The notes under the pieces: generated by a model | Databases searched by the model: none | Told to the model about the DNA's origin: nothing | What the model saw: only the letters and a program-made list of their open reading frames with translations | DNA from: Alphaproteobacteria bacterium | Lineage (GTDB): Bacteria > Pseudomonadota > Alphaproteobacteria > CAAHEQ01 > UBA3637 | DNA: 64,000 bases | Assembly (NCBI GenBank): GCA_017539265.1 | Contig: JAFYHG010000018.1 | Span: forward strand, 8,779-72,778 | Reading direction: 5' to 3' | Program-made: the position numbers and the translations under genes | In this document: positions 1 through 64,000 of the stretch, in pieces | Position numbering within the stretch: position 1 is the stretch's first letter | Layout: every line of letters starts with the position of its first letter

Positions 1-2417
1 GTAATGGCATCACTATAAGCAACACAGGTGTAGCTATTACCGGTAATACAACCGTTGACGGAAATGAAGTATTAACCACCGCCAGCACTTTAGACGGCTC
101 AAAATTGGCAGACGCTTCTGTTGCTAAGAGTGCCTTGGAAACAAGTGTTCAAAACTCCTTGACCTTGGCTGATACCGCGGTGCAAAACATTACGACCGGT
201 ACCACAAATGGAACTATTTCGGTGGACGGATCAGATGTTGCCGTTTATGGATTAGGTTCTGCAGCTTTTGCTAACACAACCGATTTTGATGCGGCCGGCG
301 CCGCTGCTACGGCATTATCAGATGCCAAGGCTTACACGGATACCAAAGTAGCAGCCGAGACAGATCGTGCAAAAGGCGTTGAAGGTAACTTATCCGACTT
401 ATCAACAACGGATAAAACCACTCTGGTTGCTGCCATTAATGAAAATGTAACAGCAATTGCAACTGAAACAGCTCGTGCAACCGCTGTTGAAGAGGGCTTG
501 GATACACGTTTAACAACGGCTGAAGGAACAATCAGTTCTCATACTTCTTCCATTGCTGCAAATGCTTCTGCAATTGCGGCTGAGACAACTCGTGCAACCG
601 GTGTTGAAGCAGGTTTAAATACACGTTTGACAACGGCTGAAAGTAATATCAGTACAAATGCTTCTGCAATTGCTGCTGAAACAGCTCGTGCAACCGGTGT
701 TGAAGAAGGCCTAGATACACGTTTAACAACGGCTGAAGGAACGATCAGTTCTCATACAACTTCCATTGCCGCAAATGCTTCTGCAATTGCAGCTGAGGTA
801 GCTCGTGCAACCGGTGTTGAAAACGGCTTGAATACACGCTTAACATCGGCTGAAGGAACGATCAGTTCTCATACAACTTCCATTGCCGCAAATGCTTCTG
901 CAATTGCTGCTGAAACAGCTCGTGCAACCGGTGTTGAAGAAGGCTTGAATACACGCTTAACATCAGCTGAAGGAACAATCAGTTCTCATACGACTTCCAT
1001 TGCCGCAAATGCTTCTGCAATTGCTGCTGAAACAGCTCGTGCAACCGGTGTTGAAGAAGGCTTAGATACACGTTTAACAACGGCTGAAGGAACGATTAGT
1101 TCTCATACAACTTCCATTGCCGCAAATGCTTCTGCAATTGCTGCTGAAACAGAACGTGCAACTGGTGTTGAAGACGGCTTAAATACACGCTTAACATCGG
1201 CTGAAGGAACGATCAGTTCTCATACCACATCTATCGCTGCAAATGCTTCCGCAATTGCTGCTGAAACAGCCCGCGCAACCGGTGTTGAAGATGGCTTAAA
1301 TACACGCTTAACATCAGCTGAAGGAACAATCAGTTCTCAAGCAACTTCTATCGCTGCAAACGCTTCCGCAATTGCTGCTGAAACAGAACGCGCAACTGGT
1401 GTTGAAGACGGCTTGAATACACGCTTAACATCGGCTGAAGGAACAATTAGTTCCCACACATCTGCCATCGCTGCAAATGCTACGGCGATATCGGATGAGA
1501 CAGCCCGCGCAACTGGTGTTGAAGACGGCTTAAATACACGCTTGACAACGGCTGAAGGTAATATCAGTACAAATGCCACAGCAATTGCAACCGAGACAAC
1601 CCGTGCAACCGGCGTTGAAGAAGGCTTGAATACACGTTTGACGACGGCTGAAGGAACGATTAGTTCTCATACGACTTCTATCGCTGCAAATACTAGCGCA
1701 ATTGACGTCTTAAATGGAGAAGGTGAAGGCTCTGTAAAAAAGGCTTTGGCTGATGCAAAAGGTTATACAGACACCCGTGAAGAAGCGATTACCAACGCTT
1801 ACAGTGCTGCTATCGATACAGCAACTCTGATGGATGAAACCGGATATAACTTTGGTAACGGAGAAGGCGTTGTTTCGGCCGTAAAATCCATAGATAAGAA
1901 GGTTGGCGATATGGCCGCAATCGGTAATCGGGAAGGTTCTCACCTATCCCCAGCAAGCAATACCGCTGCTTTAACGGATGATTCAATTGCCGGCAATTTG
2001 GATTCTTTGGATGCCGCGGTTGTTGCAAACGATCAAGCCATTTTGGAAATACAAAATGCTTTGGGTGACCAAAGTCAGTTTGGCAAGAGCCGTTATCTGG
2101 ATAACACGATGACAAGTGCCGATGCGATGATGAGCTTGGATCGCAACTTGAACAAACTCGACAGACGCGTCCATCAAATGGAAAAAGAAATGAAGGGCGG
2201 ATTTGCTTCCGTGGCGGCATTGTCTGCCTTGGCTCCGAATGCCCGCGCTTCCGGCAACACTCAAATTGCCCTCGGTGCAGGTCTCTATCGCGATCATCAA
2301 GGTCTGGCCATCGGTGCCTATCATTACTTCAATGATAATATCCTGGCTAATATCGGTGGTGCTTACGGCGGTGATAAGAGTGCCATGCTCCGTGCGGGTG
2401 TTACATTCGGTTGGTAA
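1..2417 (+). CDS. trimeric autotransporter adhesin (YadA-like), 5'-partial
   Basis: The frame is open from nt 3 (NGITISNTGVAITGNTTVDG...), so the TTG at 105 is not the real start. Ala/Thr-rich stalk repeats. C-terminal anchor ...GAYHYFNDNILANIGGAYGGDKSAMLRAGVTFGW ends in an aromatic residue. Confidence 0.8.
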   Translation, partial: NGITISNTGVAITGNTTVDGNEVLTTASTLDGSKLADASVAKSALETSVQNSLTLADTAVQNITTGTTNGTISVDGSDVAVYGLGSAAFANTTDFDAAGAAATALSDAKAYTDTKVAAETDRAKGVEGNLSDLSTTDKTTLVAAINENVTAIATETARATAVEEGLDTRLTTAEGTISSHTSSIAANASAIAAETTRATGVEAGLNTRLTTAESNISTNASAIAAETARATGVEEGLDTRLTTAEGTISSHTTSIAANASAIAAEVARATGVENGLNTRLTSAEGTISSHTTSIAANASAIAAETARATGVEEGLNTRLTSAEGTISSHTTSIAANASAIAAETARATGVEEGLDTRLTTAEGTISSHTTSIAANASAIAAETERATGVEDGLNTRLTSAEGTISSHTTSIAANASAIAAETARATGVEDGLNTRLTSAEGTISSQATSIAANASAIAAETERATGVEDGLNTRLTSAEGTISSHTSAIAANATAISDETARATGVEDGLNTRLTTAEGNISTNATAIATETTRATGVEEGLNTRLTTAEGTISSHTTSIAANTSAIDVLNGEGEGSVKKALADAKGYTDTREEAITNAYSAAIDTATLMDETGYNFGNGEGVVSAVKSIDKKVGDMAAIGNREGSHLSPASNTAALTDDSIAGNLDSLDAAVVANDQAILEIQNALGDQSQFGKSRYLDNTMTSADAMMSLDRNLNKLDRRVHQMEKEMKGGFASVAALSALAPNARASGNTQIALGAGLYRDHQGLAIGAYHYFNDNILANIGGAYGGDKSAMLRAGVTFGW
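465..1706. repeat. 117-bp tandem repeat array (about 11 units) inside the adhesin gene
   Basis: Period checked by gaaacagctcgtgcaacc recurring at 912 and 1029. Nine 117-bp units plus two 96-bp units. Encodes ETARATGVEEGLDTRLTTAEGTISSHTTSIAANASAIAA. Confidence 0.9.
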
Positions 2418-2435
2418 GCCGGTATTTCCCCTAAA

Positions 2436-2464
2436 AATCCCTGCCTTTTGGCGGGGATTTTTAT
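2436..2464 (+). terminator. Rho-independent terminator after the adhesin
   Basis: aatccctgcc-tttt-ggcggggatt forms a 10-bp stem (one G-U) followed by a T-run, 19 nt after the stop. Confidence 0.6.
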
Positions 2465-2535
2465 ATTCCGCCAGGAAATTTCCGGCAGGGTTGATTTTAA
2501 AAATATCTTGTGATATAACAGGAACAAAGGTTATC

Positions 2536-3426
2536 ATGATGACATATATAATTGCTTTTTTATCACCGCTGTTTTATGCACTATCGGTTATTATCGAAAG
2601 CTTTTTATCACTGGCTGTTTTCAAAAAGCCGATTGTGATGTTGTTTTTCGTATCCCTGACAAACGCTTTATTTGTCCCTTTGGTTTTGTGCTTGGGGACC
2701 CCCACCCTCCCCGACGGATACAGTTGGCTGATTTATTGCCTTATTGCCTGCATTGATATTTGCTATTTGTACCCCTATTATAAGGCCCTCAAAAAGACAG
2801 ATACTTCCATCGTTTCTTCTCTTTTTGCCTTGGGGAAGATTTTTGTACCGATACTGGCGTTTATCCTGCTTCAAGATAAACTGGAAACCCGTCAATATAT
2901 CGGCTTTGTCATTATTATTTTGGCTTCTGCCTTTTTAAACAAAAAATCTCAAGATAAATTTCGTCTAAATCAAGCCTTTTATTTAATGTTTTTATCCAGT
3001 TTTTTGCTGGCCCTACGCATTTGTATCGTCAAATATGTATTATGGCGGGATAATAATTACATCAATGTCCTCATTTATCCAAATTTGATTTCAGGTTTAA
3101 TCCCGTTCACATTTTTGGTATTAAAACAAAATCGACGTGAAATCAGCCGACGTATAGCCTCTTATCGCCGCCGTTTTAAGTTTTTTGTCGTCATTGAATT
3201 TTTAACCTTCTTGGCGGTATCTTGCTCTACCATCGCCTTATCGAAATTATCACCGGTGATATCCACCGCCATCGAGGCAACCGAGCCTTTATTTGTCCTT
3301 TCTCTGGCCATGATTGTCAACGCCACCCGAATATATCATTTTCGGGAAAATACCGGCCTTTTCAAAAAAATCTGTTGTTTTATCTTGATCATTCTGGGGA
3401 TTGTATTAACCTGTTCTGAGTATTAA
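2536..3426 (+). CDS. DMT/EamA-family membrane transporter
   Basis: ATG at 2536 preceded by aaagg. About 10 hydrophobic helices in two similar halves. The 2203 extension overlaps the adhesin and its terminator and is discounted. Confidence 0.55.
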   Translation: MMTYIIAFLSPLFYALSVIIESFLSLAVFKKPIVMLFFVSLTNALFVPLVLCLGTPTLPDGYSWLIYCLIACIDICYLYPYYKALKKTDTSIVSSLFALGKIFVPILAFILLQDKLETRQYIGFVIIILASAFLNKKSQDKFRLNQAFYLMFLSSFLLALRICIVKYVLWRDNNYINVLIYPNLISGLIPFTFLVLKQNRREISRRIASYRRRFKFFVVIEFLTFLAVSCSTIALSKLSPVISTAIEATEPLFVLSLAMIVNATRIYHFRENTGLFKKICCFILIILGIVLTCSEY

Positions 3427-3441
3427 AATAAGGAGAAAAAT

Positions 3442-4209
3442 ATGTGTTACAAACCGACAAGCATTTTTATCACCGGCGCCTCCAGCGGCATCGGCAGAGC
3501 ATTAGCATTAAAGTATGCCGATGAAGGAATAACTTTATTTCTCTGTGGCCGCAATAAAGAACGCTTGGATAAAGTTGCGGATTTATGCCGCCAACAAAAA
3601 GCCGACGTCCATACCTTTTTGTTTGACGTTCGGGATGAAAGAGAAACCGCGAACGCCATCACTCAAGCCGATGAAATTAAGCCAATTGAACTTTTAATTG
3701 CCAACGCCGGCGTTTCCGCAGGTGTCTTAGGCATGGATGAAACACCGGTTTCCAGTCGCGCCATTTTTGAAACAAACATTTTTGGTGTTATCAATACGGT
3801 TTTGCCAACGGCTGAAAAAATGAAATCCCGCAAAAAAGGTCAAATCGCGATTATCAGTTCTCTTTCCGGCTATCGCGGTATGTCCAGTTGCCCCGCTTAT
3901 TCCGCGTCCAAGGCCTGTGTCAAAGCCTGGGGCGAAGCCCTATGGGGCACATTAAAACCTCACGGCATTTACGTTACAACAATTTGCCCCGGTTTTATTG
4001 AAACACCGCTGACGGATAAGAATCAATTCAAAATGCCTTTTTTAATGAAAGTTGATAAAGCCGCCAACATTATCGTAAAACGCCTTCAAAGACATCCACC
4101 CGTTATTGCTTTTCCCTGGATTATGGCTTTTGGTGCCTGGTTGGGCGGTATGTTGCCGGCCCGACTCATCTTACCTATTTTAGGGCGATTGCCGAAAAAA
4201 GAAAAATAA
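3442..4209 (+). CDS. short-chain dehydrogenase/reductase (SDR)
   Basis: TGASSGIGRALA nucleotide-binding motif and YSASK catalytic motif. Confidence 0.8.
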   Translation: MCYKPTSIFITGASSGIGRALALKYADEGITLFLCGRNKERLDKVADLCRQQKADVHTFLFDVRDERETANAITQADEIKPIELLIANAGVSAGVLGMDETPVSSRAIFETNIFGVINTVLPTAEKMKSRKKGQIAIISSLSGYRGMSSCPAYSASKACVKAWGEALWGTLKPHGIYVTTICPGFIETPLTDKNQFKMPFLMKVDKAANIIVKRLQRHPPVIAFPWIMAFGAWLGGMLPARLILPILGRLPKKEK

Positions 4210-4272
4210 CTTGCGAAAAAGTTGCTTTTCTGGTATAACAGGGAAAAATTGAATTAAGAAAGGACAGATTTT

Positions 4273-4977
4273 ATGGCAGAAAATAAAAAAACAACCTCTG
4301 ATAAGGCCGATGAATTGGCTCAAATCCAAGAACGTATTTTTGAACGCGAAGTTGATGAAGAATTGCGTCAGGAACGCTTGGCTAATTTTTGGAAGAAGTA
4401 TCGTTTTTTAATCATCGGCGGTGCCATCGGTATTATTTTGGCCACCATCGCGGGTGAATGGTACGGATCGTGGCAGGATAAAATCCGCGCTTCCGAATCG
4501 GATCGTTTGGAAAAGGCGCTTATTTCGGCCGCCAAAGGAGATGATAAACCCGCGTTATCCCAATTAAAACAACTGGCCAAAGACGGTAAAACAGGCTATC
4601 GCTACATCGCAAAATTAGAAGAAGCCGGCCTTTTGTTCCAAAAAAAGAAAGATGATAAAGCCCTTACCATTCTCTTTGAACTATCTCAAGATACCAAGGC
4701 TCCTCAACCGCTTCGCGATTTGGCTTTGGTTTCCTATATCGGCCATGTACTGGATACAAGCAATACAGAAGAATTAAAGCAAATGATATCCCCATTGGCT
4801 CAAAATGAAAAAAGCGCTTTCTACGGTCAAGCCGTTGAGCTAATGGCATGGTTGCATTTGATTTCCGGTGAAAAAGCTGAGGCTCAAAAATTAGTTGAGC
4901 AAGCCACCGCTTCCGGAAATCTGGCCCCGCAATTAAAGGAAAGATTGACATTGTTATTGGAGCAAAAAGCACAATGA
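4273..4977 (+). CDS. YfgM-like TPR membrane protein
   Basis: Charged N-terminus, single TM (FLIIGGAIGIILATIAG), helical C-terminus. Sits upstream of bamB-der, as yfgM does in E. coli. Confidence 0.5.
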   Translation: MAENKKTTSDKADELAQIQERIFEREVDEELRQERLANFWKKYRFLIIGGAIGIILATIAGEWYGSWQDKIRASESDRLEKALISAAKGDDKPALSQLKQLAKDGKTGYRYIAKLEEAGLLFQKKKDDKALTILFELSQDTKAPQPLRDLALVSYIGHVLDTSNTEELKQMISPLAQNEKSAFYGQAVELMAWLHLISGEKAEAQKLVEQATASGNLAPQLKERLTLLLEQKAQ

Positions 4978-6245
4978 AAAAAATTCTGATTTTATGCATG
5001 GCTGCTCTTTTGGTAACCGCCTGCGCGGATAATGGTCCGGTGGCTCCAAAAGAAGGTCGCCAAAGCGTGGGAACCGTTTTGGAAGAACCGGCTAAATCCA
5101 AAAATACCGTTAAACCGGAACAGGCCCAATCGGTTAAAACATGGGCGTTTTCCTATAAAACCGCCGCAAATAATCGACCGCATGCCAAGGTTTCGGGCGA
5201 AAAGAAATTAACTCATACCGTTTCTGTCGGTAAAGGGATCAATGACAACTATCAAACACTTGCGGGCCCTGTCGTTTCGGGCGATACCGTTTACACATTG
5301 GACAGCCACTTTAATCTTCAGGCCACCGATTTAAAAACCGCCAAAGCTTTGTGGCGCAAACCGCTTGCAACCATCACAGGCACAACGGCCAAAAGTATCG
5401 GACTTGCCGTTTATCATAAAAAACTTTATGCCGTGGCCGGAAACGGTTTAATCATTGCGATGGACTTATCGGGAAATTCCCTCTGGACACGGGAATTAAA
5501 GGCTCCGCTGCGCTCAACTCCGATTTTGGATAATAATCGGCTGTTTGTTTCGTCCATTCATAATGAACTGTTTGCCTTAAACGCCGATAACGGTAAAGAT
5601 TTATGGAAATATACCGGTGATAGAGCCGTTACCAATTTCTTCGGTATGGGCGCTCCTGCCGTTCAAGGAAACATTGTCATTATGCCGACAACAGGCGGGC
5701 GCGTTGTTGCTCTTGAAGCTTCATCTGGAATGTTGCTCTGGACAGAGGACATGTGGACACAAAAAACCTATAATCCGATTTTGGATATTCCGCACATGAC
5801 AGCTGCCCCCGTCATTGAAGGGAGCAATGTTTATCTGGTCGGTAACGCCGGCAAAACAGGTCTCTATCGTTTATCAAGCGGCATTCCCGTCTATACTATC
5901 GGGATCGGCGGGCGGGAAACACCGGCCCTTTCCGGCAACACGCTTTATGTCGTTACCAATCAAAAAGACCTGATGGCATTGGATAAAACCCAAGGTAAAC
6001 TCTTCTGGAAGACAGCTTTAACGGCGCTTAAAGATCGTGATAACGAGGCCGTTTGGTTTGGCCCCGTACTTGTAAACAATGCTATTATCGTTGTATCCAG
6101 CCTGGGTGACATTGTGTTTTATAACGCCAAAACCGGCCAAGAAATGCGCCACGAAAAGCAAGATGAATTGGTCGGCGCTCCGATCGTAGTCGGTGAAACA
6201 CTGTTATTCTTAACAACCGACGGGAATTTGCTGTTCTATCAATAA
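4974..6245 (+). CDS. bamB: outer membrane protein assembly factor BamB
   Basis: Lipoprotein signal MKKILILCMAALLVTAC, PQQ-like beta-propeller repeats, ATGA overlap with the upstream gene, der downstream. Confidence 0.8.
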   Translation: MKKILILCMAALLVTACADNGPVAPKEGRQSVGTVLEEPAKSKNTVKPEQAQSVKTWAFSYKTAANNRPHAKVSGEKKLTHTVSVGKGINDNYQTLAGPVVSGDTVYTLDSHFNLQATDLKTAKALWRKPLATITGTTAKSIGLAVYHKKLYAVAGNGLIIAMDLSGNSLWTRELKAPLRSTPILDNNRLFVSSIHNELFALNADNGKDLWKYTGDRAVTNFFGMGAPAVQGNIVIMPTTGGRVVALEASSGMLLWTEDMWTQKTYNPILDIPHMTAAPVIEGSNVYLVGNAGKTGLYRLSSGIPVYTIGIGGRETPALSGNTLYVVTNQKDLMALDKTQGKLFWKTALTALKDRDNEAVWFGPVLVNNAIIVVSSLGDIVFYNAKTGQEMRHEKQDELVGAPIVVGETLLFLTTDGNLLFYQ

Positions 6246-6255
6246 AGGAAAGACC

Positions 6256-7602
6256 ATGAAATCAGTTGCCATTGTCGGCCGTACCAATGTTGGAAAATCC
6301 ACGCTGTTTAATCGGCTGTGCGGGCGGCGTTTGGCTATTGTTCATGATCGGGCGGGGGTAACCCGCGACCGCAAAGAAGGGGACGCCACAATTAAAGACA
6401 TCTCTTTTCGGGTAATCGACACCGCGGGGTTAGAGGAAACAACTTCCCTTGCTGCCGCCATGTGGGATCAAACGGAAATCGCGATTCAAGAGGCTGATAT
6501 TATCCTTATGCTTGTGGATGCCAGATCCGAAGTAACACGACTCGACACGCGTTTGGCCGGTCTTCTTCGGCGACAAAAGAAGCCAGTCTTTTTAATTGCC
6601 AATAAATGTGAAGGGCGTTCCCAAGAACAACTGCTCGGTGAATTTTATCGTTTAGGTCTCGGTGATCCGCTTCCCTTCTCTGCCGAACACGCCTTGGGCA
6701 TGGATAAATTATATGCGCTTTTAAAACCGCTCTGCCCCAAGGAAGCTGAACCCCAAGAAGAAGCCGACAGACCTCTAAAATTGGCTATTGTCGGTCGCCC
6801 CAATGTCGGAAAATCCACGTTAATCAATAAACTCTTAAAAAAAGAACGCCTCTTAACCGGCCCCGAGGCCGGTGTCACGCGTGATGCGATTACCCTCCCC
6901 TGGCAATGGAAAGGGAATAATATTCTGCTTACCGACACGGCGGGCTTACGCAAACACGGTAAAGTTTCGGATGATTTGGAAAAAATATCTGCCGCCGATA
7001 CCCGTAATCAAATCGATTTCGCCGAGGTTGTCATTTTGGTTTTGGATGCCAATCAGCCGATGGAACGTCAAGATTTAATGATCGCCAGTCGTGTTCTGGA
7101 AGAAGGTCGGTGTTTGGTTATTGCCCTGAATAAGTGGGATACGATACAAAATCCGAAAGCTGTTTTAAACGAACTCAAATATAAAATGGAAGAATCCCTG
7201 CAACAAGTCAAAGGTCTTCCCATCGTTACCGTATCGGCTAAAACAGGTTTCGGCCTTAATCCGATGATGACGGCTGTTTTCCAGGTCTATAAACTTTGGA
7301 ATAAACGTGTCGCTACGCATAAGATGAATGACTTTTTAAAACAGATGACAGAGGCTCATCCCACTCCCGTTGCCCGCAACGGTCGGCGGATTCCCATGAA
7401 GTATATGACGCAAGTCAGCATTCGTCCCCCCACCTTTGTTATTTTTTCCAGTAATCCCGACCAACTGCCGAATTCATATTTGCGGTATTTGTCCAACGGC
7501 ATTCGGGAACGTTTCGGGCTCAAGGGTGTTCCCATTCGTATTCATATGCGTAAACGCGAAAACCCGTATGCGGATAAGAATAAATCCAAGAAGAAAAATT
7601 AA
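6256..7602 (+). CDS. der: ribosome-associated GTPase Der/EngA
   Basis: Two G domains (GRTNVGKST, GRPNVGKST, DTAG motifs) plus a C-terminal KH-like domain. Confidence 0.95.
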   Translation: MKSVAIVGRTNVGKSTLFNRLCGRRLAIVHDRAGVTRDRKEGDATIKDISFRVIDTAGLEETTSLAAAMWDQTEIAIQEADIILMLVDARSEVTRLDTRLAGLLRRQKKPVFLIANKCEGRSQEQLLGEFYRLGLGDPLPFSAEHALGMDKLYALLKPLCPKEAEPQEEADRPLKLAIVGRPNVGKSTLINKLLKKERLLTGPEAGVTRDAITLPWQWKGNNILLTDTAGLRKHGKVSDDLEKISAADTRNQIDFAEVVILVLDANQPMERQDLMIASRVLEEGRCLVIALNKWDTIQNPKAVLNELKYKMEESLQQVKGLPIVTVSAKTGFGLNPMMTAVFQVYKLWNKRVATHKMNDFLKQMTEAHPTPVARNGRRIPMKYMTQVSIRPPTFVIFSSNPDQLPNSYLRYLSNGIRERFGLKGVPIRIHMRKRENPYADKNKSKKKN

Positions 7603-8288
7603 TCCCCTAAATCCATCGCATAGCCGGCCGATCTGACCGTACGGATCAGGTCCGGTTCTCCCCCGGCATTTAAGGCATTTCTTAAACGTCTGATATGCAC
7701 GTCAACCGTTCTGGCTTCTACATAAATAGACCCGCCCCATACCGATTTTAAAAGGACTTCTCGGGATAAAACATCCCCCGGTTTTTCCATCAAAAACTGC
7801 AGCAATCTGAATTCGGTCGGTCCCAAATGAACTTCCCGACCGTCACGGGTTACACGATGTTTGGCATAATCGATTGTCATATCGCGGAAAGTGTGAATTT
7901 TATCCGGTACGGCCACCGGTTTTGCCCGCCGCAACAGTGCCGCCACCCGTGCCATTAATTCCGGAACAGAAAAAGGCTTCGTCACATAATCGTCCGCCCC
8001 GAAAGACAGGCCTTTCACTTTATCGGCTTCATCCCCACGCGCCGTCAACATAATAATTGGCGTTTGCCGCAAATCATAGGTTTTACGCATTTCCCGACAC
8101 AAATCTATTCCCGCCACATTCGGCAACATCCAATCCAATAAAATTAAGTCCGGTTTTTCCGTCAAAGCCACTTGCAATACTTCATGCCCGTCCATAACGG
8201 TAGCCGTTTCATATCCCTGCTTTTCCAGGTTGTATTTCAGCAAAGTAACCAAACCGGCTTCATCTTCCACAATTAAAACTTTTGTCAT
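7599..8288 (-). CDS. phoB: OmpR/PhoB-family response regulator, PhoB-like
   Basis: Receiver domain with LILLDWMLP, MLTARG and ADDYVTKPF. Winged helix with RTVDVHIRRLR. Confidence 0.7.
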   Translation of the reverse strand: MTKVLIVEDEAGLVTLLKYNLEKQGYETATVMDGHEVLQVALTEKPDLILLDWMLPNVAGIDLCREMRKTYDLRQTPIIMLTARGDEADKVKGLSFGADDYVTKPFSVPELMARVAALLRRAKPVAVPDKIHTFRDMTIDYAKHRVTRDGREVHLGPTEFRLLQFLMEKPGDVLSREVLLKSVWGGSIYVEARTVDVHIRRLRNALNAGGEPDLIRTVRSAGYAMDLGD

Positions 8289-8922
8289 TTTTTCAACCTT
8301 TCAATTGCTTTTTTATAATCCGAACTTTCACAGATATAACTGCCCGCGACCAAGACATCCGCTCCCGCCAATCGACACGCCGGCGCCGTGATATCATTCA
8401 CACCGCCATCCACCGAAATTTGAACGGGCTTATGCCCGATCAAATCCCGTAAATCGGCAATTTTTTTAAGGGCCTCTTTTTGAAAAGTTTGCCCACCGAA
8501 GCCGGGTTCCACTGACATCACAAGGACTAAATCAATCATCGGAATAAACGGCAAAATTTTATTGATATTCGTTTTTGGTTTTAATGAAAGCCCTACCTTA
8601 CATCCGTTCTTTCTGATGCGGGAAATCATATCGGGAATTTTATCTTTTGCCTCTATATGCACGGTAATCAGGTTTGATCCCGCCGCTGCAAATGCATCTA
8701 TGAATTTCAAGGGCGCTCTATCATCAAATGCGTATCAAAAGGCAGCTTCGTTACCGGCCGCAACTTTTGCACCACATCCGGTCCAAAGGATAAATTCGGC
8801 ACAAAATGTCCGTCCATAATATCCCAGTGTATCCAATCACTCCCCGCTTTTTCAAGGGTCTTGACTTCATCCCCCAAACGCGCCATATCGGCAGACAGCA
8901 AACTTGATGCAACTTTGACCAT
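8285..8922 (-). pseudogene. rpe: ribulose-phosphate 3-epimerase, interrupted by a frameshift at 8707-8715
   Basis: The N-part ends HLMIERP-stop. The C-part continues [20 protein letters not shown] in the -1 frame. Joined, they give a colinear full-length Rpe. SD aaggag lies before the ATG at 8922. Confidence 0.8.
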
Positions 8923-8973
8923 GCCCGACTCCTTTTGGGTTAGTATAGCCCAAAAATTCCCCGATTGCAAAGA

Positions 8974-9450
8974 TTATTTTTTAAGCATTTCAAACGCGCG
9001 TTCCAATAAAAGGGTTGCCGCATGGGCATCCAACACTTTTTTGCGTTTATCGGGCCGCATAAACAGGTCGTCTTTTAAATAAGATTCGGCTTTTACGGAA
9101 GTATATCTTTCATCTACCCACAAAATCGGCAAATTGAACTTCTCCTTTAATCTGTTTGCAAACAATCGCGCCTGATGTGCGGTTTCGCCCTCCTGTCCGT
9201 CGGTCTGTAGCGGTAGCCCTATCACAAAACCCACCACATTTTTTGCCGGCACAATATCATCCAATTCTTTTATTTTCGAAATAATTTTAAAGGGTGTTGC
9301 ATGTTCCCACTTCGCGTCGGATAAGGCAAGTCCGATCCGCACGGAGCCGTAATCAATCCCCAACAGGTTCCCCCTCGTGGGCAACGCTTTTTTAAAATTG
9401 TCCGCGGAAAGTTCTTGTCTTTCGTTTTGAAATAGGTTATTATTTATCAT
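8974..9450 (-). CDS. ruvX: YqgF/RuvX Holliday-junction-resolvase-like nuclease
   Basis: LLGIDYGSVRIGLALSD motif and typical length. The start is uncertain (ATG 9450 or TTG 9486). Confidence 0.75.
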   Translation of the reverse strand: MINNNLFQNERQELSADNFKKALPTRGNLLGIDYGSVRIGLALSDAKWEHATPFKIISKIKELDDIVPAKNVVGFVIGLPLQTDGQEGETAHQARLFANRLKEKFNLPILWVDERYTSVKAESYLKDDLFMRPDKRKKVLDAHAATLLLERAFEMLKK

Positions 9451-9480
9451 CAGGTTTATTTTACAGGAAAGGAGCCCTAA

Positions 9481-9942
9481 ATGCAAGGAAAAAGAATTTT
9501 AATTGCCTCTGACCATGCGGGATACCGGATGAAAGAGTATCTGGATTCCTGGCTGCGCGGTCAAGGTTATGTCGTTATAGACGTAGGGCCCTCTGATGAA
9601 ACACCGGTAGACTATCCCGATAAGGCCTATCTGGTTGCACAAGGGCTCTATGATCGTGAAGCGGATTTAGGGATTCTTATTTGCGGCACCGGTATCGGGA
9701 TGAGCATTGCCGTCAATAAATACAATCACATTCGCGGGGCACTGGTTTTCACACCCGAAATGGCTGCCCTGGCGCGCAGTCACAATAATGCAAATGTCCT
9801 CATTTTAGGTGGCCGCACCACATCACTTGAAACAGCCGTCAAATGCACGGAAACTTTCTTAAACACGCCTTTCGAAGGCGGCGGACGGCACGAACGCCGA
9901 GTTTTAAAAACAGGGAGAATGAATCATGACTTTGAAAAATAA
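9481..9942 (+). CDS. rpiB: ribose-5-phosphate isomerase B
   Basis: IASDHAGY and [14 protein letters not shown] motifs. Confidence 0.85.
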
Positions 9943-11212
9943 CTTCTTTGACGCACCTCTAAAGGAAAGAGATCCCGCGGTAGCCGATATTTTGAATAAA
10001 GAGTTGCACCGCCAACAAGAACACATCGAACTGATTGCTTCGGAAAACATCGTCTCACGGGCCGTTATGGACGCCATGGGCTCTGTTTTAACCAATAAGT
10101 ATGCCGAAGGCTATCCCGCCCACCGCTATTACCATGGTTGTGAGTGTGTGGATGAAGTCGAAGTCCTTGCCCAAGAACGTGCCAAGAAAATCTTCGGTGC
10201 AGAATTCGTGAACGTTCAACCCCATTCTGGATCCCAAGCCAACGGTGCCGTCTATCTGGCTCTCTTACAACCCGGTGATACCCTCATGGGGATGAGTTTG
10301 GATGCCGGCGGCCACTTAACACACGGTTCACGCGTATCCTCGTCCGGTAAGTATTACCATAGTGTTTCTTACGGTATTGATTCAAACGGCCTGATTGATT
10401 ACGATGCCGTTGCCGCTTTGGCAAAAGAGCATCAACCCAAAATCATCATCGCCGGCGGATCGGCCTATCCCAACATTATTGATTTTCAAAAGTTCCGAGC
10501 CATTGCCGATTCGGTCGGCGCCTATTTAATGGTAGACATGGCCCACTTTGCGGGTCTTGTTGCGGGCGGTGTTTATCCCAACCCTTTACCGATTGCCGAT
10601 GTTGTTACAACCACAACGCATAAGACGTTGCGCGGCCCCCGTGGCGGGATGATTTTAACAAACAATCCCGAAATTGCAAAAAAGATTAACTCGGCCGTAT
10701 TCCCCGGATTACAGGGCGGCCCCTTAATGCACGTGATTGCGGGCAAAGCGGTCGCATTCGGCGAAGCCCTTCAACCTGATTTTAAAACCTATGCCGCTCA
10801 AATCGTTAAAAATGCGAAAGCCATGGCCACGGTTCTTAAAAACCGCGGTGTAGATTTGGTTTCCGGCGGTACAGAAAGCCACCTGATGCTGATTGACTTG
10901 CGTTCAAAAGGCCTAACAGGGGCATTTGTTTGTGATGCCCTGGCATCGGCACATATTGTCTGCAATAAGAACGCGGTTCCCAATGACCCGCAAAAGCCCT
11001 CCATTACCTCGGGGCTCAGGGTCGGCACACCCGCCGGCACAACACGGGGTTTCGGTGAAGCCGAATTTGCGGAAATTGCAGGCCTCATCGCCGATATTAT
11101 CGACGCTTGCGGTAAGGATGAAGCCACTTTAACCGCCACCATCCAAACGGTCCAAGGTAAGGTCAAATCCCTTTGCCAAAGATTTCCCATTTACGAAGGA
11201 TTAAGCGCATGA
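9926..11212 (+). CDS. glyA: serine hydroxymethyltransferase
   Basis: GGHLTHGS and [14 protein letters not shown] (PLP lysine) motifs. Confidence 0.95.
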
Positions 11213-11664
11213 GATGTCCCTTTTGCAGTTGCCCCGATACCCAAGTCAAAGACTCCCGCGTCAGTGAAGATGGCTACACCATCCGCCGCCGGCGCAGTTG
11301 CCCTAAATGCGGCTCCCGCTTCACAACGCTTGAGCATATTCAAATGCGGGACTTGGTTGTGGTTAAGAAAAACGATGTTCGTGTCCCGTTTGATCGTGAA
11401 AAGCTTTATAAATCCGTTCTCTTGGCCCTCAGTAAGCGGCAAGTGGAACCCGATAAAGTGGATCAACTGGTAAACCGAATCACGCGTCAACTCGAAAGCC
11501 TTAACGAACAGGAAATTAAAACGTCCACCATCGGGGAACAAGTCATGACGGAACTATTGGCACTTGACAAAGTCGCCTACATCCGGTATGCGTCTGTTTA
11601 TAAAAACTTTACCAATCCTCAAGATTTTGAAGAATTTGCTGCCGTTCTGACTCAAAAGAAATGA
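11209..11664 (+). CDS. nrdR: transcriptional repressor NrdR
   Basis: MRCPFC...[10 protein letters not shown] zinc ribbon plus ATP-cone. ATGA overlap with the glyA stop. Confidence 0.9.
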
Positions 11665-11675
11665 AAGGACACAAC

Positions 11676-12662
11676 ATGAAATTTTATTCGATAGTGGCTC
11701 TGGCATTAGGTATCGCAAGTATCACAAACACTAAAGTGATGGCTGAATCCGACACTCCTGTGGCACTCCCAGGAATGGGTGTAGCCGGTATTTTAAGTTT
11801 TCTCGGGAAAACCGGACATGATATGGCCATGACGCGCTACTATGCGAATGAAGTTTTAAATACAGCCGCCATTTTATCCATCTCGGCGACAAGCGCCAAT
11901 GGAGGCGAAGGCAAAGACATAACTTTAACTGAGCTCAAAAAAGAATTTAATCCTTCATTCGACCTCTGTAATGTGGATATGGTGGGTTATAAAAACGGTT
12001 TCGTCAAAATTATGTTTGGTGATGACTGCCAAACCCCAAGAGGCGAAGACATTTCCCTACAGGCGGTCCAAGAACAAGTTCAAAAACTGAGTGGTGAACG
12101 GGCAAATTGTTCGAATCGTGAATGCTTAATTAACCTTAGTCCGTCTCGTCATCCTGCCCCACCTCCAAAGCCGACATCATTCCGTCCCACTACTCGGGAT
12201 GCCGAAACGCGTGAAATTTTGGAAGCGGCCTCCCGGGTAGCCATCGCCGCCCAGCAAGCCCGTTCTCAAGAATCAACAAGAGCCGGTGAGCGCATATTGG
12301 CTCACACCTATTCGGAAAAACTGTTAAGTGAAGGCGAAAGATTGGCTAATGTTTCAAAAAGCCGTCAACAGGATTTAAGTTATGCACAAGCAGGATTTAC
12401 AAAGCCCGCCAGTGTCGGTTTCGTCACATCCGATGATCCTGAATGGCTCCCCTGTCAGGCTGACCTCTATTCCACCAAAAAGGGCCTTGTTACCTTAACA
12501 CTCGGGGATACCTGCCCACCGGAACACGAAAAGGGAATCGACGTTCCCGCATCTGCCGTCATTCAAAATATCGAAAATTTGCGTGGCTATTGGATTCATA
12601 GCGGTTATTGGACCTACTGCGAAGGAAATATCTGTCAAATTGATTACAGCAAAAGGAAATAA
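11676..12662 (+). CDS. hypothetical secreted protein with two Cys-containing repeat domains
   Basis: SD aaagga 6 nt before the ATG. Signal-like MKFYSIVALALGIASITNTKVMA. Internal duplication: CNVDMVGYKNGFVKIMFGDDCQTP... vs CQADLYSTKKGLVTLTLGDTCPPE... Confidence 0.5.
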   Translation: MKFYSIVALALGIASITNTKVMAESDTPVALPGMGVAGILSFLGKTGHDMAMTRYYANEVLNTAAILSISATSANGGEGKDITLTELKKEFNPSFDLCNVDMVGYKNGFVKIMFGDDCQTPRGEDISLQAVQEQVQKLSGERANCSNRECLINLSPSRHPAPPPKPTSFRPTTRDAETREILEAASRVAIAAQQARSQESTRAGERILAHTYSEKLLSEGERLANVSKSRQQDLSYAQAGFTKPASVGFVTSDDPEWLPCQADLYSTKKGLVTLTLGDTCPPEHEKGIDVPASAVIQNIENLRGYWIHSGYWTYCEGNICQIDYSKRK

Positions 12663-12666
12663 AAAA

Positions 12667-13143
12667 ATGTCAGAAAACACTTCAAAACTTTCATTTACAA
12701 ACGCCCGCTTGCTTGCGGTTCAAACAATTTACGCCCACATGATGGGTGAAGCCGATTGGGATAAACTCATGAGTCGCGGCCTCCTCGGTGAACTCGGCGG
12801 CAAAGCCCTCATTGAAAAAGACGGGAACGAAGAATATGTCTCCCTCCCCTCGGCTGATGCGGGACTCTATACACGCATCGTGGAATCTTATCGTGAACAC
12901 GCGGACGATATTGATACCGCTATCAAGACTGGCCTTTCCGACAACATTTCGTTCGATAGGCTCGAGCCTACCTTCCTCTGCATTCTGCGCGCAGGTCTTG
13001 CCGAATTTTATGCAGATTCGGATACACCATCTGCCATTATCATCAATGAATATGTCGATTTAACAAGGTCGTTTTATGATGGCTCCGAAATCAAAATCGC
13101 CAACGCTTTACTGGACCGTTTCTCCAAGGTCATTCGGGGATAA
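12667..13143 (+). CDS. nusB: transcription antitermination factor NusB
   Basis: ARLLAVQTIYAHMMG start region and typical size. ATG at 12667 with aaagga upstream. Confidence 0.85.
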   Translation: MSENTSKLSFTNARLLAVQTIYAHMMGEADWDKLMSRGLLGELGGKALIEKDGNEEYVSLPSADAGLYTRIVESYREHADDIDTAIKTGLSDNISFDRLEPTFLCILRAGLAEFYADSDTPSAIIINEYVDLTRSFYDGSEIKIANALLDRFSKVIRG

Positions 13144-13246
13144 TTTCCGATTCCCCCCATAATAAACATCTCAAAAGAAGTTTTTTAGGAATCCTCTTTC
13201 AAGGTTCCTAGTAAAATCAAACTATTTTGAACCTAAATTTTGTAAC

Positions 13247-13741
13247 TTATGTGGAGTAGAATATTACAAAAGACAAGAAAAGTATTGCGCAAAAGGATAT
13301 AACAATAGAAATAATACCGAGGCCAATTAATGAATTTTCAATTATGCACCCCTTATCATTGTTAGCAAGAAAACTATTAATTTTATCCTTCATTTGATTA
13401 AATTCTCGTGTATAATCCATATAACTCCAACACCCATTATGAGGCGCGAAAAACACCGCAATATCTTTACCTGATTTTAATTTTAAATATAACACGTTAA
13501 AAGGGGAAAATATTTCTCCTTTTCTTGTGGCTTCTTTAACTTCGGATAATTTGCAAAGATTTTTAATTTTATAATCCTTCTGCCAAATATATTTCGTTTC
13601 CTTTGTACAACTATTTTTCTCTCTATCCATTCTAAAAATCGCAGGACTTTTTATTAGGACACACAAACCTCTTAACCCAATCACAGAAAATAGTAATAAA
13701 AAAATACACACGGTAGAAAAATCAAGCATTGCCAACTCCAC
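13247..13741 (-). CDS. hypothetical membrane protein (AT-rich orphan)
   Basis: Long ORF with hydrophobic N- and C-terminal helices. No recognisable domain. Confidence 0.4.
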   Translation of the reverse strand: MELAMLDFSTVCIFLLLFSVIGLRGLCVLIKSPAIFRMDREKNSCTKETKYIWQKDYKIKNLCKLSEVKEATRKGEIFSPFNVLYLKLKSGKDIAVFFAPHNGCWSYMDYTREFNQMKDKINSFLANNDKGCIIENSLIGLGIISIVISFCAILFLSFVIFYST

Positions 13742-13851
13742 TTTATTGTATCTAAAAGTTTAAATCCAATGATTATTATACACATTTCTATATCAATGTC
13801 AACATATCCTCTCTTTATTTTCTTTCCCTTTTCTCCTCGCTTACTTTTTTC

Positions 13852-13880
13852 TTGCATTTAGCCTAAAATCCGGCTAAACT
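13852..13880 (+). promoter_or_regulatory. candidate sigma70 promoter of mlaE
   Basis: TTGCAT-17 nt-TAAACT, 25 nt upstream of the ATG. SD aaaggag. Confidence 0.3.
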
Positions 13881-13904
13881 AACCCATCATAAAGGAGATT
13901 TCAT

Positions 13905-14690
13905 ATGCAACTGGATTTAAGTTTTGTGGATAAATTAGGTCGCGTGGTTTTAAACTTTTTTCGCGCCACGGGAAAGTTAGGAATTTTTTGCGGACAAACC
14001 GTCTATCATTGCGTCACACCACCGTTTTATTTAAAGGCCGTATTGGCCCAAATGATAGAAATCGGCTTTTATTCCCTGCCGGTGGTGGCTCTTACCACCC
14101 TCTTTTCAGGGATGGTTATCGCCCTTCAAACGTATGAGGCCGTTTCGCAATTTTCTGCCGAAGGGGCCGTTGCCATGGTCGTGCGTGTTGCCGTTATTCG
14201 GGAACTGGCACCCGTCATGGCGGGCTTAATGGTAGCCGGCCGAATTGGGGCAGCCATGGCGGCCGAAATCGGAACTATGCGTGTGACGGAGCAAATTGAT
14301 GCCCTCTCCACTCTATCCACTAATCCGTTTAAGTACCTGATTGCCCCACGTGTTTTGGCCGGTGTAGTCATGCTCCCGATTCTGGTGTTAATCGGTGACG
14401 TTATCGGTATCTGCGGCGGTTATATGATTGGTGTTTATAAACTGGACTTTAATGCCACGACATACCTCACAAACACATGGACATACCTTAAACCCATGGA
14501 CATCATCTCCAGCATGACCAAAGCCGGCGTTTTCGGATTTATCATCACACTTTTGGGGTGTTATAACGGCTTTCAATCCCAAGGCGGCGCCCAAGGTGTC
14601 GGCCGCGCCACAACGAACGCGGTTGTGTCGTCCAGTATTTTAATTTTAATCTTTAACTACATCCTAACGGAAATGTTGTTCAACGCATAG
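13905..14690 (+). CDS. mlaE: Mla-type ABC transporter permease
   Basis: Typical MlaE length and TM pattern (REL.PV..G...AGR.GAA..AEIGTMRVTEQIDAL). Confidence 0.85.
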   Translation: MQLDLSFVDKLGRVVLNFFRATGKLGIFCGQTVYHCVTPPFYLKAVLAQMIEIGFYSLPVVALTTLFSGMVIALQTYEAVSQFSAEGAVAMVVRVAVIRELAPVMAGLMVAGRIGAAMAAEIGTMRVTEQIDALSTLSTNPFKYLIAPRVLAGVVMLPILVLIGDVIGICGGYMIGVYKLDFNATTYLTNTWTYLKPMDIISSMTKAGVFGFIITLLGCYNGFQSQGGAQGVGRATTNAVVSSSILILIFNYILTEMLFNA

Positions 14691-14701
14691 GGGGAACAGA
14701 T

Positions 14702-15496
14702 ATGAAAACCCAAAAAGAAACCGTAAGTCCCAAAATCCGCATGACGGATGTGTGTAAGGCCTTCGGGAATAAAAAGGTCCTCAACCACTTAAATTTAGAT
14801 GTCTACCCCGGTGAATCACTGGTTGTCATCGGTGGCTCCGGCACAGGCAAATCCGTAACGATTAAGTGTATCTTAGGGTTATTAGAGCCCGAAAGCGGTC
14901 GGGTTGAAATTGACGGTAAAAACGTCTTGGAACTGTCGGGAAAAGAGAGGGAAAAAGTCCTTTCTCAATTCGGCATGCTGTTCCAAAACGCCGCCCTGTT
15001 CGATAGTTTATCCGTCTGGGAAAACGTGGCCTTTTCGTTAATTCAAAACCAACATATGAATAAGGCGGAAGCCCGCAAAATCGCCATAAAAAAACTGGCT
15101 CAAGTCGGCCTTAAAAGTGATGTCGCCGATGTTTATCCCGCGGATTTATCCGGCGGCATGCGTAAACGCGTCGGCCTCGCCCGCGCCATAGCCACAAACC
15201 CTGCCGTTATTTTCTTTGATGAGCCTACAACGGGCCTCGACCCTATCATGTCCGATGTCATCAATGATTTGATTAAGGATACCGTGAAAAATCTGGGCGC
15301 AACGGCTTTAACAATTACACACGATATGAACTCGGCGCGTAAAATAGCCGACCGAATCGCCATGCTTTACGAGGGAAAAATCATCTGGGTCGGCACAGTG
15401 GACGAGTTAGATAAGACCACCAACCCCTACGTCCGCCAATTTGTCGCCGGCTCCGCCAAAGGCCCCATCCAAATGGAAGTGAAAGTGGAAAAATAG
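14702..15496 (+). CDS. mlaF: Mla-type ABC transporter ATP-binding protein
   Basis: Walker A GGSGTGKS, signature LSGGMRKRVGLARA, Walker B IFFDEPTTGLD. Confidence 0.85.
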   Translation: MKTQKETVSPKIRMTDVCKAFGNKKVLNHLNLDVYPGESLVVIGGSGTGKSVTIKCILGLLEPESGRVEIDGKNVLELSGKEREKVLSQFGMLFQNAALFDSLSVWENVAFSLIQNQHMNKAEARKIAIKKLAQVGLKSDVADVYPADLSGGMRKRVGLARAIATNPAVIFFDEPTTGLDPIMSDVINDLIKDTVKNLGATALTITHDMNSARKIADRIAMLYEGKIIWVGTVDELDKTTNPYVRQFVAGSAKGPIQMEVKVEK

Positions 15497-16417
15497 ATGG
15501 AAAAAAAAGTCGATACCCCCTATGGAAAAATGAGTAAAATAGAAGACCTTATTTGGGGTGTTGTAGTACTTGTCTTCGGAATCGGGTATGCACTAGCCAG
15601 ACTCTTTTTCCCAGAATCGAAAGCGACGATTAATTCTGTTTTCCTTTCAGGAGTGGGAGCTTCATTGGGTGTATTCTGTTGCATTCATAACCTCCTACAC
15701 GCCCTTAAACAAAAAACTGATTTGCAGGACGAGTTTGAAGAAGAAGAATTCGAAGATGTAGTCGAAGATTATTTCCACGACATAGATGCCGAAAGACAAA
15801 ATTATAAAGGCTCTTGGTCTGCGGTTGAAGAGTGGAAACAAAAAATGCGAGAAAGAGCCGATGAACTAAAACACCGCATTCAAACAGAAGGTGAAACAGA
15901 GGATGTTCTAGATATCTGGGCAACATGGGATGAGGAGATGCAAGATGGCCTAGAGGCCGTTCAAAATGGCAATAATCCCTTATTACCTAAAAAAGAAAAA
16001 AAAGAAGTTACAAAAGAAGAGGAACAACAGGAATCAAAAAAATCCCCTTGGGGGAAAAAGATAATATCTTTATTAGTCCTTATTCCTTTACTTTTTTTAT
16101 ATCTTGTTTTAAGCATACTGGAATGCAGTATTTTCCTTTTAACGATTGCTTTTTCTTGTTTTTTGTTTTCTTATGACATTGATCCAAATTCTTCGGATCC
16201 ATTTGCCTTATTTGACTTTACAAAATTAAAACGCATGCCATTTAAATTTAAATATTTAGTGGGTATTATATTTATATCTGTAATCGGTTATTTCCTAAAC
16301 CAATGGACTTATGCGCAATCAGGGGAGATTCAACTGGCGGTAACGATATGCCTACCGATACTCTATGGCCTGATTTACTACAAACTCCACCACAAAAAAT
16401 CCATCAGGGAGATATAA
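15497..16417 (+). CDS. hypothetical membrane protein with acidic central region
   Basis: The ATG abuts the mlaF stop and the stop abuts the radA ATG. TM helices flank a Glu/Asp/Lys-rich segment. No MCE domain. Confidence 0.5.
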   Translation: MEKKVDTPYGKMSKIEDLIWGVVVLVFGIGYALARLFFPESKATINSVFLSGVGASLGVFCCIHNLLHALKQKTDLQDEFEEEEFEDVVEDYFHDIDAERQNYKGSWSAVEEWKQKMRERADELKHRIQTEGETEDVLDIWATWDEEMQDGLEAVQNGNNPLLPKKEKKEVTKEEEQQESKKSPWGKKIISLLVLIPLLFLYLVLSILECSIFLLTIAFSCFLFSYDIDPNSSDPFALFDFTKLKRMPFKFKYLVGIIFISVIGYFLNQWTYAQSGEIQLAVTICLPILYGLIYYKLHHKKSIREI

Positions 16418-17806
16418 ATGACCAAACGCACTACACAATATGTCTGCCAAAATTGCGGCGCCACCTTTGCCAAGTGGACCGGTAAATGTGAATCTTGCGG
16501 CAAATGGAATACACTGGTTGAGGAAGATTTACCCGAAAAAACCCATTCCCAAATCACGGCTGGAAAGGGCGGTAAAAAGTTTGATTTTGTAGACCTTCGC
16601 GGTGCCCCCGAAATTATCTTTCGCCTCAAATCCCAGATTGGGGAACTTGATCGTGTTTGCGGCGGTGGATTGGTCCCCGGTTCGGTCATTCTGGTTGGCG
16701 GCGACCCCGGTATCGGTAAATCTACCCTGTTATTACAGGCGGTTGCCCACCTTTCTGAAACAGTGAATAAAGCAGGCTCCCCCACTAAATGCGTTTATAT
16801 TTCCGGTGAAGAATCGGTTGATCAAGTCCGCCTGCGTGCCCTGCGTTTAGGCTTTTCTTCGGCCAATGTCGCTTTGGCCAGTGCCACCAACGTGCGCGAC
16901 ATTGTGGCCACTTTGGAAAGCGGCCCGGCCCCCGATGTTGTCATTATTGATTCCATTCAAACGATGTATTCCGATACCCTTGATTCCGCCCCCGGCACAG
17001 TGGGCCAAGTCCGTGCCTCGGGGAACGAACTTATTCGTTTGGCAAAGCGCCTGAATTTCACGCTGTTTTTGGTCGGCCACGTAACAAAAGAAGGCACTTT
17101 GGCCGGTCCCCGCGTATTAGAGCACATGGTGGACACCGTCCTTTATTTTGAAGGCGATCGCGGTCATCATTTCCGTATTTTACGCTCGGTTAAGAACCGA
17201 TTCGGCGCCACCGATGAAATCGGCGTTTTTGAAATGACCGAATCGGGCCTGCAAGAGGTTAAAAATCCCTCGGCTCTCTTTCTGGCGGACCGCCGCGGCA
17301 ATATCGCCGGCAGCTGCGTTTTCGCCGGTGTTGAAGGTTCCAGACCTCTCCTTGTCGAAATTCAAGCCCTTGTCGCACCGATGAGTGGTCAATCCCCCCG
17401 CCGTGCCGTTGTCGGATGGGATGCCGGCAGACTTGCCATGATTTTAGCGGTTTTAGAAGCGCGTTGCGGCATTATTTTCGGCGCAAAAGATATCTATTTA
17501 AACATTGCCGGCGGCCTAAAGTTGACTGAACCCGCCTGCGATATGGCCGTTGCGATGGCACTTGTTTCCGCCCTCACACAAAAGCCCGTCCCCGCAGACA
17601 TGGTTGTCTTTGGCGAAGTGGGGCTGTCAGGTGAGGTGCGCGCCGTTCCGCAATCCGACCTGCGCCTAAAGGAAGCAGAAAAATTAGGTTTTAAAAAGGC
17701 CTTGATTCCGCCGCAAAGAAGTGCTAAAAAAGAATGCAAAGAATCCGCCATCCATAAAACGGAGGTCGGCCATTTACGAACTTTAACAGATATTTTTCGG
17801 GGGTAG
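16418..17806 (+). CDS. radA: DNA repair protein RadA
   Basis: Zinc finger CQNCG...CESCGKWNT, Walker A GDPGIGKST, KNRFG motif, Lon-like C-terminus. Confidence 0.95.
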   Translation: MTKRTTQYVCQNCGATFAKWTGKCESCGKWNTLVEEDLPEKTHSQITAGKGGKKFDFVDLRGAPEIIFRLKSQIGELDRVCGGGLVPGSVILVGGDPGIGKSTLLLQAVAHLSETVNKAGSPTKCVYISGEESVDQVRLRALRLGFSSANVALASATNVRDIVATLESGPAPDVVIIDSIQTMYSDTLDSAPGTVGQVRASGNELIRLAKRLNFTLFLVGHVTKEGTLAGPRVLEHMVDTVLYFEGDRGHHFRILRSVKNRFGATDEIGVFEMTESGLQEVKNPSALFLADRRGNIAGSCVFAGVEGSRPLLVEIQALVAPMSGQSPRRAVVGWDAGRLAMILAVLEARCGIIFGAKDIYLNIAGGLKLTEPACDMAVAMALVSALTQKPVPADMVVFGEVGLSGEVRAVPQSDLRLKEAEKLGFKKALIPPQRSAKKECKESAIHKTEVGHLRTLTDIFRG

Positions 17807-17809
17807 AAA

Positions 17810-18451
17810 ATGACTTTAGGTTTAATTGATGTAATTTTAATTGCCGTAATTATTATTTCGGTCCTCTTTGCCCTGTATCGGGGATTGGTACGGGAACTGT
17901 TGGGCATTGCCGCTTGGATTTTAGCGGGTTTTGCGGCTCTTTATTCCTATGCGCCGTTGCAACCCCTGATGAATAAGATTATTGAAAACAAAACCACCGC
18001 CGGTATTGTCGGCTCTGCGATAGTCGCCTTAACCGTTTTAGTGATTATGACCCTCATCAATTCATGGATTACAAAACGTCTGCGCCAAAGTGCCCTCAGT
18101 GGTCTGGATCGCATTTTAGGTCTTGCCTTCGGCGTGGCACGCGCCGGTCTTTTAGCTGCTATTTGCTACTTGGCTTGTTCTATGTTTATGTCAGAAAAAA
18201 AATTGAATGAAATGGAAGAACAAAACATTTCCATTCCCTATATTCGCACAATGGCGGGCTGGTTGGAGCACGTGGTTCCGGATAATGTAAAGACAGATCT
18301 AAAGGATTACGAACAAGGTAAACTAAAAGATAAACCCACGAAAAAAATCGGAATAGAACTCAAAAAAACCGTCAAAGAGGAACTGGCCGAGTATCGTGAA
18401 ACGGACAAAAAATCTTTAGATGACATGATTGATAAAATCGCAGGAGAATAA
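17810..18451 (+). CDS. cvpA: CvpA-family membrane protein
   Basis: N-terminal pattern DVILIAVIIISVLFALYRGLVRELL and four TM helices. Confidence 0.7.
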   Translation: MTLGLIDVILIAVIIISVLFALYRGLVRELLGIAAWILAGFAALYSYAPLQPLMNKIIENKTTAGIVGSAIVALTVLVIMTLINSWITKRLRQSALSGLDRILGLAFGVARAGLLAAICYLACSMFMSEKKLNEMEEQNISIPYIRTMAGWLEHVVPDNVKTDLKDYEQGKLKDKPTKKIGIELKKTVKEELAEYRETDKKSLDDMIDKIAGE

Positions 18452-18452
18452 C

Positions 18453-18848
18453 ATGACCCCAGACGAACTCATTCAGAAAGCAAAGGACCTTATCCACGAA
18501 CGCTATCAAAAAGAAAAACATCACTCGGTCGTGGCCGCAGCACTTTTAACGAAAGCCGGCAAGGTATATGTAACCCTTAATGCCGGCACGAATCAGCCCT
18601 CTATCGCAACCTGTGCTGAAATTATCGCCATCGGCATGGCAAACACCGAAGATCCGCATATGGAAATTGATTTAATCGGTGCGGTTCGGGATAAAGAAGC
18701 CTATGTCATTTCCCCTTGCGGTAAGTGTCGCGAATACATCACGGATTACGGTCCCGATGCCCGTGTCATTGTCCCCGCGGATAACAAAAAAGGCTACAAG
18801 GTTATACCGGCCGCTGAACTTCTCCCCAACAAATATAAGAAAAAATGA
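18453..18848 (+). CDS. cytidine/deoxycytidylate deaminase-family protein
   Basis: Zinc motifs CAE and PCGKCRE. SD aggag before the ATG at 18453. Confidence 0.65.
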   Translation: MTPDELIQKAKDLIHERYQKEKHHSVVAAALLTKAGKVYVTLNAGTNQPSIATCAEIIAIGMANTEDPHMEIDLIGAVRDKEAYVISPCGKCREYITDYGPDARVIVPADNKKGYKVIPAAELLPNKYKKK

Positions 18849-19306
18849 AAATTATTATTGCCGCCATTGGAAAACTGAATAAGAAAAGCCCCGAACAGGT
18901 CTTAATTGATGACTATATTTCAAAATCCAAGTGGCCCGTTACAGTCGTTCAAGTCGAAGAAAAAAAAGCCCTGCGCGGTCCCGAATTACAGGCGGCCGAA
19001 GGTGAACTTTTGTTAAAGCAAATCCCCCCCGATTTTAAGATCGTGGCTCTTGATGAACGGGGTGAAGAGCCCTCTTCCCGCGCTTTTGCCGAAAAATTGG
19101 GACGCTGGCGGGATATGGGAACAACTGGTGTTGCCTTTTTAATTGGCGGAGCCGACGGCCACACCAATACCACCCGCCAACGGGCCGATTATCTGCTGTC
19201 TTTCGGTCGTATGACGCTCCCCCACTTTTTGGCTCGCGTGGTGCTGTCCGAACAAATTTATCGCGTTCAAACCATTTTAAGTGGGCATCCTTACCATCGG
19301 GATTAA
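18845..19306 (+). CDS. rlmH: 23S rRNA (pseudouridine1915-N3)-methyltransferase RlmH
   Basis: SPOUT fold signature FLIGGADGH...LSFGRMTLPH...EQIYR. ATGA overlap with the upstream gene. Confidence 0.9.
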   Translation: MKIIIAAIGKLNKKSPEQVLIDDYISKSKWPVTVVQVEEKKALRGPELQAAEGELLLKQIPPDFKIVALDERGEEPSSRAFAEKLGRWRDMGTTGVAFLIGGADGHTNTTRQRADYLLSFGRMTLPHFLARVVLSEQIYRVQTILSGHPYHRD

Positions 19307-20049
19307 CGGGAATTTCCTAAAAATTCACGCACAGAAATTTTTAACCAATTGATTTTGTTTTTCAATTTTTGAAAGATTGTATACCTTGCCGATATTTTAT
19401 AGGCTAATTTCTGTTTTGATATTCCGTCTAACGCTTGTGCGAGTTCTTTTATAAACGGTAATGTCACTTTAATCACATTATCGGGATAGAGCTCAAAATC
19501 TCTATATTTTTTTACCCATTCCAGTTGCATCACATTTGCCGATGAAACTTTCCGCTGTAACTTGCCCGTCAATCCCGGCTGCCCTGTATAAGAGGGATGA
19601 TTTACAACATACTTTAACCGATATTTTTTGCATAATTTATCGACAATATTTAATTCTGTTTGATATTCTTCCCGCGTGCAATAACCGATACCAACCGCTA
19701 AATCAAACGGGCGATCCTTCATAGCATGAATATCCAAGAAATAATGATTATCCAAATTATTTTTTAAAATAAAAGAACTGATGGTACATTTTTTACGCCA
19801 ATACTTATTCCGAACAATATATGAAAAACGATTTTTCTCCCCCAGATATTTTGTAATCGCCCCCGTAAACCAATCACTTCCCTTAAACCGTTTATAACAT
19901 GTCGAATTAGTTGCATGCGGCGCCGTCAGGCAAACAAATGTATTGTACTCAAAAAAAGAAAAAACCTTCTTCTCCGCCAAATCCCCCGAATATTGATTTT
20001 GCGCAAAGCATGCCTCATATTTCTTCAGTAAATTAATCTCTCGTTTCAT
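19303..20049 (-). CDS. hypothetical protein (possible FGase-like amidohydrolase fold, tentative)
   Basis: Long AT-rich ORF. The APHA and LDIHAM motifs are only suggestive. Confidence 0.4.
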   Translation of the reverse strand: MKREINLLKKYEACFAQNQYSGDLAEKKVFSFFEYNTFVCLTAPHATNSTCYKRFKGSDWFTGAITKYLGEKNRFSYIVRNKYWRKKCTISSFILKNNLDNHYFLDIHAMKDRPFDLAVGIGYCTREEYQTELNIVDKLCKKYRLKYVVNHPSYTGQPGLTGKLQRKVSSANVMQLEWVKKYRDFELYPDNVIKVTLPFIKELAQALDGISKQKLAYKISARYTIFQKLKNKINWLKISVREFLGNSR

Positions 20050-20077
20050 ACACCCTCTTTACTGGGACTAAACGGTA

Positions 20078-21118
20078 TTATAAAGACACTAGCTGCTCAC
20101 AGGAAAGCTGCGGTTCATACTCCCAATCAGACCAAACTTTTTTGTTTTCCTCCGCCATTTTTTTCAACCTATTTTCAAACGCTTTCTTACTTCTTGAAAA
20201 GGAAAACTCATTTCCGTTAGAATCGATACAAACATACTCATTTTGGCTTCCCTGAATCTCAACTGTTTTTTCTCCATTTTTATTAAAATATTGGCGGGAA
20301 GCGTGAAAATCACCCTGTCCCCTAACCACTTCTTCTCTAATCGCAATATTCCCATCTTCATAATAAACCTCTTCAACAAAAGAACTCCGTAAAGGAGACC
20401 TATCAACCCGTCTTCTCAGGGCTAACTTTCCTTGATTATACAGGTTCATATTGGGATAATAATACCTAGTTTGCTTAGAACGGGGACAATTATAAATATT
20501 AACATCAACTAAAAGACCCTTTACATAATTGCGACCTGTTAAACATCTATTCTGATGGAAACTGATGGTTCCTGTAAATAATTCCCCATTTTTTGCATAA
20601 ATCAGTTCTCCTTGTTTATACCAATTTTCATGTTCAATGGGCCATTCATGAAACATATCGGTTATACAAAATAAGTATGCTGCATAAAATACACCTGTCG
20701 ATACAGCAAATATCTTTAATATCAAGGACTCTTTTTCCTTTCGCTTTTTTATCATTAGAACTAAGATAGGAATACAAATCAAAAGACCAACACCATAAAG
20801 AATCATACCTACATCAATATCAATGCGTTCTCTTAACAGAATATGAGATATTGCCAAAAACATCACAAAACTAAATAAAGGTGCAGTTATCTTTGTTCGT
20901 CCTAAAGACCATAGAAAAATCACAACACTGCAAATATATAACAAAGAAAAGCCTATATAAAAAATAGGGAACAATATTGTCGGTTTTGAAATTGGTAAAA
21001 GGAACTTGAAAATTTGTTCTTGGCCGGGGGCAAATATCATCACCCCCACCTGATACAACAAAATAGATGATGTCGCAATAAAAAATAGCCGTGCCAATAT
21101 AACAAAAACTTTTTTCAT
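20078..21118 (-). CDS. hypothetical membrane protein
   Basis: About five N-terminal TM helices and a soluble C-terminal half with weak MORN-variant-like G-x-x-x-G periodicity. Confidence 0.4.
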   Translation of the reverse strand: MKKVFVILARLFFIATSSILLYQVGVMIFAPGQEQIFKFLLPISKPTILFPIFYIGFSLLYICSVVIFLWSLGRTKITAPLFSFVMFLAISHILLRERIDIDVGMILYGVGLLICIPILVLMIKKRKEKESLILKIFAVSTGVFYAAYLFCITDMFHEWPIEHENWYKQGELIYAKNGELFTGTISFHQNRCLTGRNYVKGLLVDVNIYNCPRSKQTRYYYPNMNLYNQGKLALRRRVDRSPLRSSFVEEVYYEDGNIAIREEVVRGQGDFHASRQYFNKNGEKTVEIQGSQNEYVCIDSNGNEFSFSRSKKAFENRLKKMAEENKKVWSDWEYEPQLSCEQLVSL

Positions 21119-21186
21119 ATTATGTTTCTTTCATCAGAATTACTTTCGTTTATAACATACCATTCGATAATTTACAATCCCCCAAT

Positions 21187-21215
21187 TTGACAAAATTTCA
21201 AAATTATGCTATAAT
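21187..21215 (+). promoter_or_regulatory. consensus sigma70 promoter
   Basis: TTGACA-17 nt-TATAAT, exact. SD aaggag follows before the ATG at 21239. Confidence 0.6.
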
Positions 21216-21238
21216 GCGCTTGTTAAGGAGAATTAAAC

Positions 21239-22135
21239 ATGCCACAAACGCCGAAAAAAAAGCCCGCTGTTACTCGTTCGACCTATCGCTACACGCGTCA
21301 GGATTGGGAACGTTTAAACCTTGAACTGGCGGCTTTACAGGCGGTTCAAAAGAAAGTAACTCCCGAAATAAATACGACAAAAATTGCTCCCCGTATTGCA
21401 CTCATTACTCATGAAATTCAAGAAAAAGCCAAAACGCGTAAACAAAAAGCCGATGTTGGTATCTACATACAATTGGGTCAAAAAACAGTTCAATTTTTCT
21501 TGGATAATCCGCAGTATATTCCCCTGATGAAGCACGAAATGGCCCGCCGATATCAAGCCCGTTTAAACGGAGAAGATATGCGTTTTGATACTTTAAATAA
21601 TTCGGTTTTAAATGCTCACGCCGAAGAAAATGCCGGCACGATTTACAAAGGTGGTATTTGCGAATGGAATGATAACTATCGTCGGGTACGCAATGATTAT
21701 ATCGAAACAATGGGGCGTGCCTGTCAAGCTGCCGAAATGGCCCTGCGGCGCAGCCAACCCGATCCTGTCCCGACACAAACCCAAGTACTGGTTCAACCGC
21801 GTCCCCAAGCCCAGCCACAACCTGCGCCAACGACACGACCTCCTCATCCGACATTTAACCCCGCCAATTTCCCCAATTATTGGAAGACGTTCCAACGCTC
21901 AAATGAAGAGGAAGTCAATCAACTTCTGGGTAACCGGTGTGATGATAATGTACCCGACATGCCTGAGGCAGAACTCCCAAAAGAAAATCCTCAACCTCCG
22001 AAACCAACCCCCGTGGTACAGGATTTACTCCCCGGTTTTGTTATGCCGCCGGCCGAAATTCCCGAAAAGGCAAAACGGGTCCGTAGATCCACACGAAAAT
22101 TTCGCTTACCCGACTCCGTCAAACAACGGTCATAA
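21239..22135 (+). CDS. hypothetical Pro/Gln-rich protein
   Basis: ORF behind a consensus promoter and SD. The C-terminal half is PQ-rich (QPRPQAQPQPAPTTRPPHP). Confidence 0.5.
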   Translation: MPQTPKKKPAVTRSTYRYTRQDWERLNLELAALQAVQKKVTPEINTTKIAPRIALITHEIQEKAKTRKQKADVGIYIQLGQKTVQFFLDNPQYIPLMKHEMARRYQARLNGEDMRFDTLNNSVLNAHAEENAGTIYKGGICEWNDNYRRVRNDYIETMGRACQAAEMALRRSQPDPVPTQTQVLVQPRPQAQPQPAPTTRPPHPTFNPANFPNYWKTFQRSNEEEVNQLLGNRCDDNVPDMPEAELPKENPQPPKPTPVVQDLLPGFVMPPAEIPEKAKRVRRSTRKFRLPDSVKQRS

Positions 22136-22142
22136 TTTTTTC

Positions 22143-22171
22143 TTGCAATTCGGATATTTTTTCCGTATAGT
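22143..22171 (+). promoter_or_regulatory. candidate sigma70 promoter
   Basis: TTGCAA-17 nt-TATAGT upstream of SD aaggag and the ATG at 22200. Confidence 0.45.
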
Positions 22172-22199
22172 ACTCCTATATTTAAAGTAAGGAGTTTTC

Positions 22200-22724
22200 A
22201 TGTTTAAATTATTGTCTTTTTTATCTGCTGTTTTGATGTCGGCCAAAGCCCTTGCCAACCCTGCCTGTGCGGTATGTACGGTGGCTATCGGGGCATCTTT
22301 ATCCATTGCCCGTAAGATGGGCGTAAAAGACGAAGTTGTCGGCGTCTGGACGGGTGCCATGTTGGCGATTTTAGGCTATTGGATTATTCGCTGGTTTGAT
22401 AAAAAAGGATGGCGTTTTTCCCACCGCGACGGTTTATTGATGATTTTATCCCTGGCCTCGGTCGGATTTGTGTATCTGGGGGAACTCAATTATAACCCCA
22501 TCCTGTTCTTGGGCTTTTTATATATTGATTCTTTCCTGTTCGCAACACTTGTCGGGGCTATCGGTTTTATCGGCGGGATGAAATTTTACGAATGGATGAA
22601 GGCCCACAACGGTGGCCACGCACACTTTCCGTTTGAAAAAGTGGTCGTTCCTGTGTTAACCGTTTTTGTTCTAAGCCTACTCTTCCATTACTATCCGACA
22701 TTCGGTTGTATCGGTGGTGTTTAA
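22200..22724 (+). CDS. hypothetical membrane protein
   Basis: Signal-like N-terminus and four or five TM helices. Confidence 0.5.
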   Translation: MFKLLSFLSAVLMSAKALANPACAVCTVAIGASLSIARKMGVKDEVVGVWTGAMLAILGYWIIRWFDKKGWRFSHRDGLLMILSLASVGFVYLGELNYNPILFLGFLYIDSFLFATLVGAIGFIGGMKFYEWMKAHNGGHAHFPFEKVVVPVLTVFVLSLLFHYYPTFGCIGGV

Positions 22725-23134
22725 AGATTACTTTGCCCTTTCTTTTCGGCTTTACGCTCTTCCATAATCACCTTAATGGATTTACCCGTTTCTTCGGATT
22801 CGATAATGATTTGACCGATTTCCGTCATTTGGGCATACTCGATGATTTGTTCAAAAGGCTTTCTAAAGGCCGGCACATGCTTCACCACCGTAATACATAC
22901 CTTTACGCAAATCGCAATAAACAAAATCACCCCGATTGTCAGGCCGACACCTTTACCCACGCCGCCCAACACATTCATATAAAATATCCGCCACGGCCGG
23001 TTAAAGTTATTCACATAATCCCCCAACTTCATCCGTTCAAACAAGTACGCCAATTTTTCAATTTGCGTTTGTCTTTCTTCCGGTGTCATTTCTGCAAAAG
23101 TTTTAATTTGTTTTTTATTTCTTCTAAATTTCAT
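22721..23134 (-). CDS. small membrane protein (DUF5665-like, from memory)
   Basis: Charged N-terminus, then a hydrophobic hairpin NVLGGVGKGVGLTIGVILFIAICV. Overlaps the GT gene by 4 nt. Confidence 0.4.
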   Translation of the reverse strand: MKFRRNKKQIKTFAEMTPEERQTQIEKLAYLFERMKLGDYVNNFNRPWRIFYMNVLGGVGKGVGLTIGVILFIAICVKVCITVVKHVPAFRKPFEQIIEYAQMTEIGQIIIESEETGKSIKVIMEERKAEKKGQSNL

Positions 23135-24267
23135 TTTAAAATCTCCCGATATAGTTGAATGGTTTTGTTACACATACTGTTTGTTGAAAAATTCTCCTGA
23201 ACGGACTTAATACTGTCTACCCCGATTTGGCGTTGTTTTTCTTCCGGCAAAGATAGGGCCTTCTCTAATACATCCGCCAAAGCCTTGGCATCCCCCACCG
23301 GAAATAAGAATCCTGTTTTCCCGTCTTGAATAGTTTCCTGCGCCCCGCCATGACCGCTCGCGACCACAATTTTACCCATGGCCTGTGCTTCCACCACAAC
23401 TCGCCCAAAGGCCTCAGGATCCAACGAAGCATTCACGACCACGGTACTTGCCGCATATAAAAGAGGCATTTCCCCACACGATTTAATAAATTTAACCTCT
23501 ATGTTATCGGGTAATTTTTCCGCCATTTCTTTTAATTTATTCGCATATTCTACACGCCCCTGATCCGACCCGACAATAAGACATTGTATTTCCCGCCCTG
23601 GCATTTGTTTTAGGGCTGCCAATAAAACACCCTGCCCTTTCCAAGACGTTAACCGCCCCACCATCGTAATAACGGGCTTATCTTTTGAAATACCATATTT
23701 ACCCTGAAAATCCTCTAGTTGTTTTTCCGTCACTTGATCAGGGTTAAATTCTTGAATATCTGCCCCACGGTGAATAACCACAATTTTTTCACTCGGCACA
23801 CCATAATTTTTCATGATATGTTCTTTAACAAAATTTGATACGGCAATCACATATTTTCCCGTCGTCATAACACGATTATAGGGCTTTTTTAACAGTTCCG
23901 GTTTTATTCCATAGACCCCATGAAAAGTCGCAATAAAAGGAACCCCCACCTTATGGGCTGCCCACTTTACGGACCACGCCGGCGCCCGCGATCGCACATG
24001 CACCAAATTAATCCCTTTTCCCCGAATAATTTGGACAAGTTTCCGACTGTTTTTCCAAATCACCAATGGATTTTTACTTTGCACCGGCAAGGTTATATGC
24101 TCAACACCCAATTCTTCCAGTTCACGAACCATGGGACCACCGGCCGATACTACATAATTTTTGATTCCCTGCTTTTGAAGTGCAGCCGCCATTTCAATTG
24201 TGCCGCGTTCCACCCCGCCCATTTCCAAAGTCGGTAAGACCTGCAGGACAATCGGATTTTTCACCAT
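23131..24267 (-). CDS. glycosyltransferase, GT4/GT1 family
   Basis: GT-B fold pattern with the C-terminal E(x7)E-like region EAFGRVVVEAQAMGKIVV. Confidence 0.8.
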   Translation of the reverse strand: MVKNPIVLQVLPTLEMGGVERGTIEMAAALQKQGIKNYVVSAGGPMVRELEELGVEHITLPVQSKNPLVIWKNSRKLVQIIRGKGINLVHVRSRAPAWSVKWAAHKVGVPFIATFHGVYGIKPELLKKPYNRVMTTGKYVIAVSNFVKEHIMKNYGVPSEKIVVIHRGADIQEFNPDQVTEKQLEDFQGKYGISKDKPVITMVGRLTSWKGQGVLLAALKQMPGREIQCLIVGSDQGRVEYANKLKEMAEKLPDNIEVKFIKSCGEMPLLYAASTVVVNASLDPEAFGRVVVEAQAMGKIVVASGHGGAQETIQDGKTGFLFPVGDAKALADVLEKALSLPEEKQRQIGVDSIKSVQENFSTNSMCNKTIQLYREILK

Positions 24268-24277
24268 ATTTTAATCC

Positions 24278-24688
24278 TTATTGATAGAAAAGTTGCCTAT
24301 TCTGGGTCGGCGGTTTACGTTGAACGTAATCGCGGGCCTCCATGCATTCTTCATATTCGTCATAAGACATGGACCAATCTCCCACGGCCGAGTTCACATA
24401 GAGCGGTTGAGCCCCCGGCATTGGCCTGAATTGCGCCCAAATACCGCTGTCAGCTTCGTTATCAAAGCGTAAATCCAAATCGGGTTCCCGTCCCCATTGC
24501 CAAGGCCAACCCGGCCACCGGAACGGCCAATAATCTGCTTGACTTAAGCAATAGTTATGATCCCTGACGAACCAAACACCACCGGTATTAGGGCGTTCCC
24601 AATAAAAGACTTTTTGTCCCCCGCTGTCGCAGGCCGATAAAAAGAGAAGTCCGACACAAAGTGCTATCATTCTAAAAGTGTTTTTCAT
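24278..24688 (-). CDS. hypothetical lipoprotein
   Basis: SD aaggag 6 nt before the ATG at 24688. Lipobox LFLSAC. Trp-rich mature part. Confidence 0.5.
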   Translation of the reverse strand: MKNTFRMIALCVGLLFLSACDSGGQKVFYWERPNTGGVWFVRDHNYCLSQADYWPFRWPGWPWQWGREPDLDLRFDNEADSGIWAQFRPMPGAQPLYVNSAVGDWSMSYDEYEECMEARDYVQRKPPTQNRQLFYQ

Positions 24689-24698
24689 GTTGCGCTCC

Positions 24699-25379
24699 TT
24701 AAAAATCCAAATTCGCATAATTATCTGTCGGCATTATACCAGCAAATTTATCCCGAAGTAAAGAACTAAATGAAGGTCTTGACTTAATTTTTGCATACCA
24801 CAGTTTTATTTCGGGGTATTTTTCCCAAGAAATCTCACCCAAATAGTCCAAAATTGATAGGTGCGCAGCCACCGCCAAATCTGCCATAGACAGCATTCTG
24901 CCCCCTAAATAGGGCCGTCTGACCGCCACCCATTCCAAATAGGTTAAATAATTTTTAAGATTATCCCGCGCCGCCCGGATTATCAACGAATTTGGCGCAT
25001 CACCCGTTTTCATGGCCTTCACGACCCGTTCCCCGACCAAAGGCTTTAACACATCCATATAAAAAGACGAATCGAACCATCCCACAAGTCTTCTGATTTC
25101 AGCGCGTCCCTTAGCCGTTTCTCCCATCAGGTTAGGCTCCGGCACCAATTCGTTTAAATATTCACAAATAGCGTTGTGTTGTTTTAAAACAGAACCGTCC
25201 GGCTCCACCAAAACAGGCAAATCCCCCACGGGGTTTAAGGCCAATAAACCTTCCCGCCGCACCCATGGGATTTCATGCACCAACCCGAACGGAATTCCTT
25301 TTTCATACAGGCACAATCTCACTTTCCGTGAAAACGGACAAAGCTGAAAATGATAAAGCGTTCTGCGTTCCAATGTCAT
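24699..25379 (-). CDS. glutathione S-transferase family protein
   Basis: Thioredoxin-like N-domain (LYHFQLCPFSRKVR...LPVL) plus a helical C-domain. Confidence 0.7.
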   Translation of the reverse strand: MTLERRTLYHFQLCPFSRKVRLCLYEKGIPFGLVHEIPWVRREGLLALNPVGDLPVLVEPDGSVLKQHNAICEYLNELVPEPNLMGETAKGRAEIRRLVGWFDSSFYMDVLKPLVGERVVKAMKTGDAPNSLIIRAARDNLKNYLTYLEWVAVRRPYLGGRMLSMADLAVAAHLSILDYLGEISWEKYPEIKLWYAKIKSRPSFSSLLRDKFAGIMPTDNYANLDF

Positions 25380-26521
25380 TTTTTTCTTTTCTCCGTCATA
25401 TGCGTCAACTCTGTCGCCAACTTATCCGACGGCGATTGTTTCGCCCCCAGCCCCAGTTTTTTCAAACTTTCCTGTGTCATTTGTTTCGGATTTTTCAAAA
25501 GTTCCTTTAGTGTATCCACAATTTTATCCACATTACATTGATCTTGTAACAACTCCGGAACAATTTCCCGATTGGCCAGTATGTTCAACAGATTAACAAA
25601 TCTGATCTTTAAAAGCCTTTTGGCGATAATGGCCGTTAACCGACTGACCTTATAGGCAATTAAATGCGGCACACCCGCCATCGCCAATTCCAAACTCACC
25701 GTTCCCGAAGCCGCCAAGGCCACATTTGCCGCGGCAAAAGCATCATATCGTTCTTTTTCACCTTGAATAATCAAATGCGGCACATCCCAATTTTGTGTTT
25801 TTTGCCGAATGGCCTCAGATACCGTTTGCACGGTCGGAATAACAACAAACAAATTCGGAATTTCTTTTCTCATTTGCTCGGCTGATTCTTGAAACACCGG
25901 CCACAGATATTTGATCTCATTTTTACGACTCCCCGGCAAAACACATAAAATGGTTGCCTTAGGATCGATCCCGTATTTTTTGCGGAATTTCACACCGTTT
26001 CCCTTATCGGCACCGCCTTCAATTACCGGATGCCCGATAAAAGTCGTCTTCATGCCATAGGGTTCAAAATAAGGCGCTTCATTCGGCAGCAAGCAAAATA
26101 AGTGATCCACAAATCCGCCGATTTTTTTTGCCCGCCCTTTTTTCCAAGCCCACACCTGTGGTGCCACACAATGGACATGCGGTTTTTCATATCCGGCCGC
26201 CTGTAATTTTTTATGGATTCGCGCGGCAAAACTATAACTATCGATCGTCATTACGATATCCGGCTTTTTCCGGTCGATATCGGCAATTATTTCATTCATA
26301 TGCTTTAATATTTTCGGAATACTGGGCACAACTTCCATAAATCCCATCACGGCCAAATCCCGAATATCAAACAGGCTTTTAAGGCCCTCTTCCGTCATTG
26401 TTTCACCGCCGACACCGTAAAAAATGACTTGTCCCTTTGTTTGTTTCTTAAGGGCTCTCATCAAACGGGATCCCAATAAATCCCCCGAAGGTTCACCGGC
26501 AATTAAGTAGACCTTTAACAT
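25376..26521 (-). CDS. lpxB: lipid-A-disaccharide synthase
   Basis: The IAGEPSGDLLG motif and position after lpxA-lpxI. Confidence 0.9.
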   Translation of the reverse strand: MLKVYLIAGEPSGDLLGSRLMRALKKQTKGQVIFYGVGGETMTEEGLKSLFDIRDLAVMGFMEVVPSIPKILKHMNEIIADIDRKKPDIVMTIDSYSFAARIHKKLQAAGYEKPHVHCVAPQVWAWKKGRAKKIGGFVDHLFCLLPNEAPYFEPYGMKTTFIGHPVIEGGADKGNGVKFRKKYGIDPKATILCVLPGSRKNEIKYLWPVFQESAEQMRKEIPNLFVVIPTVQTVSEAIRQKTQNWDVPHLIIQGEKERYDAFAAANVALAASGTVSLELAMAGVPHLIAYKVSRLTAIIAKRLLKIRFVNLLNILANREIVPELLQDQCNVDKIVDTLKELLKNPKQMTQESLKKLGLGAKQSPSDKLATELTHMTEKRKK

Positions 26522-27339
26522 TGAACCCCCACCACAAAAATTCCCAGTTTATCTGCTATTTTGACCATTTCCTCTACATCAACCATCAAGGCGCTCCCTT
26601 GTTCTACGGCAATTCCTTTAAATCCCGCGTCTGCAACGGCCTGAACGGTTCTGGGGCCTACCGTCGGCAAATCTACCCGCCGATCCTGCTGGGGTTTAGA
26701 AACTTTTACCAAAACACCGCCACCGCCTTTGCGCTTTAGCGCGCCCGTCCGTTTAATCAGGGCCGCCGTCCCTTCAATACCTTCCACCGCCAAGACAAGT
26801 CCTTTTTGTACAATCACGGCCTGCCCGACATCAGCCTGCCCCAATAATTTAGCAACCTTCACACCTTGTTGAATATCCAATTCATCCTGCGAATTCGGCT
26901 TTATTTTACCATAAACACCCGTTTTTGCCAACAATTCCGGCATTATGGTATGCACACCCACAATATGGAAGCCTTGCTTTTCCGCTTCCCCCAAAATAAT
27001 TTTTAAAAGGCCGTCATCACCCATCAAGCGAAAACCCACCTTAATCAACATTGAAAGCGTTTTTAAATCCGGCCTGAGTTCTGCAACAGAGGGCCGCCGT
27101 ACATTTCCGATAAAGACAACATCTTTAACACCGGCATTTCTGCATAATTTTATGGCTTTTCCGATTTGCGCCAATCCGATCCAAGCGCCGTCCGCTTTCG
27201 ATAAAATATCGGGATTTGCCTGTCCCTTCAAAGCCAACACAAACACTGACCGTTTTTGTTGCCGTGCCACTTCTATTACAGCCTCCGGCAAGGTCCCTCC
27301 ACCTGCAACGATACCCAATGTGTTTTGTGTTTGTTTCAA
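26515..27339 (-). CDS. lpxI: UDP-2,3-diacylglucosamine hydrolase LpxI (DUF1009)
   Basis: LGIVAGGGTLPEAV N-terminus. Position between lpxA and lpxB as in alphaproteobacteria. Confidence 0.8.
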   Translation of the reverse strand: MKQTQNTLGIVAGGGTLPEAVIEVARQQKRSVFVLALKGQANPDILSKADGAWIGLAQIGKAIKLCRNAGVKDVVFIGNVRRPSVAELRPDLKTLSMLIKVGFRLMGDDGLLKIILGEAEKQGFHIVGVHTIMPELLAKTGVYGKIKPNSQDELDIQQGVKVAKLLGQADVGQAVIVQKGLVLAVEGIEGTAALIKRTGALKRKGGGGVLVKVSKPQQDRRVDLPTVGPRTVQAVADAGFKGIAVEQGSALMVDVEEMVKIADKLGIFVVGVQC

Positions 27340-27342
27340 TTT

Positions 27343-28143
27343 TTACTCCGGTTGCAATATATTGTTTTTAGACGGGTTGCTGACGAACTCAATAACCGAT
27401 TTAACAAAAGAGTTTTGGTTTAATTCTTCGTTTTCTTCCAAATCGGCCAAGCGTTCGGCAAACAAGCGATTATCTTCACGATTAAATAGGATCTTATAGG
27501 CCTTTTGTAAAGCCATAATTTCTTCTTTAGGCACCCCCGCCCGTTGTAATCCGACCAAATTCAACCCCGACAGGGCCGACCGTCCACCTCCCATTACCAA
27601 CCCATAGGGAATCACGTCTCGGGTAATACCGGCCATACCGCCGATCATAGCCCCTTCTCCGATTCGGGTAAACTGCAGCACCGCCGCTAATCCGCCGATA
27701 ATGGCTTTATTTCCGACACGCACATGACCGGCCAACGTGGCATTATTACTCATCACAATATCGTCGCCCAATACACAATCATGCGCAATATGACTCGCTA
27801 CCAAAAACAGGTTCCTGTTACCGATTATGGTAATTTTATGATCCACATCCGACCCCACATGCGCCGTCACATGCTCCCGAAAAGTATTATCGTCTCCGAT
27901 AACCAAAACCGCATCAGGGGCATTACTGCGTTTGTGTTGTGCGAGCAATCCCAAAGTTGCGAACGGATACACCAAATTTCTCTTCCCCAAGGTGGTATAG
28001 CCATCAACCACCACATGCGACATCAATCGGGTCTCATCTCCGATTTTAACATTCGGCCCCACAACACAATAAGGTCCGATAACAACATCATCGCCCAATT
28101 CGGCACTCGGATCAACAATGGCAGAGGGGTGTATATCAATCAT
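27343..28143 (-). CDS. lpxA: UDP-N-acetylglucosamine O-acyltransferase
   Basis: Hexapeptide repeats from IHPSAIVDPSAELGDDVVIGPYCVV. Cluster context. Confidence 0.9.
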   Translation of the reverse strand: MIDIHPSAIVDPSAELGDDVVIGPYCVVGPNVKIGDETRLMSHVVVDGYTTLGKRNLVYPFATLGLLAQHKRSNAPDAVLVIGDDNTFREHVTAHVGSDVDHKITIIGNRNLFLVASHIAHDCVLGDDIVMSNNATLAGHVRVGNKAIIGGLAAVLQFTRIGEGAMIGGMAGITRDVIPYGLVMGGGRSALSGLNLVGLQRAGVPKEEIMALQKAYKILFNREDNRLFAERLADLEENEELNQNSFVKSVIEFVSNPSKNNILQPE

Positions 28144-28156
28144 TTTAAGTATCCTT

Positions 28157-28627
28157 TTATTTTCGTTTTAAAATCATCGCACTAAATATAGCCTGCGACA
28201 CTAATTTACCGTCCACAAAAGCCTCCCCTTTAAATTTAAAGACATTGCGAACGGCCTGTTCCTTCTTGACATGAAGTTCCAACACATCCCCAGGTACGAC
28301 AGGTTTGCGAAATTTTACATCATCTACCGTCATGAAATAGACACCAATACCTTTTTGTTCTTCCGGCGGAAATGAAGATACGACCACCACACCGGCTGTT
28401 TGAGCCATGGCTTCTACCTGTAATACCCCCGGCATAATGGGATTACCCGGAAAGTGCCCTTGAAAAAACGGCTCATCTGCCGTTATATTTTTAACTCCGA
28501 TTCCCGATACCCCCGGTACCACATCTTTCATTTTATCCACAAATAAAAAAGGGGACCGATGCGGTAACATCGTCATAATTTCCTGAACATTCATCACGGG
28601 TATTTTTGCTATTGTTTCTTTTTCCAT
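28157..28627 (-). CDS. fabZ: 3-hydroxyacyl-ACP dehydratase FabZ
   Basis: LPHRSPFLFVD and FFQGHFPGNPIMPGVL motifs. Confidence 0.9.
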   Translation of the reverse strand: MEKETIAKIPVMNVQEIMTMLPHRSPFLFVDKMKDVVPGVSGIGVKNITADEPFFQGHFPGNPIMPGVLQVEAMAQTAGVVVVSSFPPEEQKGIGVYFMTVDDVKFRKPVVPGDVLELHVKKEQAVRNVFKFKGEAFVDGKLVSQAIFSAMILKRK

Positions 28628-29694
28628 TTATTCCAGACCTCTCTCATCCAAAGTTTCCATGAAAACTTAGGTTTCCCCTCTTTGGTTTGGGTTAATTTTT
28701 TAACAGCCAACACTTGCCGCAGATAATCTTTGTGCGGCACCGCCGGCGACCCCAACAAAACAACACCTGCCGGCACTTCATTCATCACACCGGACTGGGC
28801 CCCAATTTGTGCCCCCGTCCCGATTTTTAAGTGCCCCGCAAAACCGGCCTGTCCGCCGGCCACAACAAAATCTCCGAATTCGCAACTACCCGCAATACCG
28901 ACTTGCGACACCAACACACAGCACCGCCCTAACTTTACATTATGGGCCACCTGAACCAGATTGTCTATCCGTGTTCCACTACCGATAACGGTATCGCCCA
29001 TAGCACCCCGATCTACACAGGTAGAGGAACCTATCTCCACATCATCCCCGATGATAACACGCCCCAACTGTGGCACCTTTTGTGGCCCTTTTTCCGGTGA
29101 CATAGCAAAGCCGAATCCATCCTGTCCGACATGGCATCCCGGATAGAAATAAACTTTATGTCCCGCCTTGCAGTGTGATACGGTTGCATTCGCCCCCACC
29201 GTACACAAGGATCCCATTTGAACCCCTTCTTCAATAACGGCATTCGGGCCAACAAGACATCCGTCCCCCAACTCCGCATTAGGTCCGATATAGGCCCCCG
29301 CTTCCACACGGCATCCGGCCCCTAATTTAGCCGTTTGATCCACATAGGCTTTATCCGAGATCATCGGTTCAAAAGTTCTGGGATAAAAAGCACTGGCCAC
29401 CAATCCATAGGATCGATGAGCATCTTTAGCCACCAGGGCAATACACCCCGCCGGCACATATTCCAAAAACTTTTCCGGTACAATAACAGCCCCCGCTTTT
29501 GTATTTTTCAAATCTTCTCTGGCCTTGGGAATAAAGGCCCACGATACGTCATCTGCGCCTGCTTCCGCAAGACCGGCGACATTCGTGAATACCCTGTTTT
29601 TATCCGTCCCCTCCGGCAGGGCAACTTCACCGATACTTTCAATTTGTGCCAACGTCAAAGATTCGATTTTTTTAAAAAAGCGGGGATCTGCCAT
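28609..29694 (-). CDS. lpxD: UDP-3-O-acylglucosamine N-acyltransferase
   Basis: Long hexapeptide-repeat domain. Cluster context. Confidence 0.9.
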   Translation of the reverse strand: MADPRFFKKIESLTLAQIESIGEVALPEGTDKNRVFTNVAGLAEAGADDVSWAFIPKAREDLKNTKAGAVIVPEKFLEYVPAGCIALVAKDAHRSYGLVASAFYPRTFEPMISDKAYVDQTAKLGAGCRVEAGAYIGPNAELGDGCLVGPNAVIEEGVQMGSLCTVGANATVSHCKAGHKVYFYPGCHVGQDGFGFAMSPEKGPQKVPQLGRVIIGDDVEIGSSTCVDRGAMGDTVIGSGTRIDNLVQVAHNVKLGRCCVLVSQVGIAGSCEFGDFVVAGGQAGFAGHLKIGTGAQIGAQSGVMNEVPAGVVLLGSPAVPHKDYLRQVLAVKKLTQTKEGKPKFSWKLWMREVWNKWKKKQ

Positions 29695-29695
29695 A

Positions 29696-30367
29696 TTATT
29701 TTCCTTTCGCCTGTTGCTCGGCTAGCGCTTTGATCTGTTGAGCAATAGTTTCCGGATTAGGATATTCCACCGGTTTAATCTTTTCGTTCAAAGCATTGAT
29801 AAACGCATCCGTCATATCGGTTTTCTTACCGGCAACTTTTTTACCCGGCCACACCGTAACCTCTTTGTTCAAGACAATCTCGGCACCGGCTTTACGGGAT
29901 ACGTCTTCCAATACATCTTCAACATCGGCCTGAACTTTGCTGGCTGCAACTTGTGAAGCCGCTAAGACTTGCTGAATTTGTCCCTGATATTTTTGCTGCA
30001 TAGCCATAGCTTTCTTCTGCAAGGCAACGGCTTTTTTCTTAAAGTCCGTTTCACTCAACTTTCCTTTTTCCGCAGCCAATTCTTTTTCTTCCTGTTCCAA
30101 ATTACCGGCTTCTAAACTGAGTTGAGCTTGAATTTTTTCTTCATAGCCCCGTTGACTGTCAATAATGGATTTGTAAACAAGGGCTTCTTTTTGCACCCGT
30201 TCAAAATCAATAACCATTGTCTTATTCCCGCAACAAGCCCATTTACAAGCCCCAAACGCCAGTAAGGCTGCCACAATGGCCGTCCCACCCATCATTAAAG
30301 CTTTTTTTCCGAAACTGCACCCGCAGCCACATTCTTTTTCGTTTTTCATGTTAAAATCCTTTCCCAA
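29696..30367 (-). CDS. skp: OmpH/Skp-family periplasmic chaperone
   Basis: Coiled, Gln/Lys-rich body. Sits between bamA and lpxD. The N-terminus (CGCGCS...) is odd, so the start is uncertain. Confidence 0.65.
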   Translation of the reverse strand: MGKDFNMKNEKECGCGCSFGKKALMMGGTAIVAALLAFGACKWACCGNKTMVIDFERVQKEALVYKSIIDSQRGYEEKIQAQLSLEAGNLEQEEKELAAEKGKLSETDFKKKAVALQKKAMAMQQKYQGQIQQVLAASQVAASKVQADVEDVLEDVSRKAGAEIVLNKEVTVWPGKKVAGKKTDMTDAFINALNEKIKPVEYPNPETIAQQIKALAEQQAKGK

Positions 30368-32609
30368 AATTTAAACGAAACACTCTTTTTTTATCATAGT
30401 CAGTTTTCAAAATCGGATACGAGAAATCCAAGTTAATCATACCCATCGGCGATTGCCACAAAATACCCGTACCGACCGCCAATCTTGTTTTGTCCGAATA
30501 GACCATGGTATTCGGATTATAGTCATCAGGTTTACCGATCCAACCGGCATCCGAAAAGACCTTACCTTTGATGCCCAATTCTTTCGGGAGTCCCACCGGG
30601 AACACCAATTCCGCGGTTGTTGTCGCATACCACAGACCACCCAACGAGTCATCCGTTGCCCGATCCCGTGCGCCAACGCCACCGTACTCAAACCCGCGCA
30701 AAGACACATCACCTAAGAAATACCTGTCGTTAATCCGCACTTTCTTCCCCGAAAGGCCCCAAATCCGACCGGCATCACCGCGCAGAGATAAAACAACTTC
30801 CTCTGCAACTGAAAAATATTTGATTCCCGTCACGTTCACGCGGAAGAATTTTGAATCTCCGCCCAGACCTGCAATATCGGTTCCCAAAGATGTATAATAT
30901 CCGGTTGTCGGATTGATTCGGCTGTCCCGCCGATCATAGATTAGCTCTTGTCCCACCAAAGACACAACATTCTTTCCTTTTTGTTCTTTAATATAAAGGG
31001 ACGCATCACTATCCACATCGTTAATATCATCCTGGCGCAAAGTATATCTGGCCGTTTGACGGAAGTGGTCCGTATAATCCCAACCGAAACGAATGGTACC
31101 GCCCGTTGAATCATAGCTGTATGAACTGGAATCACTGTTATCCCGTGTGGTATGGAATAAGTCAATCCCCGCCGTCAGGTTCTTATCCAAAAAGTACGGA
31201 TTTGTTAAACCCACCGTATACTGTGTTTCTTTTTGCGACAACATCGCATTCACACCAAAAATATTCCCCGTTCCCAGAACATTTCGTTCCTGAATACCGG
31301 TTTCAAACATCATTCCGTCATAGGATGACCAACCGATTCCGACACTAAATGCACCGGTTGATTTTTCCGCCACATCCAAAACGGCATTCACTTTTGACGG
31401 ATCCCGCGTGGGTTCTGTTTTTAATTCCACACGACCGAAGTAATCCAAATCCTCTACACGTTGTTTCGACCGTCTGAGTTTTGCAGAGTTAAACGCATCA
31501 CCCTCTTTAATTCTAAATTCACGCCGAATCACCTTATCCAATGTTCGGGAATTTCCGTTAATTTGGATTTTATCGATAAAGACCTTTTGCCCTTCCGCAA
31601 TCTGGAATTTCACATCAACCGTTTTTGTTTTTTCGTCTTTTTTGAACTGCGGTTCCACTTCCGCAAAAGCATATCCTTGATTTTCTACCGCTTCGGTTAA
31701 TTCATCAACCGTCAAATCCACCTTTGATATATCAAAGATATCTTTTTCTTCAAATTCAATTAAATCAGACAATTTTTCTTTTTCTTCATATTCCGGCAAG
31801 GACACCTTCACTTCCGGCTTTCCGAAACGATATCTGTCACCTTCCGTTACATCGATTGTAATCACAAACCCTGATTTATCCGGCAATAATTCCGCAACGG
31901 CACTGTTGACTCTAAAGTCCACATAACCGTTTTGCATATAGAACCGCCGCAGCAATTCCTGATCATAATTCAACCTGTCCGGATCATATGTGTCCGTCGA
32001 TGTTAAGAACCGATACCAAGCTGCTTCTTTCGTCATCATTTTATCTTGAAGCACACTTTCCGAAAAAGCATTGTTTCCCGTGATATTGATTTTCCGAACC
32101 TCTGTCCGCGCACCTTCATCAATTTCAAAAACAACATCCACCCGATTTTGATCTTGCGGAATAATTTTCGGCGTTACCGTTGCCGCAAACCGACCGTTGC
32201 GCTTATAAACATCTACCAACCTTGCCGCATCACTTTGAAGTTTACGCTGTGTATAAACGGTTCTGGGTTTTAACACAATTTCCGTTTTCAGGGCATCATC
32301 ATCCATTTTACTATTGCCCTCAAAAAATACCCGATGAACAATCGGATTTTCCTCTACTTTAATCTTGGCGACACCCTTATCCAACCGAATGTCCACATCC
32401 GAAAAAAGACCTGTTGCAAACAATGTTTTCGTTGCGGCATCCACATCGGATTCCGATACATTTTGTCCTTTCTTCAGGCGCAGATAATTCATCACGGTTG
32501 CATCTTCGATCCGACGCGTCCCTTCAATGGAAATATCCTTTAAAACCTCGGCCATTGCCGGCGAAGTCATAGCTGAACAAAGCAGTAATAAAGCAATTTG
32601 TTTTCTCAT
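30351..32609 (-). CDS. bamA: outer membrane protein assembly factor BamA
   Basis: Signal peptide, POTRA repeats, and a C-terminal barrel ending RLNFGKGF. Confidence 0.95.
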   Translation of the reverse strand: MRKQIALLLLCSAMTSPAMAEVLKDISIEGTRRIEDATVMNYLRLKKGQNVSESDVDAATKTLFATGLFSDVDIRLDKGVAKIKVEENPIVHRVFFEGNSKMDDDALKTEIVLKPRTVYTQRKLQSDAARLVDVYKRNGRFAATVTPKIIPQDQNRVDVVFEIDEGARTEVRKINITGNNAFSESVLQDKMMTKEAAWYRFLTSTDTYDPDRLNYDQELLRRFYMQNGYVDFRVNSAVAELLPDKSGFVITIDVTEGDRYRFGKPEVKVSLPEYEEKEKLSDLIEFEEKDIFDISKVDLTVDELTEAVENQGYAFAEVEPQFKKDEKTKTVDVKFQIAEGQKVFIDKIQINGNSRTLDKVIRREFRIKEGDAFNSAKLRRSKQRVEDLDYFGRVELKTEPTRDPSKVNAVLDVAEKSTGAFSVGIGWSSYDGMMFETGIQERNVLGTGNIFGVNAMLSQKETQYTVGLTNPYFLDKNLTAGIDLFHTTRDNSDSSSYSYDSTGGTIRFGWDYTDHFRQTARYTLRQDDINDVDSDASLYIKEQKGKNVVSLVGQELIYDRRDSRINPTTGYYTSLGTDIAGLGGDSKFFRVNVTGIKYFSVAEEVVLSLRGDAGRIWGLSGKKVRINDRYFLGDVSLRGFEYGGVGARDRATDDSLGGLWYATTTAELVFPVGLPKELGIKGKVFSDAGWIGKPDDYNPNTMVYSDKTRLAVGTGILWQSPMGMINLDFSYPILKTDYDKKRVFRLNFGKGF

Positions 32610-33721
32610 TCCAACATCCTTTGTATAATACGGGGAATATCCAAAATAAAGGTATATCCCACCAGCCCCATCAAAATACTAAACCCGACCCACATAGCGG
32701 CATTTTGAACTTTCTCCGTTAAGGGTTTTCTCCGAATGGCCTCCAATAAATACAAGGCCAAATGCCCTCCGTCCAACAAAGGAATCGGCAAAAAGTTCAT
32801 AAACCCGACCGCAATGGATATCTGTGCGATAAAGAGCAATAAAGCCAAAGGTCCCCCTTGAAACGCATCACCGGAAGCCTCTGCAATCCCCAGCGGTCCC
32901 CGCATTTCTCGGGGTGCCCGGTGGTGAAACAGGACTTGTCCCAAATACATCAAAGTATCCCGTGTCATTATCCATGCTTCTTGGCTCGATTTGGCAAAAG
33001 CTTCAAAAAATCCGACATCCTTTTTCTTCATTTTATCTTTAATTTTGAAAAATTCCGTCCGAACACCTAACCGTGGAGCTTCCCCATCTTCCATGTATCG
33101 AGGTGTCCCTTTTACTATCACGGTTTCTCCGTCCCGATCAATCGTAATCGTCAATTCCTTCCCGAATTCGGTAACACGTATCTTTCTCGAAATATCGGAC
33201 CAATCTTCAACTTCCTCATCATTGATACGGGTAATCTGATCACCGGCCAAGATACCGATTTCTTCGGCAACGGATCCTTTTTCCACTTCCGTAATAATGG
33301 CCGGAATACTGGAACTGCCTGTAAAATAAATTATAAATCCTAATGTAATAATAGAGAACACATAATTTGTCGCCGGTCCTGCAAAAATAATTGCCGCCCG
33401 CTTCCATAATTTTTGCGCCATAAATGTATAAGGCCGCAATTTTTTAGGTACCTTATCCATCGACGATTTAGCACTGGCCGCATCCATATCGCCCAACATT
33501 TTAACATATCCGCCCAAGGGGATCAGACAAATTTTCCACCGTGTTCCTTTTTTATCCGTTCTGCCACACAATTCTTTTCCGAACCCGAGTGAGAATTCCT
33601 CCACCCGTACACCGCACCATCTGGCGACCATAAAGTGCCCGCCCTCATGCACCACCACTACCAATGACAACACAAGGATAAACGCAAAAATATAAAAACA
33701 CGCTAAAACAAAACTTTCCAT
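32606..33721 (-). CDS. rseP: RIP zinc metalloprotease RseP
   Basis: HEGGHFMVA motif, PDZ region, and NFLPIPLLDGGH motif. Confidence 0.9.
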   Translation of the reverse strand: MESFVLACFYIFAFILVLSLVVVVHEGGHFMVARWCGVRVEEFSLGFGKELCGRTDKKGTRWKICLIPLGGYVKMLGDMDAASAKSSMDKVPKKLRPYTFMAQKLWKRAAIIFAGPATNYVFSIITLGFIIYFTGSSSIPAIITEVEKGSVAEEIGILAGDQITRINDEEVEDWSDISRKIRVTEFGKELTITIDRDGETVIVKGTPRYMEDGEAPRLGVRTEFFKIKDKMKKKDVGFFEAFAKSSQEAWIMTRDTLMYLGQVLFHHRAPREMRGPLGIAEASGDAFQGGPLALLLFIAQISIAVGFMNFLPIPLLDGGHLALYLLEAIRRKPLTEKVQNAAMWVGFSILMGLVGYTFILDIPRIIQRMLE

Positions 33722-33722
33722 T

Positions 33723-34553
33723 TTAATTCATCCATCCGTTAATAATAAAAGCCAACACAAAAGCCGTCGCACAAGAAGCAAACAAAAGCCCGTCCACCCG
33801 ATCAAAAAGACCGCCGTGTCCCGGTATTAAATCACTTGAATCTTTTAAATTCAGTTTCCGTTTAATTGCCGATTCAAAGAAGTCACCCACTTGTGCCACA
33901 ACCGCCAAAATACCGGCTGATACGACTAATTTCCACAAATAGTCATCTTCCGGTAATAATCGATACGCCTTTAAATACAAGGCAAATACATATGCCACCG
34001 CCATAGCAAACAAAATCGCTCCAAACAGTCCCGACCAAGTCTTTTTGGCACTAATTTTTGGGGCCAATTTCGGTCCGCCAACGGTTTTTCCCACTACAAA
34101 TCCGCCGATATCTGTTGCCCATACCACAAAAATCAACCACAAAACAATCTCCCGACTGACATTTTCATTGACATAGTAGATATAGCCCAATGACAACACC
34201 GGCAAACAAATATACGGCACACCCAAAGCAAATTTAAAATGTTTTGTAATGCCGAAAACAGAAGCCACACCCAATAAAATTAACCAAATACAAAACAGGG
34301 GATTGCCTTTGGCCATGAACGCGATTGAAATAGCGAAAAAAGTCATAACGACTTGTGCTGCGGCACCTTTCTTTTGAAACATTTTTCCCCATTCCCAAGA
34401 AAGCCCCTTTCCCAAAACAGCCAGTAAAAGAGGATACAAAGGAATATTATATTCCTCATAGACCATCTGCCCAAACCAAATCGGTGCCAGAACCATCGGC
34501 GCCAACGCAAGTGCCGACAAAACCCGCAAAGCCAAATTAGATTTCATAAGCAA
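33723..34553 (-). CDS. cdsA: phosphatidate cytidylyltransferase
   Basis: SAIKRKLNLKDSSDLIPGHGGLFDRVD signature. Confidence 0.85.
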   Translation of the reverse strand: MLMKSNLALRVLSALALAPMVLAPIWFGQMVYEEYNIPLYPLLLAVLGKGLSWEWGKMFQKKGAAAQVVMTFFAISIAFMAKGNPLFCIWLILLGVASVFGITKHFKFALGVPYICLPVLSLGYIYYVNENVSREIVLWLIFVVWATDIGGFVVGKTVGGPKLAPKISAKKTWSGLFGAILFAMAVAYVFALYLKAYRLLPEDDYLWKLVVSAGILAVVAQVGDFFESAIKRKLNLKDSSDLIPGHGGLFDRVDGLLFASCATAFVLAFIINGWMN

Positions 34554-34579
34554 TCATCCTTTCACATTACTTTCGTGAT

Positions 34580-34608
34580 ACTATTGCAGATTTTTCCCCC
34601 GCTGTCAA
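34580..34608 (-). promoter_or_regulatory. candidate promoter of cdsA
   Basis: On the minus strand, TTGACA-17 nt-AATAGT. Confidence 0.35.
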
Positions 34609-34694
34609 GTGTTATTCTATTTTATTCACTCGAAAAATTTTATATCCGAATATATCCACCAATACCCCACCCGCACATATGACTTTAGGGCAAA

Positions 34695-34725
34695 CAAAAA
34701 AGGGAACCCATCGGGCTCCCTTTTT
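34695..34725 (-). terminator. Rho-independent (bidirectional-looking) terminator after tsf
   Basis: On the minus strand, agggagccc-gat-gggttccct forms a 9-bp stem followed by tttttt. Confidence 0.6.
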
Positions 34726-34740
34726 CTTTATCGGTTAGGA

Positions 34741-35661
34741 TTAACCGTTCATTTGTTTGGCAACTTCTGCGGCGAAATCTTCTTCTTTCTTTTCGATTCC
34801 TTCGCCCAAACCAAAGCGCACAAAAGCCGTCAATTTCACATCTGTTCCGACGGATTTTGCCAAATCGGCCACCACATCTTTAACCTTCTTGTCCGGATCC
34901 ATGATAAAGGCCTGTTCCAACAGGACCACTTCTTCATAGAATTTCCGCATCCGGCCTTCCACCATTTTTTCAATGATGGCCGCAGGTTTTCCGGAATTTT
35001 TAGCCTGTTCGCTATAGATTCCTTTTTCATGTTCAATCGTTGCCGCATCAACATCTGCCACCGCCAAAAAGCGCGGATTGGCCGCCGCAATATGCATGGC
35101 AATTTTCTTACCGGTTTCTTGTAACGCTGCTTGATCGCCCGTGCTTTCCAAAGCCACTAAAACACCAATCTTACCCATTCCCGATACCGTTGCCGTATGA
35201 ACATAGGGAACAACAACCCCTTGGTTCACCGACACATAACCGCTCCGACGCAGGTTCATGTTTTCACCGATTGTTGCAATCAAAGACGTTAAAGTATCCG
35301 AAACCGTTTTGCCGTTTAAATCGGCTGATTTAACGGCATCAACATCGCCTTTTTTCGCCAATGCAACCGTCATCACATCGCCCAAGAATTTTTGAAAGTC
35401 TGTATTTTTAGCCACAAAGTCTGTTTCGCTGTTGAGTTCCACCACAGCCCCTTCCAGACCTTTCACAATCACGCCGACAAGCCCTTGATTCGCTACCCGA
35501 CCGGCTTTCTTTTCGGCAACTGACATACCTTTTTTGCGCAAAAAGTCAATGGCGGCATCCAAATCACCATTTGTTTCCGACAGGGCTTTCTTGCACTCCA
35601 TCATACCGGCACCTGTTTTTTCGCGCAGTTCTTTAACTAAACCAGCTTTAATTTCTGACAT
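34741..35661 (-). CDS. tsf: elongation factor Ts
   Basis: [30 protein letters not shown]-like N-terminus, full length. Confidence 0.95.
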
Positions 35662-36208
35662 GTTGTTTTTCTCCTTTTGTTTGTTGTTGATTAATTTTTG
35701 TTTTTTTTCTTGAAATCAGAAGGGCCTGAATTTGTGTCTTACGATCGGCCAACAGTATTTCTGCAACCCGATAAGCCTGATGAGCCTGTTGTAAACAAAT
35801 CGCCCGTTCCAATATCGGATGATAGTTATAGTATTTAAAGGCTATTTTTGTCATTTCCGTTCTGCCATAGTTCCGTTTAGGACTTAAGGCCTTTACACAA
35901 ACCTGCTGTTCGGCCGGTGATAATCCCGCCGCGAACTGGCAATTTGTCTGATAATTCAAATCCTCTATACTGTCAAACCGTTTCCATTGTACTTCCCGCA
36001 ACTGTGGAAGAGGTCCCCGCAGTGTCCGCAAAGTAAAATGTTCCATATCCGGCGGAATATGGGCGACAAAAGTCTGCCCCGAACTCAGGCCAAACACATA
36101 GAATGAGCCACTCAATCCCGTTGAAAACAATTTTCTTTCCGATGCAGACGCCGGTTGCACAAAAGAAAGTGATGTCTTTAAAATTTTTCGGATTTGTTGC
36201 CCTTCCAT
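35648..36208 (-). CDS. hypothetical protein, diverged third paralog of the rpsB-tsf insert family
   Basis: SD ggggga 5 nt before the ATG. Motifs [12 protein letters not shown] and [10 protein letters not shown] match the two upstream ORFs. Overlaps the tsf start by 14 nt. Confidence 0.5.
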
Positions 36209-36223
36209 TATGTCCCCCTACAA

Positions 36224-36763
36224 TCACTCATATTGTTTCAGGTCATATGTTTGCCGCCGCATTGCCATAAAATCTTGCAGATTTTGTTCTGCCTGCACTT
36301 TTGCCTGCGACATTTTCAAGAAATTAGCCCAATGATGCACCAATTCCATGGTTGTTTTCAAAAGCGGCACACAATGATAATCCGGGAAAGGCACCCACCG
36401 TTTTTCCTTAATGGGATATGGTGTCAAAACTTGCTGATAGGCTTCTCTCGCTTGCGCCGAGCAAGTCGCCTGAAAAGAAATTTCCGTCTTCAAAGCCGCC
36501 GGATATCCGCAAAATCCCCGTGCATTTCTGTTTTTCCAGTGTATTTTTGTAACATCCGGAACTTGATTGTATTCGGCAATCGGTATAAACAGGTATCCCG
36601 ATTTTGAAATAATCCCCCGGTAAGCCTGTTGCTTCTCCAAGTAAAAATCTACTGTCAGTTGAGTCGTATCCCATTGGCGATTTTCCATCGAAACCACCGG
36701 GCTTTCCAATATCTGTTTAATGTTCGAATCCAACAGATACTCATTTTTTGATTTTCTAGCCAT
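36224..36763 (-). CDS. hypothetical protein, paralog 2 of the rpsB-tsf insert family
   Basis: SD gagg. 8-nt overlap (ATGGCTAG) with the upstream ORF. Colinear similarity to 36756..37277, ending TYDLKQYE. Confidence 0.55.
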   Translation of the reverse strand: MARKSKNEYLLDSNIKQILESPVVSMENRQWDTTQLTVDFYLEKQQAYRGIISKSGYLFIPIAEYNQVPDVTKIHWKNRNARGFCGYPAALKTEISFQATCSAQAREAYQQVLTPYPIKEKRWVPFPDYHCVPLLKTTMELVHHWANFLKMSQAKVQAEQNLQDFMAMRRQTYDLKQYE

Positions 36764-37277
36764 ATTGCCTCAGATCATAAGTTGCTTGTTTCAATGCTAA
36801 AATATCGGTCAAATTTTGATTCGCCTTCTTGGCAATCAGATCCATTTGAACTTTTTTCTCATAGGCATGTCGAACCTTAAATGCCGTCTGAAGCATCGGC
36901 ACATACCGATAAATCGGATACGGCCGCCAATCTTTTTCTTCAACTTCACGCGGTGTTAAGATTCTTTCATAAGCTTCTTTATCTACCTCTGATACCTTTT
37001 TGCTCAACACAACTTCGGTATCAAAACCGCTGCCGCGACCGCCGAAACCCATTCTATATGATTTCCACAGGATTTTCTGGAGTTCCGGCAATTGATTCTG
37101 CTCTGCATCAGCAGAAAACTGATATCCTTTTTCATTCCACAAAACACGGAATTTTTGTTTGCTTGACAGATAAAAATCCGCTTCCCACCATAAACCAATA
37201 TGGGGATCAACCGTTGACTGAAAATTTTCAATTTTGACAACTTCAGCGTTTAGTATTTTCTCGGCATTAGGCGTCAT
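36756..37277 (-). CDS. hypothetical protein, paralog 1 of the rpsB-tsf insert family
   Basis: ATG 37277 has SD aaagga 9 nt upstream. The alternative ATG at 37295 has no SD. Ends TYDLRQYG. Confidence 0.55.
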   Translation of the reverse strand: MTPNAEKILNAEVVKIENFQSTVDPHIGLWWEADFYLSSKQKFRVLWNEKGYQFSADAEQNQLPELQKILWKSYRMGFGGRGSGFDTEVVLSKKVSEVDKEAYERILTPREVEEKDWRPYPIYRYVPMLQTAFKVRHAYEKKVQMDLIAKKANQNLTDILALKQATYDLRQYG

Positions 37278-37300
37278 TTGAAGGTATCCTTTCATTCAAA

Positions 37301-37328
37301 AGGGGAAGAAGGTGTGCCCCCTTCCCCT
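37301..37328 (-). terminator. hairpin/partial attenuator between rpsB and the inserted ORFs
   Basis: aggggaag ... cttcccct forms an 8-bp stem. On the minus strand only TTTT follows it. Confidence 0.4.
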
Positions 37329-37337
37329 TTTTTTATT

Positions 37338-38105
37338 TTATTCTGCCTTTGCTTCCGCAGGGGCTTCTGCCGGCACTTCTGCTGCCGCACCGACATCAAC
37401 GCCGGCCGCTTTTAATTCGGCTTGAATACCGTCTAAAACAGCACCGGAAACCAAATCGCAATAGAGGTTAATTGCTCTCAAGGCATCATCATTCCCCGGT
37501 ACCGGATAGGCAATCCCGTCCGGATTCGCATTAGAATCGCAAATCGCAACCACGGGGATCCCTAATTTTTGGGCTTCCGCAATGGCCAATTGTTCCTTGG
37601 GCACATCGATTACAAAGATAATGTCCGGACGACCGTTCATATCTTGAATACCACCTAATGAGGCAAACAATTTTTCGCGTTCGCGTTCCATGTTCAATTT
37701 TTCTTTTTTGGTAAAACCGTTCAATTCGCCTTTGGCGATTTTAGAATCGATTTCTTTTAAGCGTTTAATACTGGAAGAAATGGTTTTCCAGTTCGTGAGC
37801 ATACCACCCAACCAACGGTGATTCACAAAGAATTGGCCGCAACGTTTTGCTGCTTGTTCAATCGGTTCTTGGGCTTGTTCTTTAGTTCCCACAAACAAAA
37901 CCTTGCCACCTTTGGCCGCGACATCGCGGATGGCTTCCAAGGCCCGATACAACATCGGAACTGATTGTGTTAAATCCATGATATGCACGCCTTCACGTGT
38001 TCCATAGATATATTGCCCCATTTTCGGGTTCCAGCGGCGCGCATTGTGCCCGAAATGGACACCCGCTTCAATAAGTTGACGCATAGATATAGTCGGAAGA
38101 GTCAT
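37338..38105 (-). CDS. rpsB: 30S ribosomal protein S2
   Basis: [13 protein letters not shown] start region, full length, Ala/Glu-rich tail. Confidence 0.95.
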
Positions 38106-38257
38106 TTTAATATCCTTTCTTTTTCCGGTTAAACCTCAGTGGGGCAGAGCATCAATGAACCTTCATCGACACCGGAAGCGTTGTTTTCTCGGGAACTCCC
38201 CGAAATAAGCGCTTTCCCCACATGTGAATTTTGCCGTTTTTGTAAACGACGGTTGCT

Positions 38258-38286
38258 CTTATACACTATTTTTCCCCAAAAGTCAA
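38258..38286 (-). promoter_or_regulatory. candidate rpsB promoter
   Basis: On the minus strand, TTGACT-17 nt-TATAAG, giving a leader of about 145 nt. Confidence 0.45.
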
Positions 38287-38346
38287 GCATTATTTACACC
38301 TAACTCCAACCTTTTTCCATACGTAAAGTTTTCTGTTTTAGGCGCT

Positions 38347-38371
38347 AAAAAAGCCCCGTCAAAAGGGGCTT
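38347..38371 (-). terminator. orphaned native terminator of tRNA-Arg
   Basis: On the minus strand, directly after the distal att copy: aagcccc-ttttgac-ggggctt followed by ttttt. Confidence 0.5.
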
Positions 38372-38381
38372 TATTACAAAC

Positions 38382-38398
38382 TGGCGCGCCCGGCAGGA
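38382..38398. repeat. att copy 1 (17-bp duplicate of the tRNA-Arg 3' end)
   Basis: tggcgcgcccggcagga is identical to 43255-43271 and 59090-59106. Confidence 0.85.
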
Positions 38399-38603
38399 GC
38401 TTGGGGGGAAAGCAAAATAACCCACTGGATCAGTTGAAAAATTTTCAGGCAATATTTGAGGGTTTTCAGAAAGTGTCCAGGGGATGACAAGGGGTGATAG
38501 ATGAACAAATTTCTTGATGTATTTCAAGGGTAATTTCATATAAGGATAAAACTGTATTTTTGACACCTGTCTTATAAAAACAAGTTGGGCAAAAGGGCAT
38601 TTG

Positions 38604-38672
38604 TCAAAGATACATCAAAAGACGTCTTGTGGTAATGGCTTGCACCTCTTTATAAAACCTTTTCCAATACAT
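38604..38672 (-). pseudogene. 3' remnant of a homolog of ORF 43477..43938
   Basis: Translates ...KRFYKEVQAITTRRLLMYL-stop, compared with ...DRLYEEGQSIITRRLLKYL-stop. Truncated upstream. Confidence 0.5.
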
Positions 38673-38714
38673 CTTATTTTTTAAACGCTCTAAAAAACAT
38701 TATATTGTGATATG

Positions 38715-39563
38715 TTAGTCAGCATCATAGGTCCATTGACCATTTCTTAATTCAAATTTATCTAGATTAAATTTGACAGTACAATTTCCTTCAGGATCAC
38801 AACCGCCTGATATATTATTAAGATTCTTGATTTTTATATCTGTTATTATCGGAAAACGGTAGTAAAATACTTTTATTTTAAATGTAACCAGACCGGTCTC
38901 ATCTCCTAACATATTCTCAATGTAATCTAACGCCTTATCTTTTGGAAGATTTAGTTTGAAAATATCATATCTTTTTGCTTTATCCAATTTGATGTTAATG
39001 GCAACCGAGGAAGCATAATTTAGTATTGTATCTGCTAGATAATTCGCCCATAATCTATTATACTGATTTTCAAATAGCGTTTTAATCTCTTTTAAATCCT
39101 GATTCTCTTTTTTAAACTGGTACAAAGAAAGCAAAGTGTTCAGATTTTTTATCAATGGTTCTCCTTTACTAAAAATTTTAACTAATTCTTCCGTACTTTC
39201 AAAAGGATAATCTTTCTTTTCTAGAGAAAAACGGTGCAAGGCTGATTCAATGGCGGCATAATAGAGAACATGGTTCAATACCGTATTTACACAAGATTGA
39301 TACCTTTTCCCCTTTGTGAGGCATTGCTCTACTCTTGTTTTGATCTTTGCAGAGTCATAAGCTTTATCTATTGCCACAAGAGTTTCTTCTACCGTATCAG
39401 CATTCATTGTACCATCAATAATTTCTTGGGTGAGTTCCAATAATTTTGTTCTAAAATTAGAAATGGATTCTATTTGTTGACTTGTCATATCAAGGGCGTA
39501 ACTTTTACTTGTCATCAATACAAAAGTAATGACCAGAGCTAAGGATATTTTTATTTTAGACAT
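38715..39563 (-). CDS. hypothetical secreted protein
   Basis: Signal peptide MSKIKISLALVITFVLMTSKSYA. Last gene of a 4-gene same-strand block. Confidence 0.5.
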   Translation of the reverse strand: MSKIKISLALVITFVLMTSKSYALDMTSQQIESISNFRTKLLELTQEIIDGTMNADTVEETLVAIDKAYDSAKIKTRVEQCLTKGKRYQSCVNTVLNHVLYYAAIESALHRFSLEKKDYPFESTEELVKIFSKGEPLIKNLNTLLSLYQFKKENQDLKEIKTLFENQYNRLWANYLADTILNYASSVAINIKLDKAKRYDIFKLNLPKDKALDYIENMLGDETGLVTFKIKVFYYRFPIITDIKIKNLNNISGGCDPEGNCTVKFNLDKFELRNGQWTYDAD

Positions 39564-39566
39564 ATT

Positions 39567-41249
39567 CTAATCCTTTCCGATACAATAAGATTCTGTACCA
39601 TATTCATGTCTTTCTCTTCTTATTTTACGATTTTGGCACATATTACATTGTTCTTCTGCTCCTGTTACATTAAGCCTTGCCAGTCCAATACCATAGTCTC
39701 CTTTGGAATCACAAGAATAACAGTGTGCAAAACCATAGCTTACTTCTAAAATGGGTTTTTCTTCCGGACACGGAATCATACAATATCTTCCGATTAATTT
39801 TCGATTTGGACAAAGCTTACAGTTATTCGTTACACCCTCAAGATCTACTAAATTACTTCCATCATTGCATGCAAAACATTCACCATTTTTATCTCTTAAA
39901 GGTTTATCAGGGGGGCATGACTTTAGGATGCTGTATTTTTCAACAATTTCTCTTTCCGTTTCACAAGCATTAGAGATATTTCCATTTACTTCAATTTTTA
40001 CAGGGGCTGAACAAGCATAGCAGTTACCATCGATATCTACTTGGGGTTTATCTGTTGGACATAATACACAACTGTTCCCCGTATCTAAAACAATTCTATT
40101 AGGACAGATCTGACACACCTCTGCAGCAGCAACACGAATACGAGCAATTTCATCACATGAATGACATTCTCCAACTTCATCCCTAAGGGGTTTATCCTTT
40201 GGACATGTTAAGATACAAATATCGCTATATTTTGTGTGGACAGAATACCTGTTGGGGCACACAGAACAATTTGGTGAGTCAATAGATCTGTTTGCTTCAT
40301 TTTCATCACAAGGATGGCAACGTCCTTCCTTATCGGCCAAAGGTTTGTCCTGTGGACACGGGAGAGAACAGAGATTTCCATACATAATACGGTTTGAACA
40401 TAATTGGCATGTTTGCTCATCGGTTTTTAATTTTTCATCGGTTTCACAATCATAGCATCCTGCGTTTACTCTCATTGGCTTATCAGATGGGCAAGTTTCC
40501 AAAATACATCCATTTTTGTAATCGTATATTCTCTCAGGATATAAAGCACATTGTTGTTTTTGAAAATCTATATTTTCTCTCGCTACATAGGCCCTCAAAG
40601 ATTCTTCTTCGTTTTTAGGTTCCATAAACGTAATAGGTAAAGGATCATCAGTGGCACGACAACCACCATTGCTATCGCGAATTGGGAAGTCTTTTGGACA
40701 TTCCCCCTTTAAAAAACAAATATTCCCGTTTAGTTCACGGTTTGCACATTGTAAACAATTACTTCGTTCATAACTTTGACGGAAGCCTAAATCCAATGCA
40801 GCAGGATCATCACATGAAAAACATTTAAATTCTCTTGTTCGTTCATCAACAATCACTTTAATTGGCTTTTCTTCAGGACAACCGAATGTGCAGGTACCTG
40901 TGGCTCCATCGTTATCTTCAAAAAATTGTGTTCCGGGAATTTGGGCACATTCCCAGTCCGTAAGACCATAAGCATCTTCTCTGGAACAAGCATTATAACC
41001 ACTACCTCTTAAAGGATTGTCTGGTGGACATTCTTTCAGAATACAGTGACCATACTCATCCAATTTTCTATTTGAGCATATGCTTGAGCACTCTTGATTG
41101 TAAACCCCGCGTAGTGTATCACAGGAAAAACATTCCCTATTGTACTCCGCTAATGGTTTATCTGGTGGACAAACAATAGGTTCTTTTTCAGCCATTGCAA
41201 AAGAAGGCATCATTATTGATATAAGTAAAAATAAGGTTGTTTTTTTCAT
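39567..41249 (-). CDS. secreted cysteine-rich repeat protein (10x CPxDKP units)
   Basis: Signal peptide MKKTTLFLLISIMMPSFAMA. Ten units of 45-60 aa of the form CP.[DE]KP[LIM]...C..C[DE]...C..C.NR...C. Confidence 0.6.
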   Translation of the reverse strand: MKKTTLFLLISIMMPSFAMAEKEPIVCPPDKPLAEYNRECFSCDTLRGVYNQECSSICSNRKLDEYGHCILKECPPDNPLRGSGYNACSREDAYGLTDWECAQIPGTQFFEDNDGATGTCTFGCPEEKPIKVIVDERTREFKCFSCDDPAALDLGFRQSYERSNCLQCANRELNGNICFLKGECPKDFPIRDSNGGCRATDDPLPITFMEPKNEEESLRAYVARENIDFQKQQCALYPERIYDYKNGCILETCPSDKPMRVNAGCYDCETDEKLKTDEQTCQLCSNRIMYGNLCSLPCPQDKPLADKEGRCHPCDENEANRSIDSPNCSVCPNRYSVHTKYSDICILTCPKDKPLRDEVGECHSCDEIARIRVAAAEVCQICPNRIVLDTGNSCVLCPTDKPQVDIDGNCYACSAPVKIEVNGNISNACETEREIVEKYSILKSCPPDKPLRDKNGECFACNDGSNLVDLEGVTNNCKLCPNRKLIGRYCMIPCPEEKPILEVSYGFAHCYSCDSKGDYGIGLARLNVTGAEEQCNMCQNRKIRRERHEYGTESYCIGKD

Positions 41250-42022
41250 TGTATAAATCCCCTGATTAACTTATCATCCCATCCTTTGTCAGGACCTGTA
41301 AAAAATCCAAACCCAGAATTAAATTGAAAAAGCTTAACTTCATCCTCAGACATATCTCTTGATTTACCAGAAAGAGCATAAACTTTTCCAGAAACTTTTT
41401 CTCCATCTTGTATTATTTCAAAAGCCTTTCCACCAGTTCTATAAAAGAGTGTTGCTGTGGCTATTTTCTTTTCTTTGTCTACTGATCCAAGATATTTTAA
41501 ATTTCCATTTTTATAATATACCTTAAATTCTCCGGCCTCATCATTTTCTGGATATTCAGCGAATTTTTCACCGCTGGCATAACGCTGTTCTTCTACGTAC
41601 TCCTTTCCATTTTTATAAGTAATACTCCATCTTTGTTCACCATTAATATGGTAATGTATTTCTTTTCCTTCTTTTTCTCCGTTTAAGTATGTTCTTAACA
41701 TTCTTGGAGTCCCATCCGGACGATATTCTTCCAAGGTACCATTGTACTTTCCATCTTTCCAATGAACAATAAAGCGTTTCGTTCCATTGGGCCAATACCA
41801 AATTTCTGTTCCGTTTTTTAGACCATTTTCATAAGGTATTTCTTTTTGAATATTCCCATTTTTAAAGGGAACTTTTACCATCCCTGTAATACTTTGATTG
41901 TTCTGATCTACTACCATATTTAAAGCTGGATCTAAACGGATATCTTTTTCCTGATAAATCGTTTCGGCATTTACAGAAGCCGAAAAGATTAAACACAATG
42001 ATAAAATAAATTTATATTTCAT
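41246..42022 (-). CDS. secreted MORN-variant (YwqK-like) repeat protein
   Basis: Signal peptide MKYKFILSLCLIFSASVNA. Repeats such as YENGLKNGTEIWYWPNGTKRFIVHWKDGKYNGTLEEYRPDG. Confidence 0.65.
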   Translation of the reverse strand: MKYKFILSLCLIFSASVNAETIYQEKDIRLDPALNMVVDQNNQSITGMVKVPFKNGNIQKEIPYENGLKNGTEIWYWPNGTKRFIVHWKDGKYNGTLEEYRPDGTPRMLRTYLNGEKEGKEIHYHINGEQRWSITYKNGKEYVEEQRYASGEKFAEYPENDEAGEFKVYYKNGNLKYLGSVDKEKKIATATLFYRTGGKAFEIIQDGEKVSGKVYALSGKSRDMSEDEVKLFQFNSGFGFFTGPDKGWDDKLIRGFIQ

Positions 42023-42023
42023 A

Positions 42024-42911
42024 TTATCGAGCCCCCAAACTGATACTAAGTGCTATATCCATCAAATAATCTGTTGCTTTTTGTTCGTCTAAAATGCTTT
42101 TTTCCCCGTTCTCAGAATAAAATTCTCCAGCAATGGCCTTATCTCCTTTGATAGTCAACCGCAACATGGGTTTATTATTTTCATAGTAGACCGTATAGAT
42201 ATAATTTGCTTGTTCTTTGAATTCTTCAGGTACTGGTTCTATATAAAGATATATTCTATTATTACTCGCATAGTAAGTTTTGGTATTTGTTGTCTGATCT
42301 TCTGAGAACGAAAGATTCCCTTTATAATCATACTGTTCCCTTATAGAATTATTTTCATAGCAAGATTCTACTTTTCGTGCTGGCAATTCAGTAATTGGTA
42401 ATCCGGTTACTTTTGAAATGCGTTTCTGTGTCGGGTCAATTTTCGACCTGTATCCGGAATAAGGCCTTCCATCTCTATAATACGTACTTTTAACGCATCT
42501 GTTCATTTTGTACTCTGTTTTTTGGGAAATTTCGCCGGGATGATATTTGTCATATTCAATTACCATACCATTTAGATATCCATCCTTAAAATCATACTCT
42601 TTTTCAAGAATATCTTCTCTATCATAACACTTCATCTTCCCGTCTTTTTTACCGTTTTTTACGGAAAGTTCCATCTTATGGCAAACTGACCACGAATTTG
42701 TCCCGGGTAAAGCAAACACCCTTGTCGAAACACTTTTTAACTGATCTGACTCATTATACAATATTGTTCCTGTGATCGGGTTATAGTTCTTATCATAGAT
42801 AATATCACTTTCCCGAACATCAAGAATATCTGTTAAAGAGTAAACTGCTTGCCCAAAAGATACGGAGGGGCATAAAGCAATGAATAATCCCAATATGGCT
42901 ATTTTTTTCAT
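42024..42911 (-). CDS. secreted MORN-variant-like repeat protein
   Basis: ATG 42911 with SD ggggga. Signal peptide MKKIAILGLFIALCPSVSFG. KNGKKDGKMKCYD...FKDGYLNGMVIEYD repeats. Confidence 0.55.
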   Translation of the reverse strand: MKKIAILGLFIALCPSVSFGQAVYSLTDILDVRESDIIYDKNYNPITGTILYNESDQLKSVSTRVFALPGTNSWSVCHKMELSVKNGKKDGKMKCYDREDILEKEYDFKDGYLNGMVIEYDKYHPGEISQKTEYKMNRCVKSTYYRDGRPYSGYRSKIDPTQKRISKVTGLPITELPARKVESCYENNSIREQYDYKGNLSFSEDQTTNTKTYYASNNRIYLYIEPVPEEFKEQANYIYTVYYENNKPMLRLTIKGDKAIAGEFYSENGEKSILDEQKATDYLMDIALSISLGAR

Positions 42912-43254
42912 AACATCCCCCATAATAAAACACTTTTTGTATTGTAAACAATTTTTTTCTAAATGCAAGTGTAAAAAAACGAACATTTTTATTGTCTGCT
43001 GAACTAAATATATTACGAACGTTTTTTAATATTGTTATATAAAATGATCAAAAAGATCTACAAACCGGATATCAAAAAATGCACTAAAAGTTCACCATAA
43101 AGTTCCATAAAAATTGTCCTAAAATCAATTTAAAAATGAGGATAAGAAAAGTGTTTGTTTGTGTCCAAGGATTGTGTCCACCCCTTGTTGCCAAGCAAAA
43201 TTCCCAATTTCAGGCATAAAAAAAGCCTTGATAAACAAGGCATTATTTTAAAAG

Positions 43255-43271
43255 TGGCGCGCCCGGCAGGA
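43255..43271. repeat. att copy 2
   Basis: tggcgcgcccggcagga. Confidence 0.85.
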
Positions 43272-43476
43272 GCTTGGTGGAAAAGTGAAATAACCCACTG
43301 GATCAATTAAAAAATTTTTGGGCGATTTTTGAGGGTTTTCAGAAAGTGCCCAGGGGATGACAAGGGGTGATGAATGGACAAACTTCTTGATGTATTTCAG
43401 GGGTAATTTTACATAAGGATAAAAGTATATTTTGGATATCTGTCATAGGAGCACAGGTTGGGCAAAAAGGCATTTA

Positions 43477-43938
43477 TCAAAGATATTTCAAAAGACGCCT
43501 TGTAATTATGGATTGCCCCTCTTCATAAAGTCTGTCAAGGTACAAGCGTTTCGTAACTCCGTCATTTAAGTCCGAAATATTCCTTATTAGATTATGGACA
43601 CAGTCTATGGAGGGTTTTCTGTGTTCACAAAGGAGCATTCCAAAATAGTACTTGTTCTTGTTCAGGAACTGTTCACTGAACTGGTACTGGCTGTCTATAT
43701 ATCCTAATTTGCGGAGGTACTTATAGCATTTAGTTATAAATTGAGCATCTTCTGTTTGGTCAGAGTAAGGGGGATTGGAGAGTTCATCTGCAACCTCTTC
43801 ATCGACATTTTTGGTGTTTTTAGGTGCGGGTGGCACAAGTTCCTCCGGTGTATTCAGATGCTTTCTGATTTTCCTCATATTTTCGGCAATATCTTCAAAA
43901 CTTACAATCATGAATAATTTCCTTTTAGTAATAGACAT
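43477..43938 (-). CDS. hypothetical protein conserved at the element's tRNA-distal end
   Basis: ORF of 153 aa. A remnant of a homolog lies at the same relative position in the neighbouring element. Confidence 0.5.
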   Translation of the reverse strand: MSITKRKLFMIVSFEDIAENMRKIRKHLNTPEELVPPAPKNTKNVDEEVADELSNPPYSDQTEDAQFITKCYKYLRKLGYIDSQYQFSEQFLNKNKYYFGMLLCEHRKPSIDCVHNLIRNISDLNDGVTKRLYLDRLYEEGQSIITRRLLKYL

Positions 43939-43988
43939 CTGTATTTATAAAGAAAATGATTAAAAAATGGAATTTTTTAAAAAAGATC

Positions 43989-44017
43989 TTGGCTTTTAAA
44001 ATGATCGGCTATATAGT
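43989..44017 (+). promoter_or_regulatory. candidate promoter (island promoter cassette, copy A)
   Basis: TTGGCT-17 nt-TATAGT followed by cccgggcc. Paralogous to 47186-47214. Confidence 0.5.
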
Positions 44018-44060
44018 CCCGGGCCCCGGGCAAGACTGGGGTAACTGAAAGGATAAAAAT

Positions 44061-44432
44061 ATGCTGGAACAACAAATGATACAAAGCGATAACCTGAATA
44101 CCATTATGGCAAATTGCTATGGCACAGAGAATTATTACACAAACAACTATTTGAAATACAATTACACAGACGGAATTAAAACTTTCTGTGAACAGGCATC
44201 CGCTTATTGGTTATTGAGCCTTATCCAAGGGGTTTATACAAAATATCCTCAAATGCGGAAAGATTTAATTGCTATAACACTAATGGTAAATGATGACAAT
44301 ACTGCCATTATTACCTTTACCGATGAAAAAGGTCAATTTTATAAGCAGCGTATTCCTTATACGGATTGTCCGGTAGGAGAATGGAAATTTTATTTTGAAA
44401 ACAATGTATTTTTCTGGAATGGAGAATATTAA
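44061..44432 (+). CDS. hypothetical protein (resembles the DUF6876 plasmid/ICE family, from memory)
   Basis: CYGTENYY...YTDGIKTFCEQASAYWLLSLI motif block. Confidence 0.4.
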   Translation: MLEQQMIQSDNLNTIMANCYGTENYYTNNYLKYNYTDGIKTFCEQASAYWLLSLIQGVYTKYPQMRKDLIAITLMVNDDNTAIITFTDEKGQFYKQRIPYTDCPVGEWKFYFENNVFFWNGEY

Positions 44433-44433
44433 T

Positions 44434-44865
44434 ATGAATAAAGAACAAATTAAAGAAGCAATATTAGGGAAAAAAGATTGTCATGGGGAAGAAACACCTC
44501 TCTGTCAATTTTCAACATTCCATCCGGATATGGAAATGGTGGAGATATTATTAAAAGGTGCGGATATTAATAAATCTTTTAATCACCAACCGATGGCATG
44601 GGTATTTCAATTCTGTGAACCGAATTGGGATGAAATGCTCACGCTTTTGTTCAAATACAAATACCATGCCTTACATCTGGACAGGAAAAGCGATTTTGAA
44701 AGTTTACTGCAACTTTTATCCAGAGTTAAACCGGAAACCGTGATGTATGTCTTAAAAATAATGAAGAAACATAGGTTTCGACCGACATTTGAACAGATTG
44801 ATTACATAAATAAATCAAAAGAGGATTTTAAAAAGGAGTTTAAATGGAAAGACTGGGTGAAATGA
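44434..44865 (+). CDS. hypothetical protein, one degenerate ankyrin-like repeat
   Basis: The ATG at 44434 follows the upstream stop. EMVEILLKGADIN segment. Confidence 0.4.
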   Translation: MNKEQIKEAILGKKDCHGEETPLCQFSTFHPDMEMVEILLKGADINKSFNHQPMAWVFQFCEPNWDEMLTLLFKYKYHALHLDRKSDFESLLQLLSRVKPETVMYVLKIMKKHRFRPTFEQIDYINKSKEDFKKEFKWKDWVK

Positions 44866-45317
44866 CAAAAGGTTTGTTAAAAGCAATCAATGAAAGGAAT
44901 TGGCGAGAAATTAAAAGGCTGGTTCACTTGGGCGGAAACTTAAATGCCGCTTACGATCCGTTTGGAAATACACCCTTTTTATATGCCATGCATATTTTTA
45001 AGAAAGCGGAAGAAATTGAACGCTTGATTAAATTAGGTGGAGATGTGACCTATAAAAACAGGGTGGGAAAAACAGCCTTGATGATAGCAGTTGAAAATGG
45101 GTGTGAACCGATAACGCCTTGGGTTATGGTGGATTATGGAGCGGACATTAATGCACAGGATGCATTGGGAAACACCGCCTTAATGATTTGTTTAGAATCC
45201 AGATTATATACCAAGAAACTGCTTTATGCCCTGATAGATTACGGGGCAGATTTAACCAACCTGAAGAATAAGGAAGGGAAAACAGCGTTTGATATACTAT
45301 ATGATGAATTAGAGTAA
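44844..45317 (+). CDS. ankyrin repeat protein
   Basis: SD aaggag 5 nt before the ATG. Repeats GNTPFLYAM...LIKLGGDV, GKTALMIAVENG, GNTALMICL...LIDYGADL. Confidence 0.75.
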   Translation: MERLGEMTKGLLKAINERNWREIKRLVHLGGNLNAAYDPFGNTPFLYAMHIFKKAEEIERLIKLGGDVTYKNRVGKTALMIAVENGCEPITPWVMVDYGADINAQDALGNTALMICLESRLYTKKLLYALIDYGADLTNLKNKEGKTAFDILYDELE

Positions 45318-45336
45318 TCACTTTTGCGGAGAAGTG

Positions 45337-47076
45337 TTAACTAATCCGCAAATCTTTAATAGTTAATTCTTTGGTATTATTATCTTGGGGAAAATCTTTC
45401 CTGTCTTTTTCCCCAAAACCATATTCTTTTCGGCAATTTTCTAATTTGTTCCAGTCTTGCACACGATATGCATAAAGAGCAGATCGGGGATACATAATAC
45501 GCTTTCTTTGTCCAACAAAGGGGATTGATGTCTTGGTTCGTTTCTTTTTATCCGCCATCCTCTTTTTTGCTAACCAACTGATACTTTTTTCCAGATAACT
45601 TGCAGCAACTTTAGGTGACATCCATCCTGCATGAAGTGCATAACGGAGATGTGGTGATCCACTTGGTTTCCCTTTTCCTTCCAATCCCAAAGATGATATA
45701 ACGGATTGATAATTATGACTTAAAAGCATTTCCTTAAATACTTCTTTTTCTCGTTCTCTTTGGGGAGTGTTTTCATTAGTATACGCAATATTAGCGATTG
45801 TTGATTTATCACTTAAAGTGCATTCCTCAAAATCAAATCTCTTTAAGAAAGAAATATTCTCCAGAACAAGGTTACATCCCTCAAAAGAAGTCTGACTAAA
45901 GGAAACATCTCCCCCGAAAAGAGTGTTCCTTATAATAAAGTGCCGACTTCTTGGCGTTGCGTTAAACTTCAATTCTGAATTATTTAATAAAAAGGCACTA
46001 GATCTATTAAAAATACAGTTATGGATATAAAAACTTGTGTGAAATAAACTATTTCTAAAATCAAACTTACCATTTACAGTGCACTGCTCAAATGTTATAG
46101 CGTGCTTAATTTCCCTTGCGGGTGCAAAATCTTTCTCAAAGAAGCAATGATTAAAAGTGACTCTTGCTCTTATCGCATCATGGGGACAGACATAGTTAGC
46201 GGAAAATAGACAATCTTTGAAGAAAACACCTTCCATTGGATTAAATGCCCCATGAAAGCATATCAAATTCCAAAAGAATTCCTGCTCTTTTCTACCAAAT
46301 TCTACATTTTCTATTATAATAATAGAGCGACAATATTCGGAAGGAACTATTTTATATTGATGAGGTTTCTTGATTGTCTTGGTTGCCTGCGGGTGTTGTA
46401 GAAATACAATCTTATCTATTTCCTTTTTAATTTCAGGAGATTTGGTTTGTTCCGCCAGCATATAAAAAGGAGTACGGATTTCTTTCAAAAAGTCTGGATA
46501 CAAAACGGTTGGCAAGTGTTTTGTCAGTTGAACGGGTGAATTTCCAAACTTTTTGAACAGGTAAAGCAGTTCTCTTAAAAAATATCTGCCATTATTACCG
46601 ACTTTAGTTCTTATTCGTGCTAATGCTCCGACCATTCCTTTGGCATCTGCTAGGTCTTCAATATCTTGTGTTGTAATTTTGCCTCTTTTGTAATCATCTG
46701 TATCAATTTCAAAACAGGCAGAAAAGATATCTTGGAAGGTACGGATACATAACCTTAATGTTTGGTCAACACCTATTGGGTAATAATCGGGATGCGTAAA
46801 TGCATCAGGATATCCCTTCTCTGGTTGTTTTGTTTTAATGTATGTTTGTAAAATGTTTGGATAGACATCCGTCCAAAAATCTAAATTCAAAGATTTGAAC
46901 CGACCTTCTGGTCCATAGACCAGTTCTTCTTGGTAATCTTCATCTAAAAAAAAGTTTGGGCGTTCCAGTTTCATAAAAAACTCATATAAGTTGAAAAAGT
47001 TGGGGGGATTATACCACAAAATCTCCCAAAAGTCCAGAAGAACAAGAAATGTTAAAAAATCCATCTTTTTTAACAT
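45337..47076 (-). CDS. hypothetical protein: unknown N-domain + beta-helix/pentapeptide-like repeats + C-terminal excisionase-type HTH
   Basis: Periodic F.[NDQE][CST].F units across residues about 300-440. C-terminal MSPKVAASYLEKSISWLAKKR...IPFVGQRKRIMYPRSALYAY. The start is uncertain. Confidence 0.5.
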   Translation of the reverse strand: MLKKMDFLTFLVLLDFWEILWYNPPNFFNLYEFFMKLERPNFFLDEDYQEELVYGPEGRFKSLNLDFWTDVYPNILQTYIKTKQPEKGYPDAFTHPDYYPIGVDQTLRLCIRTFQDIFSACFEIDTDDYKRGKITTQDIEDLADAKGMVGALARIRTKVGNNGRYFLRELLYLFKKFGNSPVQLTKHLPTVLYPDFLKEIRTPFYMLAEQTKSPEIKKEIDKIVFLQHPQATKTIKKPHQYKIVPSEYCRSIIIIENVEFGRKEQEFFWNLICFHGAFNPMEGVFFKDCLFSANYVCPHDAIRARVTFNHCFFEKDFAPAREIKHAITFEQCTVNGKFDFRNSLFHTSFYIHNCIFNRSSAFLLNNSELKFNATPRSRHFIIRNTLFGGDVSFSQTSFEGCNLVLENISFLKRFDFEECTLSDKSTIANIAYTNENTPQREREKEVFKEMLLSHNYQSVISSLGLEGKGKPSGSPHLRYALHAGWMSPKVAASYLEKSISWLAKKRMADKKKRTKTSIPFVGQRKRIMYPRSALYAYRVQDWNKLENCRKEYGFGEKDRKDFPQDNNTKELTIKDLRIS

Positions 47077-47185
47077 TGCTTTTAAAGGATTTGAAAAATA
47101 AGGCTATTTTATTTTAACCTATATGCCCCAAATTATGAAATGTTTAATTTTAAAGAAAAAACTTATATTTTTTAACATTTAGGGC

Positions 47186-47214
47186 TTGGCTTTTCAAAAA
47201 ATCGGCTGTATGCT
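47186..47214 (+). promoter_or_regulatory. candidate promoter (island promoter cassette, copy B)
   Basis: TTGGCT-17 nt-TATGCT followed by cccgggcc. Confidence 0.5.
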
Positions 47215-47257
47215 CCCGGGCCGCAATAAAAGTTCAATTTTAACGAAAGGATACAAA

Positions 47258-47839
47258 ATGGTTAATCAAGTTTTTATTGACGACAAGAAAATTAAAGACA
47301 TCTTAACTTACATTCAGGGGATGAGACATGCTGAAATGATACGGATGATGTTTTTATGTTCACTGAATGGCATGAGGTCTATAAATTTCGCCTATCTCCA
47401 AGTAGGTGATGTTTATACTCCCGACTTTAAGGTTAAGGATGTCATTTGTTTGGATGCGGATAAAAATAAAGGAAAGTTCGGGTGTTCGTATTATCTTAAC
47501 AGCCAAATGAAGAAAGAGTTTAAGGAGTATTTAGGGTATTTGAAGGCTAAAAATGAAGAGATTACGCCAGAAATGTATTTGTTTACCTCACAAAAGATGG
47601 GAAAACCTTTCAACCGTGTGTCAATTTCACGGATGTTCGCAACCGTTTACAAAAAGTTCAACATTGAAGGAGCATCACACTTGGGGCGACATTTGTTCGT
47701 GAGTCGGCTTATCAATGCTGGAACTAATATCTGTTTGGTTCAGAAACTCGCCAACCATCGCAACATTGGCACAACCCAACGTTATTTTAATTATAACGAG
47801 AAAATGCTCTCAAATGCTGTGGAAAATGTAGTTTTATAG
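47258..47839 (+). CDS. small tyrosine recombinase, FimB/FimE-like size (catalytic domain only)
   Basis: SD aaagga. 193 aa. HLGRHLFVSRL and LANHRNIGTTQRYF catalytic motifs. Confidence 0.75.
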   Translation: MVNQVFIDDKKIKDILTYIQGMRHAEMIRMMFLCSLNGMRSINFAYLQVGDVYTPDFKVKDVICLDADKNKGKFGCSYYLNSQMKKEFKEYLGYLKAKNEEITPEMYLFTSQKMGKPFNRVSISRMFATVYKKFNIEGASHLGRHLFVSRLINAGTNICLVQKLANHRNIGTTQRYFNYNEKMLSNAVENVVL

Positions 47840-47850
47840 CTGTGTGGTAG

Positions 47851-48113
47851 CCTAAAAGTGTATATAATTTTAAGTTATATCTCTTTTTCTTCTTCTTGAA
47901 TTAGAACATGTTCTAATCCACAGAGTATTTTATAGATTCCGAGGAATCTTGTTTGAACTAGTAATTTTTTTAGTTCTTTAAATTTAGCATGTATTTGTAT
48001 CAAAATTATTTTTTCTTTAAAAATTTGATTGGAATTTTTCATAGTAATATCCTTTCTTAAAAAAATAAGGGAACATTAAAGTCCCCATCTATTTCAACTC
48101 ATACACTTTTAGG
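47851..48113. repeat. 13-bp perfect inverted repeats flanking a 237-bp segment (candidate invertible element or MITE)
   Basis: cctaaaagtgtat at 47851-47863 and atacacttttagg at 48101-48113. Internal 18-bp palindrome attagaacatgttctaat at 47900-47917. Confidence 0.55.
47875..48042 (-). CDS. possible 55-aa ORF inside the IR-flanked segment
   Basis: aaaggatattactATG SD/start. MKNSNQIFKEKIILIQIHAKF... No homology judged. Confidence 0.3.
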   Translation of the reverse strand: MKNSNQIFKEKIILIQIHAKFKELKKLLVQTRFLGIYKILCGLEHVLIQEEEKEI

Positions 48114-48161
48114 TATTACATGTTATTTAATGATTGCGCCAAGTGTTTGATGCATTTGTTT

Positions 48162-49130
48162 TTATGGTGTTTTTTGTAATTTCTTAAATTGGTAAAATAC
48201 AGATGCCGGCGAAACACCGAAATAGTCGCCAATTTGTCTAAAACTCATTCCAGCTGTTTTCATTCGTACCAATTGTTTGCTATCCACTTTAAAGTCTTCC
48301 CAGCCTTTATTTTTAACTAAATCAAATTTTTTTATAACCCTGTAGATACTCGCTGGATGGGCATTTACCTTTTTTGCAATTTCTTTTCCCGAAACACCAG
48401 AAAAATACAATTTTTTTATAAGTTCTTCCTGCTTTCCCAACCGACTATTCAATTTAATTTGATCAGGTGTCCGGGTTAATCCCATTTTTTTAATTTCTTG
48501 TTCAAGAAGTTTATGAGAGCATCCTAATTTTTCTGCTATAAAGGAAATGGATCTTCCTTCAGCAAACATCTCTTTTATCTTATCCTTTTTAAGGTCTAAT
48601 TTCTTCAGTTTAGGTGCTTCTAAATTATGTAAAAGAATGAAATTATACAATGTTGAATAGCAAACATTATATTTTTGTGCAATGGCTTTTCTAGAGACAC
48701 CTTTTAATAATAGGTCTTGTATATCATCTTTATAGTGGTCTATTCTGGTCCAGTTATGGCGAGGTTCTGGTTTTAACCCCAATAATCTTTGTTCTTCTAA
48801 TGTTTTTTTGCCTTTTTTATAGACCTGTATACGATCAAGTGATGCGACATAAATACCGCTTTCTTTTTCAAATTTTATGAGTGTTCTGCGGCATATTTTC
48901 AATTTTTTACAGATATCTTCACGCGTTAGCCCTAATTTATAAAAATGTTTTATTTTTTCGGGATTAAGTTTTATTTCCCGAGTATGTGGTTCTCTTTTCC
49001 ACCCTAAATCTTTTAGATAATTACGAAGGGTAGAAAGACTTATATTCATACGATCCGCTATCCCGCCCAAGGAAAGGTCAGATTTGTAGAGTTCTTTTAA
49101 TTTGTCTATATCTAGTTCAATTTTGTTCAT
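48162..49130 (-). CDS. DNA-binding protein with six tandem helix-turn-helix modules
   Basis: Six units of the form [IL]K.[LM]Y..G.S...IA.K.......[LI]...[IL]KK..L, e.g. GVSGKEIAKKVNAHPASIYRVIKKF. Confidence 0.6.
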   Translation of the reverse strand: MNKIELDIDKLKELYKSDLSLGGIADRMNISLSTLRNYLKDLGWKREPHTREIKLNPEKIKHFYKLGLTREDICKKLKICRRTLIKFEKESGIYVASLDRIQVYKKGKKTLEEQRLLGLKPEPRHNWTRIDHYKDDIQDLLLKGVSRKAIAQKYNVCYSTLYNFILLHNLEAPKLKKLDLKKDKIKEMFAEGRSISFIAEKLGCSHKLLEQEIKKMGLTRTPDQIKLNSRLGKQEELIKKLYFSGVSGKEIAKKVNAHPASIYRVIKKFDLVKNKGWEDFKVDSKQLVRMKTAGMSFRQIGDYFGVSPASVFYQFKKLQKTP

Positions 49131-49146
49131 TTATGGGCGGATTTTC

Positions 49147-49174
49147 AAAAAAAGCGGAGTATTTCTACTCCGCT
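49147..49174 (-). terminator. Rho-independent terminator after the island adhesin
   Basis: On the minus strand, agcggagta-gaaa-tactccgct forms a 9-bp stem followed by ttttttt. Confidence 0.65.
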
Positions 49175-49234
49175 CACTTAAATTAACTAATAGGAAGGGA
49201 GACCGAGAAATCAGTCTCCCCGGAGTTCTTCGCA

Positions 49235-52200
49235 TTAGAATCCAAAAGTCACACCGACTTTGTAGGACACGCTGTCGTTGCCACCATAGGCAGCACCGGC
49301 GTTCAACAATGTCCGGTCGTTGAGATAATGGAATGCACCAACAGCCAAGGCTTGGTTGTTCTTGTATCCGCCCAAAGCCGCACTGACTTGCGTTTTGTGG
49401 ACATGATCCAGAGGAACAAGACCTGCCAAAGCGTTGTTAGCAGCTAACCCGTTTTCCATCTTGGTTTCTAACTTGTTGATACGGCGATCAACGCGGGCGA
49501 ATTCAGCACCCAAGTTATCATTCAAGTTGGTCAAGAGGTCAGAAATGCTTGACGGATCACCAACGGCTTGTGCACCAACAGCACCACCATTAGCTTGTTC
49601 TTTTCCTTTAAAGAACTTTAAGTTCTCTAAAGAAGACAAATCGCCAACAGTTTCATCAACGGCTTCAAAAGCAGATTCTGTAGCTGATTCTAACAATGCA
49701 ATTTGGTTATCTGTGTAAGTATTAGCATTGGCCTCAGCTGTATCAGCAGCACCATATGCATCATATGTATTAGCTGCAATAGCACCACTGATAGATGTAA
49801 TCTTACCATCTGTTTCAACGATGTTCAAAGACAAACCATCAGCACCTGCTGCTTGTGATACATTAGCATCTAAAGCATTAACTTTACCATCTGCGTAAGT
49901 CTTTGCATCAGCCAAAGCATTAGCAGCAGCACCATATGCATCATATGTATTAGCTGCAATAGCACCGCTGATAGCTGTAATCTTACCATCTGTTTGTGTA
50001 ATACTTAATGATAAGCCATCAGCACCGGCTGCTTGTGATACATTAGCATCCAAAGCATTAACTTTACCATCTGCGTAATTTTTGGCATTGGTTTCTGCTG
50101 TATTAGCATAACCTTTTGCTTGAGTATTCACATAAGTAACTGCTTCTGCAAGAGAACCAACCTGTTCGGTTGATACTTCTAAAGCGGTACGCATTGTATC
50201 CAGATTACCGACACGGCTATCAAGACCTTTGATTTGTCCATCTAAAACAATGTCAGCACCTGTCAATGTTGTTGCAGCTGTCAGGTAGTTTGTATCGGCG
50301 TATTCGTTGTTAACTGCATTCGAATTGGCCGAAGTAATACCCAATGTGTTATCAACCCATTGTTGTTTCTCGTTGAAGATAGCTTCTGCTTCTGTCCGTG
50401 TATAGACATCTGCGAGATTTGCTTTGTTAGCATCCAAAGCATCCAAAGCACCACGAACTGTTGTCGTTGAGCCTTCGCCTTGCTTTAACACAGAACCGTC
50501 TACAGCTTCTTCATCCGCATAGTTAACATCACCGATGGTGTCATTTGTGCCTTTGATTTGCGCATCCAAAACAATGTCAGCACCTGTCAAGGTTGTTGCA
50601 TCCGTCAGGTAGTTTGTGTCGGCGTATTCGTTGTTAACTGCATTCGCATTAGCCGAAGTAATACCCAATGTGTCATCAACCCATTGTTGTTTTTGTGCAA
50701 AGATAGCTTCTGCTTCGCTTCTGACACCGGCAACAGCCGTTGTAACAGCGGTATTAATCTTGCCATCAACAACTTTGCCCAATGAATCATCATAGGCCGC
50801 TACACTAGCCTCATGAGTAGCTGTATCAGTTGTGAAGTTAGTATTAGCTGTTTGCAATGATCCTTCCCAATTATTCAGGTTAGTTACTGTTGCTTGGTCA
50901 GTCGCCATGGTAGTAGCAATCTTATCCTTATTTGCAACGCTGTCATCATAGTAACCTTTTAATTCGGATTGTCTATTGGCCAGAGCCGTTACATCAGATT
51001 CGTAAGCATTAACTAGGTCTGCTTTGATACCTGCTGTAGTTGCATCATCTGCTGATACTGCTGTTCCATTTTTCTTTAAGACATAGCCATCTTCTGACGC
51101 TTCGATGGTATAATGGTCACCTGCAGTATTCGTCAATTCATAATTGGCAATATCAACACTTCCAGTTCCTGCGCTAGATGCAGTGATATCAAGTTTACCA
51201 CCTAAATCACTCGTCTGAACTGTATCTGTTAATTCTGCAACCGCTGTGCTACCTGCGACAGAAGTAGAATTACCATCTTTATCATATGTGACATATGTAT
51301 AATCATCGGCAGTCAGAGTACCACTATCATAGGACAGGTCGGCCACAGCAGAAATACCATCTACAGTAGCAGCTGCAGAAGTTGCAGTGTAATCTGCCGA
51401 TGTATAGGAAGCACCAGCGACTAAATCTGTGGGATTACCTTCTGGATCTGTAAAGCCATAATCCGCGGCATCCGGTGCATCACCAGGAGCGTTTGCAGAA
51501 ATGCTTGACACTTTATCAGACAATGTCTTCAAAGCAGTGTCCAAAGCGGTATCAGCACCCGTCAAGGTTGTTGCAGCTGTCAGGTAATTTGTTCCGGTGT
51601 ATTCGTCGTTAACTGCATTCGCATTAGCCGAAGTAATACCCAATGTGTTATCAACCCAGGTTTGCTTTTCGTTGAAGATAGCTTCTGCATTATCCCATAA
51701 TGTTCCCAAAGCGGTATCTGTATAGTTTTTCGCATAAGTCTTTGCATTTGCTTCAGCTGTATTCGCTTTCGTTGTTGCATCAGTAGCAGCGGCTGTAATC
51801 GCTTCGGATTTAGCAGTAGCAGCAGCACCATAAGCATCATATGTATTTGCAGCAATGCTACCAGAAATACCAGTAATCACACCATTTTCTTGAGTGATGC
51901 TCAAAGCCAATTGACCATTACCTGCGGCTGCAGCTTGAGTTTCTGTTGCATTCAAAGCATCAATTGCATCACCAACTGTTTTGCTCACAGAACCATCGCC
52001 TGTACCATTCAAGGTAGCAATAGCGCTCTCGTTTGTTGTGATTTTACCTACAAGAGTAGAAGTAATACCAGAGTTGACGGCAGCTAATTGTTCTGTTCCC
52101 AATTTTGCTTGGTATGTATTCGCCAAATCTAAAGCATCAATTGCATCACCAACTGTTTTGCTCACAGAACCATCGCCTGTACCATTCAAGGTAGCAATAG

Positions 52201-52726
52201 CATCTGCATTGGCTTTAACCTGTGTATCCAATAACTTATCTGCGCCAGCCATTGTTGTTGCGCCTGTCAGATAATTTGTACCGGTATACGCATTTGTTAC
52301 CCCAGTTGTTCCGGTGGATAAATCAACGCCCAATGTTTTCTGGGAAATGACACCACCTGTTAATTCTACAAAATCACCAACAGCAGTATTGACAACGGCA
52401 TAATCACCAGCATCTGAACTACCCGCTAGCAATTGTGCTAAAGCATCACGAGTGTATTTGGGGTGAGCCGCTGCAAAATCTGCATCAATGGTGTAATCTG
52501 TTCCACCAAGATTTGTAGTGTAGGTGTCTGTCCCCGTTGTGATGGCTGTATGAAAATTAGTTAAGTTTGTTGCAACTGAAGCAGTAGGGTCATAAGCCTC
52601 ATCTGCTGCCTTTGCACCTGTGGCAACGATTAAGCCCACTGCAAAGGCATTAAGCAGAAAACATTTCTTCAAAACACTACGGTATCTCGCAGAAAGTTCT
52701 CTGATTGTTGTTTTTGTATATTTCAT
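49235..52726 (-). CDS. trimeric autotransporter adhesin (YadA-like), island-borne
   Basis: Extended signal MKYTKTTIRELSARYRSVLKKCFLLNAFAVGLIVATGAKA. Long internal repeats. Anchor ...GAFHYLNDRTLLNAGAAYGGNDSVSYKVGVTFGF. Confidence 0.85.
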   Translation of the reverse strand: MKYTKTTIRELSARYRSVLKKCFLLNAFAVGLIVATGAKAADEAYDPTASVATNLTNFHTAITTGTDTYTTNLGGTDYTIDADFAAAHPKYTRDALAQLLAGSSDAGDYAVVNTAVGDFVELTGGVISQKTLGVDLSTGTTGVTNAYTGTNYLTGATTMAGADKLLDTQVKANADAIATLNGTGDGSVSKTVGDAIDALDLANTYQAKLGTEQLAAVNSGITSTLVGKITTNESAIATLNGTGDGSVSKTVGDAIDALNATETQAAAAGNGQLALSITQENGVITGISGSIAANTYDAYGAAATAKSEAITAAATDATTKANTAEANAKTYAKNYTDTALGTLWDNAEAIFNEKQTWVDNTLGITSANANAVNDEYTGTNYLTAATTLTGADTALDTALKTLSDKVSSISANAPGDAPDAADYGFTDPEGNPTDLVAGASYTSADYTATSAAATVDGISAVADLSYDSGTLTADDYTYVTYDKDGNSTSVAGSTAVAELTDTVQTSDLGGKLDITASSAGTGSVDIANYELTNTAGDHYTIEASEDGYVLKKNGTAVSADDATTAGIKADLVNAYESDVTALANRQSELKGYYDDSVANKDKIATTMATDQATVTNLNNWEGSLQTANTNFTTDTATHEASVAAYDDSLGKVVDGKINTAVTTAVAGVRSEAEAIFAQKQQWVDDTLGITSANANAVNNEYADTNYLTDATTLTGADIVLDAQIKGTNDTIGDVNYADEEAVDGSVLKQGEGSTTTVRGALDALDANKANLADVYTRTEAEAIFNEKQQWVDNTLGITSANSNAVNNEYADTNYLTAATTLTGADIVLDGQIKGLDSRVGNLDTMRTALEVSTEQVGSLAEAVTYVNTQAKGYANTAETNAKNYADGKVNALDANVSQAAGADGLSLSITQTDGKITAISGAIAANTYDAYGAAANALADAKTYADGKVNALDANVSQAAGADGLSLNIVETDGKITSISGAIAANTYDAYGAADTAEANANTYTDNQIALLESATESAFEAVDETVGDLSSLENLKFFKGKEQANGGAVGAQAVGDPSSISDLLTNLNDNLGAEFARVDRRINKLETKMENGLAANNALAGLVPLDHVHKTQVSAALGGYKNNQALAVGAFHYLNDRTLLNAGAAYGGNDSVSYKVGVTFGF

Positions 52727-53005
52727 TAACTATACCTTTCTTTTTAATATTAAAATTAAAGTTACGAGGAGTTCTCTTTTTCAAAACCCTCGTCCGTCAT
52801 CTTACACAAATGTTCCTTTATGAAATGATTTGAAGAAAAGTGATAAAAATAGCATACTTTTGTCTTATATATTATTGTATTTTCAATATGTTATATTCAA
52901 TTTTAATTTTTTTAAAAAAAATGTTAAAAAATGTTTGCAATTTAAGGAACTATTTTTTGCATATGAAATTATCGGCAATAAATAACTTTAACAAAAGGAT
53001 ACAAA

Positions 53006-53617
53006 ATGGCAACTATCGCATATATCAGGGTTAGCAGCGATAAACAAACCTGTTCTAACCAACACTTTACGATTAAAGAATACACAAAATCTCACAATAT
53101 CCACATTGATAAATGGGTTGAAGAGACTATTTCCAGCAAGAAACCTTTGGAAAAGCGGGAATTAGGCGTATTATTAAATAAAATGGATAAAGGCAGTTTA
53201 TTAATTGTAACGGAAATCAGCCGTCTTGCCCGTAATCTATACGAATTGGCGGGCATATTGCAAAATGCTATTAAGAACGACATTACTGTTATTAGTATCA
53301 AGGAAAACTATCAGTTCAAAAATGATATCCAGTCCAAAATTATGGCATATACTTTTGGGCTTGCCGCAGAAATTGAGCGTGATTTGATCTCAACCCGCAC
53401 TAAAATGTCATTGGATAAATTAAAAAAGCAAAATGTTAAATTAGGCAGACCATTCGGGGCGGAGACAAAATGTTTAAAACTATCCAAAAACCGCAAGAAA
53501 ATAAGGGAATTATTAGGAAAAGGTGTCAGTCAGGCCAAAATATCCAAAATCCTTGGCGTCCACCCGACAACCATGTGCCGGTTCTTGAAACGAGTGGATG
53601 TGTCAACCTGTTCCTGA
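53006..53617 (+). CDS. serine recombinase (resolvase/invertase family)
   Basis: AYIRVSSDKQ catalytic serine region, SRLARN motif, C-terminal HTH GVSQAKISKILGVHPTTMCRFLKR. Confidence 0.85.
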   Translation: MATIAYIRVSSDKQTCSNQHFTIKEYTKSHNIHIDKWVEETISSKKPLEKRELGVLLNKMDKGSLLIVTEISRLARNLYELAGILQNAIKNDITVISIKENYQFKNDIQSKIMAYTFGLAAEIERDLISTRTKMSLDKLKKQNVKLGRPFGAETKCLKLSKNRKKIRELLGKGVSQAKISKILGVHPTTMCRFLKRVDVSTCS

Positions 53618-53767
53618 TGGGAATGTTCCTCGCCAAAAGGCGGCTAACCACTTTGTTTTTGATCTTGTATGACGGCATCAGGCAGTTTAATCCCACTTAT
53701 TATACAAAAGCCCTCTATTTTAATCCCAAATAAAAGGAATCTATTATCAAATTCACCTCTATAATAG

Positions 53768-53800
53768 TTCTATTTTATTTCTATTATAATTCTATTATAG
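53768..53800. repeat. three tandem AT-rich 11-mers (DUE-like)
   Basis: ttctattttat / ttctattataa / ttctattatag, head to tail. Confidence 0.6.
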
Positions 53801-53854
53801 GAACAAAAAACACCCAGATAGGCCTTGTGTTTATTGGCGTTTCTCAAATTGTAC

Positions 53855-54047
53855 CGAACATAACAGTCTCCGCTACCGAACATATGGGCACCGGGAGCGA
53901 ACATATGAGCATCGCTAGCGAACATAACAGTCTCCAAAATTGCCCAAACCGAACATATAAGCATCGCCCCCCTAAAAAACGAACATATCAACCTCTAGCG
54001 AATAATTTTTTTGTAAATCGGTGAAATCCATCATCGAGCGAATAAAT
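53855..54047. repeat. iteron-like direct repeats (CGAACATA core)
   Basis: Cores at 53855, 53877, 53898, 53919, 53950 and 53980, plus CGAATAA variants at 53999 and 54039. Spacing 21-22 or 30-31 bp. Confidence 0.6.
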
Positions 54048-54076
54048 ACCCCTGTAAATCAATTTTAGGAGGTTTT

Positions 54077-54589
54077 ATGAGTAAAAGTAAATCAGATTTG
54101 TCCCTCACAAAGCGTGTGTTGTTGGACTTTGTAAAATTTAAGACCCAAAACGGGCATCAATTCTTTGCGAGCAACGAGTATATTGCCAAAGGTTTAGATC
54201 TAACCGAGAATACTGCCAAGACATTTGTTAATGACCTTATAAGAGAAGGATACCTTTATAAAGAGATAGATAAGAGAGGCATGAGAATTTTATCCCTAAC
54301 CGGTAAGGAATACAAACCATTGTTTGAAGATTTGAGGAACTTTGATAAGAAAGTACTTAAAGAGGACAGAGATAACTTTCAAAGGGATAACAAATATTTG
54401 AACCAACAGTTAGAACAGGAAACAGCATATAAGGAACAACTATTAAACGAAAATACAGATTTAGTCCTTTCCAATGCTGAACTAACCCATCGTGTTCAGG
54501 AACTGGAAAAGAGAGTTACTGCTTTGGAGAACATCTTTTATAAAAATGGAATGACAAAGGAACAACTGGAGGATTTATTGAATAAATAA
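54077..54589 (+). CDS. winged-helix + coiled-coil protein, candidate Rep/regulator for the adjacent iterons
   Basis: SD aggagg. N-terminal wHTH-like FASNEYIAKGLDLTENTAKTFVNDLIREGYLYK. C-terminal heptad-rich segment. Confidence 0.45.
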   Translation: MSKSKSDLSLTKRVLLDFVKFKTQNGHQFFASNEYIAKGLDLTENTAKTFVNDLIREGYLYKEIDKRGMRILSLTGKEYKPLFEDLRNFDKKVLKEDRDNFQRDNKYLNQQLEQETAYKEQLLNENTDLVLSNAELTHRVQELEKRVTALENIFYKNGMTKEQLEDLLNK

Positions 54590-54628
54590 AAATGTGGGCA
54601 TGCTTTCAACCACACTTCATAAAAATAC

Positions 54629-54655
54629 ACCCTCAACTCTCGTTGAGGGTTTTTG
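54629..54655. terminator. bidirectional terminator hairpin between convergent genes
   Basis: accctcaac-tctc-gttgagggt forms a 9-bp stem with a T-run after it and an A-run before it. Confidence 0.55.
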
Positions 54656-55022
54656 CTTGTTTCTGTTGATCCAATGCCCAATCCAGAATCTGTTTCCTTC
54701 GTTCAAAGGCATTCTCTTTCGGGAACTTTTCTTCATAGCGGTCAAGCATAGCGTAAAGCAAAAGTGAAGCAAACGGATTCTTGTTAAATGCGGCATAATC
54801 CCTGGCAGTCCAACCTCTATAATCCATATAATTCGGATTTGCTCCATGTTCCAGCAGATATTCAACAACCGTCAAGTCACCCGATAGCATACAACAAACT
54901 TGAAGTATTGATGACAATTGAGTGTTTATCGGTTGATTGATATCATCCAGTAGCGACACAACATACTTAACATCCTCAATTGTATCTACAAATACTTCAT
55001 CTTTATCTTCCTGATTTTCCAT
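54633..55022 (-). CDS. ankyrin repeat protein
   Basis: LEHGANPNYMDYRGWTARDYAAFNKN repeat and a preceding degenerate repeat. Confidence 0.6.
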   Translation of the reverse strand: MENQEDKDEVFVDTIEDVKYVVSLLDDINQPINTQLSSILQVCCMLSGDLTVVEYLLEHGANPNYMDYRGWTARDYAAFNKNPFASLLLYAMLDRYEEKFPKENAFERRKQILDWALDQQKQAKTLNES

Positions 55023-55206
55023 TTTTTGCCTCCGTTCTTTTGAAATCTAGTAAAAATTTAGCAACTGCCTTTTGATATTCAACCTTTTCCGGTTCTAGTA
55101 ACTCTTCGTATATATCTAGCAATTTCTCCAAAGTATCCTTTAATTTATCTTCGGGCGTATGCCTTAAAGTGAACTGAACCGCTTTTAATAAAGACATTCC
55201 CAACAT
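55003..55206 (-). CDS. hypothetical small protein
   Basis: 67-aa ORF overlapping the ankyrin gene start. Preceded by a 24-codon mini-ORF (55207..55280) with SD aaaggag and a TAATG junction. Confidence 0.35.
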   Translation of the reverse strand: MLGMSLLKAVQFTLRHTPEDKLKDTLEKLLDIYEELLEPEKVEYQKAVAKFLLDFKRTEAKNGKSGR

Positions 55207-55448
55207 TATTGCTCCTTTTCATCTCTGATGATCTGCTCCATGCATATTTTCATGGCATTTAATATTCTTTCTGCTATCATTTTGACTCCTTTATTTTAAT
55301 TCAAGGATATTTATCGGGGCGATTTCAAAATGGAATCATTTTCAAAAAACGAATCCTTTTTGAGCCGATTTGGGGGATTTTAGATTATTTTTGAAGAAAT
55401 TCCCCGAAAAAACATTCAAAAAAATACCCCCCTTTTTCATTTTTTTTA

Positions 55449-55487
55449 CATCAATATCCATCAATATCGCCATTTTTACATCAATAT
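55449..55487. repeat. three phased CATCAATAT direct repeats
   Basis: Copies start at 55449, 55459 and 55479 (10 and 20 bp apart), in an A-tract-rich spacer upstream of 55607. Confidence 0.5.
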
Positions 55488-55606
55488 AGATTCCCTTCAA
55501 AAAAAAGTTATTGCGGCAATTTTATTTCTGGATATTCTTTTGCTTACCAATGCGGGGTGGTCTCGCAAAGGTGCCAACAATCTAACGAAAAGAAAGGAAA
55601 TTAAAA

Positions 55607-56113
55607 ATGTTAGAAAATACAGAAAATCAAACCATGGAATCCTTTATGAGTTCCTTTGGGATTGTTCCCATGACAACCATTAAGGATGAAGGATTGCTTT
55701 CATTCGACAATTGCAAAGACAGAATTCTGAAAATGATTGAATTAAATATTCAGAACTTTAAGAACAATCTTTGGAACGAGAGAAATTACATGATGAAGAT
55801 GCTGGTTGACCTTGATCCAAAGCGTAATAAATCCATTTGCACAGTCCGTTTAGGCGGCAAAAGGGTTTATAAATGCAATTGTGAAACCTTAAACACACCG
55901 AGAAAAGTTGAATTTTTAACCAAGTTCTATGAAGGCGTTTCCAGAGGGTTCTTGGATAAAAAGATTACGGAATTCTGTGAACGACAGGTTGCTTTGGCAG
56001 AAGACCGTAAGAAAATCCAACGGGAAAAGCGTAAAGCACAAAGAAAAGCAGATCGTGAAGCCTTAAAAAAGCAAGAGGCTGAAGTGCAATCACATCAGCC
56101 CCACATTGCTTGA
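55607..56113 (+). CDS. hypothetical protein with basic C-terminal tail
   Basis: SD aaagga. 168 aa. C-terminus KKIQREKRKAQRKADREALKKQ. Confidence 0.45.
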   Translation: MLENTENQTMESFMSSFGIVPMTTIKDEGLLSFDNCKDRILKMIELNIQNFKNNLWNERNYMMKMLVDLDPKRNKSICTVRLGGKRVYKCNCETLNTPRKVEFLTKFYEGVSRGFLDKKITEFCERQVALAEDRKKIQREKRKAQRKADREALKKQEAEVQSHQPHIA

Positions 56114-56179
56114 TTATTTAACAGAGAGTGGAAAACTGGAACTTTTTCACTCTCATAACCTAACAAAAGGAATTATACT

Positions 56180-56341
56180 ATGACTGAAATTAAAAGTCAA
56201 ATAAAAATGCGTGATGTATTGCGGCAACTCCATCAACCGGAAGAGGTCTACAGGGAATATCTTTATAGTTCTGAAGATGAGCAAAGATTTTTAGAACATG
56301 TTGTGGACACAATTTTAACCAAGGGCTATATGCCGGCATAA
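56180..56341 (+). CDS. possible 53-aa ORF (below the ORF-track cutoff)
   Basis: aaaaggaattatactATG. MTEIKSQIKMRDVLRQLHQPEEVYREYLYSSEDEQRF... Ends 15 nt before the next gene. Confidence 0.3.
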   Translation: MTEIKSQIKMRDVLRQLHQPEEVYREYLYSSEDEQRFLEHVVDTILTKGYMPA

Positions 56342-56356
56342 GAAAGGAGGTAAAAG

Positions 56357-56926
56357 ATGAAAAATATTGAAGAGATGACCTTAAAAGAGGCAATAGACGA
56401 ATTATCAGAAATGCTTTTGGATTACTTGCCGGACAATGATGATAACGACAGATTTGAGGAACTATATGAAAAAATTAGAGAAGAAGTAGATGATATAGAT
56501 GTTGATACAAAAGATTTTATAGCACATGTGGAGTTTTATCCACTTGATGGAGATGAGATATATGAAACAGACACCAATATTATCTCTGGAGATTTTTTTG
56601 ATTGGCGGCATTCAAGTGACTTTGGTCCGCCAGCAGAAGCATGGCTCGCGGTTTTTAATGCCAGTCAGTGTTCACTTCAAAAAAAGTGTGCAACTTATCC
56701 TTTGGAAAAGATTCAAAAAGAATTGACAGATGATGTGTTGCAAAAGGTCTTCAAGGGACATGGTTTAGTAGATTTTAGATACCTATTGGCAAATCCTCGT
56801 AAGGATGTCGTGGGATGGGCATTGAAGCACAAGTATGAACTTAATTTCAGAGGTATACCACCAGAGTTCATAGAGGAGCGTCAGGCAATTCCTGAACTAA
56901 AGGAACTTATCTTAAAGACCTTATAA
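56357..56926 (+). CDS. hypothetical acidic protein
   Basis: SD aaggagg. 189 aa. Asp/Glu-rich N-terminal half. Confidence 0.45.
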   Translation: MKNIEEMTLKEAIDELSEMLLDYLPDNDDNDRFEELYEKIREEVDDIDVDTKDFIAHVEFYPLDGDEIYETDTNIISGDFFDWRHSSDFGPPAEAWLAVFNASQCSLQKKCATYPLEKIQKELTDDVLQKVFKGHGLVDFRYLLANPRKDVVGWALKHKYELNFRGIPPEFIEERQAIPELKELILKTL

Positions 56927-56969
56927 AAAAACAGAGCAAATTCCATAAAGGGCTTGACATTTGCGACCT

Positions 56970-56983
56970 GATCTGATCAGATC
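56970..56983. promoter_or_regulatory. 14-bp perfect palindrome (candidate operator) in the integrase promoter region
   Basis: gatctgatcagatc lies 11 nt after a TTGACA at 56954-56959 and upstream of the ATG at 57007. Confidence 0.35.
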
Positions 56984-57006
56984 GCGATCCTTAAAAGGGA
57001 GAATGA

Positions 57007-58779
57007 ATGTCATACCACTATCCTGGACTGATTATATTATACGGGCAATTTTATATTAGGGTTAGAATACCCGCCTGTTTAAGAATGATCGCCAGATGCA
57101 AAGAGATAAGATATTCATTACAAACAAAAATCTATCAGGAAGCAATTGAAAAGTACCACGTGGAATTTGCTCATTTACAAGCATTTTTAACAATTTTTAA
57201 GGATATAATTATGAAAGTAAATGAGAATAAACAATTAACTTTAACTGAAACTGATGTGGACAAATTATTGCTCCACAGGTTAGAACAAATCCAAACCTTT
57301 TTGGAAAATAATGTAGATGAAATCAAGTCCCGACATAAGTCCGAGGCAGATATTATTTTGCTCTCAAGGGATAAAAAAGAAGCGGATATCCGCAAATTAA
57401 TGCAGGATATGATTTTGGGTTATTTGAAAGGACTGGTGGATAAAAATAAGGCAAATATCACTTTGCGGATGATTTACACTCAACTCAAAAATAAAGAGAT
57501 TGAGTTGGGGTTAGTGCAACAGGGGGAAAAATATGATTGGTTAAAAGCATTTTCCACCCACATTAACCATTTAGACCATTATGCCCAAAAATCTGTTAAG
57601 GCAATCCAAGAGGAAAAGCATTATGCCCCAACCAACCCAAAGGTTATAACCCTTTTGCGCACTTATGATTCCATGAAAACGGATGAGCGAATTCACTGTT
57701 CTATGGCAGCAACCCATTGGAAAAAGTTTTTCAAACGCTATCTGACGATGAAAAAGAATATTAAAGGGACATCTAATAAAAGGTTGTGTAAATTGGAGAA
57801 ATGTATTTGGTTAGCATTTGCACTTATGAAACGGGAGTATGTAGAAGATGTAACCAAACAGGATTGTCGCCAACTTTGCGAACTGATACATCGAGTTCCG
57901 AAACGGTGGCAAGAAAAAATTAGGGGAGATGATATTTTCCAAATTTTGACAGATAACCCTGAAAAGGCACTATCTAAAACAACCATTCAAGGATACTTAA
58001 CAGTATTTAAGGAGTACATGCGTTATGCTGAAAGAGAGGAGATTATTTCCAATAATTTGAATAGCGCAGTAGATGTACCTATCAATGTAAAACCATTTCA
58101 GCGAGAACCCTTTACAGCGAAAGATTTACACAAGATGTTTAATTCAGAAACATATATAGATCCCCGTATCAGAAAGGATTTACCCAAATTCTGGATACCA
58201 ATTATAGCCCTTTACCATGGTTGTCGTTTGAATGAAATCTGTCAATTGGATGTCAATGATATTGTGCAAGAAAAGGGAATACCTTGTATCAGCATTAATG
58301 CAAATGCCCCAGATAAATCCGTTAAAAATAAAGGATCTGAACGAATAATACCACTACATCCAAAACTAATTGAAATGGGATTTTTATATTATGTTGAATA
58401 TCAAAAACGAGGGCACAAACGAAAATTGTTTGACCTAAAACAGATTAAAAACGGGATGTATGGTAGTCCGGTCCAACATTGGTTTGCACGATATTTAGAT
58501 AGTATTGGGATAACGGAAACAACCAAAGTTTTTCATTCGTTCCGGCATACTTTTGAGACAATGGCAACAGAAAAGAGAATTCCCCCACAATATCAAAATG
58601 CAATTTGTGGGTGGACAGAACAAGGCATTGGACAAAGACTTTATGCCCACAAGAAGGACATGAACATTATGTTAGAAGAAATCAGCAAAATTAACTATCC
58701 AATCAATCGTGAACTGTCAGAACTAAAGAAGTCTTTCATGGATTCATTTGTTGTCAGGTCTTTAAGGGCAAATGGATAA
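57007..58779 (+). CDS. tyrosine integrase (tRNA-targeting, long N-terminal arm domain)
   Basis: N-terminal FYIRVRIP...EIRYSLQT. Catalytic CRLNEICQL, HSFRHTF and GQRLYAH motifs. Adjacent to tRNA-Arg. Confidence 0.85.
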   Translation: MSYHYPGLIILYGQFYIRVRIPACLRMIARCKEIRYSLQTKIYQEAIEKYHVEFAHLQAFLTIFKDIIMKVNENKQLTLTETDVDKLLLHRLEQIQTFLENNVDEIKSRHKSEADIILLSRDKKEADIRKLMQDMILGYLKGLVDKNKANITLRMIYTQLKNKEIELGLVQQGEKYDWLKAFSTHINHLDHYAQKSVKAIQEEKHYAPTNPKVITLLRTYDSMKTDERIHCSMAATHWKKFFKRYLTMKKNIKGTSNKRLCKLEKCIWLAFALMKREYVEDVTKQDCRQLCELIHRVPKRWQEKIRGDDIFQILTDNPEKALSKTTIQGYLTVFKEYMRYAEREEIISNNLNSAVDVPINVKPFQREPFTAKDLHKMFNSETYIDPRIRKDLPKFWIPIIALYHGCRLNEICQLDVNDIVQEKGIPCISINANAPDKSVKNKGSERIIPLHPKLIEMGFLYYVEYQKRGHKRKLFDLKQIKNGMYGSPVQHWFARYLDSIGITETTKVFHSFRHTFETMATEKRIPPQYQNAICGWTEQGIGQRLYAHKKDMNIMLEEISKINYPINRELSELKKSFMDSFVVRSLRANG

Positions 58780-59052
58780 AAGGGCAAAGGTGTTCAAAAT
58801 ACATTTTAGGCAACCGTCATGGGAATCATATTAGGGTGTTCAAGCGGTAAAAAATCCAAAAGGTGAAATGGTATCAATGTCATCAAAAAGTTCGTGGCAA
58901 AAAGTTTAGGATGAAAGGGGTTGATGAAAGTGTTTTTGAATAGCCAGATAATGCTGAAAACTAGCTGTAAAAAGCACATGTCACAGAAGTCTTTGTGTCC
59001 AAGGATTGTGGCCAACCCCTGTGGCCAAGCAAAATCACCCTGTTTCAGGCAC

Positions 59053-59076
59053 AAAAAAAGCCTTGATAAACAAGGC
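59053..59076 (-). terminator. element-supplied terminator downstream of tRNA-Arg
   Basis: On the minus strand, gccttg-tttat-caaggc followed by ttttttt. The same hairpin occurs at 43223-43240. Confidence 0.5.
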
Positions 59077-59089
59077 ATTATTCTAAAAG

Positions 59090-59106
59090 TGGCGCGCCCG
59101 GCAGGA
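59090..59106. repeat. att copy 3 (within the tRNA)
   Basis: tggcgcgcccggcagga corresponds to tRNA positions 60-76. Confidence 0.85.
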
Positions 59107-59166
59107 TTCGAACTTACAACCTTCTGATCCGTAGTCAGATGCTCTATCCAATTGAGCTACGGGCGC
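59090..59166 (-). tRNA. tRNA-Arg (anticodon ACG)
   Basis: Manual fold: acceptor GCGCCCG/CGGGCGC, D arm GCTC/GAGC, anticodon stem TCTGA/TCAGA with loop CTACGGA, T loop TTCGAAT, encoded CCA. The T stem GTAAG/CCTGC has one A-C mismatch and one G-U. Confidence 0.85.
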
Positions 59167-59302
59167 ATCGTGGAAGTTATAATACTCTATTTCCTTTCAA
59201 AAATCAAGTCTTTTTTTCCAAAATCTTAAAAAATTATAAAAAGCGATCTTTTTGCTTTTTTATTAAAGGTAAAATACACACCCTAAAACCGCGTTATTAA
59301 GG

Positions 59303-60199
59303 TTAACTGACAACATAAAAATCGCCGGCGTTAATACGTCCCGTTGTTCCGGTATTTGCCAAATCGTCCGCTATGATTTTAAGGCCTTTCATCGCCGTTT
59401 GATCACTGGGTCTAATGACTCGGATTCCCAAAGCGTCGGCCAGTTTTCCCAAGGAATCAAAGAACACATCTTGCCCAAACGGCAGGCGTAAAATTTCAAC
59501 CAACTGTCCCCCTATATAAAACACGGAAACTTTACGTGTCTTAACAATGTGCAGGCAAAGCCTTGCCAAACATTTAGCAATAATTTCGTATGTTTTAATT
59601 GCGTAGGGATCCCGCACATTGTGCGCCAAATAAGATACTTCGCGCGATTGCATTACGGGTTTATAATTGCCTTTCAGGCTTCTGTAAATCTTCAAGAAAG
59701 CGGGCCCGCTGATTACATCTTCCCAAATTTTGGCATCAATCGCCTTTTCTTCTTTTCGGGGACTTAAGAGAGCTTCATTTCCCATTTCTGTCGGGAATAC
59801 GACTCCATCTTGAATGAATGATACCCCCATGCCTGTCCCCACAAAGATTACACATGCTTTTTGCGTATCCGGCAAATCCGACACCCCTACCCCGTGAAAA
59901 GCCATATCATTCGCGATAAGCCCTCGTTTAAATCCAAAAGTTGCACACAATTTCGGTAAATCCAAAACAAATCGGCGATTGGTCAAACTGATTTTCCCAT
60001 TGGGTTGCAAGGGACCTGCAGCGCCCACCACAAAAGCTTCCGGTTTAACTTTTACCGCACGTAAGTATTGCCGGATAGCCTTTTCCGCCGTGAACGATTT
60101 TTCATGCGGATACATCAGTAATTTTTCAATAACACCGTTTTTTAACAAAGCAAAACGAATATTTGTTCCACCGATATCGGCTAATAATGTTGATCTCAT
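59303..60199 (-). CDS. glk: glucokinase
   Basis: LLADIGGTNIRFAL ATP-binding motif and ROK/Glk-like length. Confidence 0.75.
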   Translation of the reverse strand: MRSTLLADIGGTNIRFALLKNGVIEKLLMYPHEKSFTAEKAIRQYLRAVKVKPEAFVVGAAGPLQPNGKISLTNRRFVLDLPKLCATFGFKRGLIANDMAFHGVGVSDLPDTQKACVIFVGTGMGVSFIQDGVVFPTEMGNEALLSPRKEEKAIDAKIWEDVISGPAFLKIYRSLKGNYKPVMQSREVSYLAHNVRDPYAIKTYEIIAKCLARLCLHIVKTRKVSVFYIGGQLVEILRLPFGQDVFFDSLGKLADALGIRVIRPSDQTAMKGLKIIADDLANTGTTGRINAGDFYVVS

Positions 60200-60933
60200 T
60201 TTTTCCCCCGTTCCGTTCGCCGCATAAAGATTTCTTGGGCAGTTTCCAATTCTTCCGGCGTATTAACACCATGCAATTCTTCCGCATTTCCGATAACAAC
60301 GCTGCATTTAAGGCCTTTTTGCCGTGCAACTTCTACAATATCCGTCAAGTAATATTCATCCGCTGCATTTTCATTTTTAATTTGTTTCAAGAGGGCTAAA
60401 ACCTTTTCGCCGTTCAGGCACATTACCCCCGAATTACATAGCCTGATTGCCCGTTGTTCATCGGTTGCATCTTTATATTCCACAATTTTATCCAAGCCGT
60501 CCCGCCCCATAACCAATCGCCCGTATCGTCTGGCATCCGTCGGCATAAACCCAAGGACAACAACATCCGAACCGGCCTCATAATCGGCAACCATTTTATG
60601 AATTGTTTCGGGTAAAATTAAAGGTGTATCTCCAAACAAGACCAGGATACACCCCTTAAACGGCTTCAATGCTTCTTTTGCCATTAGCACAGCATGAGCC
60701 GTTCCCAATCGTTCTTTTTGAACGACGGTTACCGCGGGTTTAACAGCTTCTTTCACATTATCCATATTCGGGCCGACCACAACGGTTATATCCCGAACGC
60801 CGGCCGACCGCACAGTGTCCATTAAAATTTGTATCATGGGCCGACCGCAAATCGGATGCAGGACTTTCGGTAAATCCGATCCCATTCGTTTTCCCTGACC
60901 TGCCCCCAAAATAATTGCTTTTACCTTCATCAT
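60196..60933 (-). CDS. sugar-1-phosphate nucleotidyltransferase, GlmU N-terminal-domain-like (no acetyltransferase domain)
   Basis: AIILGAGQGKRMGSDLPKVLHPICGRPM signature. 245 aa. 4-nt overlap with glk. Confidence 0.7.
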   Translation of the reverse strand: MMKVKAIILGAGQGKRMGSDLPKVLHPICGRPMIQILMDTVRSAGVRDITVVVGPNMDNVKEAVKPAVTVVQKERLGTAHAVLMAKEALKPFKGCILVLFGDTPLILPETIHKMVADYEAGSDVVVLGFMPTDARRYGRLVMGRDGLDKIVEYKDATDEQRAIRLCNSGVMCLNGEKVLALLKQIKNENAADEYYLTDIVEVARQKGLKCSVVIGNAEELHGVNTPEELETAQEIFMRRTERGKK

Positions 60934-60941
60934 TTTTTCCT

Positions 60942-63251
60942 TTACCCGATAAAGACTCCATGATCCACAGCGAACAGCCGTAAATATTCTCTTAAATTTT
61001 CCGAAACCGTACTTAGTTGCCGTTTCAGATATGCTTCCAATTCCGCCCGATGCATACTTCGCACAGCGGCCTTAACCGCCCCCAAAGAAGCCGGATTCAT
61101 GGAAAGCGACCGAAATCCCAATCCTACCAACGTCATAGCTTCCAACGGCCTGCCGGCCATTTCCCCGCAAACAGAACAAGGCACACCCGCTTTCAAGCAT
61201 TTATCATTCACGGTTTTTAAAACTTTCAAAAAGGCCGGCATCAAGGGGTCATATCTGTTCCAAATGGTAGGATTACCGCGATCGGCGGCAAACATAAACT
61301 GCATTAAATCGTTCGTTCCGATAGAAACAAAATCCACTTCTTTTAACAGTTCATCTAACTGAAAAACCAATGACGGCACTTCCAACATCGTTCCGATTTT
61401 AACGGATTTAGGCAATTTTCCGCCCCGTTCCGCTTCTTGTTCCATTTCCATCAACAGGGTATTTTTGGCTTCCTGAAACTCCCGCACACAAGAAATCATC
61501 GGAAACATAACATATAAATCCCGACCCGCCGCCGCTTTTAAAAAGGCCGATAGTTGATTCCTAAGGAGCGCCCGCCGATCCAAAGTCATCCGAATAGAAC
61601 GCCACCCCATGGCCGGATTTTCTTCGGTTTGCCGCTCAAAATAGGGTAGCACTTTATCCGATCCGATATCCAATGTTCTGAAAATAACGGGTTTATCCTT
61701 TGCTTGCATCAATGCTCGCTTATAAATAGCCGTTTGCGTTTTCACGTTCGGCAGGTTCTCTGTCAACATAAACGGCAATTCCGTTCTGTATAAACCTATC
61801 CCGTCATAGGAAAAGCCGCTGTCTGCCATCAAATCATGCGACAACCCCGCATTCATATTCAGGGATATTTTAATCCCATCTTCCGTCACGGCCGGCAGGT
61901 CCCGCATAGCGGTATATTTAGCCCTTAACCGACGCGCCCGATTTGTCTGGTCACTTAAAGCATCCAAAGTATCGTCCGACGGATTTAAGTAAACATTTCC
62001 CCCGGTCGCGTCCAAAGCTACCAAGTCTCCGTCCGAGAAAATTTGAGCCACATTTTTAATCCCGCAAATCAATGGGATATTCATCGACCGCGTTACGATA
62101 ACCATATGCATGGTCTGTGACCCTTCTTCCAAAATGATTCCCTTAATCTTCTTCAGGTCATAGTCCAATAATTCAGCCGGTCCCATGCTTTTTGCCACCA
62201 AAATTGTCTGTCGTGGCATTTTCTTTTTAGCTCTGGCCTCTTTGGCACCTCGGCGCAGATGCCTCATCACGCGTCCCACCAAATCCTGCACATCATGGAT
62301 CCGTTCTTTGATATAGGGATCCGTCATCAATTCCATACGCGCCGTTACTTCATCACCGATTTTTTGAACGGCCGCATCTGCCGAAAGACCTGTTTCAATC
62401 GCTTTTGTCATTTTGGCAATCCAGCCCTTATCTTTGATAAACATCAGGTAAGTTTCAAAGATATCTGATTGACTACCGCTCATGTGCGATGTTGCTAAAA
62501 TTCGATTAACTTCCTGTTCGACGCGATCCAAGGCTTTTAACAGTTTTTGGATTTCCTTTTGGGAATCCTTCGCCAGCAGTTGCGCCGGCTGTTCCAAACG
62601 CTTATGGATAATCACACGCCCGATAGCAAAGCCAGAAATCAATCCCGTTCCTTCAATTTTTTGCCGACCCGAAGGTGGTGCTGCCACCGTTTCTTTTTTC
62701 TTAAACAGCCCCCATGAAAGCATTTCCCCCAGCACCAAGCTGATGGTTTCCAAAACTTCAATTAAATCTTGCGAAAAGGATTGGATTTTTTTTGTTTGAA
62801 CCGCCAAAACACCCAGTAATTTATTTGACCGAATAATCGGCACACCCGCCAACGATTTAAAGGATTTCTCCTTTGTTTCCGGCTTATAGACAAAACTGCT
62901 GTGTGCCCAAGCATCTTCCACAATCAAAGGCTTCCTTTGCAGGGCAATTTCCCCGATCAACCCTTCACCCAAGCGTAAAAAAGTCTCATGAACGGCCTTT
63001 TTGTCCAGCCCCCAAGTCGCGCACAATTCCAGTATATCCCCCGGCCGTGCTATGTAGCACGAACACGCATCAACCTTTAATTTTTCCGCCACCAACGCCA
63101 CGATTTTATCCAGCCGTTCCTCAGGGCTGAAATCGCGCACGCTCAACGCCCGCAAATCTTTCATGATTTGGCGGACGGAAATTCTGTCGGTTTTGTGTTC
63201 CTCATTTTCCATAATCGGCCCCATCATAGACCGAAACTTTTCTTTCGTCAA
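60942..63251 (-). CDS. ptsP: phosphoenolpyruvate-protein phosphotransferase PtsP (EI-Ntr)
   Basis: N-terminal GAF domain plus the PEP-utilising enzyme core (GGRTSHMAI-like region, SIGTNDL motif). Confidence 0.85.
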   Translation of the reverse strand: MTKEKFRSMMGPIMENEEHKTDRISVRQIMKDLRALSVRDFSPEERLDKIVALVAEKLKVDACSCYIARPGDILELCATWGLDKKAVHETFLRLGEGLIGEIALQRKPLIVEDAWAHSSFVYKPETKEKSFKSLAGVPIIRSNKLLGVLAVQTKKIQSFSQDLIEVLETISLVLGEMLSWGLFKKKETVAAPPSGRQKIEGTGLISGFAIGRVIIHKRLEQPAQLLAKDSQKEIQKLLKALDRVEQEVNRILATSHMSGSQSDIFETYLMFIKDKGWIAKMTKAIETGLSADAAVQKIGDEVTARMELMTDPYIKERIHDVQDLVGRVMRHLRRGAKEARAKKKMPRQTILVAKSMGPAELLDYDLKKIKGIILEEGSQTMHMVIVTRSMNIPLICGIKNVAQIFSDGDLVALDATGGNVYLNPSDDTLDALSDQTNRARRLRAKYTAMRDLPAVTEDGIKISLNMNAGLSHDLMADSGFSYDGIGLYRTELPFMLTENLPNVKTQTAIYKRALMQAKDKPVIFRTLDIGSDKVLPYFERQTEENPAMGWRSIRMTLDRRALLRNQLSAFLKAAAGRDLYVMFPMISCVREFQEAKNTLLMEMEQEAERGGKLPKSVKIGTMLEVPSLVFQLDELLKEVDFVSIGTNDLMQFMFAADRGNPTIWNRYDPLMPAFLKVLKTVNDKCLKAGVPCSVCGEMAGRPLEAMTLVGLGFRSLSMNPASLGAVKAAVRSMHRAELEAYLKRQLSTVSENLREYLRLFAVDHGVFIG

Positions 63252-63284
63252 GTCTTATTCCCAAATGAAGATAAAAAAAATATA

Positions 63285-63657
63285 ATCGGTCAGGCAGTCT
63301 ATAAGCCGGGTTTTGTCGTGGACAATCATTCGTCTGGGACGCGCATTACTGTTCGCCTCTAGCGACTTACCTCTTGATACTCAGCCAGAAACGCCTGTTT
63401 AGCGGGAATAAATCCCGAGTATCTTTTCTTAGTCTTGCTTCCGATAGGGTTTGTCCTGCCACTCCTGTTACCAAAAGTGCGGTGGGCTTTTACCCCGCCG
63501 TTTCACCCGTTCCGCGGTATACCGCGGTAGTTTGTTTTCTGTGACACTTTCCGTCGAGTCACCCCGCCCGGACGTTATCCGGTATCGTGTTTCTGTGAAG
63601 CCCGGACTTTCCTCAAAAACCGGTTGGTTTTCGCGATCATCCGACTACCTGACCGCC
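63285..63657 (-). ncRNA. rnpB: RNase P RNA, bacterial type A
   Basis: The minus strand contains GAGGAAAGTCCGGGCT, GGGTGAAACGGCGGGGTAAAAGCCCACC and AGACGAATGATTGTCCACGACAAAACCCGGCTTATAG. P1 pairs GGTCAGGTAGTC with GACTGCCTGACC. Confidence 0.9.
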
Positions 63658-63661
63658 GGAT

Positions 63662-63690
63662 ATATTACCAAAAAATCCCCCGTTTGTCAA
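63662..63690 (-). promoter_or_regulatory. candidate rnpB promoter
   Basis: On the minus strand, TTGACA-17 nt-TAATAT ends about 5-8 nt before P1. Confidence 0.55.
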
Positions 63691-63750
63691 GAAAAAGCTC
63701 TCTTTTTAAATACTTTAAAAGATAAATTTCCTTTTATAGGAAAATAATCC

Positions 63751-63779
63751 TTGACTTTTTGAAAAGAGTGTGCTATAAA
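63751..63779 (+). promoter_or_regulatory. candidate sigma70 promoter
   Basis: TTGACT-17 nt-TATAAA. Confidence 0.45.
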
Positions 63780-63790
63780 TTATCCTGTTT

Positions 63791-63822
63791 AACGGGCGGT
63801 CGTGTATCTGCCGTTTTTTTTT
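63791..63822 (+). terminator. intrinsic terminator-like hairpin T1
   Basis: acgg(g)cgg ... ctgccgt stem followed by nine T. Confidence 0.5.
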
Positions 63823-63855
63823 ATCGGTAAAACCGATCCCGTTAATCGCAATGTG

Positions 63856-63881
63856 CCGACCCACTTGGGTCGGTTTTTTTT
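63856..63881 (+). terminator. intrinsic terminator-like hairpin T2
   Basis: ccgaccc-actt-gggtcgg forms a 7-bp stem followed by eight T. Confidence 0.55.
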
Positions 63882-63903
63882 ATCTTTTAACAAAGGACTA
63901 CTT

Positions 63904-64000
63904 ATGACAAATCACGTCAAAATTCAAGGGGTCACTCCCCGTATTCAATACACGGCGGACGGAACCACAACGGATTACGAATTTCCGTTTGCCATTTTTT
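63904..64000 (+). CDS. hypothetical protein, 3'-partial at the window end
   Basis: SD aaagga 6 nt before the ATG. MTNHVKIQGVTPRIQYTADGTTTDYEFPFAIF... runs off the window. Confidence 0.35.
   Translation, partial: MTNHVKIQGVTPRIQYTADGTTTDYEFPFAIF

Follow-up and report, generated by a model that had tools for sequence, protein, structure and literature searches.

A single-base frame break in the rpe gene of an alphaproteobacterial metagenome assembly that is absent from other assemblies of the same organism

An overview of the rpe locus is given in Table 1, together with other features of the window, by which we mean the whole stretch of 64,000 nucleotides that was analysed. The gene for ribulose-phosphate 3-epimerase lies on the minus strand between ruvX and phoB, and its reading frame is split in two. 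The sequence of that strand from 8730 to 8707, cat ttg atg ata gag cgc cct tga, encodes HLMIERP-stop; the -1 frame, which begins ttg aaa ttc ata gat gca ttt gca gcg gcg gga at 8710, remains open for 141 codons, from the ttg at 8710–8708 to the TGA at 8287–8285. Direct reading of the sequence bears out both frames as an earlier note on this DNA had given them, and also the strong Shine-Dalgarno sequence (AAGGAG, 8934–8929) and the position ahead of phoB that it had described. The stop codon of rpe and the start codon of phoB overlap in the tetranucleotide ATGA (8288–8285), and because of this overlap phoB is probably translationally coupled to rpe. The same 4-nt overlap of the two genes is seen from the gene coordinates of two relatives whose Rpe proteins share 80–85% identity (L094, 1477–1480; L097, 3636–3639), and the gene upstream of rpe varies, being ruvX in the window, ruvC in L097 and a 263-aa ORF in a third relative, L091. 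These arrangements suggest that rpe-phoB is a conserved, translationally coupled pair in this alphaproteobacterial gut clade. No second rpe gene was found within the window.

Table 1. Features of the rpe locus and of a putative mobile island in the window. Positions are those of the window.
Feature	Position	Strand	Basis or remark
phoB, 229-aa response regulator	7599..8288	-	Exact protein is NCBI MBR6412186.1, 'phosphate regulon transcriptional regulator PhoB', of an Alphaproteobacteria MAG
rpe C-terminal piece, codons 72–212 and stop (ends ERLKK-stop), -1 frame	8285..8710	-	PF00834 profile positions 71–197, E 1.3e-38
Premature TGA made by the frame change; overlaps the TTG (8710–8708) that opens the downstream frame	8707..8709	-	
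rpe N-terminal piece, codons 1–71 (MVKVASS...HLMIERP), original frame	8710..8922	-	PF00834 profile positions 1–69, E 2.9e-27
Lesion: CCC run, CCCC in same-organism assemblies; CGC-CCC-TTG becomes CGC-CCT-TGA	8711..8713	-	Base-by-base alignment to the ENA contig (L081, L083) and a Logan contig (L082)
Shine-Dalgarno AAGGAG, 6-nt spacer before the rpe ATG at 8922	8929..8934	-	Anti-SD duplex of -8.2 kcal/mol predicted
ruvX, 158 aa as called in the ENA contig, upstream of rpe	8974..9450	-	PF03652 on the L081/L083 gene calls; ORF listed in the window
Short integrase-family ORF	47186-47839		Putative island
Resolvase	53006-53617		Putative island
DUF6538 and phage-integrase gene	57007-58779		Putative island
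Ankyrin-repeat proteins	44844-45317, 54633-55022		Putative island

When the two pieces are joined they restore rpe, as had been claimed, and the product is a gap-free ribulose-phosphate 3-epimerase of 212 amino acids. This protein scores 264.6 bits against the rpe equivalog model TIGR01163 (cutoff 212.6), matching positions 1–211 of 211, covers positions 1–197 of the 198 in PF00834, and aligns with no gap at the junction to the solved Rpe structures 1rpx (E 1.5e-52) and 1tqj; examined against the family models, these two structures and 25 relatives, the spacing at the junction is gap-free throughout. In a tblastn search with the intact protein the match switches frame at the break point. The residues H32, D34, H65 and D172, which we take to be the metal and catalytic residues of Rpe (two His and two Asp), occupy invariant columns in an alignment of 26 sequences. 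The split ORFs are a real rpe gene with exactly one single-base frame break, and not a chance pair of ORFs. Once repaired, the window gene is a full-length, gap-free and ordinary member of the Rpe family (TIGR01163/PF00834; 1rpx, 1tqj), from which the ORF as it stands differs in being cut after codon 71 by a deletion of one nucleotide, whereas the assemblies of the same organism are intact.

These other assemblies were reached through the flanking PhoB and RpiB proteins, both of which are on record exactly as they occur in the window. A 126-kb ENA contig (ERZ27256873 k141_1918238) encodes an unbroken 212-aa Rpe beside an identical phoB, and a Logan contig of SRR31077518, reported in 3 samples, spans the junction with the C4 allele and is in frame through it; in the window, Rpe is not encoded by one uninterrupted ORF, the split falling at 8707–8713. 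Both contigs read GAG CGC CCC TTG AAA at the junction where the window reads GAG CGC CCT TGA, and codons 1–71 are 100% identical to those of the intact gene in the ENA contig. The missing C is the sole difference in 12.3 kb around rpe in comparisons with the ENA and Logan contigs, with none other in the 639 nt of the gene itself. The lesion had been taken for the loss of a T from ccctttg; it is instead the loss of a C from CCCC, and the restored IERPLKF is the same either way. The organism thus has the intact allele in two or more assemblies that are independent of each other, and the exact intact Rpe protein is carried by two long contigs.

Searches of larger collections add to this picture. 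An exact look-up among about 15 billion proteins returned neither of the half-proteins, including the form with an alternative 87-aa start and an M-initiated C-terminal half, and a JGI metagenome scan with a pattern for both variants of the junction (GATAGAGCGCCN{1,2}TTGAAATTCATAGA) gave 0 matches. A scan of a genome collection with the joined protein gave relatives at no more than 54% identity among the matches listed. The PhoB protein has an NCBI accession and the intact Rpe comes from ENA sources only, a pattern that would fit the listing of rpe as a pseudogene in the NCBI record from which the window probably comes.

Among the matches listed, all 120 of 120 relatives (61–93% protein identity) have an uninterrupted rpe, mostly of 211–216 aa; one listed relative is a 159-aa fragment on a contig of 852 nt. 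No gap falls at the junction in the 26-sequence alignment, in which P71 does not vary. The DNA of three relatives with 88%, 85% and 80% protein identity has the junctions CAC-CCG-CTT, CAT-CCA-TTA and CAC-CCG-ATG, respectively, so that these three share with the window neither the run of C nor a slippery motif. A comparison of orthologues for a shared CCCTTGA, which the earlier note had proposed, gave a negative answer: the same-organism assemblies carry the intact CGCCCCTTG, and the relatives have other in-frame codons. Nei-Gojobori dN/dS ratios against the intact allele are 0.04–0.06 for the whole gene and 0.03–0.10 for each half where computable; the two halves are strongly constrained by purifying selection as one protein. 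The marks of a decaying pseudogene are not seen, as these ratios show no relaxed constraint in either half and there is no second lesion in 639 nt; the lesion, if real, is extremely recent.

By its coordinates the ENA contig covers all of the window, and the two were compared from 2599 to 64000 (61.4 kb). The rpe C is the only indel in this comparison, and there are six SNPs, at 34408, 38138, 47325, 47362, 49451 and 52643. There are 1,728 homopolymer runs of at least 4 nt and 207 of at least 6 nt in the compared stretch, among which the C4 run of rpe alone differs in length. Because of the six SNPs and this sole change in run length, the window and the ENA contig are seen to be haplotypes that differ slightly, and homopolymer errors are not widespread in the assembly of the window. 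A systematic homopolymer error of the sequencing platform was rejected, as 0 of the 207 runs of at least 6 nt differ in length. Four of the five coding SNPs are non-synonymous, and this predominance indicates very recent variation that has not been purged; a deleterious frameshift could persist likewise. We note that Logan contigs of this organism stop short of polymorphic or variable sites, with one (L087) ending at 47311, 14 nt before the SNP at 47325, and that the SRR31077518 contigs break between 8832 and 9360; such ends would fit communities in which several strains were mixed.

Several other features of the window are apparent. Three ORFs without a Pfam match (186, 179 and 179 aa; 35648–37295, minus strand) lie between rpsB (37338–38105) and tsf (34741–35661), two genes that usually lie side by side; the ORFs of 179 aa are paralogues of each other (36% identity, E 2e-37), and the gene calls on the independent ENA contig include all three. 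Upstream of rpsB is an rpsB leader RNA (RF01815, 46.9 bits; 38108–38226, minus strand), within which the SNP at 38138 lies (A in the window, T in the ENA contig), and a full-length RNase P RNA of bacterial class A is located at 63286–63652 on the minus strand (282.6 bits). The region from about 43000 to 59200 looks like an integrated mobile island beside a tRNA-Arg(ACG) gene (59090–59166), and contains a DUF6538 and phage-integrase gene, a resolvase, a short integrase-family ORF and ankyrin-repeat proteins (Table 1), as well as a DUF6876 gene; of the six SNPs that separate the window from the ENA contig, four lie in this region. An ORF at 49235–52726 on the minus strand encodes a 1163-aa protein with a YadA-anchor domain, of the trimeric autotransporter type, and this gene has internal DNA repeats of 71–200 nt with 86–100% identity, and differs from its counterpart on the ENA contig by two non-synonymous SNPs.

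The break in rpe had been offered in the earlier note as a pseudogene, a read error or a -1 slip site, and this set has been narrowed: a private mutation or an error stands, and the slip site falls, being absent in the same-organism assemblies and in the relatives. We are confident that the lesion is private to one assembly and unprogrammed and that translation needs no frameshift, because the normal allele is intact in the same organism. In a programmed or selected -1 frameshift, the P-site tRNA-Pro would slip from CCU to CCC while UGA occupies the A site, UUG would be read next, and full-length Rpe would result; the broken frame would then be how the gene normally stands, and might regulate the amount of Rpe or of phoB. 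The local sequence lends itself to such a slip in that a tRNA on CCU could pair again with CCC after moving back by one base and the next codon is a stop, with a slow A site (stop codons beside slippery codons raise slippage, the so-called 'shifty stop'); the product would equal the wild-type IERPLKF, and the true rpe start retains its strong Shine-Dalgarno sequence. However, the break is common neither to the same-organism assemblies nor to any of the 120 listed relatives, the CCG-CTT, CCA-TTA and CCG-ATG of the relatives show no conserved slip motif, and C-CCU-UGA contains no X-XXY-YYZ heptamer, such that only the P-site codon can re-pair. Searches for stimulatory elements gave nothing: neither the 88 nt downstream of the site nor the 101 nt surrounding it folds more stably than shuffled sequences (z +0.58 and +0.49), an Rfam scan of the whole window found nothing at the rpe break, and upstream of the internal TTG the best anti-SD duplex reaches -2.1 kcal/mol, compared to -8.2 at the rpe start. 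No paper linking rpe with programmed frameshifting was found in the literature searched. The slip-site reading is contradicted by the comparative data and is not supported, and we regard a programmed shift at this site as most improbable. Comparison with known frameshift sites is also informative. As in prfB, a slippery P-site codon directly precedes a stop and the shifted product is full-length, but the prfB shift is +1 (CUU-UGA-C, with an upstream Shine-Dalgarno sequence), whereas that in the window would be -1, at a break that not even other assemblies of the species share; and unlike the -1 sites of dnaX and of the IS3 family (A-AAA-AAG with a Shine-Dalgarno sequence and a hairpin), the window has neither a tandem slippery heptamer nor an SD-like or structural stimulator. 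The frameshifts of prfB and dnaX are conserved across wide phylogenetic ranges.

A two-piece enzyme has also to be weighed, in which ribosomes would restart at the overlapping UUG after the UGA, and the 71-aa and 141-aa fragments would form an active barrel. In the TTGA at 8710–8707 the stop and the TTG share two bases, a layout that allows termination-reinitiation, and split (beta/alpha)8 barrels are sometimes reconstituted from fragments. Against this, there is no split rpe among the listed relatives and the fragments are recorded nowhere else; the split is one base old and unadapted, with no Shine-Dalgarno sequence before the TTG, and the break comes directly after the HLM metal-ligand strand, so that a working pair of fragments is barely credible. 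Taken together, any functional recoding or split-enzyme reading is very unlikely. There is similarly only a slim chance that the C3 allele is both real and fixed in the strain and yields useful Rpe by -1 slippage of tRNA-Pro at C-CCU-UGA or, as a two-piece barrel, by restart at the UUG; it would then be a natural, newly arisen 'leaky' frameshift at the very start of a path to recoding. Phase variation was also considered, since the window differs from close genomes by one base in a C run, as phase-variable contingency genes do, and was rejected: the tract is only C4 or C3, in the gene for a housekeeping enzyme, and is absent in the relatives. Phase-variable tracts usually have at least 7 bases.

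There remains the nature of the break itself. The chances are about even that the C3 allele was really in the DNA of the sampled population, as a very young null allele; it is also quite possible, at somewhat less than even weight, that the source DNA reads CCCC as well and that the C was lost in sequencing, in assembly, in co-assembly of mixed strains or in polishing, with the gene functional. An artefact of the consensus would account for the intact run in every other same-organism assembly found and for a gene that is otherwise unchanged, and the lesion lies where indel errors usually arise, within a homopolymer. The strong constraint on rpe (dN/dS about 0.05), with no further decay, and its coupling to phoB mean that a null allele should be costly, and the frameshifted halves are recorded nowhere else. 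On the other side, this is one indel in 61.4 kb, in a C run of just four, and all 207 runs of at least 6 nt agree; the window is, moreover, a separate haplotype with six SNPs, so it truly differs from the other assemblies. Contigs made by De Bruijn graph assemblers are built of k-mers seen in the reads, and rarely contain indels that the reads do not have. The records matching the window bear the sample names of an Illumina NovaSeq study that assembled with MEGAHIT and IDBA-UD (PMC8199421), to which we infer that the window also belongs. This likely source study assembled complex gut communities both sample by sample and by co-assembly (PMC8199421). Locally low coverage or strain mixtures can cause errors in such work, and where depth is low an error in a single read can end up in a contig. 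In either case, the break is of the commonest class of frame breaks in assembled genomes. Ordinary frameshift pseudogenes, and genes called as 'frameshifted' in MAGs, likewise have a one-base homopolymer change that is private, with no further decay and with intact sister alleles, and nothing sets the window lesion apart from them.

If the C3 allele is real, it would have arisen by a replication-slippage deletion that shortened C4 to C3, and would truncate Rpe after residue 71. The resulting 71-aa peptide would keep H32, D34 and H65 and would be without beta-strands 4–8, D172 and the phosphate-binding loops, and it should be inactive because most of the barrel is missing together with D172 and these loops. 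Translation would also stop 426 nt before the start of the coupled phoB gene, which would probably lower the expression of phoB. Any full-length Rpe made from this allele would reflect unselected background slippage at C-CCU-UGA, and would be incidental. Should the allele be both real and leaky, it would offer a small natural example of a stop beside a slippery codon that cushions a frameshift, with no sign of selection for that. The value of these observations is chiefly in annotation, in that the locus is to be read as rpe, frameshifted or possibly in error, rather than as two small ORFs or as a candidate for recoding; for the biology of the organism they carry little weight, this being a routine one-base break in a known housekeeping gene of which the wild-type allele is intact.

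Follow-up and report, generated by a model that had tools for sequence, protein, structure and literature searches.

An uncultured alphaproteobacterium of the ruminant gut carries a foreign insert of 20.7 kb beside a tRNA-Arg gene. Positions 38382–59106 of the window (the whole stretch of 64,000 nucleotides that was analyzed) are very probably a tandem array in which two elements from a single family of tRNA-targeting genomic islands have integrated site-specifically. The array consists of a 15.8-kb, integrase-bearing unit next to the tRNA gene, referred to as B, followed by a 4.9-kb, stripped-down relative, referred to as A. Both are bounded by exact, co-oriented copies of a 17-mer (TGGCGCGCCCGGCAGGA) that is the 3′ end of tRNA-Arg(ACG). 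Three copies (att1 to att3, starting at 38382, 43255, and 59090) are present where chance would give none; three matches were obtained in 0 of 100 shuffles, and no fourth copy occurs in the window, even allowing three mismatches. The middle copy, att2, falls between the left arm of A and the right arm of B. A preliminary description had reported the tRNA-derived repeats at 38382–38398 and 43255–43271 and interpreted them as the ends of two tandem units. The repeats are exact, all of its coordinates hold, and the interpretation is supported by insert-free alleles, a tRNA-targeting integrase family, and the presence of A's cargo inside a full relative. Features of the locus are listed in Table 1.

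The insert is distinct from its surroundings in composition. Its GC content is 34% in A and 37% in B versus 44–45% in the flanks, the strong negative GC skew of the flanks is lost within it, and the composition breaks exactly at att1 and att3. The A–B junction and both outer junctions are present in independent assemblies (ERZ27256873, SRR12529267, SRR31077518, and ERZ28653651 (SAMN15830043)), and an independent contig (L092) spans the internal junction at att2. Since all three junctions recur in independent assemblies, the array is not an assembly artifact. A Logan contig (L008) ending inside the tRNA at 59134 might have pointed to heterogeneity at the site, but this was dismissed, as a metagenome k-mer branch in a conserved tRNA is uninformative.

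Table 1. Features of the tandem array and its predicted recombination junctions (positions are those of the window).
Feature	Position	Strand	Remarks
Segment between conserved rpsB upstream region and att1	38306–38381	−	76 bp; absent from insert-free alleles
att copy 1	38382–38398		Distal junction, chromosome side/right arm of A; exact 17-mer
Element A	38399–43254		4,856 bp
Right (P′) arm of A	38399–38655		GTGTCCA at 38473–38479; contains DUF6626 3′ remnant
DUF6626 3′ remnant	about 38604–38660	−	
Cargo operon of A	38715–42986	−	Four genes: 282, 560, 258, and 320 aa; ORF translations
Left (P) arm of A	43158–43254		8-bp repeats at 43160, 43173, and 43186 (TGTGTCCA, TGTGTCCA, TGTTGCCA); terminator hairpin 43225–43241
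att copy 2	43255–43271		Internal junction, left arm of A/right arm of B; exact 17-mer
Element B	43272–59089		15,818 bp
Right (P′) arm of B	43272–43529		GTGCCCA at 43346–43352; overlaps 3′ end of DUF6626 gene
DUF6626 gene, end-proximal	43477–43938	−	153 aa; Pfam PF20331
Conserved B block	44061–47839		DUF6876, 156 aa, ankyrin, 579 aa, small tyrosine recombinase; Pfam
DUF6876 gene	44061–44432	+	In conserved B block; Pfam
Small second tyrosine recombinase	47186/47258–47839	+	Catalytic domain only
Cargo of B	48162–52726	−	Multi-HTH protein (322 aa) and YadA-anchor trimeric autotransporter adhesin (1163 aa)
Integrase-side module of B	53006–56926		Resolvase, HTH_36, ankyrin, 168 aa, 189 aa; Pfam, PHROGs
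Serine resolvase	53006–53617	+	Pfam
HTH_36 protein	54077–54589	+	Weak DnaD/replication-initiator-like matches (PHROGs)
Ankyrin protein of module	54633–55022	−	Pfam
168-aa protein	55607–56113	+	ORF
189-aa protein	56357–56926	+	ORF
Integrase (Int)	57007–58779	+	590 aa; Pfam PF20172 (DUF6538) and PF00589
Left (P) arm of B	58992–59089		Repeats at 58994, 59007, and 59020 (TGTGTCCA, TGTGGCCA, TGTGGCCA); hairpin 59060–59076
tRNA-Arg(ACG)	59090–59166	−	Rfam tRNA; 3′ terminal 17 nt (59090–59106) = att copy 3
Predicted junction, A+B excised			..CTTTATTACAAAC-core-TTCGAACTTACAACC; core = TGGCGCGCCCGGCAGGA
Predicted junction, A excised only			..CTTTATTACAAAC-core-GCTTGGTGGAAAAGTG
Predicted junction, B excised only			..GGCATTATTTTAAAAG-core-TTCGAACTTACAACC
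Predicted junction, A circle			..GGCATTATTTTAAAAG-core-GCTTGGGGGGAAAGCA
Predicted junction, B circle			..GGCATTATTCTAAAAG-core-GCTTGGTGGAAAAGTG
Predicted junction, A+B circle			..GGCATTATTCTAAAAG-core-GCTTGGGGGGAAAGCA

The two units share their ends. The right arms are 84% identical (~53% just beyond) and the left arms 90% (~50% beyond), which bears out the end homology of about 260 bp on the right and 100 bp on the left that had been claimed earlier. The right arm of B also aligns with those of four other family members (L043, L097, L101, and L103). Family comparison defines the left-arm motif as TGTG(T/G)CCA, present three times at 13-bp spacing. In B the repeats lie 96, 83, and 70 nt from the core; in A the third is degenerate (TGTTGCCA) and the arm register is shifted by 1 nt. 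Such triple repeats are putative arm-type sites for Int. The earlier proposal of GTGTCCA as an arm-type motif at both ends stands for the left arm, where it is part of the phased triple repeat, while the single right-arm copy is only suggestive. On both strands of the whole window, the 7-mer GTGTCCA occurs 13 times and the 8-mer TGTGTCCA six times, three of these in the left arms. An enrichment of GTGTCCA across the window was rejected, the copies outside the arms being compatible with chance.

Each left arm also carries a hairpin that is terminator-like on the tRNA (minus) strand, and that of B is the apparent terminator in which the tRNA transcript now ends. The left-arm design is common to elements located at different tRNAs: a hairpin with a T-run accompanies a conserved TTTAGGCAT motif and three 8-mers, which have 13-bp spacing and lie 70–96 nt from the core. 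The sequence of the arm repeats differs between lineages of the family, and the architecture is constant. When 21 left-arm terminators were examined with RNAalifold, stems were aligned in different registers and pair counts were unusable, with compensatory stem variants visible by eye only.

B is taken to be a complete member of this family of tRNA-targeting islands of uncultured ruminant-gut Alphaproteobacteria. The earlier claim that only the tRNA-proximal unit carries an integrase holds, with the addition that B also encodes a serine resolvase and a small tyrosine recombinase. Its end-proximal DUF6626 gene is present in 19 of the 37 family loci, and 92 homologues were found. The AF2 model of the product is all-helical (pLDDT 71), and the protein may be an Xre-like HTH protein; no function was assigned from Foldseek, which gave only a non-significant Xre/C-protein HTH resemblance (E about 1). 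The adjoining block, which encodes DUF6876 (+), a 156-aa protein (+), a 157-aa ankyrin protein (+), a 579-aa protein (−), and the small tyrosine recombinase (+), also occurs in two relatives, L103 and L104. The YadA-anchor adhesin of the cargo is internally repetitive and has a GC content of about 43%, and genes of the integrase-side module are conserved in 9–20 of the 37 loci.

Int is composed of an N-terminal DUF6538 domain (a three-strand sheet plus helix in the AF2 model), a long helical middle, and a tyrosine-recombinase catalytic domain. R407, H510, R513, W536, and Y546 (R..HxxR..W..Y) are invariant in the family alignment, and the model matches the integrases of Brujita, lambda, and Tn1549 in fold. 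A literature search found no paper on DUF6538. All 37 relatives of Int that were recovered come from ruminant-gut Alphaproteobacteria MAGs. In 25 of these loci, int is followed at a distance of 0.3–0.9 kb downstream by a tRNA gene, with the geometry seen in B; one of them has an Int with 78% identity at tRNA-Arg(ACG) in another species. The family as a whole targets at least 13 different tRNA species. Decayed or tandem arrangements are also found among these kin. L038 has a 220-bp att-flanked unit, L104 has a second left arm and an int fragment beyond its distal att, and L043 and L017 carry left-arm scars. A scan of IMG/VR with the integrase profile returned only relatives at 27–31% identity, which indicates that the family is not catalogued as viral. 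From these features, Int would be a lambda-type enzyme that recombines the 17-bp core with the chromosomal tRNA gene, the left arm of B supplying three phased arm-type sites together with a replacement tRNA terminator.

With an int gene beside a tRNA, a duplicated tRNA 3′ end, insert-free relatives, and a distinct GC content, the locus has the features of a tRNA-integrating, tyrosine-integrase genomic island. No conjugation genes (relaxase, coupling protein, or T4SS) were found in A or B with Pfam, PHROGs, NCBIfam, and PADLOC, several proteins being without annotation. B is not assignable to the ICEs or IMEs because neither a relaxase nor a T4SS was found. Likewise, neither element contains recognizable phage genes (capsid, terminase, or packaging), PHROGs giving only weak replication-initiator-like matches, and neither has the attributes of a prophage or a PICI-like phage satellite. 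Among the unannotated proteins of A and B, searches of PHROGs, NCBIfam, and PADLOC revealed no excisionase, relaxase, capsid, or defense system.

The cargo operon of A encodes four proteins, all with N-terminal signal peptides. The 560-aa protein has Cys-rich CPxDKP repeats, and the 258-aa protein matches MORN_2, the sole Pfam match in the operon. No recombinase domain was detected in A with Pfam, PHROGs, NCBIfam, or PADLOC. Its DUF6626 remnant reads ..RFYKEVQAITTRRLLMYL where the C-terminus of the B protein reads ..RLYEEGQSIITRRLLKYL. Thus, domain searches and matching translated C-termini confirm that the distal unit lacks an integrase and keeps only a 3′ remnant of the end-proximal ORF. A homologous, colinear four-gene operon was found inside the full, integrase-bearing element L104 together with backbone genes of the B type, and in L106 the homologous operon adjoins a YadA-like gene. 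Since the operon has a homologue within the full element L104, A is best read as a deletion derivative. The evidence supports A as an integrase-less, decayed relative. It probably lost the integrase and remaining backbone of a related full-length element, and what survives is the two arms, the operon, and the ~18 final codons of the end gene. A has no integration or transfer genes and retains both att sites, and its operon is found in a full family element, as in a CIME. The accretion pattern suggested earlier agrees with the structure, namely three att sites, arms at the internal att, and the cargo of A in L104. Such an array would have arisen when an element integrated at one of the att sites in a locus that was already occupied; the order of arrival is not readable from the structure.

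In principle, Int of B could recombine any two of the three att sites and thereby excise A, B, or A+B, and excision of A in trans is predicted. None of the assemblies contained a circular junction or a locus with A or B alone, all contigs with A or B proteins showing the A–B array. Exact-protein look-ups of RpsB, ROK kinase, Int, the 320-aa protein of A, and DUF6626 returned only the array or insert-free alleles, and a scan of JGI metagenomes with a 23-mer att+P′ junction gave one chance match in a high-GC coding region and no extra junctions. With neither an excision product nor either unit on its own observed, trans-mobilization of A stays a prediction. It is close to an even prospect that the tandem is real and A an inert fossil, no longer excisable alone or in trans and at most a passenger in recombination between att1 and att3. 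The uniform A–B array in all assemblies is consistent with this reading, as are the 10–16% divergence of A's arms from those of B and the degenerate third repeat; in addition, B has at 43595 a candidate TGTGTCCA in inverted orientation, within the portion that is deleted from A. Against it, the core of A is exact, its first two arm repeats and right-arm motif are intact, and both arms survive over nearly the exact extent of arm homology, when all else but one operon is gone.

The left junction bears on how the array arrived. In three insert-free alleles (L003, L004, and L005), whose discovery answers the earlier call for an empty site in relatives, rpsB and tRNA-Arg are adjacent, the flanks are 93.6–99.4% identical, and the tRNA-Arg sequence is identical. 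Homology to these alleles ends at 38299–38305, and they have 124 bp in place of the window's 76 bp, the two segments being unrelated. The 76-bp segment has no triple repeats. A hairpin at 38352–38369 folds at −13.6 kcal/mol and, with a U-run after it on the minus strand, is terminator-like; the segment 38332–38381 aligns with the left-arm consensus of the family (..TTTTTT-GCGCCTAAAAC), and the hairpin in the 124-bp segment exactly matches that in the left arms of the elements. The preliminary description had regarded 38347–38371 as a native tRNA terminator stranded by insertion and replaced by an element hairpin. The terminator-like nature of the element hairpins is upheld; the native status of 38347–38371 is not corroborated, since the insert-free alleles differ there and the segment resembles a family left arm. 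The alleles are not the exact pre-integration site, and at least one further event must be assumed, e.g., one involving an older element, or homologous recombination that replaced the allele.

For this reason, it is quite possible, at somewhat less than even chances, that A and B were acquired en bloc, either as one excised attL–attR circle or with flanking DNA that came from another strain by homologous recombination. Simple integration into an insert-free allele does not yield the left junction, L005 lacks the whole insert despite flanks that are 99.3% identical, and transfer of CIME–ICE composites is documented (PMC5704250). A donor allele was not found, and the scenario is compatible with tandem accretion, merely shifting its origin to a donor.

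It is very improbable that A and B form one element with an internal pseudo-att, e.g., from internal duplication. Both gene sets do occur together in the single elements L104 and L106, but L104 lacks an internal att at the equivalent position, and att2 lies between a complete left arm (three repeats and terminator) and a complete right arm, as at a junction of two elements; the arm divergence likewise shows that the arms are not a recent internal duplication. That the repeats are chance or leftovers of tRNA gene duplication in a low-GC, non-mobile region accounts for the tRNA-derived repeats and nothing further; insert-free alleles and the integrases beside tRNAs across the family refute it, and the shuffles also speak against it.

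The tandem array shows genes for surface and secreted proteins (a YadA-type adhesin, ankyrin proteins, and a four-gene secreted-protein operon) moving and building up in uncultured ruminant-gut Alphaproteobacteria. Within one family, att cores, arm motifs, and integrases of differing tRNA specificity are available as material for studies of tyrosine-integrase retargeting. A broader proposal, offered tentatively and rather doubtful as a whole, is that the islands form an undescribed, tycheposon-like family of cargo islands specific to these bacteria. Its integrases would have diversified to at least 13 tRNA species with a fixed left-arm design (three phased arm sites and a portable terminator), and its decay products, i.e., left-arm scars and units like A, would persist as resident tRNA terminators and trans-mobilizable cassettes; the rpsB/tRNA-Arg site would have been used at least three times, and A would be an active satellite of B.

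The ICESt1/ICESt3 elements target fda in Streptococcus, whereas the array occupies the 3′ end of a tRNA gene in a gut alphaproteobacterium that has not been cultured. Tandem accretion of a CIME and an integrative element follows the ICESt1/ICESt3 model (Pavlovic et al. 2004; Bellanger et al. 2011; outlined in PMC5704250). As in that outline, the A–B array has three direct att sites, with a chimeric internal att flanked by one arm per unit, and A has lost integration genes, kept both att sites, and appears to be a deletion product of a related full element. In contrast to the systems outlined there, B is without recognizable conjugation or mobilization genes, and mobilization in cis or trans is a prediction. 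Since arrays of this kind, with one decayed unit, are well documented, the present case confirms an established pattern and offers little surprise; it is a clean instance, though an ordinary one.

The tycheposons of Prochlorococcus (bioRxiv 10.1101/2020.12.28.424599) carry a tyrosine recombinase and cargo, often with a small serine recombinase, and use several tRNA targets. They have no conjugation genes, pile up separated by partial tRNA copies, and leave degenerate remnants (bioRxiv 10.1101/2020.12.28.424599). The A–B family is similar in its tyrosine and small serine recombinases, cargo, several tRNA targets, lack of conjugation genes, pile-ups, and remnants. It differs in phylum and habitat, and in B no primase/helicase replication module was found, only a weak DnaD-like HTH protein; the likeness is one of gene content and arrangement. 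Int itself resembles the lambda and Tn916/Tn1549 integrases in its fold (matches to lambda, Tn1549, and Brujita) and its small N-terminal sheet-plus-helix domain, and short repeated arm motifs 70–96 bp from the core, putatively bound by Int, recall the heterobivalent integrases of the lambda type. Unlike the lambda, Tn916, and Tn1549 enzymes, it is 590 aa long, has DUF6538 as its N-domain, and contains a ~250-aa helical insert between that domain and the core-binding domain.

The array at tRNA-Arg(ACG) is a well-resolved tandem accretion of a tRNA-targeting island (unit B, tRNA-proximal and integrase-bearing) and a decayed relative (unit A, distal and integrase-less), and the main interpretation offered in the preliminary description is correct. 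The 3′ terminal 17 nt of the tRNA, TGGCGCGCCCGGCAGGA on the plus strand, occur exactly at the three positions named there as att copies 1 to 3 (38382, 43255 and 59090), the second of which is the A–B junction. No fourth copy was found in the window with up to three mismatches allowed, and none of the window shuffles reached three copies. The end homologies hold as well: copies 1 and 2 are each followed on their right side by ~257 bp that share 84% identity (38399–38655 vs 43272–43529), and copies 2 and 3 are preceded on their left side by ~98 bp that share 90% (43158–43254 vs 58992–59089), with identity falling to ~50% just outside both blocks. Between copies 1 and 3, GC content is 34–37% with little GC skew, and the flanks have 44–45% GC and a skew of −0.2 to −0.3. 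The array structure is established. All three junctions occur in independent metagenome assemblies at 99.98–100% identity, which excludes an assembly artefact.

Features of the tandem array and its surroundings (window coordinates)
Feature	Coordinates	Strand	Details
ORFs between rpsB and tsf	35648–37295	minus	186, 179 and 179 aa (186, 179 and 173 aa in metagenome records)
rpsB ribosomal-protein leader	38108–38226	minus	Rfam RF01815, 46.9 bits
Unit A	38399–43254		4,856 bp; four co-oriented genes (282, 560, 258 and 320 aa)
Unit B	43272–59089		15,818 bp
DUF6626 gene	43477–43938
Direct repeat, 38 nt	43988–44025 and 47185–47222		84% identity
Small tyrosine recombinase gene	47186–47839	plus	193–217 aa; catalytic domain only
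YadA-anchor adhesin gene	49235–52726	minus	1163 aa
tRNA-Arg(ACG)	59090–59166	minus	ARAGORN and Rfam; sole tRNA gene in window

All four unit A proteins have signal peptides, and recombinase domains are absent from all of them. They include a Cys-rich repeat protein and a protein with a Pfam match to MORN_2; Pfam gives no match for the 320-aa protein, and its counterpart in a related contig, L106, has a faint MORN_2 hit. The right-arm end of A retains the last ~18 codons of a DUF6626 gene, the 3′ remnant of the end-proximal ORF reported earlier. Unit B begins at its far end with an intact DUF6626 gene, followed by genes for DUF6876, two ankyrin proteins, a 579-aa protein, the small tyrosine recombinase, a multi-HTH protein, the adhesin, a serine resolvase, an HTH_36 protein with weak DnaD/replication-initiator-like hits, two conserved unknown proteins, and, ending 310 bp short of the tRNA, a 590-aa integrase (DUF6538 plus Phage_integrase). 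Restriction of the integrase to the proximal element therefore stands for the att-site enzyme, with the qualification that B carries a total of three recombinase genes. Searches of A and B detected no relaxase, T4SS, capsid or terminase genes. DUF6626, conserved and end-proximal, is a candidate regulator and might be the directionality factor; its fold matches are non-significant.

The small tyrosine recombinase shows 81–90% protein identity in L039, L026 and L021 and ~83% DNA identity in L104, and between the same loci its conservation exceeds that of the main integrase by a wide margin. The 38-nt repeat lies ~35–55 nt upstream of the plus-strand DUF6876 and small recombinase genes, in intergenic regions that are both divergent, and resembles a promoter or operator that has been duplicated (CTTGGC-N16-TATATA); a search of L103 and L104 allowing three mismatches did not find it. 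The adhesin gene contains nested 167–180-nt repeats that are 80–100% identical, some perfect over 71 nt, and its GC content of ~43% is host-like, unlike the remainder of B.

The B integrase has 67 homologues with >45% identity, and a scan of GTDB representative genomes yielded 37 related loci (L011–L047), all from MAGs of ruminant or other herbivore gut Alphaproteobacteria and often several per genome. The host of the array is itself an uncultured ruminant-gut alphaproteobacterium. Targeting of tRNA genes is established as family-wide: in 25 of the 37 loci, int is followed at a distance of 0.3–0.9 kb by a tRNA gene on the opposite strand, as in the window. Targets comprise Arg-ACG (L011, with an integrase 78% identical), Glu, Leu-TAA, Leu-CAA, Thr, Ala, His, Met, Ser-GCT, Ser-TGA, Val-TAC and Val-GAC, with Lys added by two more distant loci. 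R407, H510, R513, W536 and Y546 are invariant in the family alignment. The AlphaFold model of the integrase (pLDDT 72) has fold matches in the integrases of Brujita, lambda and Tn1549, and its N-terminus is predicted to form a three-strand sheet plus helix, as in arm-binding domains.

Several further observations concern this family. A comparison with loci L024–L047 shows that the position of DUF6626 differs between subfamilies: where integrase identity is 50–55%, the gene is on the int strand and separates int from the tRNA; in L043, L097, L103, L104 and the window it occupies the other end of the element and reads toward the distal att. Most of the 92 DUF6626 homologues are on contigs <3 kb, which suggests that assemblies break there. 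One 30-kb contig (SUUS01000016.1, L025/L026) carries two co-oriented family integrases with 83% DNA identity, 17.9 kb apart, and no tRNA gene was detected on it. An A52.C62 mismatch in the T-stem of tRNA-Arg(ACG) also occurs in insert-free alleles and L011 (12074–12150), and thus seems to belong to the clade and not to have been brought in by the element; pair 51–63 covaries in L011, from A-T to G-C.

A family-wide alignment of the 130 nt on the left of the tRNA 3′ end establishes a fixed left-arm design. Three direct 8-mers with 13-bp spacing start ~96, 83 and 70 nt from the core. After them come a conserved TTTAGGCAT-like motif, an A-run and a hairpin, and TTATTT..AAAAG directly borders the tRNA end. 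The hairpin and its U-run on the tRNA strand score and fold as an intrinsic terminator, with stems that vary among arms by changes on both sides. The 8-mer is TGTG(T/G)CCA in the window, GTGTTACA in L011, L013, L015–L023 and L043, and GTGTCCCA in L012, L014 and L040, and the 50–55% identity subfamily has GACGTGT or GTGACGG types. Unit A keeps all three repeats (TGTGTCCA, TGTGTCCA and TGTTGCCA). On this comparative evidence, the phased triple repeat is very likely the arm-type site of the integrase. The GTGTCCA motif that had been put forward as a possible arm-type site at both kinds of ends belongs, in the left arm, to this phased and lineage-varying repeat. The right arm has only one such motif, at ~75 nt from the core, which reads GTGTCCA in A and GTGCCCA in B. 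In elements with the left-arm repeat GTGTTACA, the same alignment column reads GGTGTGTCACC, which is only suggestive.

The insertion is polymorphic. Contigs found in other samples through an exact match to the RpsB protein have an identical tRNA-Arg immediately upstream of rpsB (L003, L005 and L004, the last of them partial, with flanks 95.8%, 99.3% and 93.6% identical to the window), providing the empty site that had been sought in relatives. The hairpin at 38347–38371, earlier taken for the native tRNA terminator, is not corroborated as such: the 76 bp before att copy 1 (38306–38381), hairpin included, are missing from these alleles, which have an unrelated 124 bp instead. The tRNA-adjacent 39 bp of that segment resemble a left arm: their hairpin agrees with the one in A and B at 17/17 positions, and they show a 26/26 match to the arm of a tRNA-Ala element in another genome. 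Window positions 38332–38381 also align with the family left-arm consensus beyond the hairpin, and no triple repeats are found there. One integration or excision could not convert either allele to the other; either both segments are scars of older elements or the occupied allele was imported from another strain. The position of the hairpin at 38352–38369 is right for stopping tRNA or A-operon transcription before the rpsB promoter and leader. About 80 bp separate the leader from the left edge of the variable segment, so the island abuts the rpsB promoter region.

Two observations extend to the wider surroundings. The three ORFs between rpsB and tsf, genes that are normally neighbours, have no Pfam match and occur in all related contigs, including insert-free ones. 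Past the window's right end, after a PtsP-like gene and ~5–8 kb right of the tRNA, the source contig encodes a 441-aa Phage_T7_tail-domain protein and large LRR_5 proteins (L006, 1–3369).

The cargo of A is established as deriving from a full element. Among 5.8 billion proteins, the 282-aa protein has only two homologues: one in L106, where the operon adjoins a YadA-like gene, and one in L104, where the same four-gene operon lies mid-element in a full family member integrated at a tRNA-Leu(TAA)-type att. Since the L104 element is colinear with the B backbone (DUF6626, DUF6876, small recombinase, resolvase, a 168-aa protein and Int), A is best read, from sequence comparison, as an L104-like element stripped of everything except its two arms and the operon.

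Decay and stacking recur elsewhere in the family. For example, at tRNA-Thr in L038 (6700–7120), a 220-bp unit between two att copies (one exact 19-mer, one with two mismatches), with a left-arm-like hairpin outside it, stands in tandem with a 5.2-kb integrase-bearing element and is an extreme decay product. Beyond the distal att of L104 are a 142-aa integrase fragment (20013–20441) and a second left arm (18720–18900), whose hairpin and three CCCGTCA repeats with 13-bp spacing are of the type of the other subfamily; tandem stacking thus mixes subfamilies at one tRNA-Leu site. Left-arm scars with two or three GTGTTACA repeats and a hairpin immediately follow tRNA-Met and tRNA-Phe genes without an adjacent integrase (L043, 3068–3260; L017, 5840–6023), and the terminators of several other untargeted tRNAs are followed by ATGC..AAA motifs like the arm consensus. 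In this clade, elements may be the source of many tRNA terminators.

Mechanistically, the N-terminal domain of the integrase would bind the triple repeats and its central and catalytic domains the core, and any two of the three att sites could recombine; alternative junctions were seen in none of the assemblies. The left-arm hairpin would end the tRNA transcript.

As far as the searchable literature shows, no earlier description of this lineage and element family was found. The type of system is already known from CIME/ICE accretion and tycheposon-like stacking at tRNAs. The history proposed for A corresponds to the path of “decay to a CIME, then accretion” (PMC5704250), a CIME being an integrase-less unit that keeps both att ends, and the array resembles the stacking of tycheposons at tRNAs.

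Follow-up and report, generated by a model that had tools for sequence, protein, structure and literature searches.

The locus analysed here raises the question of how four genes for apparently exported proteins came to be bounded as a unit that lacks an integrase, and what their products might do. The genes lie in a 64,000-nt stretch of DNA (the window), whose host genome is that of an uncultured gut alphaproteobacterium. Four minus-strand ORFs run from 42911 to 38715: g1 (42911..42024, 295 aa), g2 (42022..41246, 258 aa, a predicted exported MORN_2 repeat protein), g3 (41249..39567, 560 aa, predicted to be exported, with ten Cys-rich repeats), and g4 (39563..38715, 282 aa, predicted to be exported or N-terminally anchored). 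The ORF coordinates give a gap of 1 nt, a 4-nt overlap, and a gap of 3 nt, exactly as the preliminary description had stated. The g1 start is the 26th codon of a longer ORF (42986..42024); it is the same Met in all orthologues and is preceded by a GGGGGA ribosome-binding site, and purine-rich sites lie upstream of the starts of g2, g3, and g4 as well. Alignment of upstream regions showed that a stretch of ~60 nt 5′ of g1 (42912..42973, minus strand) moves with the operon, similarity to the copy in another metagenome (L014) reaching 42973, and this stretch is probably the promoter and 5′ UTR. Searches of Pfam and NCBIfam with g1–g4 found no enzyme, regulator, or transporter domain, which bears out an earlier claim, and no match to recombinase, relaxase, or type IV secretion families. 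The GC content of the operon (0.349, or 35%) agrees with that of low-GC relatives having a chromosomal g1-g2-g3 (0.31–0.34), not with that of the 45% GC host (0.447).

All four proteins had been said to carry N-terminal signal peptides. We scored leaders by a crude heuristic rule (n-region charge, h-region, and small-x-small site), and by this scoring each of the four has the features of a Sec (signal peptidase I) leader: two K/R among the first six residues, a 10-residue hydrophobic core with a mean Kyte–Doolittle value of 2.5–3.1, and a small-x-small site (VSFG↓Q, VNA↓E, AMA↓E, and SYA↓L, respectively), with no second membrane-spanning-like segment beyond the leader. The same crude rule flags 10 of the 63 ORFs in the window, and g1–g4 form the only consecutive run; the chance expectation for such a run of four is ~0.006, so the run is non-random. 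The leaders are kept in the alignments of g1, g2, and g3 orthologues. The signal-peptide claim is thus upheld at the level of a heuristic. A lipoprotein reading of g1 was rejected, as its ‘IALC’ has Leu at −1 and four of six orthologues have Tyr where g1 has the Cys, and no candidate for the lipobox L-[ASTVI]-[GAS]-C is found in g2, g3, or g4.

The operon lies within a strain-variable insertion at a tRNA gene. On one side, rpsB (37338..38105, minus strand, Ribosomal_S2) and its Rfam leader (38108..38226, minus strand, RF01815, 46.9 bits) represent the native chromosome, 99.4% identical to an empty-site contig (L020). On the other side is tRNA-Arg(ACG) (59090..59166, minus strand). An exact-match search found three copies of the 17-nt 3′ end of this tRNA, at 38382, 43255, and 59090: att copy 1 (38382..38398, TGGCGCGCCCGGCAGGA), att copy 2 (43255..43271), and att copy 3, which is the 3′ end of the real tRNA (59090–59106). 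In three contigs from three other samples of sister strains (L018, L019, and L020), 93–99% identical to this locus, tRNA-Arg is joined directly to the rpsB leader; the identity of L020 is 99.2% for one flank and 99.4% for the other. It follows that the 20.75 kb from 38300 to 59052 form an insertion that varies between strains and lies at the 3′ end of tRNA-Arg(ACG); two related site-specific elements, arranged in tandem, make it up.

The two elements are delimited by common arms. The R1 arm of the small unit (38399..38656) is 84.5% identical over 258 nt to R2 (43272–43529), and its F2 arm (43158..43254), which carries a terminator-like hairpin (43225–43241), is 88.8% identical to F3 over 97 nt; beyond these shared arms similarity falls to ~46%. 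This sets out a unit of 4,856 nt holding only the operon and one of 15,818 nt holding an integrase, with att copy 2 at their junction. Within the small unit, g1–g4 are the only non-nested ORFs of at least 60 aa, and its sole cargo is the four-gene operon of proteins with Sec-type leaders. R1 retains ~18 codons from the 3′ end of an otherwise deleted DUF6626 gene, a terminal gene of the island (C-terminal remnant ..RFYKEVQAITTRRLLMYL before the stop, versus ..RLYEEGQSIITRRLLKYL before the stop), so the small unit is a deletion derivative. F1, the 83-nt flank (38299..38381) that separates att copy 1 from the native sequence upstream of rpsB, is only 56–58% identical to F2, F3, and the empty-site flank, and its terminator-like hairpin is unlike that of the empty site; the history at this end must therefore have been more complex than simple integration.

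The adjoining island, element 2 (43272..59089), is proximal to the tRNA and syntenic with an island in L014. It encodes a tyrosine integrase of 590 aa (57007..58779, plus strand; DUF6538 and Phage_integrase, 2.9e-12; phrog_1, 1.3e-28), which adjoins the F3 arm 310 nt from the tRNA and 14 kb from the small unit. Element 2 also contains a short integrase-domain ORF (47186..47839), a trimeric autotransporter with a YadA anchor (49235..52726), a resolvase (53006..53617), DUF6626 and DUF6876 genes, two ankyrin genes, a gene for a multi-HTH protein, and a weak DnaD-like ORF. Its integrase is presumed to be the recombinase for all three att copies. Domain and phage-family searches revealed no recognisable conjugation, transfer, or packaging genes in either unit, and with no recognisable conjugation module the partner element is at best an IME-like island. 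The description of the element as integrase-less holds for the 4.86-kb unit delimited by att copies 1 and 2 (38382 and 43255). The operon had further been called a self-contained cargo on a mobilisable unit; the operon and its att-flanked unit stand, but self-sufficiency does not, because the small unit relies on the integrase encoded by the 15.8-kb island next to it.

With both att arms and an island-gene stump, and without recombinase, replication, or transfer genes, the small element fits a decayed cis-mobilizable element (CIME), a class whose definition and accretion model come from PMC5704250. Its attL/attR-type borders are homologous to those of the integrase-bearing element, genes for integration, excision, or transfer are lacking within it, and its derivation by deletion is seen in the DUF6626 stump and in the complete L014 island, where the operon is internal. 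The CIMEs related to ICESt1/ICESt3 of Streptococcus thermophilus, which belong to the CIMEs in tandem accretion with ICEs/IMEs (PMC5704250), likewise have attL/attR-type sites akin to those of an adjacent element that bears an integrase, lack integration and transfer genes, bear in one arm a gene stump that marks the deletion, and have the incoming element on the side that retains the intact target gene. They differ from the present case in host and target, here an uncultured gut alphaproteobacterium and tRNA-Arg, in that this element is known from sequence alone, and in the mismatch of the rpsB-side flank F1 with the empty site. Insertion at a tRNA 3′ end with empty sites in relatives also places the whole with tRNA-integrated tyrosine-integrase islands of the pathogenicity or symbiosis type, whose integrase beside the att site is found here in element 2 only. 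Both have the tRNA 3′ end as a direct repeat, an integrase beside the tRNA, deviant GC, empty sites in sister strains, and cargo of a surface or host-interaction type (here the YadA-type autotransporter and ankyrin proteins), whereas this insertion is small and composite and its internal third att copy isolates one operon. The mobile-element layout is of a well-known, ordinary kind, and it is the cargo that is uncharacterised. We consider the architecture of tandem att-bounded units, the small one CIME-like, to be very probably correct.

Whether the small unit can still move is a separate matter. Divergence between the two units has brought the identity of their arms down to 84–89%, F1 is aberrant, and none of the loci retrieved was a contig bearing one unit and not the other. 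Scans for att junctions in JGI metagenomes and IMG/VR gave a single chance match and no excision product, circle, or attP junction. These results would suit a middle att copy that is an inert accretion scar, with the operon fixed in a single 20.7-kb island or immobile, in which case the term integrase-less element would describe only its past. However, no difference has arisen among the three 17-nt cores, the integrase ORF has its full length, and strains of 99% identity include both occupied and empty sites, which points to gain or loss in recent times; moreover, documented CIMEs have been mobilised in exactly such a configuration (PMC5704250). An inert scar seems doubtful to us. If the middle copy is instead functional, as we prefer, the neighbouring integrase would recombine any pair of the three att copies, and the operon could then exit alone or in the company of the large island, and be carried along by whatever transfers the latter.

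The distribution of the genes was compared with the expectation that the four-gene block is co-conserved. Synteny of the triad g1-g2-g3 extends to at least six other lineages (L003/L004/L013, L005, L008, L009, L012, and L014), and g4 accompanies the triad in only two of them, so that co-conservation stands for the core but fails for g4 (three of eight lineages). In L009 the block is flanked by an outer-membrane-protein gene and a YadA-type adhesin gene. In L014 a diverged copy of all four genes is carried as cargo inside a complete island related to element 2, and the integrase, resolvase, and DUF6626 proteins of that island are 72%, 79%, and 72% identical to those of element 2.

Two of the proteins had been described as MORN-variant or YwqK-like. 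For g2 this is confirmed by Pfam MORN_2 (PF07661; 40.6 bits, 1.4e-10, against a curated gathering cut-off of 29.6), and seven g2 orthologues were aligned. No direct Pfam match was obtained for g1, which enters through the homology of its family to that of g2 (hhalign 98.7%, E 3e-16). We assign g1 and g2 as MORN_2-type paralogues, g1 being the divergent one. MORN_2 is chiefly a bacterial domain (PMC4222103), which runs counter to the suggestion that MORN and Cys-rich repeats are eukaryote-like modules. The expansions of MORN2 (PF07661) proteins in Fusobacterium offer a precedent: 87% of these proteins have signal peptides, their genes lie in clusters with those for RadD/YadA adhesins, and they have been proposed to act in adhesion (PMC4222103). 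The resemblance lies in exported MORN_2 repeat proteins near YadA/RadD-type adhesin genes and mobile DNA, but Fusobacterium has dozens of them where this alphaproteobacterium has two paralogues, and strict synteny with a Cys-rich repeat protein is an arrangement not described for Fusobacterium.

The Cys-rich repeat protein of 560 aa was recovered as claimed: g3 contains 54 Cys in ten repeats of 45–69 residues with the pattern C-P-x-D/E-K-P ... C-x2-C ... C-x2-C-x-N-R ... C. The Cys residues are nearly all invariant in orthologues, and in all of these the degenerate repeats 2 and 4 lack the third and fifth Cys together. The predicted structure is confident (pLDDT 83.3) and has short hairpins and one short helix per repeat. 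No Pfam match was found, nor any significant match to solved structures when sequence and fold were compared with the PDB. Tandem small Cys modules with CxxC spacing recall eukaryotic disulfide-rich repeats (the furin-like repeats of R-spondin, the Cys-rich domains of TNFR, and the LDL-receptor/EGF modules of megalin), but similarity to furin-like, EGF, or TNFR repeats is not significant in sequence or fold, and these identities were rejected; the Cys repeat has no significant eukaryotic match that would rescue the eukaryote-like reading. With ~415 related clusters, g3 belongs to what appears from sequence comparison to be an undescribed Cys-rich repeat family, and this protein is the new part of the locus. 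Prepilin-like N-termini were recognised by eye in six relatives (P0006, P0007, P0008, P0014, P0018, and P0019), of which only P0019 matches Pfam N_methyl, under its cut-off (E 0.0092). A type IV pilin identity for g3 itself was rejected, as its own leader is ordinary and the prepilin motif G↓x-[ST]-[LM]-[VI]-E is confined to relatives.

These features suggest a working model. The four proteins would cross the inner membrane by Sec, and g3, forming many disulfides, would take the shape of a long rod of repeats. That g1 and g2 may act together with g3 is suggested by the strict synteny of their genes and by a relative (P0027) in which Cys repeats and MORN_2 repeats are naturally fused. Jointly, the proteins could constitute a cell-envelope or surface module of the adhesion type for the animal gut. 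The gene neighbours of the block in L009 and the Fusobacterium precedent are hints in this direction. A surface or adhesion role, like the host-interaction or surface-matrix module first suggested, is plausible, though we hold it only tentatively; blended with the architecture into one judgement, the whole is moderately probable.

The location of the proteins leaves room for a periplasmic module, in which g3 would bind metal in a zinc-ribbon-like manner or act as a buffer against redox or envelope stress, and g1 and g2 would be its partners in the periplasm. Domain searches and inspection of leaders found no beta-barrel, lipobox, autotransporter, or other sorting signal, so that outer-membrane targeting features are absent from all four proteins; with no evident outer-membrane route, they may remain in the periplasm. 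The two CxxC pairs in each canonical g3 repeat are typical of zinc knuckles too, and one relative (P0028) is fused to the periplasmic domain LprI/DUF1311. Against this, many g3 relatives bear a prepilin-type leader, a VIT domain, or a C-terminal membrane segment, which suggests display outside the cell; the joint loss of the third and fifth Cys would fit independent disulfide pairs better than a four-Cys metal site; and the only fold-search neighbours of g3, all weak, are disulfide-bonded extracellular modules. We judge a periplasmic module to be rather unlikely.

Polymorphic toxin cassettes often sit on mobile islands, and g1 and g2 could be YwqK-type immunity proteins against a periplasm-acting toxin, with g3 or g4 as toxin or carrier. 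One fused g3 relative (P0179) bears the source annotation ‘toxin-antitoxin system YwqK family antitoxin’, and in one lineage (L014) g3 diverges faster (37%, versus 62% for g1 and 71% for g4). However, the YwqK name, which NCBI gives to many MORN_2 proteins, derives from similarity in the common MORN_2 repeat, and g1 and g2 differ from that family in bearing export leaders and having no adjacent toxin gene. Membership was rejected for want of an adjacent cognate toxin, no toxin-type domain lying nearby: g3, g4, and their neighbours contain no toxin, LXG, Rhs, CDI, T6SS, or nuclease domain. In L003, L005, and L012 the triad sits amid housekeeping genes without a delivery system, and g3 is a pure repeat protein with invariant Cys. 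A toxin–immunity cassette is thus highly improbable.

The surface module that we prefer can be taken further. In its most specific form, gut alphaproteobacteria would possess in g1-g2-g3 an exported system that has so far gone unrecognised, a disulfide-stapled rod assembled or presented by two dedicated MORN_2 partners that attaches to host or protist cells and spreads between strains as a minimal att-flanked cassette via its neighbour's integrase. This full version is speculative and, taken as a whole, fairly unlikely; if true, the g3-type rod would be a new fold family that also forms the distal part of pilin-like proteins.

The fourth protein is an accessory, putatively helical one restricted to few lineages. 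Its claimed size of 282 aa is correct; its claimed helicity is seen only in a low-confidence model (pLDDT 48.9), too poor to be of use, in which the N-terminal two thirds are helical and a small C-terminal part is beta. No PHROGs match was obtained, and g4 has three homologues among 5.8 billion proteins. In one orthologue (P0034) the N-terminus is more like an uncleaved anchor.

The four genes form a compact operon on the minus strand, with g1 at 42911..42024 (295 aa), g2 at 42022..41246 (258 aa), g3 at 41249..39567 (560 aa) and g4 at 39563..38715 (282 aa), and the ORF table confirmed the spacings given in the preliminary description, i.e. 1 nt, a 4-nt overlap and 3 nt along g1–g2–g3–g4. The mechanical ORF of g1 begins at 42986; we set the start at Met 42911, which is the start in all g1 orthologues and has a GGGGGA ribosome-binding site ahead of it, and a purine-rich ribosome-binding site stands in front of all four genes. 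Each product also carries the signal-peptide-like leader that had been described, consisting of two K/R at the start, a 10-residue hydrophobic core (mean Kyte–Doolittle 2.5–3.1) and a small-x-small site, as judged by a crude heuristic rule and not a trained signal-peptide predictor. A second membrane-spanning-like segment was seen in none of the four. As the rule was positive in 10 of the 63 ORFs of the window and g1–g4 were the only consecutive positives, the run of four leaders is not a chance pattern. All four proteins would be exported by Sec.

The operon lies between two copies of the 17-nt 3′ end of a tRNA-Arg gene, TGGCGCGCCCGGCAGGA. Repeat search and alignments gave three exact copies of this att sequence, at 38382, 43255 and 59090, the last being the 3′ end of a real tRNA-Arg(ACG) (59090..59166). 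Copies 1 and 2 share an arm on their right (R1/R2, 84.5% identical over 258 nt), and copies 2 and 3 share one on their left (F2/F3, 88.8% identical over 97 nt), which contains a terminator-like hairpin; similarity drops to ~46% directly outside both arms. A promoter and terminator scan yielded a site count not above that of shuffled sequence, with the tRNA-type hairpin in F2 as the sole standout. The att copies and shared arms are the signature of two related site-specific elements in tandem: element 1 (38399–43254, 4,856 nt), which holds the four operon genes and nothing else, and the integrase-bearing element 2 (43272–59089, 15,818 nt). Element 2 encodes a 590-aa tyrosine integrase adjoining the tRNA, a resolvase, a short integrase-domain ORF, a weak DnaD-like ORF, two ankyrin genes and a YadA-anchor autotransporter. 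We also considered element 2 as a prophage and rejected this, as PHROGs returned only the integrase, HTH proteins and a weak DnaD-like match, and no structural genes.

A look-up of the exact rpsB protein gave three contigs from other samples with an empty site (L018, L019 and L020), in which a glucokinase-like gene and the tRNA-Arg with its terminator run straight into the promoter and leader of rpsB. Since L020 matches the window at 59707–59053 (99.2%) and at 38299–37197 (99.4%), this strain carries 20,753 nt (38300 to 59052) that near-identical strains lack. The rpsB leader (Rfam RF01815, 38108–38226) and its upstream region are untouched. The host DNA of the window has ~45% GC, and the stretches at 38.2–49 kb and 52.7–59 kb have 31–37%. 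An ordinary chromosomal operon is ruled out by the empty sites, this GC contrast and the att arms.

R1 still codes for the C-terminal ~18 residues of a DUF6626 protein, whose gene is the terminal one in element 2; element 1 is therefore a deletion derivative of a fuller element. This fits the published definition of cis-mobilizable elements (CIMEs) and the three-step accretion model, in which integration is followed by decay and then by entry of a second element at whichever att site retains the tRNA end (PMC5704250). The mobile part is a CIME-like remnant in a tandem accretion at a tRNA gene, a well-described architecture; the unit is not self-contained but a remnant that depends on the helper island next to it. 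The three cores are identical, and any two of them could serve as substrates for the integrase of element 2, with release of element 2, of element 1 or of the composite. Recognisable transfer or packaging genes are present in neither element, so that any spread must depend on other means. No excised form was seen in att-junction scans, which were uninformative. The core with its R-arm, TGGCGCGCCCGGCAGGAGCTTGG, had no match in IMG/VR and a single one in JGI metagenomes, a chance match within coding sequence of 67% GC that has no relation to the window.

The source of the operon is indicated by L014, a 31-kb contig from another metagenome that is syntenic with element 2 (integrase 72%, 168-aa ORF 57%, resolvase 79%, short integrase ORF 91%, ankyrin 52%, DUF6876 58% and DUF6626 72%). 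Here g1–g4 are internal, between integrase-proximal cargo and the resolvase. The GC of the operon (0.349) is like that of genomes with a chromosomal g1–g2–g3 triad (flanks 0.31–0.34) and unlike the window host (0.447). From this synteny and GC match, we conclude that this island family introduced the operon, which persists in the window as the sole content of a decayed island copy. The att copies, the empty sites and L014 lend direct sequence support to the integrase-less mobilisable unit first proposed, and the feature is real and correctly described. With its empty-site controls, it offers a clean natural case of a single operon packaged into a minimal cassette that lacks an integrase and lies next to a helper island; the host group, uncultured ruminant-gut Alphaproteobacteria, is poorly known.

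Several other genes of element 2 deserve mention. The short integrase-domain ORF (47186..47839, plus strand) is the one most similar to its L014 counterpart, the neighbouring island genes being 27–79% identical. Such ORFs span 193–217 aa, and L014 has copies at 13307..13888 and 20013..20441, the second at 61%; the ORF looks like a conserved small recombinase and not a decaying pseudogene. A minus-strand gene at 48162..49130 encodes 322 aa with at least four tandem helix-turn-helix modules and matches to 36 Pfam HTH families. The YadA-anchor trimeric autotransporter (49235..52726, minus strand, 1,163 aa) has internal 167–180-nt repeats and a GC of ~0.43, above the rest of the island. The small ankyrin-repeat genes (44844..45317, plus; 54633..55022, minus) have counterparts in L014, and the ankyrin and adhesin genes suggest that the island family carries host-interaction cargo.

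In all loci compared, g1–g2–g3 occur in one order, tightly packed and with leaders. Identities for g1, g2 and g3 are 35%, 43% and 41% in MAG RGIG7351 from water-buffalo cecum (L003/L004/L013), 32%, 43% and 41% in a metagenome contig (L005), 34%, 43% and 43% in an uncultured alphaproteobacterium MAG (L012) and 61%, 88% and 81% in another metagenome contig (L008), all without g4. The metagenome contigs L009–L011 have 61%, 72% and 66% with g4 at 56%, and L014/L015 have 62%, 53% and 37% with g4 at 71%. As L009 and L014 are the sole loci where g4 follows the triad, the core that is conserved comprises three genes, with g4 as an accessory, and a shared four-gene block holds for its first three members but not for g4. 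A scan of genome contigs with the g3 alignment found only two species representatives, which inform on distribution but are not enough for co-occurrence statistics. For g4, 5.8 billion proteins contained only three homologues, and the model from the three-sequence alignment was unusable (pLDDT 48.9); in it, helix would make up the N-terminal two thirds and beta structure a small C-terminal part.

The product of g3 has ten repeats of 45–69 residues with 54 Cys, following the pattern C-P-x-[DE]-K-P ... C-x2-C ... C-x2-C-x-N-R ... C. Its orthologues are just 41–82% identical, yet nearly all Cys are invariant. Neither the single sequence nor a profile matched Pfam, NCBIfam or PDB sequences, and a profile search of 1.84 billion cluster representatives gave 415 related clusters (counted at 50% identity), 57 of them at E ≤ 1e-30. 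Judged by these searches, the repeat family is real but uncurated and undescribed, and it would deserve a curated family entry. A model from a 24-sequence alignment was confident (mean pLDDT 83.3), with short hairpins and one short helix per repeat. Its top Foldseek match was megalin (E 2.4e-3, probability 0.47), followed by R-spondin furin-like repeats and a TNF-receptor domain at E ≥ 0.5, and there was no significant match among solved (PDB) structures. Repeats 2 and 4 are degenerate and, in every orthologue, lack the third Cys together with the fifth. The invariant Cys and this joint loss favour putative disulfide-stapled modules forming an elongated rod. We also examined Cys co-loss in 1,046 repeat instances with a view to disulfide pairs; nearly all repeats retrieved by the HMM are canonical six-Cys ones, and the fourth Cys is misaligned by the variable loop. 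MAG RGIG7351 also encodes a 246-aa exported short paralogue with the same Cys-rich repeats (L003 11697..12437, minus strand), 2 kb downstream of the triad and on the opposite strand.

Pfam MORN_2 was matched by g2 above the curated cut-off, and g1 had no direct family match. The g1 profile, built from seven orthologues, and that of g2 align across 225 columns (hhalign 98.7%, E 3e-16), hence g1 and g2 are divergent paralogues. In one relative, P0027, the Cys repeats are fused to C-terminal MORN_2 repeats (Pfam 2.6e-9; E 1.7e-5 against the g2 profile), a fusion that independently supports a functional link of g3 with its MORN_2 neighbours. The modules had been called eukaryote-like, which is not supported: MORN_2 occurs mainly in bacteria, and searches with the Cys repeat gave no significant match to a eukaryotic module. 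The cargo is uncharacterised, and its most notable parts are the Cys-rich repeat family, hitherto undescribed, and the constant pairing of that family with two paralogous MORN_2 proteins. For MORN_2 proteins, which still lack a known function, this provides a fixed genetic partner and a natural fusion, and with them a concrete interaction hypothesis. None of these findings overturns current understanding.

As to where the proteins act, a prepilin-type leader precedes the Cys repeats in six g3 relatives (P0006, P0007, P0008, P0014, P0018 and P0019), and the repeats follow a VIT domain in P0039 and precede a C-terminal membrane segment in P0023. In L009, the block is flanked by a gene for an outer-membrane protein on one side and one for a YadA-type adhesin on the other. 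MORN2 proteins of Fusobacterium are mostly exported and grouped with adhesin genes, their function being still unknown (PMC4222103). By analogy, these relatives, the L009 context and the Fusobacterium proteins are pointers to the cell surface. The main rival is a periplasmic role, which is favoured by one g3 relative fused to a periplasmic LprI/DUF1311 domain and by an outer-membrane sorting feature being visible in none of the four proteins. A toxin–immunity reading, prompted by the NCBI label 'YwqK antitoxin' on MORN_2-type proteins, finds neither a toxin domain nor a delivery system in its support. In the prepilin-type relatives (L006 8001..10859; the six proteins named above), a prepilin-like N-terminus (G followed by RSMVEMLGVLAV...) and a ~150-residue pilin-like region come before the Cys repeats. 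These genes stand alone among housekeeping genes, one adjoining rpsB–tsf in its own genome, with no pilus or MORN_2 gene cluster around them. The gene directly downstream of g1–g4 in L009 has an N-terminus related to that of the window autotransporter (63% over 40 residues).

At the rpsB side of the insertion, the 83-nt flank of the first att copy (F1, 38299–38381, hairpin AAAGCCCCTTTTGACGGGGCTTTTTT) is ~56% identical to 125 nt of the empty site (L020 619–742). The hairpin stems differ in sequence and pairing is possible in both; F1 may be a strain polymorphism or a third-element scar. The genes rpsB and tsf are normally adjacent. In the window, three minus-strand ORFs of 179, 179 and 186 aa (35648..37295) lie between them, of which the first two look by eye like mutual paralogues; the ORFs of 179 aa and 186 aa have no Pfam match. 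They also occur in the empty-site contig L018 and are therefore not part of the island. Further low-GC 1-kb bins, at 13001–14000 (0.328) and 20001–21000 (0.343), lie within host DNA of 43–50% GC.

Follow-up and report, generated by a model that had tools for sequence, protein, structure and literature searches.

A tenfold cysteine-rich repeat protein encoded on a tRNA-Arg-associated genomic island of an alphaproteobacterium and its metagenomic family, a candidate for a disulfide-rich extracytoplasmic rod

The canonical disulfides of the TNFR CRD (A1-B2 modules) connect cysteines 1-2, 3-5 and 4-6. Repeated CxxC motifs, which dominate the cysteine-rich repeat (CRR) protein described here, also prevail in other secreted or surface proteins, such as the Giardia VSPs, the surface antigens of ciliates and the Myxococcus proteins of TIGR02232. 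For pilins, adhesion by means of a grafted binding module has been documented, namely in tip-located pilus adhesins (PMC8179133). The CRR protein is encoded in the window, which is the whole stretch of 64,000 nucleotides that was analyzed, from a contig (JAFYHG010000018.1) of an uncultured gut alphaproteobacterium. The gene and the parts of its product are located as follows.

39567..41249, minus strand: CRR protein gene with ATG start, TAG stop included, 560 aa (from the list of open reading frames and the translation)
41190..41249, minus strand: signal peptide, aa 1-20, MKKTTLFLLISIMMPSFAMA, predicted cleavage before E21 (read from the sequence)
41031..41171, minus strand: unit 1, aa 27-73, six cysteines, second knuckle CxxxC (CSSIC), 42 bits with the independent profile described below
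40881..41030, minus strand: unit 2, aa 74-123, four cysteines, C3 and C5 missing
40701..40880, minus strand: unit 3, aa 124-183, six cysteines, first loop long
40494..40700, minus strand: unit 4, aa 184-252, four cysteines, C3 and C5 missing, reads CPKDFP
40062..40493, minus strand: units 5-7, aa 253-396, three canonical six-cysteine units, the fragment modeled with AlphaFold2
39918..40061, minus strand: unit 8, aa 397-444, four cysteines, the missing pair being C4 and C6 according to the family HMM
39570..39917, minus strand: units 9 and 10, aa 445-560, six cysteines each

The gene product contains 54 cysteines (9.6%). Its N-terminus, MKKTTLFLLISIMMPSFAMA/EKEP, was assigned by eye from the sequence, without a predictor, to the Sec/signal-peptidase-I type (MKK...AMA/E), and inspection of the signal peptide revealed neither a twin-arginine motif nor a lipobox. 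A transmembrane region and a signaling tail are absent from the protein. A Shine-Dalgarno-like sequence (AGGGGA) is located about 9 nt upstream of the start codon, which overlaps the stop codon of the upstream gene (ATGA) and points to translational coupling. An identical protein (P0001) is annotated as 'MAG: hypothetical protein IKS41_03575 [Alphaproteobacteria bacterium]'. The earlier note had left room for the open reading frame not being translated. Apart from the lack of annotation, nothing speaks for a spurious or untranslated reading frame, the probability of which is practically negligible, since the comparison with the gene of an 82%-identical orthologue (P0002) gave a dN/dS of 0.11 with 54 of 54 cysteines kept, the operon in which the gene is translationally coupled is conserved, and homologous clusters number in the hundreds. 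The CRR gene is real and under purifying selection. The collinear layout of ten units is retained in orthologues down to 41% identity.

The ten units are contiguous, with CP..[KNF]P starts at aa 27, 74, 124, 184, 253, 298, 349, 397, 445 and 494, and are approximately 45 to 69 aa long (typically about 49 aa), separated by linkers of 0 to 3 residues. Their consensus reads CPxDKPLxDxxGxCxxCD-x(9-20)-CxxCPNR-x(6-14)-C and the spacing of the cysteines C-x(11-18)-CxxC-x(9-20)-Cx(2-3)C-x(6-14)-C, without a terminal CC. The recently described CysRRep has the spacing Cx6-9Cx5-7Cx8-11Cx7-8CC (Daugavet et al. 2026, bioRxiv 10.64898/2026.06.07.730663); identity with it was rejected, since the CRR spacing differs and the terminal CC is missing. 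The scaffold is less rigid than the invariant one proposed in the earlier note. Six cysteines are present in only seven of the ten units, within 45-66 aa, while units 2, 4 and 8 lack one pair each, and the second knuckle of unit 1 (CSSIC) and the start of unit 4 (CPKDFP) deviate from the proposed motifs. The loops are longer than had been stated, reaching 12 residues before C2, 20 from C3 to C4 and 14 before C6. The missing cysteines differ between orthologues. C3 and C5 of unit 2 are missing in the window protein, P0002 and P0003, and both are present in the orthologues P0004 and P0005, which also lack the charged insertion of about 30 aa found in unit 4 and have lost C1 and C2 of unit 10 together. 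The loss of the pair in unit 8 is common to all five orthologues.

A unit profile built from relatives alone, excluding the units of the window protein and its two closest orthologues, recovered ten out of ten units in the CRR protein with 298 bits, compared to -2 bits or less for 200 composition-preserving shuffles, which bears out the ten-unit array after a signal peptide recognized earlier. That the array is not a recent expansion was also borne out: Tandem Repeats Finder detected no repeat in the DNA of the gene, and the identity between units is at most 61% (median 54%) on the DNA level and 33% (median) on the amino acid level. Judged from this divergence, the repeats are old. A duplication of half-units within the unit (CPxDKPLxDxxGxCxxC versus CPNRxLxxGxxCxLxC) looks plausible by eye, and is unsupported by hhalign (E 0.2).

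A search with the unit profile among 1.84 billion metagenomic representatives returned 734 clusters (defined at 50% identity) with E<=1e-3, of which 122 reached E<=1e-30. The statement of the earlier note that no named bacterial family can be assigned proved correct. Pfam and NCBIfam scans of the CRR protein yielded no match even at E<=1, searches of PDB sequences with the protein and the unit profile gave insignificant matches only (zinc fingers, cytochromes, RSV F), and literature searches retrieved nothing on the repeat. The few named clusters are designated 'hypothetical protein, Alphaproteobacteria bacterium'; a cluster look-up added one more taxonomic name, 'Alphaproteobacteria bacterium'. 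In a scan of 185,579 species genomes with orthologue patterns only two loci were detected, both in metagenome-assembled genomes of uncultured Alphaproteobacteria, and no relative was found on viral contigs. Relatives with a stated source stem from animal guts. The CRR proteins are a sizeable family, so far confined to metagenomes and without a database name or model. The gene contexts of the other members are heterogeneous; P0030, for example, is encoded among envelope genes, with ftsK on one side and lolA on the other. Several members are fused to other domains, namely MORN_2 (P0027), VIT, a teneurin-type EGF domain or a C-terminal membrane anchor (P0023).

The size of the family allowed the pairing of the cysteines to be deduced from their gain and loss. 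Periods were counted as intervals anchored on C3 and C5, since insertions displace C1. Family-wide, 934 of 945 periods (98.8%) contain an even number of cysteines, and the total number is even in 65 of 89 long family proteins (p = 1.6e-5). Of the 48 cases across the family in which C4 is absent, 44 have one cysteine fewer in the C6/C1/C2 group. The most likely partners, as read from these sequence patterns, are C1-C2, C3-C5 and C4-C6, corresponding to three disulfides per unit. Both furin-like or EGF-like disulfide modules and zinc knuckles had been considered in the earlier note. The former are favored and the latter do not fit, because cysteines were gained and lost in pairs across the family, and also because the protein is Sec-exported and the modules among the sub-threshold Pfam and weak Foldseek matches are cysteine-rich. 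An array in which the paired CxxC motifs form zinc-ribbon, zinc-knuckle or other metal sites, with a role in storing, buffering or sensing metal, is quite improbable. The spacing C2-x2-C3 ... C4-x2-C5 does resemble a zinc ribbon, ArfGAP zinc fingers and several Zn_ribbon Pfam families are among the weak profile matches (all insignificant), and the habitat is reducing; however, six cysteines per period do not add up to whole four-cysteine sites, and the losses of C3 with C5, C4 with C6 and C1 with C2 cut across the putative site while its other 'ligands' were kept over long evolutionary times. The even parity of nearly all periods, the Sec signal and the lack of CxxCH also argue against metal sites. 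Zinc ribbons and zinc knuckles normally occur in cytoplasmic proteins, with the four ligands of their two CxxC knuckles kept or lost together. The zinc ribbon or zinc knuckle was rejected on these grounds, as was a multihaem c-type cytochrome, since no CxxC of the CRR protein is followed by histidine. Two observations count against a disulfide-rich rod: the habitat from which the DNA originates, the ruminant gut, is a strongly reducing one, and the annotated part of the window shows no Dsb gene.

In the AlphaFold2 model of units 5-7 (pLDDT 90.9, pTM 0.73), every unit consists of two beta-hairpins and one short helix. With this model, Foldseek retrieved no significant match from the PDB; the best among the weak ones were the meckelin CRD, CD40, GITR, EGFR and R-spondin. 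Sub-threshold Pfam matches of family fragments are of a similar kind, comprising NCD3G (11 of 42), TNFR_ELAPOR1 (6 of 42), Furin-like_2 (3 of 42, best E 0.0064) and GF_recep_IV (2 of 42). NCD3G reached E 0.0014 with a fragment from the window, with 15.8 bits versus a threshold of 38.9 bits, and P0065 matched Ephrin_rec_like with 19.8 bits versus a gathering threshold of 23.1. Every match to the furin-like, GF_recep_IV, Ephrin_rec_like and NCD3G families thus stays below the Pfam gathering threshold. For the TNFR CRD, no significant profile match and no superposition on solved structures were obtained, and an hhalign comparison of the unit profile with the CD40 and TNFR1 ectodomains (approximate sequences) showed no similarity (probability 0.5%). 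The CRR repeat might be a bacterial branch or a horizontally acquired copy of the eukaryotic TNFR/furin-like/ephrin-receptor-like superfamily, with which gut alphaproteobacteria engage ligands of hosts or protists by displaying it on type IVb pili or by secreting it as a free rod with MORN partners; we regard this as improbable. The related idea of a host-mimicking decoy or receptor, in which the units are true homologues of TNFR, furin-like or ephrin-receptor-like domains, ancient or transferred, and bind host ligands, is very improbable, even though the deduced connectivity matches that of TNFR CRDs, the matches just described point to the same group and the island neighbors include ankyrin and adhesin genes.

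The CRR gene is part of a cassette, the other elements of which are listed here together with the repeats and the tRNA gene that delimit its surroundings.

41246..42022, minus strand: upstream operon partner, secreted MORN_2-repeat protein of 258 aa (Pfam MORN_2, 1.4e-10)
42024..42986, minus strand: first cassette gene, 320-aa open reading frame, the likely start M26 giving a signal peptide
38715..39563, minus strand: downstream gene, secreted 282-aa protein with no assigned function, 3 nt after the CRR stop
38340..38398, plus strand: distal att-like repeat, hairpin and 17 bp identical to the tRNA-Arg 3' end
43218..43271, plus strand: middle att-like repeat, 54-bp near-exact copy of 59053-59106
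59090..59166, minus strand: tRNA-Arg(ACG), integration target

The cassette genes are tightly packed, and the order MORN-like, MORN_2, CRR is retained in three or more further genomes. The MORN_2 partner (41246..42022), translationally coupled to the CRR gene, is conserved beside it elsewhere with 43% identity. The product of the first gene (42024..42986) is weakly similar to its MORN_2 neighbor (E 0.012) and has 34-35% identity in orthologous loci. Conservation of the downstream gene (38715..39563) does not extend to the more distant of these loci. The 4.8-kb island segment holding the cassette is bounded by att-like repeats of tRNA-Arg(ACG), which adjoins an integrase gene (57007-58779), and has a GC content of 35% versus 44-48% in the flanking core. 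A YadA-type adhesin and an ankyrin protein are encoded in the neighboring segment of the island. The CRR gene lies in a tRNA-Arg-associated genomic island and was horizontally acquired. A cysteine-rich, secreted protein on a mobile island might also be a toxin, a bacteriocin or a cysteine-rich RiPP-like precursor, for example of the SCIFF type. This is extremely improbable for a protein of 560 aa with ten conserved modules, with no maturase, immunity or export genes nearby, no NCBIfam match to SCIFF or any bacteriocin family and relatives fused to pilins, which do not fit. A SCIFF or other cysteine-rich RiPP precursor in particular, which would be a short peptide encoded beside a radical-SAM maturase, was rejected on the basis of the length, the signal peptide, the lack of an NCBIfam match and the lack of a maturase gene in the cassette.

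The pilin fusions comprise 59 of 173 family representatives, which begin with a class-III-like signal (G/RSMVEMLGVLAxIGVLS). By sequence, these relatives are near the threshold only (TIGR02532, 15.1 versus 16.3). Their N-terminal module was modeled by AlphaFold2 with a pLDDT of 92.5, and its 16 best Foldseek matches in the PDB are type IVb pilins, led by PilS (1.8e-4) and followed by CofA and TcpA. Judged from this model, the repeat array follows a type IVb pilin module in about a third of the relatives. Next to the pilin-type members examined, genes for pilus machinery were not observed. The window protein itself has a Sec-type signal in place of the class III signal peptide (G/xxxxE plus a hydrophobic helix) and pilin fold. 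No outer-membrane anchor, autotransporter domain or pilin module was recognized in it, nor any route across the outer membrane. This plain Sec signal would suit a rod that remains in the periplasm as a structural part of the envelope, where it might be a spacer or scaffold or assist the MORN-like proteins as a partner or chaperone, without adhering to external ligands. The position of P0030 between ftsK and lolA and an operon containing only secreted proteins of unassigned function are consistent with such a role. It is nevertheless rather unlikely, since the pilin fusions in a third of the relatives represent surface filaments, the CRR gene is in a horizontally acquired island and not among core envelope genes, and the family is patchy, being found in metagenomes only with no more than the two loci in the species genomes scanned by orthologue patterns.

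Taken together, an extracellular or periplasmic disulfide-rich rod for binding or adhesion is slightly favored as the role of the CRR protein. After Sec export, the mature part would form a continuous array of ten small modules, each stapled by C1-C2, C3-C5 and C4-C6, with units 2, 4 and 8 one bond short each. A stiff rod is to be expected because the units abut with such short linkers, and it would be protease-resistant outside the cytoplasm. The rod would most likely serve as a binding or adhesion scaffold in concert with the secreted MORN-like proteins from the two co-transcribed genes, and in about a third of the relatives the same rod would be displayed on a type IVb pilin module. The fold is well backed by the model. 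For the CRR protein, we infer the disulfides, an interaction with the MORN-like proteins, where it finally resides (periplasm, surface or medium) and the adhesion function; an adhesion role is suggested by the architectures of relatives and by neighboring genes rather than by the protein itself.

The putative disulfide pattern of the CRR repeat could be read from evolution alone, and the predicted module is a confident one. The repeat is tied to MORN_2 proteins in two ways, by a conserved operon and by domain fusion. The pilin-type relatives probably represent a previously unrecognized class of modular type IVb pilins with long cysteine-rich rods, carried by bacteria that are uncultured and known through metagenomes. 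Should the rods act as adhesins or as mimics of host ligands, they would be candidate means for gut Alphaproteobacteria to attach to host, protist or microbial surfaces. If the repeat indeed belongs to the receptor superfamily, it would be a bacterial receptor mimic or decoy, and bacteria would build stable disulfide-rich surface rods in a strongly reducing gut. An alignment of the units could seed a new family model, by which hundreds of 'hypothetical proteins' might be annotated.

Among known cysteine-rich systems, the TNFR CRDs share with the CRR units the organization as extracellular six-cysteine modules of approximately 40-50 aa with beta-hairpins strung into rods, and the CRR connectivity, as deduced from cysteine covariation, would equal the canonical one. 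In contrast to TNFR CRDs, the CRR units have the signature residues CPxDKPL and CPNR, are bacterial and number ten instead of one to six. The furin-like, growth-factor-receptor, ephrin-receptor-like (GCC2_GCC3) and NCD3G domains are similar as beta-hairpin stacks punctuated by CxxC, and some CRR members contain a motif of the type CP-x-G-x-[FY]...G-x-C-x-x-C (e.g. CPKGQFRGGDGQCYDC), whereas period and conserved residues differ. Compared to the Giardia VSPs, the ciliate antigens and TIGR02232, unit length and motifs of the CRR protein are different and no Pfam or NCBIfam match connects them. The modular type IV pilins (PilB and PilC of S. sanguinis, CofB of ETEC) are resembled by the 59 relatives with the array behind a type IVb-pilin-like module. 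Unlike these pilins, the window protein starts with a Sec signal instead of a pilin module, and the CRR graft would be a disulfide-rich repeat rod instead of a vWA, lectin or beta-sandwich domain.

Four closely spaced genes, each encoding a protein with a signal peptide, form a cassette in which the cysteine-rich repeat (CRR) gene takes third place:

42024-42986, minus strand, no Pfam match, product weakly similar to that of 41246-42022
41246-42022, minus strand, MORN_2 protein (1.4e-10)
39567..41249, minus strand, CRR protein
38715-39563, minus strand, 282-aa secreted protein

The CRR reading frame was found as described in the earlier note, with an ATG start, 560 codons and a TAG stop. Its ATG shares bases with the stop codon of the gene before it (ATGA), an AGGGGA motif is located about 9 nt upstream of the start, and 3 nt separate its stop from the start of the next gene. 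Cysteine accounts for 54 residues (9.6%) of the protein. Compared to P0002, an 82% identical protein from another metagenome, all 54 of 54 cysteines are kept, and the two genes show a dN/dS of 0.11 (dN 0.098, dS 0.88). A spurious, untranslated ORF is practically out of the question in view of this conservation and of the overlap with the upstream gene; the CRR ORF is a genuine gene. The N-terminus (MKKTTLFLLISIMMPSFAMA|EKEP) was read as a Sec/signal peptidase I signal based on its basic n-region, 14-residue hydrophobic core and AxA site; neither a twin-arginine motif nor a lipobox was seen in it by eye.

Ten units opening with CP..[KNF]P, as counted before, start at aa 27, 74, 124, 184, 253, 298, 349, 397, 445 and 494, and are connected by linkers of 0-3 residues. 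An independent 49-position profile, built from relatives only (without the units of the CRR protein and its two closest orthologues), recovered 10/10 units with 298 bits, compared to ≤ -2 bits for 200 shuffles of the same composition. The repeat is therefore beyond a chance pattern. The scaffold had been called invariant, but the six cysteines (C1 to C6) are arranged accordingly in only seven of the ten units, and several loops exceed the length ranges given for them. Unit 1 has CxxxC instead of the second CxxC, units 2 and 4 are devoid of C3 and C5 (the second cysteine of each CxxC), unit 4 carries an additional insertion of about 30 residues, and unit 8 lacks two cysteines, assigned to C4 and C6 by the family HMM. 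The array was rightly judged not to be a recent expansion: Tandem Repeats Finder reported no tandem repeats in the CRR DNA, and DNA identity between any two units does not exceed 61% (median 54%), with protein identity at a median of 33%. Five orthologues, down to 41% identity, are collinear over all ten units and have degenerate units at the same array positions; on average, a unit is 46% identical to the unit in the same place of an orthologue versus 34% to other units. The ten-unit array is therefore older than the species carrying the orthologues.

No match to the CRR protein was obtained in Pfam, NCBIfam or the PDB sequence set, so that, as noted earlier, no named bacterial family can be assigned to it. 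A word-indexed search retrieved 32 homologues, for which 'hypothetical protein [Alphaproteobacteria bacterium]' was the sole name. A unit-profile search of the kind proposed in the earlier note was run exhaustively on 1.84 billion cluster representatives with a family profile of 110 diverse units. At a cut-off of E<=1e-3 it matched 734 proteins, which carry 3 to 32 units apiece; 445 of them passed E<=1e-10 and 122 passed E<=1e-30. Taken with the empty database searches, these matches show a real and fairly large family without a database model, so far comprising metagenome-derived sequences only. Among 185,579 species genomes, two orthologous loci were found, both in uncultured Alphaproteobacteria MAGs, one of them from water-buffalo caecum; one further named family member likewise stems from an Alphaproteobacteria MAG. 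The order of the first three cassette genes is kept in the orthologous loci (34-43% identity), while the fourth is kept in the closest relatives only. Since one relative, P0027, has C-terminal MORN_2 repeats fused to CRR units, the MORN_2-CRR association is supported twice, by neighborhood and by domain fusion. On visual inspection, MORN_2-like motifs (YAKNGELFTGT, YYEDGNIAIRE) are also present in the C-terminal half of a 346-aa membrane protein without Pfam match (20078-21118, minus strand), the gene of which lies in DNA of 39% GC.

AlphaFold2 modeling of units 5-7 (input alignment of 42 three-unit fragments; mean pLDDT 90.9, pTM 0.73) predicted for each unit a hairpin (PLRDxxGxC), a short helix ahead of C4 and a second hairpin (NRxLxxGxxC). 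In a Pfam scan of the 42 fragments at lenient thresholds, NCD3G (11/42), TNFR_ELAPOR1 (6/42), Furin-like_2 (3/42) and GF_recep_IV (2/42) recurred below threshold, and zinc-ribbon models gave scattered sub-threshold matches. Ephrin_rec_like reached 19.8 bits (threshold 23.1) with one distant family member. By the two-hairpin model and these sub-threshold matches, the unit resembles disulfide-stapled beta-hairpin modules of the TNFR/furin-like type, a likeness short of membership in any known family. With hhalign, the unit profile had no similarity to the CD40 and TNFR1 ectodomains. A true TNFR/furin-like homologue acting as host-ligand mimic is very improbable; only this reading would be paradigm-changing. 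Throughout the family, the two halves of a unit are alike by eye (CP-xDKP-L-x-D-xx-G-x-C-xx-C and CP-NR-x-L-xx-G-xx-C-xL-x-C), a hint of an older, ~24-aa hairpin module, but hhalign did not support a half-unit duplication (E 0.2). Some relatives have units with one half seemingly deleted, e.g. CPNRPLSDIYGYCYTC.

Cysteines are gained and lost in fixed pairs. In unit 2, C3 and C5 are both present in the orthologues P0004 and P0005 and both absent in the window protein, P0002 and P0003; unit 10 of P0004 and P0005 has lost C1 and C2 jointly. The orthologue alignment lacks C3 and C5 in unit 4, and C4 and C6 in unit 8. Family-wide, 945 adjacent unit pairs were counted, anchored on the best-conserved cysteines C3 and C5. 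With an empty C4 slot, the next C6/C1/C2 group has two cysteines instead of three in 44/48 cases; with C4 present, it is odd-numbered in 871/876, with three cysteines in 772 cases, a single one in 62, five in 34 and seven in 3. The number per period is even in 934/945, and the total is even in 65/89 long family proteins (p=1.6e-5). From this pairing we strongly infer the partners C1-C2, C3-C5 and C4-C6. Two readings had been offered at first, disulfide modules and zinc knuckles; paired loss favors the former and is at odds with a four-ligand zinc site, because the losses split the putative C2/C3/C4/C5 site and the remaining 'ligands' persist. As six cysteines per period cannot form whole four-cysteine sites either, and the Sec-type signal makes a cofactor of cytoplasmic assembly unlikely, a metal-binding array is very improbable. 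The highly reducing habitat is a caveat on disulfide formation, as is the fact that no Dsb gene was seen in the annotated parts of the window. A c-type cytochrome was ruled out, since no CxxC is followed by histidine.

Among the 173 best representatives, 74 have a Sec-like N-terminus and 59 a class-III-like signal (G|RSMVEMLGVLAxIGVLS, Glu at +5); the remainder are fragments or unclear. At the sequence level, this pilin signal remains just below threshold (TIGR02532, 15.1 vs 16.3), and the structural evidence for it is better. For residues 1-150 of the pilin-type P0014, AlphaFold2 (pLDDT 92.5) predicted a 54-residue N-terminal helix on a beta-sheet with a conserved cysteine pair. The 16 best PDB matches of this model are all type IVb pilins (PilS with 1.8e-4, then CofA and TcpA; probability 0.75-1.00, the first six 1.00), and the relatives with class-III signal are therefore modular pilins, with a functional module grafted for filament display. 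Further fusions comprise a VIT domain, teneurin-type EGF domains, a membrane anchor at the C-terminus of P0023 and, in P0028, a C-terminus that carries the name DUF1311 in its source only, with no Pfam match recorded. The pilin-type, Sec-like and fused relatives place the CRR repeat outside the cytoplasm, as stalk or binding module. In the pilin-type relatives P0007, P0014, P0018 and others, the pilin-like module is separated from the first unit by an additional cysteine-rich segment with CC doublets (about residues 150-235, e.g. RCNTSGDCKCGDCVDGLCESYC...CC...CC...CC), which does not belong to the 49-aa unit. P0170 (1767 aa, MBO7484426.1, Alphaproteobacteria MAG) combines a pilin-like N-terminus, CRR units and significant EGF matches (EGF_Teneurin 1.6e-46, EGF_TEN 1.2e-40); teneurin-type EGF domains are unusual for a bacterium. 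The order mlaE, ABC ATPase, radA, cvpA, rlmH-like is common to the window (13905-19306) and the P0014 contig L004 (1412-7962). On L004, the CRR pilin gene comes after the SPOUT methyltransferase; the matching place in the window holds unrelated ORFs (19303-22135) without Pfam match.

The cassette is located in a 35% GC stretch adjoining rpsB (core 44-48% GC), flanked by repeats of a tRNA 3' end:

59090-59166, tRNA-Arg(ACG), repeated 3' end and hairpin region 59053-59166
43218-43271, copy of the tRNA-Arg(ACG) 3' end and adjacent hairpin
~38340-38398, more diverged copy of 3' end and hairpin
43.3-59.1 kb, segment A with two integrases, resolvase, YadA-anchor adhesin and ankyrin protein
38.4-43.2 kb, segment B, no integrase, exactly the four cassette genes for secreted proteins

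The tRNA 3' end thus occurs in three direct copies, of which the two partial ones also share the following sequence, and these copies delimit two segments integrated in tandem. Judged by these segments and the low GC, the CRR gene is accessory, horizontally acquired cargo beside surface/host-interaction-type genes. No second copy of the repeat was found within the window. Two proteins end in a YadA-like membrane anchor, the mark of trimeric autotransporter adhesins, one in the island (49235-52726, minus strand, 1163 aa) and one at the window start (105-2417, plus strand, 770 aa). A 322-aa island protein (48162-49130, minus strand), whose gene adjoins an integrase-family gene (47186-47839), consists almost wholly of repeated helix-turn-helix units, matching 36 different HTH Pfam families (best at residues ~6-60, ~134-165, ~181-275 and ~282-320). 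At 44844-45317 (plus strand) and 54633-55022 (minus strand) lie the island ankyrin-repeat protein, which matched Ank_2 (1.8e-13), and a second, small ORF with ankyrin-looking sequence (…VEYLLEHGANPNYMDYRG). A large ankyrin protein is also encoded nearby on L013, the contig of another family member.

The CRR protein would be exported via Sec, its signal cleaved and its ten modules oxidized, with up to 27 disulfides giving a stiff, protease-resistant rod; this structural picture is very probable. Its likeliest role would be that of a binding/adhesion scaffold or of a spacer presenting a binding surface, possibly in complex with the two MORN-like partners; in the pilin-type relatives, the rod would be displayed on a type IVb filament. 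Rod and scaffold role combined are somewhat favored. A purely structural role in the periplasm or envelope is rather unlikely, and a toxin or RiPP is hardly to be expected.

No description of the repeat was found in the literature. The family is undescribed, as are its CPxDKPL ... CxxCPNR signature, the link to type IVb pilin modules and MORN_2 proteins, and the finding that its labeled members come from uncultured Alphaproteobacteria (those with a source are from animal guts); the family merits a model of its own and a structure. Known in kind are the extracellular disulfide-rich hairpin repeat and the module grafted onto pilins. C1-C2, C3-C5 and C4-C6 is the canonical connectivity of the TNFR cysteine-rich domain (A1-B2 modules), the same as that proposed here for the CRR unit. 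The 'cysteine-rich repeats' of a 2026 preprint (bioRxiv 10.64898/2026.06.07.730663) differ in spacing (Cx6-9Cx5-7Cx8-11Cx7-8CC). The pilin-type relatives share their grafted design with PilB of S. sanguinis, a modular pilin for which it is documented in adhesion; the design is reportedly widespread (PMC8179133).
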